From assembly GCA_965655095.1 (NCBI GenBank), contig OZ296651.1, positions 31,124,001-31,188,000 on the forward strand: DNA of 64,000 bases, read 5' to 3'. Of the stretch, positions 1 through 64,000 are shown one piece after another. The position numbers and the translations under genes are program-made. Every line of letters begins with the position of its first letter. Positions within the stretch are counted from its first letter, which is position 1. The notes under the pieces were generated by a model, which saw only the letters and a program-made list of their open reading frames with translations, was not told the DNA's origin and made no database searches. Source of the DNA: Haplodiscus bocki. Lineage: Eukaryota.

Positions 1-3000
1 CAGGAATAGGCGAACCGCGGTGCATCGAAAGGTCAATGATTAACTGCATTTTGAATGTTTTAGCTTGCGTTTGACAAGTTTCCTCTGTGACGGTCTTTAT
101 TTCAATGCGCTTGATTTTCTATTTTTTTTTGATTTTGCACCTCTACGTGATGTTCCGTTCTGAAAGAGGGTGTTCCGAGGCTCTTCCCAGGAATGGGTGA
201 ACCCCGGTGCCTCGAACAGTCAATGATTAGCTCCGTTCTGAGTCTTTGAGTTTGCCTTGGACTTTTTTTGTTTAAAACGGTCTTTGTTTGAATGAGCCTA
301 TTTTTCGAACCATTTGATCTTGGGAGCTTAGTGATGTTCCTTTTGGAAGAGGCCCCTCCAAATATTTGTTGATATTTTTTGTTTTTTTATTGTCACAAGT
401 TTTGTGTCTGACGGTCTTTGTTCCAAAGCTTGTTTTTCGACCCACTTGCTCTTGCTTGCGTACGTGATGTTTCGTTTAGAAAGGTTGTTCCGATGCTCCT
501 ACTGGTAATGGGTGAACCCTGGTGCATCGAGCAGTCAAATATTAGCTCCTTTCTGAATCTTTGAGTTTGCTGTGGACTTCTTTTATCTGTGACTGTCTTT
601 ATTTGATTGCGCTTGTTTTTCGATCCTTTTGATTTTCGGTGTCTACGTGATGTTCCGATCTGAAAGAGCCTGTTCCGAAGCTCCTCCCAGGAATGGGTGA
701 ACCCCGGTGCCCCGAACAGTCAATGATTAACTGCGTTCTGAATCTTGTAGCTTGCCTTTGACAAGTTTCGTCTGTGACGGTCTTTATTTGAATGCGCTTG
801 ATTTTCCATTCTTTTGATTTTACATGTCTACGTGATGTTCCGTTCTGAAAGAGGCTGTTCCGAGGCTCCTCCCAGGATTGGGTGAACCGCGGTGCATCGA
901 AAGGTCAATGATTAACTGCGTTCTGAATCTTTTAGCTTGCCTTTGACAAGTTCCGTCTGTGACGGTCTTTATTTGAATGCGCTTGATTTTCCATTCTTTT
1001 GATTTTTACATGTCTATGTGATGTTCCGTTCTGAAAGAGGCTGTTCCGAGGCTCCTCCCAGGATTGGGTGAACCCCGGTGCCTCGAACAGTCAATGATTA
1101 ACTGCGTTCTGAATCTTGTAGCTTGATTGCGGTGGTTACAGGGCTCCACGAGCAGTTGTGTAAGCCTGGCAACTGGATCAGTTGAAGATGACCTCCGCAG
1201 ATTCGTTTCTGTTGACACGTTCTGACTGTTTGACCGTCTTTATTTGAATGAGCTTTTGATTTATCAACCCTTCAAGTCTTCCTTGATTACGTGATGTTCC
1301 GTTTAGAAAGAGGTTTTTGCAGAGGCTCCTCCCGGTAATGTGTGAACCCTGGTGCATCGAGCAGTCATTGATTAACTGCGTTCTGAATCTTGTAACTTGC
1401 CTTTGACAAGTTTCGTCTGTGACGGTCTTTATTTGAATGCGCTTGATTTTCCATTCTTTTGATTTTGCATGTTTAGGTGATATTCCGTTCCGAAAGAGGT
1501 TGATCCGCAGCTCCTACCAGGAATGGGTTAACCCTGGTGGCTCGAGCAGTCAATGATTAGCTCCGTTCTGACTCTTTGAGTTCGCCTTGGACTTATTTCG
1601 TTTAAAACGGTCTTTATTTGAATGAGCCTATTTTTCGTCCCATTTGATCTTGCAGGCTTAGTGATGTTCCCTTTAGAAGAGGACCCTGAAAATGTTTGGT
1701 GGTAATTTTTGTTTTATTTAATGTCACAAGTTCTCTGTGTGACGGTCTTTGTTTGAAAGCTTGTTTTCCGACCCACTTGCTCTTGATTGCGTACGTGATG
1801 GTCCGTTTAGAAAGGTTGTTCCGATGCTCCTACCGGTAATGGGTGAACCCTGGTGGCTCGAGCAGTCAATGATTAGCTCCGTTCTGACTCTTTGAGTTCG
1901 CCTTGGACTTATTTCGTTTAAAACGGTCTTTATTTGAATGAGCCTATTTTTCGTCCCATTTGATCTTGCAGGCTTAGTGATGTTCCCTTTAGAAGAGGAC
2001 CCTGAAAATGTTTGGTGGTAATTTTTGTTTTATTTAATGTCACAAGTTCTGTGTGTGACGGTCTTTGTTTGAAAGCTTGTTTTCCGACCCACTTGCTCTT
2101 GATTGCGTACGTGATGGTCCGTTTAGAAAGGTTGTTCCGATGCTCCTACCGGTAATGGGTGAACCCTGATGCATCGAGCAGTCAATGATTAGCTCCGTTC
2201 TGAATCTTTGCGTTTGCCGTGGACTTATTTCGTCTGTGACGGTCTTGATTTGAATGCGCTTGTTTTTCCATTCTTTTGATTTTGCATGTTTACGTGATGT
2301 TCCGTTCCGGAAGAGGCTGATCCGCAGCTCCTACCAGGAATGGGTTAACCCTGGTGGCTCGAGCAGTCAATGATTAGCTCCGTTCTGACTCTTTGAGTTT
2401 GCCTTGGACTTTTTTCGTTTAAAACTGTCTTTATTTGAATGAGCCTATTTTTCGACCCATTTGATCTTGCCAGCTTAGTGATGTTCAATTTAGAAGGGGC
2501 GCCTCAAAATGTTTGGTGATAATTGTTGTTTTATTTAATGTCACAAGTTCTGTGTGTGACGGTCTTTGTTTGAAAGCTTGTTTTTCGACCCAATTGATCT
2601 TGATTGCGTGCGTGATGATCCGTTTAGAAAGGTTGTTCCGAGGCTCGTACCGGTAATGGGTGAAACCTGGTGCATCGAGCAGTCAACGATTAGCTCCGTT
2701 CTGAATCTTTGCGTTTGCCGTGGTTTTATTTCGTCTGTGACGGTCTTTATTAGAATGCGCTTGATTTTCCATTCTTTTGATTTTGCATGTCTACGTGATG
2801 TTCAGTTCTGAAAGAGGCTGTTCTGAGGTTCCTCCCAGGAATGGGTGAACCCCGGTGCCTGGAACAGTCAATGATTAACTGCTTTCTGAATCTTGTAGCT
2901 TGCCTTTGACAAGTTCCGTCTGTGACGGTCTTTATTTGAATGCGCTTGATTTTCCATTCTTTTGATTTTACATGTCTACGTGATGTTCCGTTCTGAAAGA

Positions 3001-4388
3001 GGCTGTTCCGAGGCTCCTCCCAGGAATGGGTGAACCCCGGTGCCTCGAACAGTCAATGATTAACTGCGTTCTGAATCTTGTAGTTTGATTGCGGTGGTTA
3101 CAGGGCTCCACGAGCAGTTGTGTAAGCCTGGCAACTGGATCAGTTGAAGATGACCTCCGCAGATTCGTTTCTGTTGACACGTTCTGACTGTTTGACCGTC
3201 TTTATTTGAATGAGCTTTTGATTTATCAACCCTTCAAGTCTTCCTTGATTACGTGATGTTCCGTTTAGAAAGAGGTTTTTGCAGAGGCTCCTCCCGGTAA
3301 TGTGTGAACCCTGGTGCATCGAGCAGTCATTGATTAACTGCGTTCTGAATCTTGTAACTTGCCTTTGACAAGTTTCGTCTGTGACGGTCTTTATTTGAAT
3401 GCGCTTGATTTTCCATTCCTTTGATTTTGCATGTTTACGTGATGTTCCGTTCCGGAAGAGGCTGATCCGCAGCTCCTCCCAGGAACAGGTGAACCGCGGT
3501 GCATCGAAAAGTCAATGATTAACTGCATTCTGAATGTTGTAGCTTGCCTTTGACAAGTTTCGTCTGTGACGGTCTTTATTTGAATGCGCTTGATTTTCTA
3601 TTTTTTTTTGATTTTGCACCTCTACGTCATGTTCCGTTCTGAACGAGGGTGTTCCGAGGCTCTTCTCAGGAATGTGTGAACTCCGGTGCCTCGAACAGTC
3701 AATGATTAGCTCCGTTCTGAGTCTGAGTTTGCCTTGGACTTTTTTCGTTTAAAACGGTCTTTATTTGAATGAGCCTTTTTTCGACCCTTTTGATTTTGCA
3801 TGTGTACTTGATGTTCCCTTTGGAAGGAGGCTGTTCTGAAGCTCCTCGCAGGAATGGGTTAACCCTGGTGGCTGGAGCAGTCAAGCATTAGTTCTGTTCT
3901 GAGTCTTTGAGTTTGCCTTGGACTTTTTTCGTTTAAAACGGTCTTTATTTGAATGAGCCTTTTTGTCGACCCATTTGATCTTGGGAGCTGAGTGATGTTC
4001 CTTTTGGAAGAGGACCTTCCAAATATTTGTTGATATTTGTTGTTTTATTTAATATCACAAGTTTTGTGGGTGACGGTCTTTGTTCCAAAGCTTGTTTTTC
4101 GACCCACTTGCTCTTGCTTGCGTACGTGATATTCCGTTTAGAAAGGTTGTTCCGTCGCTCCTACTGGTAATGGGTGAACCCTGGTGCATCGAGCAGTCAA
4201 CGATTAGCTCCGTTCTGAATCTTTGCGTTTGCCGTGGACTTATTTCCTCTGTGACAGTCTTTATTAGAATGCGCTTGATTTTCCATTCTTTTGATTTTGC
4301 ATGTCTACGTGATGTTCCGTTCTGAAAGAGGCTGTTCCGAGGCTCCTCCCAGGAATGGGTGAACCCCGGTGCCTGGAACAGTCAATGA

Positions 4389-7300
4389 TTAACTGCTTTC
4401 TGAATCTTGTAGCTTGCCTTTCACAATTTTCGTCTGTGACGGTCTTTATTTGAATGCGCTTGATTTTCCATTCTTTTGATTTTGCATGTTTACGTGATGT
4501 TCCGTTCCGGAAGAGGCTGATCGGCAGCTCCTCCCAGGAATAGGCGAACCGCGGTGCATCGAAAGGTCAATGATTAACTGCATTCTGAATGTTTTAGCTT
4601 GCGTTTGACAAGTTTCGTCTGTGACGGTCTTTATTTGAATGCGCTTGATTTTCTATTTTTTTTTGATTTTGCACCTCTACGTGATGTTCCGTTCTGAAAG
4701 AGGGTGTTCCGAGGCTCTTCCCAGGAATGGGTGAACCCCGGTGCCTCGAACAGTCAATGATTAGCTCCGTTCTGAGTCTTTGAGTTTGCCTTGGACTTTT
4801 TTCGTTTAAAACGGTCTTTGTTTGAATGAGCCTATTTTTCGAACCATTTGATCTTGGGAGCTTAGTGATGTTCCTTTTGGAAGAGGCCCCTCCAAATATT
4901 TGTTGATATTTGTTGTTTTATTTATTGTCACAAGTTTTGTGTCTGACGGTCTTTGTTCCAAAGCTTGTTTTTCGACCCACTTGCTCTTGCTTGCGTACGT
5001 GATATTTCGTTTAGAAAGGTTGTTCCGAGGCTCCTACTGGTAATGGGTGAACCCTGGTGCATCGAGCAGTCAAATATTAGCTCCTTTCTGAATCTTTGAG
5101 TTTGCTGTGGACTTCTTTTATCTGTGACTGTCTTTATTTGATTGAGCTTGTTTTTCGATCCTTTTGATTTTCGGTGTCTACGTGATGTTCCGATCTGAAA
5201 GAGGCTGTTCCGAAGCTCCTCCCAGGAATGGGTGAACCCCGGTGCCCCGAACAGTCAATGATTAACGGCGTTCTGAATCTTGTAGCTTGCCTTTGACAAG
5301 TTGCGTCTGTGACGGTCTTTATTTGAATGCGCTTGATTTTCCATTCTTTTGATTTTACATGTCTACGTGATGTTCCGTTCTGAAAGAGGCTGTTCCGAGG
5401 CTCCTCCCAGGAATGGGTGAACCCCGGTGCCTCGAACAGTCAATGAATAACTGCGTTCTGAATCTTGTAGCTTGATTGCGGTGGTTACAGGGCTCCACGA
5501 GCAGTTGTGTAAGCCTGGCAACTGGATCAGTTGAAGATGACCTCCGCAGATTCGTTTCTGTTGACACGTTCTGACTGTTTGACCGTCTTTATTTGAATGA
5601 GCTTTTGATTTATCAACCCTTCAAGTCTTCCTTGATTACGTGATGTTCCGTTTAGAAAGAGGTTTTTGCAGAGGCTCCTCCCGGTAATGTGTGAACCCTG
5701 GTGCATCGAGCAGTCATTGATTAACTGCGTTCTGAATCTTGTAACGTGCCTTTGACAAGTTTCGTCTGTGACGGTCTTTATTTGAATGCGCTTGATTTTC
5801 CATTCCTTTGATTTTGCATGTTTAGGTGATATTCCGTTCCGAAAGAGGTTGATCCGCAGCTCCTACCAGGAAGGGGTTAACCCTGTTGGCTCGAGCACTC
5901 AATGATTAGCTCCGTTCTGACTCTTTGAGTTCGCCTTGGACTTATTTCGTTTAAAACGGTCTTTATTTGAATGAGCCTATTTTTCGTCCCATTTGATCTT
6001 GCAGGCTTAGTGATGTTCCCTTTAGAAGAGGACCCTCAAAATGTTTGGTGGTAATTGTTGTTTTATTCAATGTCACAAGTTCTGTGTGTGACGGTCTTTG
6101 TTTGAAAGCTTGTTTTCCGACCCACTTGCTCTTGATTGCGTACGTGATGGTCCGTTTAGAAAGGTTTTTCCGAGGCTTCTACCGGTAACGGGTGAACCCT
6201 GATGCATCGAGCAGTCAACGATTAGCTCCGTTCTGAATCTTTGCGTTAGCCGTGGACTTATTTCGTCTGTGACGGTCTTTATTAGAATGCGCTTGATTTT
6301 CCATTCTTTTGATTTTGCATGTCTACGTGATGTTCCGTTCTGAAAGAGGCTGTTCCGAGGCTCCTCCCAGGAATGGGTGAACCCCGGTGCCTGGAACAGT
6401 CAATGATTAGCTCCGTTCTGAGTCTGAGTTTGCCTTGGACTTTTTTCGTTTAAAACGGTCTTTATTTGAATGAGCCTTTTTTTCGACCCTTTTCATTTTG
6501 CATGTGTACTTGATGTTCCCTTTGGAAGGAGGCTGTTCTGAAGCTCCTCGCAGGAATGGGTTAACCCTGGTGGCTGGAGAAGTCAAGGATTAGTTCTGTT
6601 CTGAGCCTTTGAGTTTGCCTTGGACTTTTTTCGTTTAAAACGGTCTTTATTTGAATGAGCCTTTTTGTCGACCCATTTGATCTTGGGAGCTTAGTGATGT
6701 TCCTTTTGGAAGAGGACCCTCCAAATATTTGTTGATATTTGTTGTTTTATTTAATGCCACAAGTTTTGTGGGTGACGGTCTTTGTTCCAAAGCTTGTTTT
6801 TCGACCCACTTGCTCTTGCTTGCGTACGTGATATTCCGTTTAGAAAGGTTGTTCCGTGGCTCCTACTGGTAATGGGTGAACCCTGGTGCATCGAGCAGTC
6901 AAATATTAGCTCCTTTCTGAATCTTTGAGTTTGCTGTGGACTTCTTTTATCTGTGACTGTCTTTATTTGATTGCGCTTGTTTTTCGATCCTTTTGATTTT
7001 GCATCTCTACGTGATGTTCCGTTCTGAAAGAGGCGCTTCCGAGGCTCCTCCCAGGAATGGATTAACCCTGGTGCATCGAGCAGTCAACGATTAACTGCTT
7101 TCTGAATCTTGTAGCTTGCCTTTCACAAGTTTCGTCTGTGACGGTCTTTATTTGAATGCGCTTGATTTTCCATTCTTTTGATTTTGCATGTTTACGTGAT
7201 GTTCCGTTCCGGAAGAGGCTGATCCGCAGCTCCTCCCAGGAATAGGCGAACCGCGGTGCATCGAAAGGTCAATGATTAACTGCATTCTGAATCTTGTAGC

Positions 7301-9795
7301 TTGCGTTTGACAAGTTTCGTCTGTGACGGTCTTTATTTGAATGCGCTTGATTTTCTATTTTTTTTTGATTTTGCACCTCTACGTGATGTTCCGTTCTGAA
7401 AGAGGGTGTTCCGAGGTTCTTCCCAGGAATGGGTGAACCCCGGTGCCTCGAACAGTCAATGATTAGCTCCGTTCTCAGTCTTTGAGTTTGCCTTGGACTT
7501 TTTTCGTTTAAAACGGTCTTTGTTTGAATGAGCCTATTTTTCGAACCATTTGATCTTGGGAGCTTAGTGATGTTCCTTTTGGAAGAGGCCCCTCCAAATA
7601 TTTGTTGATATTTGTTGTTTTATTTATTGTCACAAGTTTTGTGTCTGACGGTCTTTGTTCCAAAGCTTGTTTTTCGACCCACTTGCTCTTGCTTGCGTAC
7701 GTGATGTTTCGTTTAGAAAGGTTGTTCCGAGGCTCCTACTGGTAATGGGTGAACCCTGGTGCATCGAGCAGTCAAATATTAGCTCCTTTCTGAATCTTTG
7801 AGTTTGCTGTGGACTTCTTTTATCTGTGACTGTCTTTATTTGATTGAGCTTGTTTTTCGATCCTTTTGATTTTCGGTGTCTACGTGATGTTCCGATCTGA
7901 AAGAGGCTGTTCCGAAGCTCCTCCCAGGAATGGGTGAACCCCGGTGCCCCGAACAGTCAATGATTAACTGCGTTCTGAATCTTGTAGCTTGCCTTTGACA
8001 AGTTGCGTCTGTGACGGTCTTTATTTGAATGCGCTTGATTTTCCATTCTTTTGATTTTACATGTCTACGTGATGTTCCGTTCTGAAAGAGGCTGTTCCGA
8101 GGCTCCTCCCAGGAATGGGTGAACCCCGGTGCCTCGAACAGTCAATGAATAACTGCGTTCTGAATCTTGTAGCTTGATTGCGGTGGTTACAGGGCTCCAC
8201 GAGCAGTTGTGTAAGCCTGGCAACTGGATCAGTTGAAGATGACCTCCGCAGATTCGTTTCTGTTGACACGTTCTGACTGTTTGACCGTCTTTATTTGAAT
8301 GAGCTTTTGATTTATCAACCCTTCAAGTCTTCCTTGATTACGTGATGTTCCGTTTAGAAAGAGGTTTTTGCAGAGGCTCCTCCCGGTAATGTGTGAACCC
8401 TGGTGCATCGAGCAGTCATTGATTAACTGCGTTCTGAATCTTGTAACGTGCCTTTGACAAGTTTCGTCTGTGACGGTCTTTATTTGAATGCGCTTGATTT
8501 TCCATTCCTTTGATTTTGCATGTTTAGGTGATATTCCGTTCCGAAAGAGGTTGATCCGCAGCTCCTACCAGGAAGGTGTTAACCCTGTTGGCTCGAGCAC
8601 TCAATGATTAGCTCCGTTCTGACTCTTTGAGTTCGCCTTGGACTTATTTCGTTTAAAACGGTCTTTATTTGAATGAGCCTATTTTTCGTCCCATTTGATC
8701 TTGCAGGCTTAGTGATGTTCCCTTTAGAAGAGGACCCTCAAAATGTTTGGTGGTAATTGTTGTTTTATTCAATGTCACAAGTTCTGTGTGTGACGGTCTT
8801 TGTTTGAAAGCTTGTTTTCCGACCCACTTGCTCTTGATTGCGTACGTGATGGTCCGTTTAGAAAGGTTGTTCCGAGGCTTCTACCGGTAACGGGTGAACC
8901 CTGATGCATCGAGCAGTCAACGATTAGCTCCGTTCTGAATCTTTGCGTTAGCCGTGGACTTATTTCGTCTGTGACGGTCTTTATTAGAATGCGCTTGATT
9001 TTCCATTCTTTTGATTTTGCATGTCTACGTGATGTTCCGTTCTGAAAGAGGCTGTTCCGAGGCTCCTCCCAGGAATGGGTGAACCCCGGTGCCTGGAACA
9101 GTCAATGATTAGCTCCGTTCTGAGTCTGAGTTTGCCTTGGACTTTTTTCGTTTAAAACGGTCTTTATTTGAATGAGCCTTTTTTTCGACCCTTTTCATTT
9201 TGCATGTGTACTTGATGTTCCCTTTGGAAGGAGGCTGTTCTGAAGCTCCTCGCAGGAATGGGTTAACCCTGGTGGCTGGAGAAGTCAAGGATTAGTTCTG
9301 TTCTGAGCCTTTGAGTTTGCCTTGGACTTTTTTCGTTTAAAACGGTCTTTATTTGAATGAGCCTTTTTGTCGACCCATTTGATCTTGGGAGCTTAGTGAT
9401 GTTCCTTTTGGAAGAGGACCCTCCAAATATTTGTTGATATTTGTTGTTTTATTTAATGCCACAAGTTTTGTGGGTGACGGTCTTTGTTCCAAAGCTTGTT
9501 TTTCGACCCACTTGCTCTTGCTTGCGTACGTGATATTCCGTTTAGAAAGGTTGTTCCGTGGCTCCTACTGGTAATGGGTGAACCCTGGTGCATCGAGCAG
9601 TCAAATATTAGCTCCTTTCTGAATCTTTGAGTTTGCTGTGGACTTCTTTTATCTGTGACTGTCTTTATTTGATTGCGCTTGTTTTTCGATCCTTTTGATT
9701 TTGCATCTCTACGTGATGTTCCGTTCTGAAAGAGGCGCTTCCGAGGCTCCTCCCAGGAATGGATTAACCCTGGTGCATCGAGCAGTCAACGATTA
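4389..9795. repeat. Near-identical tandem duplication, period 2702 bp
   Basis: TTAACTGCTTTCTGAATC at 4389 and 7091; ORFs 5355 and 8057 are identical. Confidence 0.85.
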
Positions 9796-10116
9796 GCTCC
9801 GTTCTGAATCTTTGCGTTTGCCGTGGACTTATTTCGTCTGTGACAGTCTTTATAAGAATGCGCTTGATTTTCCATTCTTTTGATTTTGCATGTCTACGTG
9901 ATGTTCCGTTCTGAAAGAGGCTGTTCCGAGGCTCCTCCCAGGAATGGGTGAACCCCGGTGCCTGGAACAGTCAATGATTAACTGCTTTCTGAATCTTGTA
10001 GCTTGCCTTTCACAAGTTTCGTCTGTGACGGTCTTTATTTGAATGCGCTTGATTTTCCATTCTTTTGATTTTGCATGTTTACGTGATGTTCCGTTCCGGA
10101 AGAGGCTGATCCGCAG

Positions 10117-13100
10117 CTCCTCCCAGGAATAGGCGAACCGCGGTGCATCGAAAGGTCAATGATTAACTGCATTCTGAATCTTGTAGCTTGCGTTTGACAA
10201 GTTTCGTCTGTGACGGTCTTTATTTGAATGCGCTTGATTTTCTATTTTTTTTTTGATTTTGCACCTCTACGTGATGTTCCGTTCTGAAAGAGGGTGTTCC
10301 GAGGTTCTTCCCAGGAATGGGTGAACCCCGGTGCCTCGAACAGTCAATGATTAGCTCCGTTCTGAGTCTTTGAGTTTGCCTTGGACTTTTTTCGTTTAAA
10401 ACGGTCTTTGTTTGAATGAGCCTATTTTTCGAACCATTTGATCTTGGGAGCTTAGTGATGTTCCTTTTGGAAGAGGCCCCTCCAAATATTTGTTGATATT
10501 TGTTGTTTTATTTATTGTCACAAGTTTTGTGTCTGACGGTCTTTGTTCCAAAGCTTGTTTTTCGACCCACTTGCTCTTGCTTGCGTACGTGATGTTTCGT
10601 TTAGAAAGGTTGTTCCGAGGCTCCTACTGGTAATGGGTGAACCCTGGTGCATCGAGCAGTCAAATATTAGCTCCTTTCTGAATCTTTGAGTTTGCTGTGG
10701 ACTTCTTTTATCTGTGACTGTCTTTATTTGATTGAGCTTGTTTTTCGATCCTTTTGATTTTCGGTGTCTACGTGATGTTCCGATCTGAAAGAGGCTGTTC
10801 CGAAGCTCCTCCCAGGAATGGGTGAACCCCGGTGCCCCGAACAGTCAATGAATAACTGCGTTCTGAATCTTGTAGCTTGATTGCGGTGGTTACAGGGCTC
10901 CGCGAGCAGTTGTGTAAGCCTGGCAACTGGATCAGTTGAAGATGACCTCCGCAGATTCGTTTCTGTTGACACGTTCTGACTGTTTGACCGTCTTTATTTG
11001 AATGAGCTTTTGATTTATCAACCCTTCAAGTCTTCCTTGATTACGTGATGTTCCGTTTAGAAAGAGGTTTTTGCAGAGGCTCCTCCCGGTAATGTGTGGA
11101 CCCTGGTGCATCGAGCAGTCATTGATTAACTGCGTTCTGAATCTTGTAACTTGCCTTTGACAAGTTTCGTCTGTGACGGTCTTTATTTGAATGCGCTTGA
11201 TTTTCCATTCTTTTGATTTTGCATGTTTAGGTGATATTCCGTTCCGAAAGAGGTTGATCCGCAGCTCCTACCAGGAAGGGGTTAACCCTGGTGGCTCGAG
11301 CAGTCAATGATTAGCTCCGTTCTGACTCTTTGAGTTCGCCTTGGACTTATTTCGTTTAAAACGGTCTTTATTTGAATGAGCCTATTTTTCGTCCCATTTG
11401 ATCTTGCAGGCTTAGTGATGTTCCCTTTAGAAGAGGACCCTCAAAATGTTTGGTGGTAATTGTTGTTTTATTTAATGTCACAAGTTCTGTGTGTGACGGT
11501 CTTTGTTTGAAAGCTTGTTTTCCGACCCACTTGCTCTTGATTGCGTACGTGATGGTCCGTTTAGAAAGGTTGTTCCGAGGCTCCTACCGGTAACGGGTGA
11601 ACCCTGATGCATCGAGCAGTCAACGATTAGCTCCGTTCTGAATCTTTGCGTTTGCCGTGGACTTATTTCGTCTGTGACGGTCTTTATTAGAATGCGCTTG
11701 ATTTTCCATTCTTTTGATTTTGCATGTCTACGTGATGTTCCGTTCTGAAAGAGGCTGTTCCGAGGCTCCTCCCAGGAATAGGCGAACCGCGGTGCATCGA
11801 AAGGTCAATGATTAACTGCATTCTGAATCTTGTAGCTTGCGTTTGACAAGTTTCGTCTGTGACGGTCTTTATTTGAATGCGCTTGATTTTCTATTTTTTT
11901 TTGATTTTGCACCTCTACGTGATGTTCCGTTCTGAAAGAGGGTGTTCCGAGGTTCTTCCCAGGAATGGGTGAACCCCGGTGCCTCGAACAGTCAATGATT
12001 AGCTCCGTTCTGAGTCTTTGAGTTTGCCTTGGACTTTTTTCGTTTAAAACGGTCTTTGTTTGAATGAGCCTATTTTTCGAACCATTTGATCTTGGGAGCT
12101 TAGTGATGTTCCTTTTGGAAGAGGCCCCTCCAAATATTTGTTGATATTTGTTGTTTTATTTATTGTCACAAGTTTTGTGTCTGACGGTCTTTGTTCCAAA
12201 GCTTGTTTTTCGACCCACTTGCTCTTGCTTGCGTACGTGATGTTTCGTTTAGAAAGGTTGTTCCGAGGCTCCTACTGGTAATGGGTGAACCCTGGTGCAT
12301 CGAGCAGTCAAATATTAGCTCCTTTCTGAATCTTTGAGTTTGCTGTGGACTTCTTTTATCTGTGACTGTCTTTATTTGATTGAGCTTGTTTTTCGATCCT
12401 TTTGATTTTCGGTGTCTACGTGATGTTCCGATCTGAAAGAGGCTGTTCCGAAGCTCCTCCCAGGAATGGGTGAACCCCGGTGCCCCGAACAGTCAATGAA
12501 TAACTGCGTTCTGAATCTTGTAGCTTGATTGCGGTGGTTACAGGGCTCCGCGAGCGGTTGTGTAAGCCTGGCAACTGGATCAGTTGAAGATGACCTCCGC
12601 AGATTCGTTTCTGTTGACACGTTCTGACTGTTTGACCGTCTTTATTTGAATGAGCTTTTGATTTATCAACCCTTCAAGTCTTCCTTGATTACGTGATGTT
12701 CCGTTTAGAAAGAGGTTTTTGCAGAGGCTCCTCCCGGTAATGTGTGGACCCTGGTGCATCGAGCAGTCATTGATTAACTGCGTTCTGAATCTTGTAACTT
12801 GCCTTTGACAAGTTTCGTCTGTGACGGTCTTTATTTGAATGCGCTTGATTTTCCATTCTTTTGATTTTGCATGTTTAGGTGATATTCCGTTCCGAAAGAG
12901 GTTGATCCGCAGCTCCTACCAGGAAGGGGTTAACCCTGGTGGCTCGAGCAGTCAATGATTAGCTCCGTTCTGACTCTTTGAGTTCGCCTTAGACTTATTT
13001 CGTTTAAAACGGTCTTTATTTGAATGAGCCTATTTTTCGTCCCATTTGATCTTGCAGGCTTAGTGATGTTCCCTTTAGAAGAGGACCCTCAAAATGTTTG

Positions 13101-13427
13101 GTGGTAATTGTTGTTTTATTTAATGTCACAAGTTCTGTGTGTGACGGTCTTTGTTTGAAAGCTTGTTTTCCGACCCACTTGCTCTTGATTGCGTACGTGA
13201 TGGTCCGTTTAGAAAGGTTGTTCCGAGGCTCCTACCGGTAACGGGTGAACCCTGATGCATCGAGCAGTCAACGATTAGCTCCGTTCTGAATCTTTGCGTT
13301 TGCCGTGGACTTATTTCGTCTGTGACGGTCTTTATTAGAATGCGCTTGATTTTCCATTCTTTTGATTTTGCATGTCTACGTGATGTTCCGTTCTGAAAGA
13401 GGCTGTTCCGAGGCTCCTCCCAGGAAT
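10117..13427. repeat. Near-identical tandem duplication, period ~1648 bp
   Basis: ORFs 10724/12372; CTCCTCCCAGGAATAGGCG at 10117 and 11766. Confidence 0.8.
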
Positions 13428-16400
13428 GGGTGAACCCCGGTGCCTGGAACAGTCAATGATTAGCTCCGTTCTGAGTCTGAGTTTGCCTTGGACTTTTTTC
13501 GTTTAAAACGGTCTTTATTTGAATGAGCCTTTTTTTCGACCCTTTTCATTTTGCATGTGTACTTGATGTTCCCTTTGGAAGGAGGCTGTTCTGAAGCTCC
13601 TCGCAGGAATGGGTTAACCCTGGTGGCTGGAGCAGTCAAGGATTAGTTCTGTTCTGAGCCTTTGAGTTTGCCTTGGACTTTTTTCGTTTAAAACGGTCTT
13701 TATTTGAATGAGCCTTTTTGTCGACCCATTTGATCTTGGGAGCTTAGTGATGTTCCTTTTGGAAGAGGACCCTCCAAATATTTGTTGATATTTGTTGTTT
13801 TATTTAATGCCACAAGTTTTGTGGGTGACGGTCTTTGTTCCAAAGCTTGTTTTTCGACCCACTTGCTCTTGCTTGCGTACGTGATGTTTCGTTTAGAAAG
13901 GTTGTTCCGAGGCTCCTACTGGTAATGGGTGAACCCTGGTGCATCGAGCAGTCAAATATTAGCTCCTTTCTGAATCTTTGAGTTTGCTGTGGACTTCTTT
14001 TATCTGTGACTGTCTTTATTTGATTGAGCTTGTTTTTCGATCCTTTTGATTTTCGGTGTCTACGTGATGTTCCGATCTGAAAGAGGCTGTTCCGAAGCTC
14101 CTCCCAGGAATGGGTGAACCCCGGTGCCCCGAACAGTCAATGATTAACTGCGTTCTGAATCTTGTAGCTTGCCTTTGACAAGTTGCGTCTGTGACGGTCT
14201 TTATTTGAATGCGCTTGATTTTCCATTCTTTTGATTTTACATGTCTACGTGATGTTCCGTTCTGAAAGAGGCTGTTCCGAGGCTCCTCCCAGGAATGGGT
14301 GAACCCCGGTGCCTCGAACAGTCAATGATTAACTGCGTTCTGAATCTTGTAGCTTGATTGCGGTGGTTACAGGGCTCCACGAGCAGTTGTGTAAGCCTGG
14401 CAACTGGATCAGTTGAAGATGACCTCCGCAGATTCGTTTCTGTTGACACGTTCTGACTGTTTGACCGTCTTTTTGAATGAGCTTTTGATTTATCAACCCT
14501 TCAAGTCTTCCTTGATTACGTGATGTTCCGTTTAGAAAGAGGTTTTTGCAGAGGCTCCTCCCGGTAATGTGTGAACCCTGGTGCATCGAGCAGTCATTGA
14601 TTAACTGCGTTCTGAATCTTGTAACTTGCCTTTGACAAGTTTCGTCTGTGACGGTCTTTATTTGAATGCGCTTGATTTTCCATTCTTTTGATTTTGCATG
14701 TTTAGGTGATATTCCGTTCCGAAAGAGGTTGATCCGCAGCTCCTACCAGGAAGGGGTTAACCCTGGTGGCTCGAGCAGTCAATGATTAGCTCCGTTCTGA
14801 CTCTTTGAGTTCGCCTTGGACTTATTTCGTTTAAAACGGTCTTTATTTGAATGAGCCTATTTTTCGTCCCATTTGATCTTGCAGGCTTAGTGATGTTCCC
14901 TTTAGAAGAGGACCCTCAAAATGTTTGGTGGTAATTGTTGTTTTATTCAATGTCACAAGTTCTGTGTGTGACGGTCTTTGTTTGAAAGCTTGTTTTCCGA
15001 CCCACTTGCTCTTGATTGCGTACGTGATGGTCCGTTTAGAAAGGTTGTTCCGAGGCTTCTACCGGTAACGGGTGAACCCTGGTGCATCGAGCAGTCAAAT
15101 ATTAGCTCCTTTCTGAATCTTTGAGTTTGCTGTGGACTTCTTTTATCTGTGACTGTCTTTATTTGATTGAGCTTGTTTTTCGATCCTTTTGATTTTCGGT
15201 GTCTACGTGATGTTCCGATCTGAAAGAGGCTGTTGCGAAGCTCCTCCCAGGAATGGGTGAACCCCGGTGCCTCGAACAGTCAATGATTAACTGCGTTCTG
15301 AATCTTGTAGCTTGATTGCGGTGGTTACAGGGCTCCACGAGCAGTTGTGTAAGCCTGGCAACTGGATCAGTTGAAGATGACCTCCGCAGATTCGTTTCTG
15401 TTGACACGTTCTGACTGTTTGACCGTCTTTTTGAATGAGCTTTTGATTTATCAACCCTTCAAGTCTTCCTTGATTACGTGATGTTCCGTTTAGAAAGAGG
15501 TTTTTGCAGAGGCTCCTCCCGGTAATGTGTGAACCCTGGTGCATCGAGGAGTCATTGATTAACTGCGTTCTGAATCTTGTAACTTGCCTTTGACAAGTTT
15601 CGTCTGTGACGGTCTTTATTTGAATGCGCTTGATTTTCCATTCTTTTGATTTTGCATGTTTAGGTGATATTCCGTTCCGAAAGAGGTTGATCCGCAGCTC
15701 CTCCCAGGAATGGGTGAACCCCGGTGCCTGGAACAGTCAATGATTAGCTCCGTTCTGAGTCTGAGTTTGCCATGGACTTTTTTCGTTTAAAACGGTCTTT
15801 ATTTGAATGAGCCTTTTTTTTCGACCCTTTTCATTTTGCATGTGTACTTGATGTTCCCTTTGGAAGGAGGCTGTTCTGAAGCTCCTCGCAGGAATGGGTT
15901 AACCCTGGTGGCTGGAGCAGTCAAGGATTAGTTCTGTTCTGAGCCTTTGAGTTTGCCTTGGACTTTTTTCGTTTAAAACGATCTTCATTTGAATGAGCCT
16001 TTTTGTCGACCCATTTGATCTTGGGAGCTTAGTGATGTTCCTTTTGGAAGAGGCCCCTCCAAATATTTGTTGATATTTGTTTTTTTATTTATTGTCACAA
16101 GTTTTGTGTCTGACGGTCTTTGTTCCAAAGCTTGTTTTTCGACCCACTTGCTCTTGCTTGCGTACGTGATGTTTCGTTTAGAAAGGTTGTTCCGAGGCTC
16201 CTACTGGTAATGGGTGAACCCTGGTGCATCGAGCAGTCAAATATTAGCTCCTTTCTGAATCTTTGAGTTTGCTGTGGACTTCTTTTATCTGTGACTGTCT
16301 TTATTTGATTGAGCTTGTTTTTCGATCCTTTTGATTTTCGGTGTCTACGTGATGTTCCGATCTGAAAGAGGCTGTTCCGATGCTCCTCCCAGGAATGGGT

Positions 16401-18499
16401 GAACCCCGGTGCCTCGAACAGTCAATGATTAACTGCGTTCTGAATCTTGTAGCTTGATTGCGGTGGTTACAGGGCTCCACGAGCAGTTGTGTAAGCCTGG
16501 CAACTGGATCAGTTGAAGATGACCTCCGCAGATTCGTTTCTGTTGACACGTTCTGACTGTTTGACCGTCTTTATTTGAATGAGCTTTTGATTTATCAACC
16601 CTTCAAGTCTTCCTTGATTACGTGATGTTCCGTTTAGAAAGAGGTTTTTGCAGAGGCTCCTCCCGGTAATGTGTGGACCCTGGTGCATCGAGCAGTCATT
16701 GATTAACTGCGTTCTGAATCTTGTAACTTGCCTTTGACAAGTTTCGTCTGTGACGGTCTTTATTTGAATGCGCTTGATTTTCCATTCTTTTGATTTTGCA
16801 TGTTTAGGTGATATTCCGTTCCGAAAGAGGTTGATCCGCAGCTCCTACCAGGAAGGGGTTAACCCTGGTGGCTCGAGCAGTCAATGATTAGCTCCGTTCT
16901 GACTCTTTGAGTTCGCCTTGGACTTATTTCGTTTAAAACGGTCTTTATTTGAATGAGCCTATTTTTCGTCCCATTTGATCTTGCAGGCTTAGTGATGTTC
17001 CCTTTAGAAGAGGACCCTCAAAATGTTTGGTGGTAATTGTTGTTTTATTTAATATCACAAGTTCTGTGTGTGACGGTCTTTGTTTGAAAGCTTGTTTTCC
17101 GACCCACTTGCTCTTGATTGCGTACGTGATGGTCCGTTCAGAAAGGTTGTTCCGAGGCTCCTACCGGTAACGGGTGAACCCTGATGCATCGAGCAGTCAA
17201 CGATTAGCTCCGTTCTGAATCTTTGCGTTTGCCGTGGACTTATTTCGTCTGTGACGGTCTTTATTAGAATGCGCTTGATTTTCCATTCTTTTGATTTTGC
17301 ATGTCTACGTGATGTTCCGTTCTGAAAGAGGCTGTTCCGAGGCTCCTCCCAGGAATGGGTGAACCCCGGTGCCTCGAACAGTCAATGATTAACTGCGTTC
17401 TGAATCTTGTAGCTTGATTGCGGTGGTTACAGGGCTCCACGAGCAGTTGTGTAAGCCTGGCAACTGGATCAGTTGAAGATGACCTCCGCAGATTCGTTTC
17501 TGTTGACACGTTCTGACTGTTTGACCGTCTTTTTGAATGAGCTTTTGATTTATCAACCCTTCAAGTCTTCCTTGATTACGTGATGTTCCGTTTAGAAAGA
17601 GGTTTTTGCAGAGGCTCCTCCCGGTAATGTGTGAACCCTGGTGCATCGAGGAGTCATTGATTAACTGCGTTCTGAATCTTGTAACTTGCCTTTGACAAGT
17701 TTCGTCTGTGACGGTCTTTATTTGAATGCGCTTGATTTTCCATTCTTTTGATTTTGCATGTTTAGGTGATATTCCGTTCCGAAAGAGGTTGATCCGCAGC
17801 TCCTCCCAGGAATGGGTGAACCCCGGTGCCTGGAACAGTCAATGATTAGCTCCGTTCTGAGTCTGAGTTTGCCATGGACTTTTTTCGTTTAAAACGGTCT
17901 TTATTTGAATGAGCCGTTTTTTTCGACCCTTTTAATTTTGCATGTGTACTTGATGTTCCCTTTGGAAGGAGGCTGTTCTGAAGCTCCTCGCAGGAATGGG
18001 TTAACCCTGGTGGCTGGAGCAGTCAAGGATTAGTTCTGTTCTGAGCCTTTGAGTTTGCCTTGGACTTTTTTCGTTTAAAACGGTCTTTATTTGAATGAGC
18101 CTTTTTGTCGACCCATTTGATCTTGGGAGCTTAGTGATGTTCCTTTTGGAAGAGGACCCTCCAAATATTTGTTGATATTTGTTGTTTTATTTAATGTCAC
18201 AAGTTTTGTGGGTGACGGTCTTTGTTCCAAAGCTTGTTTTTCGACCCACTTGCTCTTGCTTGCGTACGTGATATTCCGTTTAGAAAGGTTGTTCCGTGGC
18301 TCCTACTGGTAATGGGTGAACCCTGGTGCATCGAGCAGTCAAATATTAGCTCCTTTCTGAATCTTTGAGTTTGCTGTGGACTTCTTTTATCTGTGACTGT
18401 CTTTATTTGATTGCGCTTGTTTTTCGATCCTTTTGATTTTGCATGTCTACGTGATGTTCCGTTCTGAAAGAGGCGCTTCCGAGGCTCCTCCCAGGAATG

Positions 18500-21400
18500 G
18501 ACTAACCCTGGTGGCTCGAGCAGTCAATGATTAGCTCCGTTCTGAGTCTTTGAGTTTGCCTTGGACTTTTTTCGTTTAAAACGGTCTTTATTTGAATGAG
18601 CCTTTTTTTCGAACCATTTGATCTTGGGAGCTTAGTGATGTTCGTTTTGGAAGAGGCCCCTCCAAATATTTGTTGATATTTGTTGTTTTATTTATTGTCA
18701 CAAGTTTTGTGTGTGACGGTCTTTGTTCCAGAGCTTGTTTTTCGACCCACTTGCTCTTGCTTGCGTACGTGATATTCCGTTTAGAAAGGTTGTTCCGTGG
18801 CTCCTACTGGTAATGGGTGAACCCTGGTGCATCGAGCAGTCAAATATTAGCTCATTTCTGAATCTTTGAGTTTGCTGTGGACTTCTTTTATCTGTGACTG
18901 TCTTTATTTGATTGCGCTTGTTTTTCGATCGTTTTGATTTTGCATGTCTACGTCATGTTCCGTTCTGAAAGAGGCGCCTCCGAGGCTCCTCCCAGGAATG
19001 GATTAACCCTGGTGGCTCGAGCAGTCAATGATTAGCTCCATTCTGAGTCTTTGAGTTTGCCTTGGACTTAATTCGTTTGAAACGGTCTTTCTTTGAATGA
19101 GCTTGTTTTTCGACCCTTTTGGTTTTGCATGTGTACTTGATGTTCCCTGTGGAAAGAGGCTGTTTTGGAGCTCCTCGCAGGAATGGGTTAACCCTGGTGG
19201 CTAGAGCAGTCAATGATTAGCTCCGTTCTGAGTCTTTGAGTTTGCCTTGGACTTTTTTCGTTTAAAACGATATTCATTTGAATGGGCCTTTTTGTCGACC
19301 CATTTGATCTTGGGAGCTTAGTGATGTTCGTTTTGGAAGAGGCCCCTCCAAATATTTGTTGATATTTGTTGTTTTATTTATTGTCACAAGTTTTGTGTGT
19401 GACGGTCTTTGTTCCAGAGCTTGTTTTTCGACCCACTTGCTCTTGCTTGCGTACGTGATATTCCGTTTAGAAAGGTTGTTCCGAGGCTCCTACTGGTAAT
19501 GGGTGAACCCTGGTGCATCGAGCAGTCAAATATTAGCTCCTTTCTGAATCTTTGAGTTTGCTCTGGACTTCTTTTATCTGTGACTGTCTTTATTTGATTG
19601 CGCTTCTTTTTCGATCCTTTTGATTTTGCATGTCTACGTGATGTTCCGTTCTGAAAGAGGCGCTTCCGAGGCTCCTCCCAGGAATGGGTTAACCCTGGTG
19701 GCTCGAGCAGTCAATGATTAGCTCCGTTCTGAGTCTTTGAGTTCGCCTTGGACTTTTTTCGTTTAAAACGGTCTTTATTTGAATGAGACTTTTTTTCGAC
19801 CCATTTGATCTTGGGAGCTTAGTGATATTCCTTTGGAAGAGGCCCCTCCAAATATTTGTTGATATTTGTTGTTTTATTTAATGTCACAGGTTTTGTGGGT
19901 GACGGTCTTTGTTCCAAAGCTTGTTTTTTGACCCACTTGCTCTTGCTTGCGTACGTGATGTTCCGTTTAGAAAGGTTGTTCCGAGGCTCCTCCCGGTAAT
20001 GGGTGAACCCTGGTCCATCGAGCAGTCAATGATTAGCTCCGTTCTGAAACTTTGAGTTAGCCGTGAACTTATTTCGTCTGTGACGGTCTTCATTTGAATG
20101 CGCCTGTTTTTCGATCCTTTTGATTTTCGGTGTCTACGTGTTGTTCCGTTCTGAAAGAGGCTGTTCCGAGGCTCCTCCCAGGCATGGGTGAACCCCGGTG
20201 CCTCGAACAGTCAATGATCAACTGCGTTCTGAATCTTGTAGCTAGCCTTTGACAAGTTTCGTCTCTGACTGTCTTTATTTGAATTCGCCTGATTTTCTAT
20301 TCTTTTGATTTTGCATGTCTACGTGATGTTCCGTTCTGAAAGAGGCTGTTCCGATGCTCCTCCCAGGAATGGTTGAAACCCGGTGCGTCGAACAATTAAT
20401 GATTAGCTCCGTTCTGAATCTTTGAGTTTGCCTTGGACTTAATTCGTTTAAAACGGTCTTTCTTTGAATGAGCTTGTTTTTCGACCCTTTTGATTTTGCA
20501 TGTGTACTTGATGTTCCCTTTGGAAAGAGGCTGTTCTGAAGCTCCTCGCAGGAATGGGTTAACCCTGGTGGCTGGAGCAGTCAATGATTAGCTCCGTTCT
20601 GAGTCTTTGAGTTTGCCTTGGACTTTTTTCGTTTAAAACGGTCTTTATTTGAATGAGCCTTTTTTTCGAACCATTTGATCTTGGGAGCTTAGTGATGTTC
20701 GTTTTGGAAGAGGCCCCTCCAAATATTTGTTGATATTTGTTGTTTTATTTATTGTCACAAGTTTTGTGTGTGACGGTCTTTGTTCCAGAGCTTGTTTTTC
20801 GACCCACTTGCTCTTGCTTGCGTACGTGATATTCCGTTTAGAAAGGTTGTTCCGTGGCTCCTACTGGTAATGGGTGAACCCTGGTGCATCGAGCAGTCAA
20901 ATATTAGCTCATTTCTGAATCTTTGAGTTTGCTGTGGACTTCTTTTATCTGTGACTGTCTTTATTTGATTGCGCTTGTTTTTCGATCGTTTTGATTTTGC
21001 ATGTCTACGTCATGTTCCGTTCTGAAAGAGGCGCCTCCGAGGCTCCTCCCAGGAATGGATTAACCCTGGTGGCTCGAGCAGTCAATGATTAGCTCCATTC
21101 TGAGTCTTTGAGTTTGCCTTGGACTTAATTCGTTTGAAACGGTCTTTCTTTGAATGAGCTTGTTTTTCGACCCTTTTGGTTTTGCATGTGTACTTGATGT
21201 TCCCTGTGGAAAGAGGCTGTTTTGGAGCTCCTCGCAGGAATGGGTTAACCCTGGTGGCTAGAGCAGTCAATGATTAGCTCCGTTCTGAGTCTTTGAGTTT
21301 GCCTTGGACTTTTTTCGTTTAAAACGATATTCATTTGAATGGGCCTTTTTGTCGACCCATTTGATCTTGGGAGCTTAGTGATGTTCGTTTTGGAAGAGGC

Positions 21401-24400
21401 CCCTCCAAATATTTGTTGATATTTGTTGTTTTATTTATTGTCACAAGTTTTGTGTGTGACGGTCTTTGTTCCAGAGCTTGTTTTTCGACCCACTTGCTCT
21501 TGCTTGCGTACGTGATATTCCGTTTAGAAAGGTTGTTCCGAGGCTCCTACTGGTAATGGGTGAACCCTTGTGCATCGAGCAGTCAAATATTAGCTCCTTT
21601 CTGAATCTTTGAGTTTGCTCTGGACTTCTTTTATCTGTGACTGTCTTTATTTGATTGCGCTTCTTTTTCGATCCTTTTGATTTTGCATGTCTACGTGATG
21701 TTCCGTTCTGAAAGAGGCGCTTCCGAGGCTCCTCCCAGGAATGGGTTAACCCTGGTGGCTCGAGCAGTCAATGATTAGCTCCGTTCTGAGTCTTTGAGTT
21801 CGCCTTGGACTTTTTTCGTTTAAAACGGTCTTTATTTGAATGAGACTTTTTTTCGACCCATTTGATCTTGGGAGCTTAGTGATATTCCTTTGGAAGAGGC
21901 CCCTCCAAATATTTGTTGATATTTGTTGTTTTATTTAATGTCACAGGTTTTGTGGGTGACGGTCTTTGTTCCAAAGCTTGTTTTTTGACCCACTTGCTCT
22001 TGCTTGCGTACGTGATGTTCCGTTTAGAAAGGTTGTTCCGAGGCTCCTCCCGGTAATGGGTGAACCCTGGTCCATCGAGCAGTCAATGATTAGCTCCGTT
22101 CTGAAACTTTGAGTTAGCCGTGAACTTATTTCGTCTGTGACGGTCTTCATTTGAATGCGCCTGTTTTTCGATCCTTTTGATTTTCGGTGTCTACGTGTTG
22201 TTCCGTTCTGAAAGAGGCTGTTCCGAGGCTCCTCCCAGGCATGGGTGAACCCCGGTGCCTCGAACAGTCAATGATCAACTGCGTTCTGAATCTTGTAGCT
22301 AGCCTTTGACAAGTTTCGTCTCTGACTGTCTTTATTTGAATTCGCCTGATTTTCTATTCTTTTGATTTTGCATGTCTACGTGATGTTCCGTTCTGAAAGA
22401 GGCTGTTCCGATGCTCCTCCCAGGAATGGTTGAAACCCGGTGCGTCGAACAATTAATGATTAGCTCCGTTCTGAATCTTTGAGTTTGCCTTGGACTTAAT
22501 TCGTTTAAAACGGTCTTTCTTTGAATGAGCTTGTTTTTCGACCCTTTTGATTTTGCATGTGTACTTGATGTTCCCTTTGGAAAGAGGCTGTTCTGGAGCT
22601 CCTCGCAGGAATGGGTTAACCCTGGTGGCTGGAGCAGTCAATGATTAGCTCCGTTCTGAGTCTTTGAGTTTGCCTTGGACTTTTTTCGTTTAAAGTGGTC
22701 TTTATTTGAATGAGCCTTTTTTTCGAACCATTTGATCTTGGGAGCTTAGTGATGTTCCTTTTGGAAGAGGCCCCTCCAAATATTTGTTGATATTTTTTGT
22801 TTTATTTATTGTCACAAGTTTTGTGTGTGACGGTCTTTGTTCCAAAGCTTGTTTTTCGACCCACTTGCTCTTGCTTGCGTACGTGATGTTTCGTTTAGAA
22901 AGGTTGTTCCGAGGCTCCTACTGGTAATGGGTGAACCCTGGTGCATCGAGCAGTCAAATATTAGCTCCTTTCTGAATCTTTGAGTTTGCTGTGGACTTCT
23001 TTTATCTGTGACTGTCTTTATTTGATTGCGCTTGTTTTTCGATCCTTTTGATTTTGCATGTCTAAGTGATGTTCCGTTCTGAAAGAGGCGCTTCCGAGGC
23101 TCCTCCCAGGAATGGATTAACCCTGGTGGCTCGAGCAGTCAATGATTAGCTCCGTTCTGAGTCTTTGAGTTTACCTTGGACTTTTTTCGTTTAAAACGGT
23201 CTTTATTTGAATGAGCCTATTTTTCGAACCATTTGATCTTGGGAGCTTAGTGATGTTCCTTTTGGAAGAGGCCCCTCCAAATATTTGTTGATGTTTGTTG
23301 TTTTATTTATTGTCACAAGTTTTGTGTGTGACGGTCTTTGTTCCAAAGCTTGTTTTTCGACCCACTTGCTCTTGCTTGCGTACGTGATGTTTCGTTTAGA
23401 AAGGTTGTTCCGAGGCTCCTACTGGTAATGGGTGAATCCTGGTGCATCGAGCAGTCAAATATTAGCTCCTTTCTGAATCTTTGAGTTTGCTGTGGACTTC
23501 TTTTATCTGTGACTGTCTTTATTTGATTGCGCTTGTTTTTCCATCCTTTTGATTTTGCATGTCTACGTGATGTTCCGTTCTGAAAGAGGCGCTTCCGAGG
23601 CTCCTCCCAGGAATGGATTAACCCTGGTGGCTCGAGCAGTCAATGATTAGCTCTGTTCTGAGTCTTTGAGTTTGCCCTGGACTTAATTCGTTTGAAACGG
23701 TCTTTCTTTGAATGAGCTTGTTTTTCGACCCTTTTGATTTTGCATGTGTACTTGATGTTCCCTTTGGAAAGAGGCTGTTTTGGAGCTCCTCCCAGGAATG
23801 GATTAACCCTGGTGGCTGGAGCAGTCAATGATTAGCTCCGTTCTGAGTCTTTGAGTTTGCCTTGGACTTTTTTCGTTTAAAACGGTCTTTATTTGAATGA
23901 GCTTGTTTTTCGACCCTTTTGATTTTGCATGTGTACTTGATGTTCCCTTTGGAAAGAGGCTGTTCTGAAGCTCCTCGCAGGAATGGGTTAACCCTGGTGG
24001 TTGGAGCAGTCAATGATTAGCTCCGTTCTGAGTCTTTGAGTTTGCCTCGGACTTTTTTCGTTTAAAACGGTCTTTATTTGAATGAGCTTGTTTTTCGACC
24101 CTTTTGATTTTCGTTGTCTACGTGTTGTTCCGTTCTGAAAGAGGCTGTTCCGAGGCTCCTCCCAGGCATGGGTGAACCCCGGTGCCTCGAACAGTCAATG
24201 ATCAACTGCGTTCTGAATCTTGTAGCTAGCCTTTGACAAGTTTCGTCTCTGACTGTCTTTATTTGAATTCGCCTGATTTTCTATTCTTTTGATTTTGCAT
24301 GTCTACGTGATGTTCCGTTCTGAAAGAGGCTGTTCCGATGCTCCTCCCAGGAATGGTTGAAACCCGGTGCGTCGAACAATTAATGATTAGCTCCGTTCTG

Positions 24401-26600
24401 AATCTTTGAGTTTGCCTTGGACTTAATTCGTTTAAAACGGTCTTTCTTTGAATGAGCTTGTTTTTCGACCCTTTTGATTTTGCATGTGTACTTGATGTTC
24501 CCTTTGGAAAGAGGCTGTTCTGAAGCTCCTCGCAGGAATGGGTTAACCCTGGTGGCTGGAGCAGTCGAGGATTAGTTCTGTTCTGAATCTTTTGGTTTGC
24601 CTTGGACTTATTTTTTCTGAAAGGCTCTTTATTTGAATGACCCTGTTTTTCGACCTTTTTGATCTTGCCAGTTTAGTGATGCTCCCTTTAGAAGAGGCCC
24701 CTCCAAATATTTGTTGATATTTGTTGTTTTATTTATTGTCACAAGTTTTGTGTGTGACTGTCTTTGTTCCAAAGCTTGTTTTTCGACCCACTTGCTCTTG
24801 CTTGCGTACGTGATGTTTCGTTTAGAAAGGTTTTTCCGAGGCTCCTACTGGTAATGGGTGAATCCTGGTGCATCGAGCAGTCAAATATTAGCTCCTTTCT
24901 GAATCTTTGAGTTTGCTGTGGACTTCTTTTATCTGTGACTGTCTTTATTTGATTGCGCTTGTTTTTCGATCTTTTTGATTTTGCATGTCTACGTGATGTT
25001 CCGTTCTGAAAGAGGCGCTTCCGAGGCTCCTCCCAGGAATGGATTAACCCTGGTGGCTCGAGCAGTCAATGATTAGCTCTGTTCTGAGTCTTTGAGTTTG
25101 CCTTGGACTTAATTCGTTTGAAACGGTCTTTCTTTGAATGAGCTTGTTTTTCGACCCTTTTGATTTTGCATGTGTACTTGATGTTCCCTTTGGAAAGAGG
25201 CTGTTTTGGAGCTCCTCCCAGGAATGGATTAACCCTGGTGGCTGGAGCAGTCAATGATTAGCTCCGTTCTGAGTCTTTGAGTTTGCCTTGGACTTTTTTC
25301 GTTTAAAACGGTCTTTATTTGAATGAGCTTGTTTTTCGACCCTTTTGATTTTGCATGTGTACTTGATGTTCCCTTTGGAAAGAGGCTGTTCTGAAGCTCC
25401 TCGCAGGAATGGGTTAACCCTGGTGGCTGGAGCAGTCAATGATTAGCTCCGTTCTGAGTCTTTGAGTTTGCCTTGGACTTTTTTCGTTTAAAACGGTCTT
25501 TATTTGAATGAGCTTGTTTTTCGACCCTTTTGATTTTCGGTGTCTACGTGTTGTTCCGTTCTGAAAGAGGCTGTTCCGAGGCTCCTCCCAGGCATGGGTG
25601 AACCCCGGTGCCTCGAACAGTCAATGATCAACTGCGTTCTGAATCTTGTAGCTAGCCTTTGACAAGTTTCGTCTCTGACTGTCTTTATTTGAATTCGCCT
25701 GATTTTCTATTCTTTTGATTTTGCATGTCTACGTGATGTTCCGTTCTGAAAGAGGCTGTTCCGATGCTCCTCCCAGGAATGGTTGAAACCCGGTGCGTCG
25801 AACAATTAATGATTAGCTCCGTTCTGAATCTTTGAGTTTGCCTTGGACTTAATTCGTTTAAAACGGTCTTTCTTTGAATGAGCTTGTTTTTCGACCCTTT
25901 TGATTTTGCATGTGTACTTGATGTTCCCTTTGGAAAGAGGCTGTTCTGAAGCTCCTCGCAGGAATGGGTTAACCTTGGTGGCTGGAGCAGTCGAGGATTA
26001 GTTCTGTTCTGAATCTTTTGGTTTGCCTTGGACTTATTTTATCTGAAAGGCTCTTTATTTGAATGACCCTGTTTTTCGACCTTTTTGATCTTGCCAGTTT
26101 AGTGATGTTCCCTTTAGAAGAGGCCCGTCAAAATATTTGGTGATATTTGTTGTTTTATTTAATGTCACAAGTTTTGTGTGTGACGGTCTTTGTTCTAAAG
26201 CTTGTTTTTGGACCCACTTGCTCTCGCATGCGTACGTGATGTTTCGTTTAGAAAGGTTTTTCCGAGGCTCCTACTGGTAATGGGTGAACCCTGGTGCATC
26301 GAGCAGTCAAATATTAGCTCTTTTCTGAATCTTTGAGTTTGCTGTGGACTTCTTTTATCTGTGACTGTCTTTATTTGATTGCGCTTGTTTTTCGATCCTT
26401 TTGATTTTCGGTGTCTACGTGATGTTCCGATCTGAAAGAGGCTGTTCCGAAGCTCCTCCCAGGAATGGGTGAACCCCGGTGCCTCGAACAGTCAATGATT
26501 AACTGCGTTCTGAATCTTGTAGCTTGCCTTTGACAAGTTTCGTCTGTGACGGTCTTTATTTGAATGCGCTTGATTTTCCATTCTTCTGTTTTTGCATGTT
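18500..26600. repeat. Satellite layer A2, same monomer classes without the landmark unit
   Basis: Diagnostic variants GGACTTAATTCGTTT and GGTTGAAACCCGGTGCGTCGAACAATT. Periods are 2057 bp (19025/21082, 19884/21941, 20396/22453) and 1426 bp (23640/25066). Confidence 0.8.
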
Positions 26601-29600
26601 TACGTGATGTTCCGTTCCGAAAGACGATGTTCCGGCACTCTTCCTAGCAATGAGTGGAACCCTGTGGCTCGAGAAATCACTGATTAACTCCTTTTCGATT
26701 CTATTATTCGGCAAGTTTTGTCTTTGTGGAGGTCTTTGCTCTATTGAGCTTCTTTTCATTGAGCTATTTGATCTTCCTTGACTTTTTGATGTTCCGCTTA
26801 GGAGAAAATTGCTCAGAGACTCCTCCCAGTAGTGGTTGAAACCTGGTACGTGGGTCAGTCAATGGATATTTCAGTTCTGATCGTTTTAATTTGACAAGTT
26901 TTGTCTGTGTTACCGTCTTTGTTCGAATCAGCATTTGATTTTTCCACTCATTCGATCTTGCTTGTCTTTGTGATGTTCCGTTCAGAAAGGCGATGTTCCG
27001 TTCAGAAAGACGATGTTCCGGGGCTCTTCGCAGCAATGACTGAAGCCCAGTGGCTCGAGCAGTCAGTGATTAACTCCTTTTCGACTCTTTTGATTGGCAA
27101 GTTTTGTCTTTGTGACAGTCTTGATTTGAATGAGCTTTTGGTTTTTCGAGCCATTTGTTCCTGCTTGCTTACGTGATGTTCCGTTTGGAGAGAGGCGTTT
27201 CCGGGGTTCCTATTAGTAATGGGTGATCCCTGGTGTTTTGATTCAATTTCTTATGTTTTTTCTGTGACTGTCTTTGTTTGAAAAAGCTTTTTTCGGCCTT
27301 CTCGTTCTGCGTGGATTCGTCATGTTCCGTTCACGAACATGCTGTTCCGAGGCTCCTCCCAGCAATAAGTGGACCCTGGTACTTTGATGAGTCAAGGATT
27401 AACTCCGTTCTCAATCTTTTCTTTGGAAAGTTTTTATGTGTCGGTCTTAGCTCTAATGAGCTTTGTTTTTTCTTGAGCCACTTGATCTTCCTTGATTTTT
27501 TGATGTTCCTTTTAGGAAAGGTTGTTTCGAGACTTCTGCCAGCAGTGCGTGAAGCCTGGTACCTGGATCAGTCAGTGAATAACTCTGCTGATTCGTTTCT
27601 GTTGCCAAGTTTTGTCTGTGTGACCGTCTTTTTTGGAATTAGCCTTTGATTTTTCACTCATTTGATATTGGTTGCTTACGTGATGTTCCGCTTAGAAAGA
27701 GGATGTTCCCATTTTCTTCCAAGCAATATGTGAACCCTGGTTCTTCGAGCAGTCAGTGATAAACTCCTTTTCGATTCTTTTGTTTGGCAAGTTTTTATGT
27801 GGGGGTCTTTGCTCTAATGAGCTTTGTTTTTTCTTGAGCCATTTGATCTTCCTTGACTCTTCGATGTTCCCTTATGGAAAAGGTTTTACCGAGACTTCTG
27901 CCACCCATGCTTGAAGCGTTGTACCTGGATCAGTCAATGGTTAGCTCCGTTTTCATTTTTTTAATGTTCCCTTCAGCAAGAGGCCGTTCCGAGGCTCCTC
28001 CCAGCAATGGGTGAACCCTGGTGGACCTATCAGTCGGGATTAACTCCGTTCTGAATCTTTCATTTGGCAAGTTTTCTCTTTATGTGGAGCCCTTTGCTCT
28101 ATTGAGCTTTGTTTTTTCTTGAGCCATTTGATCTTCCTTGACTATTTGATGTTCCGTTTAGGAAAAAGTTGTTCTGAGACTCCTGTCTTTTTTGCTTGAA
28201 GCCTTGTACCTCCATCAGTAGATGATTACTTCCGTTCCGATTCTTTCAATTTCACAAGTTTTTTCTGTGTGACCGTCTTTGTTTGAATTATCTTTTGGTT
28301 TTGCCACTCATTAGATTTTGCTTGCTTACGTGATTTTCTGTTTAGAAAGAGGCACTTCCGGGGCTCTTCCTAGTAATGGGTGATCCCTGGTGTTTTGATT
28401 CAATTTTTCATGTTTTTTCTGTGACTGTCTTTGATTGAAAGGTTGTTTTTCGGCCCTCGCGTTCTGTGTTGATTCGTGATGTTCCGTTCAGGAAGAGGCT
28501 GTTTCGAGGCTCCTCCCAGCAATGCGTGAAACCTAGTGGATCGAGCAGTCAATGATTAACGCCGTTCTGATTCTTTTGAAAGATTTTGTCTATATGACCG
28601 TTTTTAGAATGAGCTTTTGATTTTTCGACGAATGTGTTTTTGCTTGCTTGCGTTATAATCCGTTTGGAAAAAGGCTCTTCCAAGAATCATGTTAGTATTG
28701 GTTAATTGCTGGTGTTTTGATTCAGTTTCGCATGTTTTTTTTTCTGTGACTGTCTTTGATGGAAAGGTTGTTTTTCGGCCCTCTCATTCTGCGTTGATTC
28801 GTGATGTTCCGTTCAGGAAGAGGCAGTTCCGAGGCTCCTCCTAGCAATGAGTGGACCCTGGTACTTTGATCAGTCAAGGAATAACTCCGTTCTGAATCTT
28901 TTTTCGGCAAGTTTTCTCTTCAAGTGGCGGTCGTCGCTCTGATGAGCTTAGTTTTTTTTGACCCTTTTGACATTCCTTGACTATTTGATGTTTTGGAAAA
29001 AGATGTTCTGAGACTCCTGCCATTATTGCTTGAAGGCTTGTACCTCGATCAGTCGATGATTTATTCCCTTCCGATTCTTTTAATTTCTCAAGTTTTTTCT
29101 GTGTGACTGTCTTTGTTTGAATTATCTTTTGGTTTTTCCACTCATTTGATCCTGCTTGCTTACGTGATGTTCCGTTTAGAAAGAGGCTGTTCCCAGCTTA
29201 TCCCAAGCATTGGGTGAACCCTGGTACTTCGAGTAATCAATGACTAACTCCGCTTTTTTCTTTTGTCTTGACTTTGACCAATTTTTTCTGTTACGATCTT
29301 CATTTGAATTAGCTTTTTTTCGACCCATTCGATCTTGCTTGTTTCTGTGATGCTCCGTTCAGAAAGAGGCTGTCCCTAGGTTCCTCCCAGTAGTGGGTGA
29401 ACCCCGGTGGCTTGAGCAGTCAATGGTTAATAACGCCGTTCTGATTTTTCTGAATTGTTTTGTCTGTGTCACTCTCATTATTTGAATGTGCTTTTTGTTT
29501 CTCCTCCCATTCGGCTTTGTCTGCTTACGTGAGGTGCCATTTGGAAAGAGGCTCTTCCGAGGCTCCTCCCATTAATGGGTAATCCCTGGTGCTTTGATTC

Positions 29601-31700
29601 GATTTCACATGTTTTGTCTGTGACGGTCTTTGTTTGAAAGAGCATGTTTTCCGGCCCTTTTGTTTTCGCGTGCATTCGTGATGTGCCGATCAGGAAGGGG
29701 ATTTTTCGATGCTCTTGCCAGCAATGGTGCATTATGGTGCTTTTATCAGTCAATGATTAACTCCGTTCTGAATCTTTTATTCGGCAAAATTTCTGTGGCG
29801 GTGTCTTTGCAGTAATGAGCTTTGTTTTTTCTCAAGCCGTTTGATGTTCCTTGATTATTTGGTGTTCCGTTAAAGAAAAAGTAGTGCTGAGACTACTGCC
29901 ATTATTGCTTGAAGCCTTGTACTTCGATCAGTCGTCGATTAATTCCGTTCCGATTGTGTTAATTTCACGATTTTTTTCTGTGTGAATGTCTTTGTTTGAA
30001 TTATCTTTTGGTTTTCCCGCTCATTTGATCTTGCTTATTTAGGTGATGTTCTGTTTTGAAAGAGGCTGTACCGAGACTCGTCCCAGCAATGGGTTAAGAG
30101 TGGTGGCTCGAGCAGTCAATGATTAGCTCCGTTCTGAGTCTTTGATTTTGCCTTGGACTTTTTTCGTTTAAAACGGTCTTTATTTGAATGAGCCTATTTT
30201 TCGACCCATTTGATCTTGGGAGCTTAGTGATGCTCCTTTTGGAAGAGGCCCCTCCAAATATTTGTTGATATTTGTTCTTTTATTTAATGTCACAAGTTTT
30301 GTGGGCGACGATCTTTGTTCCAAAGCTTGTTTTTCGACCCACTTGCTCTTGCTTGCGTACGTGATGTTCCGTTTAGAAAGGTTGTTCCGAGGCTCCTCCC
30401 GGTAATGGGTGAACCCTGGTCCATCGAGCAGTCAATGATTAGCTCCGTTCTGAAACTTTGAGTTTGCCGTAAACTTATTTCGTCTGTGACGGTCTTCATT
30501 TGAATGCGCCTTCTTTCGATTAACGCTGTTCTGATTCTTTTAATTTGAAGGGTTTTTTCTACGTGGACGTGTTTGTTTGAATTATCTTCCGGTTTTTCCA
30601 CTCCTTTGTTCTTGCTTGCTTACTTGATGTTCCCTTTAGAAAGAGGCTGTTCCCAGGTTCTTCTAAGCAAAAGGGGAACCTGCTGCTTCGAGCAGTCAAT
30701 GGTTAACTCCACTTTTTTTTTCATTCTCACTTTGACCAGTCTTTTGTGTGACGGTTTTCATTTGAAATAGTTTTTTTCCGACCCATTCGATCTTGCTTGC
30801 GTGATTTTCCGCCTAGAAAAAGGTTCTTTCGAGGCTCCTACTAGAGTTGGATAATCCCTGGTGTTTTGATTCAATTTCACTAGTTTTCTGTGTGACGTTC
30901 TTTGTTTGAAAGAGCTTGTTTTTGGTCCCTTCTGATTTTGCATGTATTCTTGAAGTTCCGTTCAGGAAGAGGCTGTTCTGAGGCTCCTCCCAATGTTGGG
31001 TGAACACCGGTTGCTCGAGCAGTCAATGATTAACGCCGTTCTGATTCTTTTGAATTGTTTTGTCTGTGTCACTGTCTTTATTTGAAGGAGCTTGTTTTTT
31101 TCGGCCCTTTTGTTTTTTGCTTACTTACGTGATGTTCCGTTTGGAAAGAGGCTATTCGGAGGCTCCTCCTAATAATGGGTAATCCCTGGTGCTGTGATTC
31201 GATTTCACAAGTTTTGTCTTTTACGGTCTTTGTTTGAAAGAGTTTGTTTTTCGCCCCCCCTGTTTTTGCGTTGATTCGTGATGTGCCGTTCAGGAAGAGG
31301 CTGTTCTGATGCCTTTCCCACCAATGGGCAACCCTGATGTTTTGATAGTCTATGATTAACTCCGCTCTGAATCTTTTCTTCGACAAGTTTTCTCTTTATG
31401 TGGCGGTCGTCGCTCTAATTAGCTTAGTTTTTTTGACCCATTTGATCTTCCTTGACTTTTGGATGTTCCGTTTAGGAAAAGGTTGTTTCGAGACTCCTGT
31501 TCGAAGTGCTTGAAGTCTGGTACCTGGATCAGTCAGTGAATAACTTTGCTGATTCGTTTCTGTTGACAAGTTTTGTCTGTGTGACCGTCTTTATTCTATT
31601 TAACTTTTGATTTTTGCACTCATTTGATCTTGCTGGCTTACGTGATGTTCCGTTTAGAAAGACGCTGTTCCCAGGTTCTTCCAAGAAATGGCTGAAACCT
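26600..31700. repeat. Divergent monomeric transition zone of the satellite
   Basis: Monomers are still recognisable (GATGTTCCG, GAACCCTGGT, CAGTCAATGATTAAC), but each differs from its neighbours with many private indels, and I saw no near-identical tandem higher-order copy. Confidence 0.8.
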
Positions 31701-31705
31701 GGTGC

Positions 31706-34700
31706 TTCGAGTAGTCAATGATTAACTCCGCTTTTTTGTTTTGACTCTGACCAGTTTTTTGTGTGACGGTGTTCATTTGACTTAGCTTTTTTCCGACTCA
31801 TTCGATCTTGCTTGCTTACGTGATTTTCTGCTTAGAAAGAAGCTCTTCCGAGGCTCCTACTAGTGTTGAATAATCCTTGGTATTTTGATTCCTTTTCTGT
31901 GTGACATTCTTTGTTTGAAAGAGCTTGTTTTTGGGCCCTTTTGATTTTGCATGTACTCGTGATGTTCCGTTCAGGAAGAGGCTGTTCTGATGCCTTTCCC
32001 AGCAATGGGCAACCCTGGTGTTTTGATCAGTCAATGATCGACTCCGTTCTGAATCTTTTATTCGGCAAGTTTTCATTTTGTGTGGCGGTATTTGCTCTAA
32101 TGAGCTTTCTTTTTTGTCAAGCCATTTGATTTTCCTTGTTTATTTGATGTTCCTTTTTAGAAAAAGTTGTTCTGAGACTACTGCCATTATCGCTTGAAGC
32201 CTTGTGACTCGATCAGTCGATGATTAATTCCGTTCCGATTCTCTTGATTACTCAAGTTTTTTCTGTGTGACTCTTTGTTTGAATTATCTTTTGGTTTTTC
32301 CTGTCATTTGATCTTGCTTGCTTACGTGATGTTCCGCTTAGAAAGAGGCTGTTCCCAGCTTCTCCCAAGCATTGGGTGAACCCTGGTGCTTCGAGTAGTC
32401 AATGATCGACTCCGTTCTGAATCTTTTATTCGGCAAGTTTTTATTTTGTGTGGCCGTCTTTGCTCTGATGAGCTTTCTTTTTTCTCAATTCATTTGATGT
32501 TCCTTGACTATTTGATGTTCCTTTTTAGAAAAAGTTGTTCTGAGACTACTGCCATTATTGCTTGAAGCCTTGTGATTTGATCAGTCGATGATTAATTCCG
32601 TTCCGATTCTCTTAATTACTCAAGTTTTTTCTGTGTGACTGTCTTTGTTTGAATTATCTTTTGGTTTTTCCTGTCATTTGATCTTGCTTGCTTACGTGAT
32701 GTTCCGCTTAGAAAGAGGCTGTTCCCAGCTTCTTCCAAGCATTGGGTGAACCCTGGTGCTTCGAGTAGTCAATGATCGACTCCGTTCTGAAACTTTTATT
32801 CGGCAAGTTTTTATTTTGTGTGGCGGTCTTTGCTCTGATGAGCTTTCTTTTTTCTCAATCCATTTGATGTTCCTTGACTATTTGATGTTCCTTTTTAGAA
32901 AAAGTTGTTCTGAGACTACTGCCATTTTTGCTTGAAGCCTTGTGACTCGGTCAGTCGATGATTAATTCCGTTCCGATTCTCTTAATTACTCAAGTTTTTT
33001 CTGTGTGACTGTCTTTGTTTGAATTATCTTTTGGTTTTTCCTGTCATTTGATCTTGCTTGCTTACGTGATGTTCCGCTTAGAAAGAGGCTGTTCCCAGCT
33101 TCTTGCAAGCATTGGGTGGACCCTGGTGCTTCGAGTAGTCATTGATCGACTCCGTTCCGAATCTTTTATTCGGCAAGTTTTTATTTTGTGTGGCATTCTT
33201 TGCTCTGATGAGCTTTCTTTTTTCTCAATCCATTTGATGTTCCTTGACTATTTGATGTTCCGTTTTGGAAAAAGTTGTTCGCAGACTCCTGCCATTATTG
33301 CTTGAAGCCTTGTGACTCGATCAGTCGATGATTTATTCCCTTCCGATTCTTTCAATTACTCAAGTTTTTTCTGTGTGACTCTTTGTTTGAATTATCTTTT
33401 GGTTTTTCCTGTCATTTGATCTTGCTTGCTTACGTGATGTTCCGCTTAGAAAGAGGCTGTCCCCAGCTTCTTCCAAGCATTGGGTGAACCCTGGTGCTTC
33501 GAGTAGTCAATGATCGACTCCGTTCTGAATCTTTTATTCGGCAAGTTTTTATTTTGTTTGGCGGTCTTTGCTCTGATGAGCTTTCTTTTTTCTCAATCCA
33601 TTTGATGTTCCTTGACTATTTGATGTTCCTTTTTAGAAAAAGTTGTTCTGAGACTACTGCCACTATTGCTTGCAGGCTTGTGACTCGATCAGTCGATGAT
33701 TAATTCCTTTCCGATTCTCTTGATTACTCAAGTTTTTTCTGTGTGACTCTTTGTTTGAATTATCTTTTGGTTTTTCCACTTATTTGATCTTGCTTGCTTA
33801 CGTGATGTTCCGTTTAGAAAGAGGCTGTTCCCAGCTTCTTCCACGCATTGGGTGAACCCTGGTACTTCGAGTAGTCAATAATTAACTCCGCTTTTTTTGT
33901 TTTGACTCTGACCAGTTTTTTTTGTGTCGGTCTTCATTTGAATTAGTTTTTTTCCGACCCATTCGATCTTGCTTGTTTATCTGATGCTCCGTTCAAAAAG
34001 AGACTGTTCCTAGGCTCCTCCCACTAATGGGTGAACCCCGGTGGCTCGAGCAGTCAATGATTAACGCCGTTCTGATTCTTTTGAATTGTTTTGTCTGTGT
34101 CACTGTCATTATTTGAATGTGCTTTTGGTTTCTCCTCCCATTCGGCTTTGTCTGCTTACGTGAGGTGCCATTTGGAAAGAGGCTCTTCCGAGGCTCCTCC
34201 CATTAATGGGTAATCCCTGGTGCTTTGATTCGATTTCACATGTTTTGTCTGTGACGGTCTTTGTTTGAAAGAGCTTGTTTTTGGGCCCTTTTGTTTTTGC
34301 ATGCATTCGTGATGTTCCCTTCAGGAAGATGCTGTTTTGGGGCTTCTTCAAGTAGTGGGTGAACCCTGGTGCTTCGACCAGTTAATGATCGACTCTGTTC
34401 TGAATCTTTTGTTCGGCAAGTTTTTATTTTGTGTGGCGGTCTTTGCTCTGATGAGCTTTCTTTTTTCTCAATCCATTTGATGTTCCTTGACTATTTGATG
34501 TTCCTTTTTAGGAAAAGTTGTTCTGAGACTACTGCCATTATTGCTTGCAGCCTTGTGACTCGATCAGTTGATGATTAATTCCGTTCCGATTCTCTTAATT
34601 ACTCAAGTTTTTTCTGTGTGACTGTCTTTTTTTGAATTATCTTTTGGTTTTTCCTGTCATTTGATCTTGCTTGCTTACGTGATGTTCCGCTTAGAAAGAG

Positions 34701-37700
34701 GCTGTTCCCAGCTTCTTCCAAGCATTGGGTGAACCCTGGTGCTTCGAGTAGTCAATGATCGTTTCCGTTCTGAATCTTATATTCGGCAAGTTTTTATTTT
34801 GTGTGGCGGTCTTTGCTCTGATGAGCTTTCTTTTTTCTCAATCCATTTGATGTTCCTTGACTATTTGATGTTCCTTTTTAGAAAAAGTTGTTCTGAGACT
34901 ACTGCCATTGTTGCTTGCAGCCTTGTGACTCGATCAGTCGATGATTAATTCCGTTGCGATTCTCTTGATTACTCAAGTTTTTTCTGTGTGACTCTTTGTT
35001 TGAATTATCTTTTGGTTTTTCCTGTCATTCGATCTTGCTTGTTTATGTGATGCTCTGTTCAAAAAGAGGCTGTTCCTAGGCTCCTCCTAGTGATAGGTGA
35101 ACCCCGGTGGCTCGAGCAGTCAATGAATAACGCCGTTCTTATTCTTTTGATATGTTTTGTCCTTGTCACCGTCATTATTTGAATGTGCTTTTGGTTTCTC
35201 CTCCCATTCGGCTTTGTCTGCTTACGTGAGGTGCCATTTGGAAAGAGTCTCTTCCGAGGCTCCTCCCAATAATGGGTAATCCCTGGTGCTTTGATTCGAT
35301 TCCACATGTTTTGTCTGTGACGGTCTTTGATTGAAAGAGCTTGTTTTTGGGCCCTTTTGTTTTTGCATGCATTCGTGATGTTCCCTTCAGGAAGATGCTG
35401 TTTTGGGGCTCCTTCAAGTAGTGGGTGAACCCTGGTGCTTCGACCAGTTAATGATCGACTCTGTTCTGAATCTTTTATTCGGCAAGTTTTTATTTTGTGT
35501 GGCGGTCTTTGCTCTGATGAGCTTTCTTTTTTCTCAATCCATTTGATGTTCCTTGACTATTTGATGTTCCTTTTTAGAAAAAGTTGTTCTGAGACTACTG
35601 CCATTGTTGCTTGCAGCCTTGTGACTCGATCAGTCGATGATTAATTCCGTTCCGATTCTCTTGATTACTCAAGTTTTTTCTGTGTGACTCTTTGTTTGAA
35701 TTATCTTTTGGTTTTTCCTGTCATTTGATCTTGCTTGCTTACGTGATGTTCCGTTCAGAAAGAGGCTGTTTCCAGCTTCTTCCAAGCATTGGGTTAACCC
35801 TGGTACTTCGAGTAGTCAATGATTAACTCCGCTTTTTTGTTTTGACTCTGACCAGTTTTTTGTGTGACGGTGTTCATTTGACTTAGCTTTTTTCCGACTC
35901 ATTCGATCTTGCTTGCTTACGTGATTTTCTGCTTAGAAAGAAGCTCTTCCGAGGCTCCTACTAGTGTTGAATAATCCTTGGTATTTTGATTCCTTTTCTG
36001 TGTGACATTCTTTGTTTGAAAGAGCTTGTTTTTGGGCCCTTTTGATTTTGCATGTACTCGTGATGTTCCGTTCAGGAAGAGGCTGTTCTGATGCCTTTCC
36101 CAGCAATGGGCAACCCTGGTGTTTTGATCAGTCAATGATCGACTCCGTTCTGAATCTTTTATTCGGCAAGTTTTCATTTTGTGTGGCGGTATTTGCTCTA
36201 ATGAGCTTTCTTTTTTGTCAAGCCATTTGATTTTCCTTGTTTATTTGATGTTCCTTTTTAGAAAAAGTTGTTCTGAGACTACTGCCATTATCGCTTGAAG
36301 CCTTGTGACTCGATCAGTCGATGATTAATTCCGTTCCGATTCTCTTGATTACTCAAGTTTTTTCTGTGTGACTCTTTGTTTGAATTATCTTTTGGTTTTT
36401 CCTGTCATTTGATCTTGCTTGCTTACGTGATGTTCCGCTTAGAAAGAGGCTGTTCCCAGCTTCTCCCAAGCATTGGGTGAACCCTGGTGCTTCGAGTAGT
36501 CAATGATCGACTCCGTTCTGAATCTTTTATTCGGCAAGTTTTTATTTTGTGTGGCCGTCTTTGCTCTGATGAGCTTTCTTTTTTCTCAATTCATTTGATG
36601 TTCCTTGACTATTTGATGTTCCTTTTTAGAAAAAGTTGTTCTGAGACTACTGCCATTATTGCTTGAAGCCTTGTGATTTGATCAGTCGATGATTAATTCC
36701 GTTCCGATTCTCTTAATTACTCAAGTTTTTTCTGTGTGACTGTCTTTGTTTGAATTATCTTTTGGTTTTTCCTGTCATTTGATCTTGCTTGCTTACGTGA
36801 TGTTCCGCTTAGAAAGAGGCTGTTCCCAGCTTCTTCCAAGCATTGGGTGAACCCTGGTGCTTCGAGTAGTCAATGATCGACTCCGTTCTGAAACTTTTAT
36901 TCGGCAAGTTTTTATTTTGTGTGGCGGTCTTTGCTCTGATGAGCTTTCTTTTTTCTCAATCCATTTGATGTTCCTTGACTATTTGATGTTCCTTTTTAGA
37001 AAAAGTTGTTCTGAGACTACTGCCATTTTTGCTTGAAGCCTTGTGACTCGGTCAGTCGATGATTAATTCCGTTCCGATTCTCTTAATTACTCAAGTTTTT
37101 TCTGTGTGACTGTCTTTGTTTGAATTATCTTTTGGTTTTTCCTGTCATTTGATCTTGCTTGCTTACGTGATGTTCCGCTTAGAAAGAGGCTGTTCCCAGC
37201 TTCTTGCAAGCATTGGGTGGACCCTGGTGCTTCGAGTAGTCATTGATCGACTCCGTTCCGAATCTTTTATTCGGCAAGTTTTTATTTTGTGTGGCATTCT
37301 TTGCTCTGATGAGCTTTCTTTTTTCTCAATCCATTTGATGTTCCTTGACTATTTGATGTTCCGTTTTGGAAAAAGTTGTTCGCAGACTCCTGCCATTATT
37401 GCTTGAAGCCTTGTGACTCGATCAGTCGATGATTTATTCCCTTCCGATTCTTTCAATTACTCAAGTTTTTTCTGTGTGACTCTTTGTTTGAATTATCTTT
37501 TGGTTTTTCCTGTCATTTGATCTTGCTTGCTTACGTGATGTTCCGCTTAGAAAGAGGCTGTCCCCAGCTTCTTCCAAGCATTGGGTGAACCCTGGTGCTT
37601 CGAGTAGTCAATGATCGACTCCGTTCTGAATCTTTTATTCGGCAAGTTTTTATTTTGTTTGGCGGTCTTTGCTCTGATGAGCTTTCTTTTTTCTCAATCC

Positions 37701-39575
37701 ATTTGATGTTCCTTGACTATTTGATGTTCCTTTTTAGAAAAAGTTGTTCTGAGACTACTGCCACTATTGCTTGCAGGCTTGTGACTCGATCAGTCGATGA
37801 TTAATTCCTTTCCGATTCTCTTGATTACTCAAGTTTTTTCTGTGTGACTCTTTGTTTGAATTATCTTTTGGTTTTTCCACTTATTTGATCTTGCTTGCTT
37901 ACGTGATGTTCCGTTTAGAAAGAGGCTGTTCCCAGCTTCTTCCACGCATTGGGTGAACCCTGGTACTTCGAGTAGTCAATAATTAACTCCGCTTTTTTTG
38001 TTTTGACTCTGACCAGTTTTTTTTGTGTCGGTCTTCATTTGAATTAGTTTTTTTCCGACCCATTCGATCTTGCTTGTTTATCTGATGCTCCGTTCAAAAA
38101 GAGACTGTTCCTAGGCTCCTCCCACTAATGGGTGAACCCCGGTGGCTCGAGCAGTCAATGATTAACGCCGTTCTGATTCTTTTGAATTGTTTTGTCTGTG
38201 TCACTGTCATTATTTGAATGTGCTTTTGGTTTCTCCTCCCATTCGGCTTTGTCTGCTTACGTGAGGTGCCATTTGGAAAGAGGCTCTTCCGAGGCTCCTC
38301 CCATTAATGGGTAATCCCTGGTGCTTTGATTCGATTTCACATGTTTTGTCTGTGACGGTCTTTGTTTGAAAGAGCTTGTTTTTGGGCCCTTTTGTTTTTG
38401 CATGCATTCGTGATGTTCCCTTCAGGAAGATGCTGTTTTGGGGCTTCTTCAAGTAGTGGGTGAACCCTGGTGCTTCGACCAGTTAATGATCGACTCTGTT
38501 CTGAATCTTTTGTTCGGCAAGTTTTTATTTTGTGTGGCGGTCTTTGCTCTGATGAGCTTTCTTTTTTCTCAATCCATTTGATGTTCCTTGACTATTTGAT
38601 GTTCCTTTTTAGGAAAAGTTGTTCTGAGACTACTGCCATTATTGCTTGCAGCCTTGTGACTCGATCAGTTGATGATTAATTCCGTTCCGATTCTCTTAAT
38701 TACTCAAGTTTTTTCTGTGTGACTGTCTTTTTTTGAATTATCTTTTGGTTTTTCCTGTCATTTGATCTTGCTTGCTTACGTGATGTTCCGCTTAGAAAGA
38801 GGCTGTTCCCAGCTTCTTCCAAGCATTGGGTGAACCCTGGTGCTTCGAGTAGTCAATGATCGTTTCCGTTCTGAATCTTATATTCGGCAAGTTTTTATTT
38901 TGTGTGGCGGTCTTTGCTCTGATGAGCTTTCTTTTTTCTCAATCCATTTGATGTTCCTTGACTATTTGATGTTCCTTTTTAGAAAAAGTTGTTCTGAGAC
39001 TACTGCCATTGTTGCTTGCAGCCTTGTGACTCGATCAGTCGATGATTAATTCCGTTGCGATTCTCTTGATTACTCAAGTTTTTTCTGTGTGACTCTTTGT
39101 TTGAATTATCTTTTGGTTTTTCCTGTCATTCGATCTTGCTTGTTTATGTGATGCTCTGTTCAAAAAGAGGCTGTTCCTAGGCTCCTCCTAGTGATAGGTG
39201 AACCCCGGTGGCTCGAGCAGTCAATGAATAACGCCGTTCTTATTCTTTTGATATGTTTTGTCCTTGTCACCGTCATTATTTGAATGTGCTTTTGGTTTCT
39301 CCTCCCATTCGGCTTTGTCTGCTTACGTGAGGTGCCATTTGGAAAGAGTCTCTTCCGAGGCTCCTCCCAATAATGGGTAATCCCTGGTGCTTTGATTCGA
39401 TTCCACATGTTTTGTCTGTGACGGTCTTTGATTGAAAGAGCTTGTTTTTGGGCCCTTTTGTTTTTGCATGCATTCGTGATGTTCCCTTCAGGAAGATGCT
39501 GTTTTGGGGCTCCTTCAAGTAGTGGGTGAACCCTGGTGCTTCGACCAGTTAATGATCGACTCTGTTCTGAATCTT
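31706..39575. repeat. Near-identical tandem duplication, period 4101 bp
   Basis: A run of ORF-track entries recurs with identical translation at +4101 (31816/35917, 33015/37116, 34109/38210, 34739/38840, 35175/39276). Confidence 0.88.
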
Positions 39576-42500
39576 TCATTCGGCAAGTTTTTATTTTGTG
39601 TGGCGGTCTTTGCTCTGATGAGCTTTCTTTTTTCTCAATCCATTTGATGTTCCTTGACTATTTGATGTTCCTTTTTAGGAAAAGTTGTTCTGAGACTACT
39701 GCCATTATTGCTTGCAGCCTTGTGACTCGATCAGTTGATGATTAATTTCGTTCCGATTCTCTTAATTACTCAAGTTTTTTCTGTGTGACTGTCTTTTTTT
39801 GAATTATCTTTTGGTTTTTCCTGTCATTTGATCTTGCTTGCTTACGTGATGTTCCGCTTAGAAAGAGGCTTTTCCCAGCTTCTTCCAAGCATTGGGTGAA
39901 CCCTGGTGCTTCGAGTAGTCAATGATCGACTCCGTTCTGAAACTTTTATTCGGCAAGTTTTTATTTTGTGTGGCGGTCTTTGCTCTGATGAGCTTTCTTT
40001 TTTCTCAATCCATTTGATGTTCCTTGACTATTTGATGTTCCTTTTTAGAAAAAGTTGTTCTGAGACTACTGCCATTTTTGCTTGAAGCCTTGTGACTCGA
40101 TCAGTCGATGATTAATTCCGTTCCGATTCTCTTAATTACTCAAGTTTTTTCTGTGTGACTGTCTTTGTTTGAATTATCTTTTGGTTTTTCCTGTCATTTG
40201 ATCTTGCTTGCTTACGTGATGTTCCGCTTAGAAAGAGGCTGTTCCCAGCTTCTTGCAAGCATTGGGTGGACCCTGGTGCTTCGAGTAGTCATTGATCGAC
40301 TCCGTTCCGAATCTTTTATTCGGCAAGTTTTTATTTTGTGTGGCATTCTTTGCTCTGATGAGCTTTCTTTTTTCTCAATCCATTTGATGTTCCTTGACTA
40401 TTTGATGTTCCGTTTTGGAAAAAGTTGTTCGCAGACTCCTGCCATTATTGCTTGAAGCCTTGTGACTCGATCAGTCGATGATTTATTCCCTTCCGATTCT
40501 TTCAATTACTCAAGTTTTTTCTGTGTGACTCTTTGTTTGAATTATCTTTTGGTTTTTCCTGTCATTTGATCTTGCTTGCTTACGTGATGTTCCGCTTAGA
40601 AAGAGGCTGTCCCCAGCTTCTTCCAAGCATTGGGTGAACCCTGGTGCTTCGAGTAGTCAATGATCGACTCCGTTCTGAATCTTTTATTCGGCAAGTTTTT
40701 ATTTTGTTTGGCGGTCTCTGCTCTGATGAGCTTTCTTTTTTCTCAATCCATTTGATGTTCCTTGACTATTTGATGTTCCTTTTTAGAAAAAGTTGTTCTG
40801 AGACTACTGCCACTATTGCTTGCAGGCTTGTGACTCGATCAGTCGATGATTAATTCCTTTCCGATTCTCTTGATTACTCAAGTTTTTTCTGTGTGACTCT
40901 TTGTTTGAATTATCTTTTGGTTTTTCCACTTATTTGATCTTGCTTGCTTACGTGATGTTCCGTTTAGAAAGAGGCTGTTCCCAGCTTCTTCCACGCATTG
41001 GGTGAACCCTGGTACTTCGAGTAGTCAATAATTAACTCCGCTTTTTTTGTTTTGACTCTGACCAGTTTTTTTTGTGTCGGTCTTCATTTGAATTAGTTTT
41101 TTTCCGACCCATTCGATCTTGCTTGTTTATCTGATGCTCCGTTCAAAAAGAGGCTGTTCCTAGGCTCCTACCACTAATGGGTGAACCCCGGTGGCTCGAG
41201 CAGTCAATGATTAACGCCGTTCTGATTCTTTTGAATTGTTTTGTCTGTGTCACTGTCATTATTTGAATGTGCTTTTGGTTTCTCCTCCCATTCGGCTTTG
41301 TCTGCTTACGTGAGGTGCCATTTGGAAAGAGGCTCTTCCGAGGCTCCTCCCATTAATGGGTAATCCCTGGTGCTTTGATTCGATTTCACATGTTTTGTCT
41401 GTGACGGTCTTTGTTTGAAAGAGCTTGTTTTTGGGCCCTTTCGTTTTTGCATGCATTCGTGATGTTCCCTTCAGGAAGATGCTGTTTTGGGGCTCCTTCA
41501 AGTAGTGGGTGAACCCTGGTGCTTCGACCAGTTAATGATCGACTCTGTTCTGAATCTTTTATTCGGCAAGTTTTTATTTTGTGTGGCGGTCGTTGCTCTG
41601 ATGAGCTTTCTTTTTTCTCAATCCATTTGATGTTCCTTGACTATTTGATGTTCCTTTTTAGGAAAAGTTGTTCTGTGACTACTGCCATTATTGCTTGCAG
41701 CCTTGTGACTCGATCAGTTGATGATTAATTCCGTTCCGATTCTCTTAATTACTCAAGTTTTTTCTGTGTGACTGTCTTTTTTTGAATTATCTTTTGGTTT
41801 TTCCTGTCATTTGATCTTGCTTGCTTACGTGATGTTCCGCTTAGAAAGAGGCTGTTCCCAGCTTCTTCCAAGCATTGGGTGAACCCTGGTGCTTCGAGTA
41901 GTCAATGATCGTTTCCGTTCTGAATCTTATATTCGGCAAGTTTTTATTTTGTGTGGCGGTCTTTGCTCTGATGAGCTTTCTTTTTTCTCAATCCATTTGA
42001 TGTTCCTTGACTATTTGATGTTCCTTTTTAGAAAAAGTTGTTCTGAGACTACTGCCATTGTTGCTTGCAGCCTTGTGACTCGATCAGTCAATGATTAATT
42101 CCGTTGCGATTCTCTTGATTACTCAAGTTTTTTCTGTGTGACTCTTTGTTTGAATTATCTTTTGGTTTTTCCTGTCATTCGATCTTGCTTGTTTATGTGA
42201 TGCTCTGTTCAAAAAGAGGCTGTTCCTAGGCTCCTCCTAGTGATAGGTGAACCCCGGTGGCTCGAGCAGTCAATGAATAACGCCGTTCTTATTCTTTTGA
42301 TATGTTTTGTCCTTGTCACCGTCATTATTTGAATGTGCTTTTGGTTTCTCCTCCCATTCGGCTTTGTCTGCTTACGTGAGGTGCCATTTGGAAAGAGTCT
42401 CTTCCGAGGCTCCTCCCAATAATGGGTAATCCCTGGTGCTTTGATTCGATTCCACATGTTTTGTCTGTGACGGTCTTTGATTGAAAGAGCTTGTTTTTGG

Positions 42501-45500
42501 GCCCTTTTGTTCTTGCATGTATTCGTGATGTGCCGTTCAGGAAGAGGCTGTTCTGATGCTTTTCCCAGCAATGGGCAACCCTGGTGTTTTGGTCAGTCAA
42601 TATTTAACTCCGCATGGATCTTTTTTCCCGACAAGTTTTCTCTTTATGTGGCGGTCTTTGCTCTATTGAGCTTAGTTTTTCTTGAGCCATTTGATCTTCA
42701 TTGACTTTTGGATGTTCCGTTTAGGAAAAGGTTGTTTCGAGACTCCTGTTAGAAGTGCTTGAAGCCTGGTACCTGGATCAGTCAGTGAATAACTTTGCTG
42801 ATTCGTTTCTCTTGACAAGTTTTGTCTGTGTGACCGTCTTTATTCGATTTAACTTTTGATTTTTGCACTCATTTGGTCTTCCTTGCTTACGTGATGTTCC
42901 GTTTAGAAAGAAGATGTTTCCAGGTTCTTCCAAGCAAAGTGTGGACACTGTTGCTTCGAGTAGTCAATGGTTAACTACACTTTTTTCTTTTATTCTCACT
43001 TTGACCAGTTTTTGTGTGACGGTCTTCATTTGATTTGGTTTTTTTTCAGCCCATTCGATCTTGTTCGTTTACATGATTTTCCACTTAGAAAGAGGCTCTG
43101 CCGAGGCTCCTACTAGTGTTGGATTGTCTCTGGTGTTTTGATTCAATTTCACAAGTTTTCTGTGTGACGGCCTTTGTTTGGAAGAGCTTGGTTTTGGGCA
43201 GTTTTGATTTTGCATGTATTCGTGATGTTCCCTTCAGGGAGATGCTGTTTTGGGGCTCCTCCCAGCAGTGGGTGAACCCTGGTGCTTCGGCCAGTTAATG
43301 ACCGACTCCGTTCTGAATGTTTTGTTCAATAGTTTTTTTTTGTGTGGCGGTCTCTGCTCTGATGAGCTTTCTTTTTTCTCAATCCATTTGATGTTCCTTG
43401 ACTATTTGATGTTCCTTTTTAGGAAAAGTTGTTCTGAGACTACGGCCATTATTGCTTGCAGCCTTGTGACTCGATCAGTCGATGATTAATTCCGTTCCGA
43501 TTCTCTTGATTACTCAAGTTTTTTCTGTGTGACTCTTTGTTTGAATTATCTTTTGGTTTTTCCACTTATTTGATCTTGCTTGCTTACGTGATGTTCCGTT
43601 TAGAAAGAGGCTGTTTCCAGCTTCTTCCAAGCATTGGGTTAACCCTGGTACTTCGAGTAGTCAATGATTAACTCCGCTTTTTTGTTTTGACTCTGACCAG
43701 TTTTTTGTGTGACGGTCTTCATTTGAATTAGCTTTCTTCTGACCCATTCGATTTTGCTTGTTTATGTGATGCTCTGTTCAAAAAGAGGCTGTTCCTAGGC
43801 TCCTCCCAGTGATAGGTGAACCCCGGTGGCTCGAGCAGTCAATGAATAACGCCGTTCTTATTCTTTTGATATGTTTTGTCCTTGTCACCGTCATTATTTG
43901 AATGTGCTTTTGGTTTCTCCTCCCATTCGGCTTTGTCTGCTTACGTGAGGTGCCATTTGGAAAGAGTCTCTTCCGAGGCTCCTCCCAATAATGGGTAATC
44001 CCTGGTGCTTTGATTCGATTCCACATGTTTTGTCTGTGACGGTCTTTGATTGAAAGAGCTTGTTTTTGGGCCCTTTTGTTCTTGCATGTATTCGTGATGT
44101 GCCGTTCAGGAAGAGGCTGTTCTGATGCTTTTCCCAGCAATGGGCAACCCTGGTGTTTTGGTCAGTCAATATTTAACTCCGCATGGATCTTTTTTCCCGA
44201 CAAGTTTTCTCTTTATGTGGCGGTCTTTGCTCTATTGAGCTTAGTTTTTTCTTGAGCCATTTGATCTTCATTGACTTTTGGATGTTCCGTTTAGGAAAAG
44301 GTTGTTTCGAGACTCCTGTTAGAAGTGCTTGAAGCCTGGTACCTGGATCAGTCAGTGAATAACTTTGCTGATTCGTTTCTCTTGACAAGTTTTGTCTGTG
44401 TGACCGTCTTTATTCGATTTAACTTTTGATTTTTGCACTCATTTGGTCTTCCTTGCTTACGTGATGTTCCGTTTAGAAAGAAGATGTTTCCAGGTTCTTC
44501 CAAGCAAAGTGTGGACACTGTTGCTTCGAGTAGTCAATGGTTAACTACACTTTTTTCTTTTATTCTCACTTTGACCAGTTTTTGTGTGACGGTCTTCATT
44601 TGATTTGGTTTTTTTTTCAGCCCATTCGATCTTGTTCGTTTACGTGATTTTCCACTTAGAAAGAGGCTCTGCCGAGGCTCCTACTAGTGTTGGATTGTCT
44701 CTGGTGTTTTGATTCAATTTCACAAGTTTTCTGTGTGACGGCCTTTGTTTGGAAGAGCTTGGTTTTGGGCAGTTTTGATTTTGCATGTATTCGTGATGTT
44801 CCCTTCAGGGAGATGCTGTTTTGGGGCTCCTCCCAGCAGTGGGTGAACCCTGGTGCTTCGGCCAGTTAATGACCGACTCCGTTCTGAATGTTTTGTTCAA
44901 TAGTTTTTTTTTTGTGTGGCGGTCTCTGCTCTGATGAGCTTTCTTTTTTCTCAATCCATTTGATGTTCCTTGACTATTTGATGTTCCTTTTTAGGAAAAG
45001 TTGTTCTGAGACTACGGCCATTATTGCTTGCAGCCTTGTGACTCGATCAGTCGATGATTAATTCCGTTCCGATTCTCTTGATTACTCAAGTTTTTTCTGT
45101 GTGACTCTTTGTTTGAATTATCTTTTGGTTTTTCCACTTATTTGATCTTGCTTGCTTACGTGATGTTCCGTTTAGAAAGAGGCTGTTCCCAGCTTCTTCC
45201 AAGCATTGGGTGAACCCTGGTGCTTCGAGTAGTCAATGATCGTTTCCGTTCTGAATCTTATATTCGGCAAGTTTTTTTTTGTGTGTGGCGGTTTTTGCTC
45301 TGATGAGCTTTCTTTTTTCTCAATCCATTTGATGTTACTTGACTATTTGATGTTCCGTTTTGGAAAAAGTTGTTCGCAGACTCCTGCCATTATTGCTTGA
45401 AGCCTTGTGACTCGATCAGTCGATGATTAATTCCCTTCCGGTTCTTTTAATTACTCAAGTTTTTTCTGTGTGACTGTCTTTGTTTGATTTATCTTATGGT

Positions 45501-48500
45501 TTTTCCACTCATTTGATCTTGCTTGCTTATGTGATGTTCCGCTTAGAAAGAGGCTGTTCTCAGCTTCTTCCAAGCATTGGGTGAACACTGGTACTTCGAA
45601 TAGTCAATAATTAACTCCGCTTTTTTTGTTTTGACTCTGACCAGTTTTTTGTGTGTCGGTCTTCATTTGAATTAGCTTTTTTCCGACCCATTCGATCTTG
45701 CTTGTTTATCTGATGCTCCGTTCAAAAAGAGGCTGTTCCTAGGCTCCTCCCACTAATGGGTGAACCCCGGTGGCTCGAGCAGTCAATGATTAACGCCGTT
45801 CTGATTCTTTTGAATTGTTTTGTCTGTGTCACTGTCATTATTTGAATGTGCTTTTGGTTTCTCCTCCCATTCGGCTTGGTCTGCTTACGTGAGGTGCCAT
45901 TTGGAAAGAGGCTCTTCCGAGGCTCCTCCCAATAATGGGTAATCCCTGGTGCTTTGATTCGATTTCACATGTTTTGTCTGTTTCGGTCTTTGTTTGAAAG
46001 AGCTTGTTTTTGGGCCCTTTTGTTTTGCATCCATTCGTGATGTTCCCTTCAGGAAGATGCTGTTTTGGGGTTCCTTCCAGTAGTGGGTGAACCCTGGCGC
46101 TTCGACCAGTTAATGATCGACTCCGTTCTGAATCTTTTATTCGGCAAGTTTTTATTTTGTGTGGCGGTCTTTGCTCTGATGAGCTTTCTTTTTTCTCAAT
46201 CCATTTGATGTTCCTTGACTATTTGATGTTCCTTTTTGGAAAAAGTTGTTCTGAGACTACTGCCATTGTTGCTTGCAGCCTTGTGACTCGATCAGTCGAT
46301 GATTAATTCCGTTCCGATTCTCTTGATTACTCAAGTTTTTTCTGTGTGACTCTTTGTTTGAATTATCTTTTGGTTTTTCCTGTCATTTGATCTTGCTTGC
46401 TTACGTGATGTTCCGTTCAGAAAGAGGCTGTTTCCAGCTTCTTCCAAGCATTGGGTTAACCCTGGTACTTCGAGTAGTCAATGATTAACTCCGCTTTTTT
46501 GTTTTGACTCTGACCAGTTTTTTGTGTGACGGTCTTCATTTGAATTAGCTTTCTTCTGACCCATTCGATCTTGCTTGTTTATGTGATGCTCTGTTCAAAT
46601 AGAGGCTGTTCCTAGGCTCCTCCTAGTGATAGGTGAACCCCGGTGGCTCGAGCAGTCAATGAATAACGCCGTTCTTATTCTTTTGATATGTTTTGTCCTT
46701 GTCACCGTCATTATTTGAATGTGCTTTTGGTTTCTCCTCCCATTCGGCTTTGTCTGCTTACGTGAGGTGCTATTTGGAAAGAGGCTCTTCCGAGGCTCCT
46801 CCCATTAATGGGTAATCCCTGGTGCTTTGATTCGATTTCACATGTTTTGTCTGTGACGGTCTTTGTTTGAAAGAGCTTGTTTTTGGGCCCTTTTGTTTTG
46901 CATCCATTCGTGATGTTCCCTTCAGGAAGATGCTGCTTTGGGGCTCCTTCCAGTAGTGGGTGAACCCTGGCGCTTCGACCAGTTAATGATCGACTCCGTT
47001 CTGAATCTTTTATTCGGCAAGTTTTTATTTTGTGTGGCGGTCTTTGCTCTGATGAGCTTTCTTTTTTCTCAATCCATTTGATGTTCCTTGACTATTTGAT
47101 GTTCCTTTTTAGAAAAAGTTGTTCTGAGACTACTGCCATTGTTGCTTGCAGCCTTGTGACTCGATCAGTCGATGATTAATTCCGTTCCGATTCTCTTAAT
47201 TACTCAAGTTTTTTCTGTGTGACTGTCTTTTTTTGAATTATCTTTTGGTTTTTCCTGTCATTTGATCTTGCTTGCTTACGTGATGTTCCGCTTAGAAAGA
47301 GGCTGTTCCCAGCTTCTTCCAAGCATTGGGTGAACCCTGGTGCTTCGAGTAGTCAATGATCGTTTCCGTTCTGAATCTTATATTCGGCAAGTTTTTATTT
47401 TGTGTGGCGGTCTTTGCTCTGATGAGCTTTCTTTTTTCTCAATCCATTTGATGTTCCTTGACTATTTGATGTTCCTTTTTAGAAAAAGTTGTTCTGAGAC
47501 TACTGCCATTGTTGCTTGCAGCCTTGTGACTCGATCAGTCGATGATTAATTCCGTTCCGATTCTCTTAATTACTCAAGTTTTTTCTGTGTGACTGTCTTT
47601 GTTTGAATTATCTTTTGGTTTTTCCACTCATTTGATCTTGCTTGCTTATGTGATGTTCCGCTTCGAAAGAGGCTGTTCTCAGCTTCTTCCAAGCATTGGG
47701 TGAACCCTGGTACTTCGAGTAGTCAATAATTAACTCCGCTTTTTTTGTTTTGACTCTTACCAGTTTTTTGTGTGTCGGTCTTCATTTGAATTAGCTTTTT
47801 TCCGACCCATTCGATCTTGCTTGTTTATCTGATGCTCCGTTCAAAAAGAGGCTGTTCCTAGGCTCCTCCCACTAATGGGTGAACCCCGGTGGCTCGAGCA
47901 GTCAATGATTAACGCCGTTCTGATTCTTTTGAATTGTTTTGTCTGTGTCACTCTCATTATTTGAATGTGCTTTTTGTTTCTCCTCCCATTCGGCTTTGTC
48001 TGCTTACGTGAGGTGCCATTTGGAAAGAGGCTCTTCCGAGCCTCCTCCCAATAATGGGTAATCCCTGGTGCTTTGATTCGATTTCACATGTTTTGTCTGT
48101 GACGGTCTTTGTTTGAAAGAGCTTGTTTTTGGGCCCTTTTGTTTTGCATCCATTCGTGATGTTCCCTTCAGGAAGATGCTGCTTTGGGGCTCCTTCCAGT
48201 AGTGGGTGAACCCTGGCGCTTCGACCAGTTAATGATCGACTGCGTTCTGAATCTTTTATTCGGCAAGTTTTTATTTTGTGTGGCGGTCTTTGCTCTGATG
48301 AGCTTTCTTTTTTCTCAATCCATTTGATGTTCCTTGACTATTTGATGTTCCTTTTTAGAAAAAGTTGTTCTGAGACTACTGCCATTGTTGCTTGCAGCCT
48401 TGTGACTCGATCAGTCGATGATTAATTCCGTTCCGATTCTCTTGATTACTCAAGTTTTTTCTGTGTGACTCTTTGTTTGAATTATCTTTTGGTTTTTCCT

Positions 48501-50094
48501 GTCATTTGATCTTGCTTGCTTACGTGATGTTCCGTTCAGAAAGAGGCTGTTTCCAGCTTCTTCCAAGCATTGGGTTAACCCTGGTACTTCGAGTAGTCAA
48601 TGATTAACTCCGCTTTTTTGTTTTGACTCTGACAAGTTTTTTGTGTGACGGTCTTCATTTGAATTAGCTTTCTTCTGACCCATTCGATCTTGCTTGTTTA
48701 TATGATGCTCTGTTCAAAAAGAGGCTGTTCCTAGGCTCCTCCCAGTGATGGGTGAACCCCGGTGGCTCGAGCAGTCAATGAATAACGCCGTTCTTTTTCT
48801 TTTGATATGTTTTGTCCTTGTCACCGTCATTATTTGAATGTGCTTTTGGTTTCTCCTCCCATTCGGCTTTGTCTGCTTACGTGAGGTGCCATTTGGAAAG
48901 AGTCTCTTCCGAGGCTCCTCCCAATAATGGGTAATCCCTGGTGCTTTGATTCGATTCCACATGTTTTGTCTGTGACGGTCTTTGATTGAAAGAGCTTGTT
49001 TTTGGGCCCTTTTGTTCTTGCATGTATTCGTGATGTGCCGTTCAGGAAGAGGCTGTTCTGATGCTTTTCCCAGCAATGGGCAACCCTGGTGTTTTGGTCA
49101 GTCAATATTTAACTCCGCATGGATCTTTTTTCCCGACAAGTTTTCTCTTTATGTGGCGGTCTTTGCTCTATTGAGCTTAGTTTTTTCTTGAGCCATTTGA
49201 TCTTCATTGACTTTTGGATGTTCCGTTTAGGAAAAGGTTGTTTCGAGACTCCTGTTAGAAGTGCTTGAAGCCTGGTACCTGGATCAGTCAGTGAATAACT
49301 TTGCTGATTCGTTTCTCTTGACAAGTTTTGTCTGTGTGACCGTCTTTATTCGATTTAACTTTTGATTTTTGCACTCATTTGGTCTTCCTTGCTTACGTGA
49401 TGTTCCGTTTAGAAAGAAGATGTTTCCAGGTTCTTCCAAGCAAAGTGTGGACACTGTTGCTTCGAGTAGTCAATGGTTAACTACACTTTTTTCTTTTATT
49501 CTCACTTTGACCAGTTTTTGTGTGACGGTCTTCATTTGATTTGGTTTTTTTTTCAGCCCATTCGATCTTGTTCGTTTACGTGATTTTCCACTTAGAAAGA
49601 GGCTCTGCCGAGGCTCCTACTAGTGTTGGATTGTCTCTGGTGTTTTGATTCAATTTCACAAGTTTTCTGTGTGACGGCCTTTGTTTGGAAGAGCTTGGTT
49701 TTGGGCAGTTTTGATTTTGCATGTATTCGTGATGTTCCCTTCAGGGAGATGCTGTTTTGGGGCTCCTCCCAGCAGTGGGTGAACCCTGGTGCTTCGGCCA
49801 GTTAATGACCGACTCCGTTCTGAATGTTTTGTTCAATAGTTTTTTTTTTGTGTGGCGGTCTCTGCTCTGATGAGCTTTCTTTTTTCTCAATCCATTTGAT
49901 GTTCCTTGACTATTTGATGTTCCTTTTTAGGAAAAGTTGTTCTGAGACTACGGCCATTATTGCTTGCAGCCTTGTGACTCGATCAGTCGATGATTAATTC
50001 CGTTCCGATTCTCTTGATTACTCAAGTTTTTTCTGTGTGACTCTTTGTTTGAATTATCTTTTGGTTTTTCCACTTATTTGATCTTGCTTGCTTA

Positions 50095-51700
50095 CGTGAT
50101 GTTCCGTTTAGAAAGAGGCTGTTCCCAGCTTCTTCCAAGCATTGGGTGAACCCTGGTGCTTCGAGTAGTCAATGATTAACTCCACTTTTCTTTTAGTCTC
50201 ACTTTGACCAATTACACAACTTTTTGTGTGACGGTCTTCATTTGAATTAGCTTTTTTTGGACCCATTCGATCTTGCTTGTTTACGTGATATTTCACTTAG
50301 AAAGAAGTTCTTCCGAGGCGCCTACTAGTTTTGGAAAATCCTTGGTGTTTTGATTCAATTTCACAAGTTCTCTGTGTGACGGCCTTTGTTTGAAAGAGCT
50401 TGTTTTCATGCCCTTTTGATTTTGCATGCATTCGTGGTGTTCCGTTCAGAAAGAGGCTGTTCTGAGGCTCCTCCTAGCAGTGGGTGAACCCTGGTGCTTC
50501 GACCAGTCAGTGATCGACTCCGTTCTAAATCTTTTATTGGGCAACTTTATGTGGCGGTCTCTGCTCTGATGAGTTTTATTTTTTCTTGATCCATTTGATG
50601 TTCTTTGACTATTTGATGTTCCGTTTTGGAAAAAGTTGTTGGCAGACTCCTGCCATTATTGCTTGAAGCCTTGTGACTCGATCAGTCGATGATTAATTCC
50701 GTCCCGATTCTTTAAATTATCGCAAGTTTTTTCTGTGTGACTGTCTTTTTTTGAATTATCTTTTGGTTTTTCCACTCATTTGCTCTTGCTCGCATACGTG
50801 ATGTTCCGTTTAGAAAGAGGCTGTTCCCAGCTTCTTCCAAGCATTGGGTGAACCCTGGTGCTTCGAGTAGTCAATGATTAACTCCACTTTTCTTTTAGTC
50901 CCACTTTGACCAATTACACAACTTTTTGTGTGACGGTCTTCATTTGAATTAGCTTTTTTTGGACCCATTCGATCTTGCTTGTTTACGTGATATTTCACTT
51001 AGAAAGAAGTTCTTCCGAGGCGCCTACTAGTTTTGGAAAATCCTTGGTGTTTTGATTCAATTTCACAAGTTCTCTGTGTGACGGCCTTTGTTTGAAAGAG
51101 CTTGTTTTCATGCCCTTTTGATTTTGCATGCATTCGTGGTGTTCCGTTCAGAAAGAGGCTGTTCTGAGGCTCCTCCTAGCAGTGGGTGAACCCTGGTGCT
51201 TCGACCAGTCAGTGATCGACTCCGTTCTAAATCTTTTATTGGGCAACTTTATGTGGCGGTCTCTGCTCTGATGAGTTTTATTTTTTCTTGATCCATTTGA
51301 TGTTCTTTGACTATTTGATGTTCCGTTTTGGAAAAAGTTGTTGGCAGACTCCTGCCATTATTGCTTGAAGCCTTGTGACTCGATCAGTCGATGATTAATT
51401 CCGTCCCGATTCTTTAAATTATCGCAAGTTTTTTCTGTGTGACTGTCTTTTTTTGAATTATCTTTTGGTTTTTCCACTCATTTGCTCTTGCTCGCATACG
51501 TGATGTTCCGTTTAGAAAGAGGCTGTTCCCAGCTTCTTCCAAGCATTGGGTGAACCCTGGTGCTTCGAGTAGTCAATGATTAACTCCACTTTTCTTTTAG
51601 TCCCACTTTGACCAATTACACAACTTTTTGTGTGACGGTCTTCATTTGAATTAGCTTTTTTTGGACCCATTCGATCTTGCTTGTTTACGTGATATTTAAC
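50095..51700. repeat. 702-bp tetramer higher-order repeat (~2.3 copies, with a further related copy near 53.0-53.7 kb)
   Basis: CGCATACGTGATG with the anchor at 50798 and 51500; the private insertion CCAATTACACAAC occurs three times. Confidence 0.82.
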
Positions 51701-54124
51701 TTAGAAAGAAGTTCTTCCGAGGCTCCTAGTAGTTTTGGAAAATCCTTGGTGTTTTCATTCAATTTCACAAGTTTTCTGTGTGACGGCCTTTGTTTGGAAG
51801 AGCTTGTTTTTTGGGCCCTTTTGATTTTGCATGCATTCGTGATGTTCCGTTCAGGAAGAGGCTGTTATGAGGCCCTTCCCAGCAGCGGGTGAACCCTGGT
51901 GCTTCGACCAGTCAATGGTCGACTCCGTTCTGAATCTTTTATTGGGCAACTTTTTTCTTTATGTGGCGGTCTTTGCTCTATTGAGCTTAGTTTTTTCTTG
52001 AGCCATTTGATCTTCATTGACTTTTGGATGTTCCGTTTAGGAAAAGGTTGTTTCGAGACTCCTGTTAGAAGTGCTTGAAGCCTGGTACCTGGATCAGTCA
52101 GTGAATAACTTTGCTGATTCGTTTCTCTTGACAAGTTTTGTCTGTGTGACCGTCTCTATTCGATTTAACTTTTGATTTTTGCACTCATTTGGTCTTCCTT
52201 GCTTACGTGATGTTCCGTTTAGAAAGAAGATGTTTCCAGGTTCTTCCAAGCAAAGTGTGGACACTGTTGCTTCGAGTAGTCAATGGTTAACTACACTTTT
52301 TTCTTTTATTCTCACTTTGACCAGTTTTTGTGTGACGGTCTTCATTTGATTTGGTTTTTTTTTCAGCCCATTCGATCTTGTTCGTTTACGTGATTTTCCA
52401 CTTAGAAAGAGGCTCTGCCGAGGCTCCTACTAGTGTTGGATTGTCTCTGGTGTTTTGATTCAATTTCACAAGTTTTCTGTGTGACGGCCTTTGTTTGGAA
52501 GAGCTTGGTTTTGGGCAGTTTTGATTTTGCATGTATTCGTGATGTTCCCTTCAGGGAGATGCTGTTTTGGGGCTCCTCCCAGCAGTGGGTGAACCCTGGT
52601 GCTTCGGCCAGTTAATGACCGACTCCGTTCTGAATGTTTTGTTCAATAGTTTTTTTTTGTGTGGCGGTCTCTGCTCTGATGAGCTTTCTTTTTTCTCAAT
52701 CCATTTGATGTTCTTTGACTATTTGATGTTCCGTTTTGGAAAAAATTGTTCGCAGACTCCTGCCATTATTGCTTGAAGCCTTGTGACTCGATCAGTTGAT
52801 GATTAATTCCGTCCCGATTCTTTTAGTTTCTCAAGTGTTTCTGTGTGACTGTCTTTGTTTGAATTATCTTTTGGTTTTTCCACTTATTTGATCTTGCTTG
52901 CTTACGTGATGTTCCGTTTAGAAAGAGGCTGTTCCCAGCTTCTTCCACGCATTGGGTGAACCCTGGTACTTCGAGTAGTCAATGATTAACTCTGCTTTTT
53001 TTGTTTTGACTCTGACCAATTTTTTGTGTGACGGTCTTCATTTCAATTAGCTTTTTTGGACCCATTCGATCTTGCTTGTTTACGTGATATTTCACTTAGA
53101 AAGAAGTTCTTCCGAGGCGCCTACTAGTTTTGGAAAATCCTTGGTGTTTTGATTCAATTTCACAAGTTCTCTGTGTGACGGCCTTTGTTTGAAAGAGCTT
53201 GTTTTCATGCCCTTTTGATTTTGCATGCATTCGTGGTGTTCCGTTCAGAAAGAGGCTGTTCTGAGGCTCCTCCTAGCAGTGGGTGAACCCTGGTGCTTCG
53301 ACCAGTCAGTGATCGACTCCGTTCTAAATCTTTTATTGGGCAACTTTATGTGGCGGTCTCTGCTCTGATGAGTTTTATTTTTTCTTGATCCATTTGATGT
53401 TCTTTGACTATTTGATGTTCCGTTTTGGAAAAAGTTGTTGGCAGACTCCTGCCATTATTGCTTGAAGCCTTGTGACTCGATCAGTCGATGATTAATTCCG
53501 TCCCGATTCTTTAAATTATCGCAAGTTTTTTCTGTGTGACTGTCTTTGTTTGAATTTTCTTTTGGTTTTTCCACTCATTTGCTCTTGCTCGCATACGTGA
53601 TGTTCCGTTTAGAAAGAGGCTGTTCCCAGCTTCTTCCAAGCATTGGGTGAACCCTGGTGCTTCGAGTAGTCAATGATCGACTCCGTTCTGAATCTTTTAT
53701 CCGGCACGTTTTTTCTTTATAGGGCGGTCTTTGCTCTAATGAGCTTTCTTTTTTCTCAAGCCATTTGATGTTCCTTGACTTTTGGACGTTGCGTTTAGGA
53801 AAAGAATATTTCGAGACTCCTCTCAGCAGTGCTCGAAGCCTGGTATCGGATCAGTCAACGATTAGCTCCGTTTTGCTTTTTCATTTTTTTATTACCTTTT
53901 CGTTCGGGTGCAGGGTCTTTTTCAAACGGATCACGGGTTCATTTGAGGTTCTCCCTTCTTCTGACTTATCTGTTTTTGTTTTCGTGCTCTTTGGGCTGGT
54001 GCTGGATTGATTCCTGCTTCTGAACTGACTGTGGATCACATAAACCTGTTTTTAAAACTTGATTCTTCATTTACGTTCACCCTTCTGACATGCACATTAT
54101 GGTGCAATTGAATTGATGTTTCAG

Positions 54125-54355
54125 ACTCTGCTCAACAACGAGAGTGTTCAGTTCAAGCAAGTGGAACAGCCGTGTCCGCCGTGTAGAACGCAAGTGGAGA
54201 TATCCTGTTTCGGGCAACACGAGACCATTAGCATCCAGTGTGCCAAAGGCAAAACGTATTCTTGTGGAGTACCCTGCGGTAGACAGCTTTCCTGTGGCAA
54301 TCACACTTGCGAACGCATTTGCCATGTTGTACATACTGCTCCTGACGAATCTACG
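54125..54355 (+). CDS. NFXL1: Internal coding exon (77 codons, phase 0/0) of an NF-X1-type zinc finger protein, NFXL1-like
   Basis: Acceptor GATGTTTCAG before 54125 and donor ACG|GTGAGC at 54356; 231 nt with no stop. The translation QFKQVEQPCPPCRTQVEISCFGQHE...CAKGKTYSCGVPCGRQLSCGNHTCERICH contains the NF-X1 repeat CGxHxCxxxCH and the CPPC..C.G.HE..C...YSC...CGR.L.C pattern I recall from NFXL1 proteins. Orthology versus NFX1 is from memory, not a search. Confidence 0.85.
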
Positions 54356-54758
54356 GTGAGCTACTCAATTCAAAAACTTCCCCGATTTTTTATAAGTGCA
54401 TATTTTATTGACTTCATCCATTATGGAAATTTTATTTTTTCACAAAAATGTTGGTCGTCAAAGCTTACAATGTATCACTTCACTTCTTGGTTTTCATGTA
54501 ATGACTGCTGTATTGATGATAGCAACTTTATGGACATCAAGTGAGAATAATCTCAAGTCAAAATTTTCCTGCTTTGATGGAACCAAAGCCTTTTCATGTT
54601 TGTCGTCTATGTCTTGGTGATTTGAAATCAACAGGCGTCCACTTTGTCTCCTCGGACGAAGGTGCTTTGATTCGCCGTGATAGCAGTGTATTTTTATAGA
54701 CTATATTTGAAGTTTTAACTTCTTGTAATCATTATTGATTCTCTTGTTGCTATTTCAG

Positions 54759-54770
54759 AATTTACCCACA
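54759..54770 (+). CDS. Candidate 12-nt microexon (Asn-Leu-Pro-Thr), in frame with the NFXL1-like exon
   Basis: TTCTCTTGTTGCTATTTCAG|AATTTACCCACA|GTAAGT: consensus acceptor and perfect donor, length divisible by 3, no stop in phase 0, 44-nt AG-free zone upstream and a branch-like TTTAAC at 54714-54719. Confidence 0.5.
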
Positions 54771-56024
54771 GTAAGTTGTCTTTGCTCTTACGTAACTGTA
54801 ACTATCATTTACTGCTTGGTTATTTCTCTTGAAAGCTCACTTCCGATTCCATGAAATCATGTTACTATCAAATGGATTCTGTCTGGGACTTGGGTAAATA
54901 ATTGTTGATTCTTCCCGAATTTTTGTTATTTTAATCATTATAAATCAAGATTTCATATCTCGAAGATATTGATTCCACGTAGAAAATAAAGTTCGCGATT
55001 TTCTCATAGAAATATTCGGAATCCCTGTGGCAATAAAGCCGTTAAGTTTCTGGGAAGTGCTTTTCTGAGGCAAGTGCGAAATCTAGAAAAACACCTGAGC
55101 TAACTTCTGATGGATAACTTGGTGTGATATTTGGAACTGAACGGTGCTTACTAACCGTGACTATACAGTACTGTCAGAAAAGATTCGGGTTCTCGCCGGG
55201 CGACTACTCATATCAGACGACAACTGATATCAACCTGGTATTAAGCGCGTTTCCTACAGCGCAGTTTAATTGACATCAATTAAGCATCAATTATATCATG
55301 CTATGCGAGTAATAAATGCTGAAAAGCTACATGCTTCTACTATGTTGACACCAATCTCAGCAGCTGCCTGAGTTCATAAAATGCTGAAAATATTTTGAAA
55401 TGCTGTACCGGCAAGACAATTGTTCTAAAATTAAAACAAGACGGCCGGCCGGCAGCGGCATATTTTCTGCCGACTAATTTTGTTTAAGTTGCCTTTTAAA
55501 AGGATGACAGCGTTTTTTTTAAAAATGTTTCTTCGTCAAATTTTGTAACTTTTGCAAATTTAAAATTTTTCTGATTTGTATTGCAAAACTTCACAATTAA
55601 GGTGGAAGAGACATTTCCAAGAAATAAAATCATTTGATATGCATTGTTCACCAAAATTTCCACCTTAACCGATTCTGGAAAAACCCTACTTTTCAAAGAG
55701 AAACCGAAACAAAATTTCGGCAGGGTTGTCTAAACTGCATTCTACGTGTCCAAACGAACACTTTAGGATTTTCAAAAATTTTTCCTAAGCGAAATTTTCC
55801 AACATTGTTTAAGGTGAATGCAATCGGCAAACATCGGGTTAATAAAATGCACCATTTGAGTGGATGATTTTCCTTCTATTTTTTAGATATGGCGGAAAAT
55901 AATAAAAAGTTCTCTGTCTTCAGTATAGATACCTGGAAACGCGAAGAATTTTGTTGTCCAAATTTTTTACTCTGAAATGCACGTTAACATTGTAGAAAAA
56001 AATGAGAATATTGAATGTTTCACA

Positions 56025-57830
56025 CATTCTGACTGATAAGAAAAATGTGTATTGGAAACTGGTTTATGCATAGTTTTTCTTATCCTGTCCAAAACTTGCA
56101 TTGTGTGACTTCATCAGAGAATCTAGTCATCTATTGGTGAAAGGTCATGAAGCGCTCTTTTTGAAACTTCTTGGCAGGTATTTGTTTGTTTTTCGCATTC
56201 TGAAAAGTGCAAAATTTTCCAACATTCGTCTAAAATTAAACCGCAGCGTTCTAAAAGATGATTCACATAACAATGTTTTGAATATGAGAGCGTGTGCGTA
56301 GTGCATTAGGTGCCCCCAAAAAAGCATTACATGTAAAGATTTCTAATTCTCAGAATGGTTATTCTTGGTAAACAATTCATCGGACCCTTTTTGAAGTCCA
56401 CTCGTACCGTGTGTCAGTCATCAAAATTGACACCATTGGATCCCAATTCGGGATAATGACCACTTTAGATTCATGGTATGAAAGTTGTTAAGACTTATTG
56501 CACAAAAATTATACAACTTTCCTTCCGAAGTCATGATTGACAGCTAAGATGAAAAATTTGAAAGCGGTTTTGACTTTTTGCTGACGAATATTAGCCATTC
56601 CGAGAGGTTGATTTTTTTCATGTAACGTTTCTAAGACACCTAGTTTTGCTCATTTTTGGCGTTTTTTAATGTGTTAGTCTTGTAAACATTGGGTTGCAAA
56701 GTGGCTAGTCTTAATCTATAGACAGATCAACTTTTCAGGCATCAAACACTTCAACGTTTTCTTTTATTTTGAATTTTTGGAACAATGTTTTGATAGATAT
56801 CTGGTGTAATTTTTCTGGAAGTGTATCCGATAAAGTTTCAATTGTTTCTCAGGGCCTTTAATCTGTCAACTTTGTTTTTGATATAAACTGATGCGTCAGA
56901 ATGTAATGCGAAGTTCTGCTTTACCTCTGTGTGGAATTTTTTCTCGACCGTCTGTTGAAAAGTACGGGTTACTTGAAATCCCCCTCTCTCTCAAAAATTC
57001 ACTCTGCTCTTAGAAAGCATTTCCGAGCGTGTCTTCCATCGGGGGAACCCCCAAGAGCGAAAGGTAGAGGCACGTGCTGCGTCAAGTAAAATTCATGAGT
57101 GAAAATTCTTATTTTTTTTTGGTCATTAAAGCCTTTCTTTTCCAGACATTAAGCTTTTCTAAGACTTTCCTGGCATTGCTGGCGTGATGGACCAACCGAA
57201 GGAGGGTAAGAGCTAAAGGCAACAGGACAACTCCTACCTTGCTATTTACTTTCTTTCTTTGGTATTGACTTTGCGTTTTTCTAAAGCTACAGCGAACGTC
57301 CTCATTTACTCAAGTACGATCCAAATATTGTCATATTTAACAAATTAATTCGCATCTTGTTTCCAGATTTTTCAAACTGGTGATTTTCCATGGCGCCAAA
57401 TTTTTGTTGATTCAGCAAGCCTCGAAAGTTGAAAATTATTCAAAGTAGCAAAACACGACGAGCAGACCATCGACAGCGAAATTTTCGACTCTTTGAAAAT
57501 TGTTCAATTTTTCGACGTGGTTGGACTTTTTTCTGAATATGGTTATTCCCAAGTTTTCTTTATCATTCTATGTTCCTTGCGCCTAATATCTAAAGCGGCT
57601 AATTCAGATAGTTTTTAGAGCGTTTATTTTCCCAGAAGCAAGCGGAAAATGTCCTGATTATTCTGATTAAAAAGAGGATTGTGTAATGGAAACCGGGTTA
57701 TGCTTTTAGTTTCTTTATCCTGCTCAAAACTTGCATTTTTTGAAGTCCTCAGAGTCGAGTCATCTAGAGTAAGCGATTGAAAACGTCTTTTTGGTTGGTA
57801 CCTGATCCGTTTTGCGTTGTTTACTCTCTA
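56025..57830 (+). repeat. Two diverged direct copies of a ~170-bp interspersed repeat (~56025-56200 and ~57657-57830)
   Basis: TGTGTATTGGAAACTGGTTTATGC...TTATCCTGTCCAAAACTTGCATT...AGTCATCTA versus TGTGTAATGGAAACCGGGTTATGC...TTATCCTGCTCAAAACTTGCATT...AGTCATCTA. Confidence 0.7.
56309..56640. mobile_element. Decayed MITE-like element with long imperfect inverted repeats, TA-flanked (Tc1/mariner-type)
   Basis: Ends TA-GGTG...CACC-TA. The left arm TTACATG...TCTCAGAATGG...GTCAGTCAT mirrors the right arm ATGATTGAC...CCATTCCGAGA...CATGTAA. There is an internal palindrome GAAAGTTGT...ACAACTTTC and no coding capacity. Confidence 0.5.
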
Positions 57831-58562
57831 AATAAATCATGTTAAAAGACATGATCTATGGATGTCTATGGAATTAGAGTGTCGCTGACTGGTACTGGTT
57901 GATTTTCGCGTTTTTTCAAGTGAAATTTGTTGAACCTCGGGTAGGAAAATGGCGTATCCTGAAAAGACATGATTGACAAAATTAGTTTTCAAATTAGGCC
58001 CTGTGACTTTTTTGAATTCTTCGAACAAACTTTGATTGACAACTGGTGTCGTATTTCTAAAAAGGGCAATACATCACCAATCATGGTTCGAAATGTCTTT
58101 TGCGATCCGTGATCTCAACTGATAAGTCAGAATGTGCTGCGACTTTCGGCTTCGCCTCTGTGTTGAACTTTTGCATTGGAATTATCCCGTGCGTGAAACC
58201 GTGAAATTGAGTTCTTTTTCGTCAATGACCCACATGTTCTTTCCTTTTTCATAATGCAACTTTGCTGTTTTGCTGATAAGAGGCATTTATTTTGGGCGGC
58301 AGCATTCTTAATACGAATTGATATGCGTAGCACAGAAAGCGGTGATATCTTTGTTACATTTTTGATATCAGTAGCTCCTTGATATGAGTTGTCGCCTCCT
58401 CATTTTGATGTCAGTTTTCACTTGATTGGATTGTCCGGCTGAAATCAGTTCTCGCTACTCTGGTTAACCTAATTAACAGAAGGTATTGTTCCAGCCTAAA
58501 AATGAGGAACCCCCCCCCCCCCACCCGCTAAAATGACCCGAAGTAAAAATTTTAAAAATGTA

Positions 58563-58630
58563 ATCACCGAGAATCGATCCCGGAACTTTTTGTCCGCAAA
58601 GCTGCCGACTTACCTATCAACCATTTTGGC
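58563..58630 (-). mobile_element. Degenerate tRNA-like segment (probable SINE head or tRNA pseudogene)
   Basis: The minus strand reads GCCAAAA-TGGTTGATAGGTAAG (A-box-like)...CCGGG-ATCGATT-CTCGG (T-arm with B-box-like loop) at tRNA-like spacing. The acceptor and anticodon stems do not pair. Confidence 0.35.
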
Positions 58631-59174
58631 TCATTAATGTTGAATTTTTGTGCAAGGTATACTGGCAAACAAATTATATTCGTTACGTTGACGTTGGTAT
58701 CAAACGCGCTTAATGGTTCTCAACCGACAAATGCAATGGTCTGAACAAGTAAATCTGTTGCCAGATGCGGATGTGGAATAAAATTACATTGAAATAAAGC
58801 CGAAAAAAGTGAAATGAACAGCTAATATAAATAAATACACGCGGTCACGGTCAGATACTCCAAACTTACATTTGTTTCTACAATGGATGAACAGTGTCTC
58901 GAAGTATCCAGCTCTGGAATATCAGAAATCATAGGTGGCGATCACTTTACCGTGGAAATAGTGAAGACAAGATTTTGTCTGTTTTGAAACAGAAAAAATA
59001 GACGAAGTTGACATTCCAAGCTTCCTGCCCCGTCATTCCAAATCTGCATCCAAAATGAACATGAGGTCTAAATTGACCATTGGAAAGTGTGTCAGTGAGG
59101 CGAAAGCAGAAGAATACTCAAAAGCAAAGGAGTGAAATTCAGTTCAGAAAGCCTGCTTTGCACTGGTAGCTAGA

Positions 59175-61327
59175 CAGGGATGCACTGTTTTAAACAAGGA
59201 GGAAAGAAACGTGTTTAAAACACATCGAAAAAAACACTTTGTTTTTTTTTGTTTTTTATTTTTTCATTTTTGAAATATTTTAATATTATATCAATTATAC
59301 AATTTTTCGACAACATTGTTCAATTTGATAAATGTTTAAAGACTTAGATCTGCTGTGTTTTCAAAATATTTCATAATTTAAGATTTATATGAAAAAATGC
59401 CCAGACAAAAAGATGCCATCTGGGAATATTTCTCTGAAATTGTAGTGAATGGTGCCATTAGTGCAAAATGTGCGGTGATGATATTGCATCATTGGTAGCC
59501 CGAATGAAACGTCATGTTAAAGACTGTCGTAAATGTCATAATCAAGAGCCTAGAAGTTCATCTGGATCTGCTAGCAATCCAATTCCAGTGGAGGGTTCTA
59601 CACCAGCAAAACAGCTAAAGCAAAGCATCCTTTCGGTTCTTACCACGACGCCAAAGAAACAAGATCAAATCGATATTCAAATTGCAAGGTATATAAAACT
59701 ATTATAGAGTAATTTTGGACAGGATTTGTTGTAATGTTTTTGAAAATTTATACTATAATATTAAAAATTGCTTAGGTGCATAATCGCGACAAACAGTCCC
59801 TTTACTTTTTCCGGCAATAAACAGTTTAAGCGTTTAGTCGAGATGTTGAGACCTGGAACAACGGTTCCAAAGAGAAACGAAATTTCCGATGAACTTGATA
59901 TGATATACGACGAAGAAAAACTAAAAGTTGCCGCTGTTGTTAATGGTCTTTCTGCCACAATTGTCATCGATAGATGGTCAACACTGGATAATCAACCTGT
60001 CTTTGGGATTTCGTTTTATTCTGGTGGCAAAAGTTTCCTAGTCAGCACAATTGATACTTCGGGAAAACCGCACACTACGGAGTACTTGGTAGACGTTCTA
60101 GATGGTGAAGTGAAGCGCTGCGAAATTGAGTGGAAAGTAAAAGTCCAAAGTGTTGTGACGGACAATGCCGCTAACATGAAGGCAATGCGGACTGCTTATA
60201 AAGAAGAAACTGAAGGGGAATCAATGGTACATGTTTACGGGTGCCGAGCACACGTGTCAATTTTGGTTGCGAAGGATTATCTGTCAACAAAAGAAATGAA
60301 AGCAGTTTTGAACAAAGTAACTTCAGTATTCAAATGGTTCCGGACAACTCACATTGGTTCGTCAACATTAAGGGAAGCAGGAATACCGCGACCACCCACA
60401 GCATGCGAAACCCGCTGGAACACTGCAACGGAAGTCTTGGATTACTTTGTGAAACATTGGAATTCTCTTGGCGATATTATCAATACAAAACTCAGCTCAA
60501 CAGATCCGGTATATAGGTTTATGGAAGAAATACAACTTAAGCGAAGTGCCACGGATGGTCTACTTTTCTTGAAACCTCTGGCGACTGCACTTGATAAGTT
60601 TCAATCCAACGATTGCGGGCTATCGCTTACGTACGAGATTTGGCAGTCTGTCATTGAATGTGCCCCTGATACATTGGTGGAAAAACTGAGTAATCGCCGA
60701 AACATGGCAGCTTCTGATGTTCAATTAGCCGCGTACTTATTAGATCAAGGTTTTCTGGTCGAAAACTGCAGCCATGCGAAATTCTTGAAGCTGAACAGTA
60801 TTTACAGAGTCTGAGTGAAGATATAATGCCAGAAGTCTCAAAATATTTAGCAAAACAACCTCCATATTCGAGTTATCTCTTCGAAGGTTCATACAAAGAC
60901 GTGGATCCTGTGTCCTGGTGGAAGTCAGGGCTACGGTTGGGTTTCAGCACTCAATTAGTGGATATTGCTGTATCGCTTGTGTCAGCCGTTTCGTCATCGG
61001 CCAGTCTTGAACGCCATTTTTTTAGTTTGGGCTTAACTTACGGATGTTTGCGTACACGTCTTGGAGTTGAAAAGGCAGGAAAACCTGCGTTCTTGCATCA
61101 ACAATTGAACAATTAACTTTAAACTTTAACAAACTTTTTATCACTCTATCAGTTTAACATTCCTTTTATTTACCACTTTTAAAAAAATTTGAGTTTTGTA
61201 TATTTCGTATTATTTGTTGTTTTTTTTCAGTTTTTCAGGAAAAGAACGAAAAAAACCTGTTTTTTTAAAGAAAAAAAACATGTTTTTTTATTTAATTGGG
61301 AAAAAAACGTTCAAAACAGCATCCCTG
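59175..61327 (+). mobile_element. Full-length hAT-superfamily DNA transposon, 2153 bp
   Basis: TIR CAGGGATGC (59175-59183) / GCATCCCTG (61319-61327), extending imperfectly (CAGGGATGCacTGTTTTAAAC vs CAGGGATGCTGTTTTGAAC). Perfect 8-bp TSD TAGCTAGA at 59167-59174 and 61328-61335. Subterminal A-tract/T-tract repeats and an internal transposase. Confidence 0.96.
59397..61116 (+). pseudogene. hAT transposase (BED zinc finger, DDE core, C-terminal dimerisation domain) with one intron and two frameshifts
   Basis: ATG at 59397 gives MPRQKDAIWEYF; a frameshift near 59460 leads into CKMCG...MKRHVKDC (BED-like). A GT-AG intron at 59689-59775 joins IAR|CIIATNSPF in frame. Motifs: IVIDRWS (D), VVTDNAANM (D), CRAH (CxxH), TRWNT. 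A 1-nt loss near 60746 breaks LD[P]RF; then SWWK and SSASLERHF (E); stop at 61116. Confidence 0.92.
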
Positions 61328-61832
61328 TAGCTAGAATTGTTTTCACCGATGTTCGAGACGCTAAATCAAAATCAAATGAAATTAAAAACAGCGTGAGGTT
61401 TTGTCAAAAGGTGCTATGATTTTTACGACACGCCTCAACCCCTTAAATGTTTCGAGTCTCAGAAATCTCAGAAAAGGCGCCGGAAAACTCAAAATGAAAC
61501 CAGTTGTCGGATTGGCTTTAATTGGGTTGTTAATATTCGTACCAGTTTGAAATTGCATCAACTTTTGGTGGAAAAGGCTAAATAGTTGTATGATTTCTAC
61601 AAATCTGCATGCACTGAAGACAATTGCGGTCCTGAAATTCTACATTTTTCAATTAAATGGTTTGAAGACTGGAAAAAAGAATTCAGAATCAGTCTGAAGA
61701 AGCCGAACCAACGTTTCAATTTGAAGTATAATGTCATATAGTGTCATAAGACTTCGAATTTCAGATTTTCTGAAGAATATCCTAGGGGTTAAAGTTTTTT
61801 TTCTGGAAGAACTACAAAACAGATATAACAAA

Positions 61833-62768
61833 ATGTCGGCGGACAGGATGCCACCACATCGCAATGAAAGTTCTGGCAGTAAAACTCGAACCTTCAGGAA
61901 TTTAGACACATTTTTGAAAAAAGATCATTATCTGTCGAGAGAACGGGCAACTGTTATGACTGGTATGAGCTCTTCAGGTGAACTTTTTTCTGAGTTTCTT
62001 TCTGCAGATCTGGAAGACGGTGTAGTTAACATTTCACCACCTATGAATATGAAAGCGACACAATTTCAATGGGCGCCTAAAGGATCATGTCGAATTGAGA
62101 ATATGAGCAAGGTCTCAAAGAATCTGAAACAAATATGCCCGCCCTTTCCGAGTCAAATGCGCATACTGATGACTGTAGTGGTCATCTTAATCCCTCTATA
62201 AAGCAGACACTGTTTAAACGTCACTTTTTGATAAATGTTTTTGGGTGGTGGATTAACAAGTGATAACACATGTAGCGATGCTCATTTGCATGAAAAACTC
62301 AATTCAGCTCACCGATTGGAAGAAACGAAATTGGCGATGGCACAACTACCAGCCAACCCCGAGAAAGTTCCCCCATCAACAAGATTGCAAATGTTGGAAA
62401 TGGTAGAAAAGGAATTCAGATCTTTCACTATCGATCTTCTAACTGCATTCAAACAAAACTTTTTGACCAATTCGCTCGACGCGACGGAGGGCTACTTGGT
62501 TTTCACTTCGCTTCATGGAATGGTGAAAGACGACATTTGTCCTTTTCCCAATAAATTGCTTCGAAGAGACCTTTCAAAGAAGCTCTCTCTTTGCTCAAAC
62601 AAAAACTATCGCGGAAGATGTTCGAAGAGCATCTGCAGGGATCGTTCAAGGGCAATCACATGTAGCAATGCGCTACCGTTTAATTTAGTTCATTTTCCTA
62701 TAGGAGATTCTCCAGGGAAATTGACACAAAGAAATAATATCCGAAGAGGAATTATGCGAGCATTTTGA
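61833..62768 (+). other. Two adjacent ORFs (from ATG 61833 to 62201, and 62235-62768), possibly one decayed gene of unknown, perhaps mobile, origin
   Basis: The longest non-hAT ORFs in the unique region (156 and 177 codons), same strand, 33 bp apart. I recognise no domain. Confidence 0.3.
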
Positions 62769-64000
62769 TTGTCTTACCGAATAGCAACGCGTTCGCATAA
62801 AATTGCAAAAGACGATTCCTTTAATGCTCAGCCAATAGGAAAAAAGCCGCGTGACAGAACAACTGTCCTGAGCTAGAGAGAAAATAAGCGAACAGTATTA
62901 CCACAATTCCAACGCGGAACGTAAAGGAGGCAAAAGTTCTTCTCCTTATTCTCTTTTCTTTGCTCTCTCTTAAAACACACCCCCCCCAGAAATTCACAGA
63001 ACAAAGCGTCCTGAATTTCTACTAAGAAAATATTCCAAGTCTGAAAAGCTCAAGACTCAGAAATTTTATTGAAGATGTAAAAGACCTTCAACAAATTTAC
63101 TCTTCTTTTTAGCCACCTTTTTGGGACTTATTTAAAATTGAGAAAGCAAGTACTAAAAGAAACCCGGAGTTCACAACATCTGGTGTGACCAGAGCAAAGA
63201 ACAAAAGTCACTCGGCAATTTGTACGACCAAAACACCGAGCGTACAGTTTTTCATCTTTTTTCCCCGGGTGGGTTCTATCTTACAAAATTGAAATATTCA
63301 AAGCAAAATTTTCGAAATTCATACTCTTGGTACTGAGTCTAAACAGTATCCACTAAGCTGGCTTCGGTGTTAGCGTGTGCGGATTCCGTGGAATTTTTTC
63401 TTTCGCAAGAGTGAATCTTAAACTGGACAGCCCCTGTGAGGTTTTAGCAAGAATTTGGAAAGCCCAAATTTCACCTCGACCGCTGCCTTGGATTTCATCC
63501 GTGTTAAGACTTCAATACGCACAACTGTACAAATTCACTGTTTTCAAAATTGATTGAGAAGGAGCGAAAAAAACTCCAACACAGAAAATTCCTTCAGTAA
63601 AGTAGCAAAGAAACTTCCATATACGAAATTGGCTCTTATTCAAAGGAACAGAACCAATTCAAGTACAACAATTTCGTTTGAAAACGAAATACGTGGAGGA
63701 GCAACGACACTCACACGCAAAGTTTTCACTGTTGTTGCAAAATGTAAGAACAAAATCACGGTAAAATCACTTGATTAAAAGATAAACAAAGGAGAAAATT
63801 CAAGTTAAAACAACTGATTTATTGTTTGTGTTTTGATAGAGTTAACACTGGGGATCTGCAAACTTCTGAGTGTAATCAGTAGATCAGGGGCATCTTGACA
63901 GTATATGAAATTTATACAAAAACGGAGTAGAAGGTACTCAAAACAACGAAAACAACGAAATCAACCTCTTATCTTAATACATAGAGATGCAAAATCTCCT

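What the first reader, a model, noticed from the sequence alone, without database searches (positions are those of the whole stretch)
1..54355. A >53-kb satellite array ends ~250 bp upstream of an intact internal NFXL1-like exon: candidate satellite-filled giant intron
Seen: the array runs from the window start to ~53,875, the acceptor is at 54,124, and the exon has both splice sites, no stop and intact Cys/His ligands. Known: this peptide lies in the middle of the NF-X1 repeat region, so earlier exons must exist. None can fit in 1-53.9 kb. Inference: if the gene is functional, Pol II transcribes through at least 54 kb of centromere-like satellite, as in the satellite-filled introns of Drosophila Y fertility genes, but here in a conserved gene. 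The alternative is an orphaned duplicate exon at a heterochromatin border. I also did not recognise the next zinc-finger exon in the following 9.6 kb.
Basis: partly seen in the sequence, partly recalled or inferred. Interest (0 to 1): 0.8.

Follow-up and report, generated by a model that had tools for sequence, protein, structure and literature searches.

The report
Conserved NFXL1 exon abutting giant satellite
A well-preserved internal exon of the conserved zinc-finger gene NFXL1, in what is clearly an acoel worm genome, sits 235 bases after at least 54 kb of tandem satellite DNA, so the gene most likely has a giant satellite-filled intron, a known oddity of fly Y-chromosome genes, though no RNA or flanking-exon data could be obtained to prove it.

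Summary
Window 1-53,890 is one uninterrupted, single-orientation array of ~185-bp monomers with no unique island. A 231-nt exon with AG/GT borders lies at 54,125-54,355. No other NFXL1 exon is in the window.

The exon is 83% identical in protein to NFXL1-like genes of two acoel worms, Symsagittifera roscoffensis and Convolutriloba macropyga. Length, phase and boundaries are identical in all three. It encodes finger 8 of 10 (residues 726-802 of 1082). dN/dS is about 0.07. It keeps every conserved column that the two acoels keep, so it has been under selection for most of its history.

The intron before it is 2.1 kb and 2.7 kb in the relatives, and at least 54 kb here. The C. macropyga gene already spans 144 kb. 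The array's sense strand has no AATAAA, ATTAAA or GTRAGT; the antisense strand has 204, 21 and 1.

The intron reading is the best explanation (about 0.6) but is unproven. An orphan duplicate exon or a misjoin inside the array remain possible.

The scan has noted satellite-filled introns on other DNA of this genome (TTLL5, MSL3; unchecked here). New member of a known kind.

The parts
1..53890 (+). Satellite array, all monomers in one orientation. It runs off the window start, so it is at least 53.9 kb long. T-rich on the + strand (T 39.6%, A 18%).
1..26700 (+). Array domain A. ~185-bp monomers about 80-85% alike, stacked in higher-order blocks of 2,702, 4,351, 2,057 and 1,426 bp whose copies are 97-99.9% identical. 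GC about 0.44.
28300..53890 (+). Array domain B. 368-370-bp dimers of two diverged monomer types, in higher-order blocks of 4,101 and 3,049 bp with kb-scale copies up to 100% identical. A 99% copy reaches 53,684. GC about 0.41. The stretch at about 26.7-28.3 kb is a more diverged transition.
53891..54124 (+). Unique 3' end of the presumed intron. Candidate branch site CTGAC at 54,085-54,089 (A at 54,088, 36 nt before the AG), then a short pyrimidine run and AG at 54,123-54,124.
   Evidence: read; uniqueness
54125..54355 (+). NFXL1 exon. 231 nt, phase 0/0, 77 aa, encoding NF-X1-type finger 8 of 10. Equivalent to S. roscoffensis residues 726-802 and C. macropyga residues 758-834.
54356..64000 (+). 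Donor GTGAGC, then at least 9.6 kb with no further NFXL1 exon (presumed next intron). It contains dispersed repeats and a decayed hAT element.
59397..61116 (+). Decayed hAT-type transposase gene, split over several ORFs and frames: a BED-like start, then DUF659 (5.7e-9), then the hAT dimerisation domain (8.7e-5).

Best explanation
The exon is coding exon 7 of this acoel worm's working NFXL1 gene. The satellite array lies inside the intron that precedes it. That intron is about 2-3 kb in two related acoels and has been inflated here to at least 54 kb by recent amplification of a ~185-bp satellite. Inferred mechanism: RNA polymerase II reads through the array in the orientation in which the repeat offers no canonical poly(A) signal and no consensus 5' splice site. 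The whole array is then removed as ordinary intron, using the branch site and AG at 54,088/54,124. The next intron is also enlarged (over 9.6 kb, with a dead hAT element). Shown: the array, the exon, its orthology, its conservation, the signal-free sense strand, and the 144-kb gene in a relative. Inferred: the position of the upstream exons, transcription through the array, and splicing.
For: (1) Orthology. The exon is 83% identical in protein and 74-76% in DNA to NFXL1-like genes of S. roscoffensis and C. macropyga; the next-best animals are at about 50%. (2) Exon length (231 nt), phase and AG/GT borders are identical in the three species. (3) Selection. dN is 0.11-0.13 with synonymous sites saturated, giving dN/dS of about 0.07. 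Changes specific to the window fall 4/7/19 on codon positions 1/2/3. All Cys/His ligands are kept. Of 28 columns conserved in 116 non-acoel NFXL1 proteins, the exon keeps 22, the same 22 as both acoels, and none of its 9 private replacements hits one (chance about 0.04). (4) There are no stops or frameshifts. (5) Giant introns occur in this very gene: the annotated range is 16.4 kb in S. roscoffensis but 144 kb in C. macropyga, and in locus L002 the exon after the orthologous one is absent from the next 17 kb. (6) The sense strand of the 53.9-kb array has 0 AATAAA, 0 ATTAAA and 0 GTRAGT, against 204, 21 and 1 on the other strand. (7) The exon is not enclosed by terminal inverted repeats of a transposon. 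(8) The window has no N, so the array-to-unique junction lies inside one assembled contig.
Against: No upstream or downstream NFXL1 exon is in the window, so 'intron' rests on inference. There are no RNA or read data. No protein from this genome's NFXL1 was found in any database, so a complete copy elsewhere cannot be excluded. C. macropyga has two near-identical NFXL1-like loci, one of which ends just after this exon, so partial duplication of this gene does occur in acoels. The window lineage has about twice as many private amino-acid changes (9) as either relative (4 and 4); this could be tree shape or some relaxation. The strand asymmetry of signals is a property of one monomer, so it amounts to a single 50:50 observation. 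kb-scale copies that are 100% identical make assembly errors inside the array plausible.
Confidence: 0.6

Rival explanations
1. Orphan or partially duplicated exon. A small piece of the NFXL1 gene, this exon plus a few hundred bases, was copied or stranded at the edge of a satellite block fairly recently. It is not part of any mRNA, and the working gene is elsewhere.
For: Only one of about 10 coding exons is present in 64 kb. In relatives the neighbouring exons lie only 2-2.7 kb upstream and 0.7 kb downstream. C. macropyga carries a second NFXL1-like locus whose model stops just after this exon. The exon has more private amino-acid changes (9) than either relative (4). The array shows very recent rearrangement up to about 200 bp from its edge.
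Against: The exon shows the signature of long purifying selection and no defect. At neutral rates a 231-nt frame, its splice sites and 12 ligands would survive only for a few per cent of divergence, so the orphaning would have to be very recent. There are no transposon ends around the exon. No second copy was seen, although this could not be properly searched.
Confidence: 0.25
2. Assembly artefact. The contig joins the true NFXL1 intron to an unrelated array of the same satellite family, or mis-sizes the array. The 54 kb, and whatever lies beyond it, would then not reflect the real chromosome.
For: The array holds kb-scale copies that are 97-100% identical. These are longer than many reads' unique anchors and are a classic source of collapse or false joins.
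Against: There is no gap (N) in the window. The junction at 53,890 is a unique sequence, so reads anchored in the unique part must extend into satellite. Even under a misjoin deeper in the array, the exon still abuts satellite DNA. The array changes gradually in type (domain A to domain B) rather than abruptly.
Confidence: 0.1
3. Short downstream transcript. The array is intergenic, and the AG at 54,124 receives the worm's spliced leader by trans-splicing, starting a truncated message from this exon onwards.
For: Other agents of this scan report a spliced leader in this genome (notes s1-359309 and s1-354058, not tested here). A trans-splice acceptor looks like an ordinary 3' splice site.
Against: The exon has no methionine and its boundary is the conserved cis-splice boundary of an internal exon. 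A product beginning here would lack the RING/PHD part and seven fingers.
Confidence: 0.05

Closest known systems
Satellite-containing gigantic introns of Drosophila Y-linked fertility genes (kl-2, kl-3, kl-5, ORY). Source: PMC6508621 (title and abstract seen), with related PMC11207136 and PMC12965833.
   Same: Tandem satellite DNA lies, or here probably lies, inside an intron of a conserved protein-coding gene, and must be transcribed and spliced out. The intron is tens of times longer than in relatives.
   Different: The fly introns reach megabases and are made of simple 5-7-bp repeats. They sit on a Y chromosome, in testis-specific genes served by a dedicated expression programme. Here the repeat is a complex ~185-bp monomer with higher-order structure. 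The gene is NFXL1, not known as germline-specific, and the host is an acoel. Transcription is unproven.
NFXL1 / NF-X1-type zinc finger proteins (Pfam PF01422). Acoel orthologues XP_063722934 (S. roscoffensis) and XP_075243129 (C. macropyga).
   Same: The exon encodes one NF-X1 finger. It has identical exon borders and 83% protein identity to the acoel orthologues.
   Different: Only one exon is visible here. The preceding intron is 2.1 kb and 2.7 kb in those species, against at least 54 kb here.
Centromeric or pericentromeric satellites with higher-order repeats (alpha-satellite type). This comparison rests on general knowledge.
   Same: The monomer is about nucleosome length, orientation is uniform, higher-order blocks are nested, amplification is recent, and the monomer core has dyad symmetry.
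   Different: There is no evidence of centromere function or of a unique chromosomal position. The array ends 235 bp from a conserved exon.
Other satellite-filled introns noted by this scan in the same genome (TTLL5, s1-364292; MSL3-like, s1-354066).
   Same: Same genome, and the same layout of a long tandem array inside or next to a conserved gene.
   Different: Those are other agents' notes on other DNA and were not checked here. In the TTLL5 case exons were reportedly seen on both sides of the array, which is not so here.

Membership tests
NFXL1 orthologue (NF-X1-type zinc finger protein) | NF-X1-type finger motif C-x(1-8)-H-x-C-x(2-4)-C-[HC] with intact ligands | tested here: met
   One motif at 54,275-54,325. 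Pfam PF01422 E=5e-4 at 20.5 bits, just under the 22.7-bit cut-off because only one partial repeat is scored. All Cys/His columns conserved in 116 NFXL1 proteins are kept.
NFXL1 orthologue (NF-X1-type zinc finger protein) | Closest relatives are NFXL1 rather than NFX1 or other paralogues | tested here: met
   The best hit from a library of 1.84 billion representative proteins is S. roscoffensis NFXL1-like at E=1.4e-36. The names come from NCBI. Identity to two acoel NFXL1-like proteins is 83%.
NFXL1 orthologue (NF-X1-type zinc finger protein) | Conserved exon-intron structure at this position | tested here: met
   231 nt, phase 0/0 and AG...GT in the window, L001:22131-22361 and L002:64942-65172.
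NFXL1 orthologue (NF-X1-type zinc finger protein) | Full architecture in this genome: N-terminal RING/PHD-type finger, about 10 NF-X1 fingers, C-terminal membrane anchor | not testable with these tools
   The relatives have 10 fingers and a hydrophobic C-terminus. In this genome only exon 7 is within reach.
Satellite-filled giant intron (Drosophila Y fertility-gene type) | Tandem array lies between two exons of one gene on the same strand | not testable with these tools
   The downstream side is met: the exon lies 235 bp after the array. The upstream exons are outside the window, and the rest of the chromosome cannot be searched.
Satellite-filled giant intron (Drosophila Y fertility-gene type) | The gene is functional (under purifying selection, no defects) | tested here: met
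   At exon level only: dN/dS about 0.07, third-position bias, conserved columns kept, no stop.
Satellite-filled giant intron (Drosophila Y fertility-gene type) | Array is transcribed in the sense direction and spliced out | not testable with these tools
Indirect only: the sense strand lacks AATAAA, ATTAAA and GTRAGT.
Centromeric satellite | Nucleosome-length monomer in higher-order repeats | tested here: met
Centromeric satellite | Centromere-protein binding, or one array per chromosome at the primary constriction | not testable with these tools
   No chromatin data or whole-genome data available.
Pseudogene or orphan exon | Disabling changes (stop, frameshift, lost splice site or ligand) | tested here: not met
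   None found.
Pseudogene or orphan exon | A complete parent gene elsewhere in the same genome | not testable with these tools
   No protein of this genome's NFXL1 was found in the databases. The assembly itself is not searchable.

The most novel reading that the evidence does not exclude
Intron gigantism by satellite invasion is a genome-wide habit of this acoel lineage. It would affect broadly used, conserved genes (NFXL1 here; TTLL5 and MSL3 by other notes) rather than a few testis-specific Y genes. Arrays would be tolerated only in the orientation whose sense strand is free of poly(A) signals and 5' splice sites. That would give an independent, non-Drosophila system for asking how polymerase and spliceosome cope with tens to hundreds of kb of satellite.
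Probability: 0.3. Interest if true: 0.7.

Novelty: new member of a known kind. Interest (0 to 1): 0.45.

Why it matters
If the exon is spliced into NFXL1 mRNA, a conserved, apparently ordinary gene of an early-branching bilaterian is transcribed through at least 54 kb of recently amplified, centromere-like satellite. So far that situation has been studied almost only in Drosophila Y-linked fertility genes. Together with the 144-kb orthologue in Convolutriloba and the other cases noted in this genome, it would make acoels a second system for studying intron gigantism. It would also give a simple testable rule: the array orientation that avoids poly(A) and donor signals. If the exon is instead orphaned, this is only a routine gene fragment at a heterochromatin border.

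Tried and rejected
- **Word-index protein search with the 77-aa exon:** no candidate. The length filter makes this blank uninformative.
- **Search for mRNA-derived fragments of this species' NFXL1 that would join exon 7 to its neighbours** (query P0269:640-900): it returned only distant proteins, plus one exon-5 ORF from an unidentified acoel in an ENA metagenome scaffold (L003). L003 lacks exon 7 and shares no DNA with the window, so it gives no help.
- **Exact look-ups of P0001 and P0151:** not on record. The longest isoforms worked, but the 144-kb C. macropyga locus was too long for its DNA to be returned.
There is therefore no RNA junction evidence and no long-read evidence.
- **Rfam (gathering threshold) and tRNA scans of the whole window:** nothing. 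The monomer is not a known RNA gene, ribozyme or tRNA derivative.
- **Synteny:** tblastx of 53.9-64 kb against L001 and L002 finds only the exon. The dynein heavy-chain gene that overlaps the C. macropyga locus on the other strand is not seen here.
- **Transposon capture of the exon:** no inverted or direct repeats enclose it.
- **The scan's own notes:** searches by sequence and for NFXL1/NFX1 words were blank.
- **Coral origin,** suggested in some earlier notes, is rejected for this locus: the acoel proteins are at 83% identity against about 50% for everything else.
Full report
**The array**

Tandem Repeats Finder reports 183-187-bp and 368-370-bp periods from the window start to about 48.8 kb. 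A BLAST of one monomer gives 281 hits, all on the + strand, the last ending at 53,875 and none after it. Aligning the edge region against the rest of the array shows that homology stops at 53,890.

A self-comparison of the whole window finds that every base of 1-53,890 is repeated (median 269 copies). There is no unique island of 60 bp or more, whereas 53,891-64,000 is essentially single-copy. There is no N in the window.

The array has two domains:
- **About 1-26.7 kb:** ~185-bp monomers 80-85% alike. They are arranged in higher-order blocks of 2,702, 4,351, 2,057 and 1,426 bp whose copies are 97-99.9% identical.
- **About 28.3-53.9 kb:** 368-370-bp dimers in 4,101-bp and 3,049-bp blocks, with kb-scale copies up to 100% identical. 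A 99% copy reaches 53,684.

So the array was amplified recently, right up to its edge. It runs off the window start, so 53.9 kb is a minimum. Rfam and tRNA scans find nothing.

**The exon**

Window 54,125-54,355 is open in frame 1 (77 aa). It is preceded by ...tttcag and followed by gtgagc. A CTGAC branch-site candidate lies 36 nt before the AG.

It carries the only NF-X1-type motif in any of the six frames of the window. It gives a sub-threshold Pfam zf-NF-X1 hit, because only one partial repeat is scored, and a weak match to yeast FAP1 among solved structures.

tblastn with nine NFXL1-type proteins, and separately with the C-terminal parts of the two acoel orthologues at E up to 50, finds no other exon anywhere in the window.
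- the gap between array and acceptor is about 235 bp;
- the exon is finger 8 of 10, residues 726-802 of 1082 in the S. roscoffensis protein.

**Whose gene it is**

A full HMMER pass over 1.84 billion representative proteins gives one outstanding hit (E=1.4e-36). NCBI names it NFXL1-like of the acoel Symsagittifera roscoffensis. The second close relative is NFXL1-like of the acoel Convolutriloba macropyga.

The exon is 83% identical in protein to both and 74-76% identical in DNA. All other animals are near 50%. At this locus the genome therefore behaves as a third convolutid-type acoel, or carries an equally old paralogue. This agrees with several other notes of this scan and disagrees with those that guessed a coral.

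**Is the exon alive?**

In S. roscoffensis (L001:22131-22361) and C. macropyga (L002:64942-65172) the orthologous exon has the same length (231 nt), the same phase 0/0 and the same AG/GT borders.
- Synonymous sites are saturated, while dN is 0.11-0.13, giving dN/dS of about 0.07.
- Nucleotide changes private to the window fall 4, 7 and 19 on codon positions 1, 2 and 3.
- In an alignment with 116 non-acoel NFXL1 proteins, 28 columns are at least 80% conserved. The window keeps 22 of them, exactly the same 22 as both acoels.
- None of its nine private replacements touches one of those columns (chance about 0.04 by my own hypergeometric estimate).

The exon has thus been under purifying selection for nearly all of its separate history. 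If it is orphaned, that happened very recently.

**Intron sizes in relatives**

The intron before this exon is 2,059 bp in S. roscoffensis and 2,746 bp in C. macropyga locus L002. The intron after it is 0.7 kb in S. roscoffensis. Here the two introns are at least 54 kb and at least 9.6 kb.

The annotated gene spans 16.4 kb in S. roscoffensis but 144 kb in C. macropyga. In L002 the next exon is not found in the 17 kb that follow the orthologous exon. So intron gigantism in this particular gene already exists in an annotated relative.

C. macropyga also has a second, nearly identical NFXL1-like locus. Its model ends just after this exon and contains a tandemly duplicated exon. This shows that partial duplication of this gene happens in acoels and keeps the orphan-exon rival alive.

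**A feature bearing on mechanism**

On the + strand, which is the sense strand of the exon, the 53.9-kb array has no AATAAA, no ATTAAA and no GTRAGT. The expectations from base composition are 4 AATAAA and 9 ATTAAA. The opposite strand has 204, 21 and 1.

In this orientation a polymerase coming from upstream exons would meet no canonical cleavage signal and no strong decoy donor. In the other orientation it would meet an AATAAA in most monomers. Because this is a property of one monomer, it counts as a single 50:50 observation. It is compatible with the intron reading and suggests a rule that can be tested on other arrays, but it proves nothing.

**What could not be done**

- No protein of this genome's NFXL1 is in the protein collections.
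- The only extra acoel fragment found (L003) comes from another, more distant worm and lacks exon 7.
- The scan's notes hold nothing on NFXL1 elsewhere in the genome.
- Consequently the position of exons 1-6, the copy number of exon 7 and its use in mRNA remain open.

**Verdict**

| Reading | Probability |
|---|---|
| Working exon 7 of this acoel's NFXL1, with the satellite inside the preceding intron | 0.6 |
| Recently orphaned or duplicated exon at a satellite border | 0.25 |
| Misjoin or mis-sizing inside the array (the exon would still abut satellite) | 0.1 |
| Leader-trans-spliced short transcript | 0.05 |

The closest known system is the satellite-containing gigantic introns of the Drosophila Y fertility genes (PMC6508621; related PMC11207136). 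Searches of the held papers for acoel plus satellite DNA, and for NFXL1 plus intron, returned nothing whose title or abstract describes such introns in acoels or in NFXL1.

Other agents of this scan have already reported satellite-filled introns on other DNA of the same genome: TTLL5 (s1-364292) and an MSL3-like gene (s1-354066). I did not check those. They make this one more probable member of a recurring pattern rather than a first sighting.

Noticed in passing
window 59397-61116 (+): Decayed hAT-type transposase split over at least four ORFs and frames: a BED-like N-terminus, then DUF659, then the hAT dimerisation domain. It lies in the presumed downstream intron.
   Followed up: partly
window 5350-5470 and equivalent positions in domain-A monomers: The monomer core has dyad symmetry. 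As RNA the minus strand folds well below shuffled controls (z = -3.7), while the plus strand does not (z = -1.2). Domain-B monomers show no such fold. This relates to another first-reader note (s1-356386). No Rfam family matches.
   Followed up: partly
window 55199-55257 and 58362-58714: Imperfect inverted arms about 3.1-3.4 kb apart (pairs I1 and I5). They could be the ends of a non-autonomous DNA transposon in the downstream intron.
   Followed up: no
L002 (C. macropyga OZ077302.1) 42218-75359: Short clusters of an unrelated ~170-bp tandem repeat sit in at least seven places in the introns of the NFXL1-like gene. All are in the sense orientation and T-rich on the sense strand.
   Followed up: partly
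L002 41345-45651: One coding exon of the C. macropyga NFXL1-like gene is tandemly duplicated (3.87-kb spacing), and both copies are used in model XP_075243686. That model ends just after the exon orthologous to ours. A 3,749-aa dynein heavy-chain gene is annotated on the opposite strand across the whole locus.
   Followed up: no
L003 (ENA metagenome scaffold CHAS20-1_SAMN14350115): A 3.3-kb scaffold in an environmental metagenome carries NFXL1 exons of a further, unidentified acoel-like animal. Identity to S. roscoffensis is 62-82%, and the equivalents of exons 3 and 4 are fused.
   Followed up: partly
window 26700-28300: This is a transition zone between the two array domains. Here the best internal matches drop to 76-85%, and both GC content and AT skew shift.
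   Followed up: no
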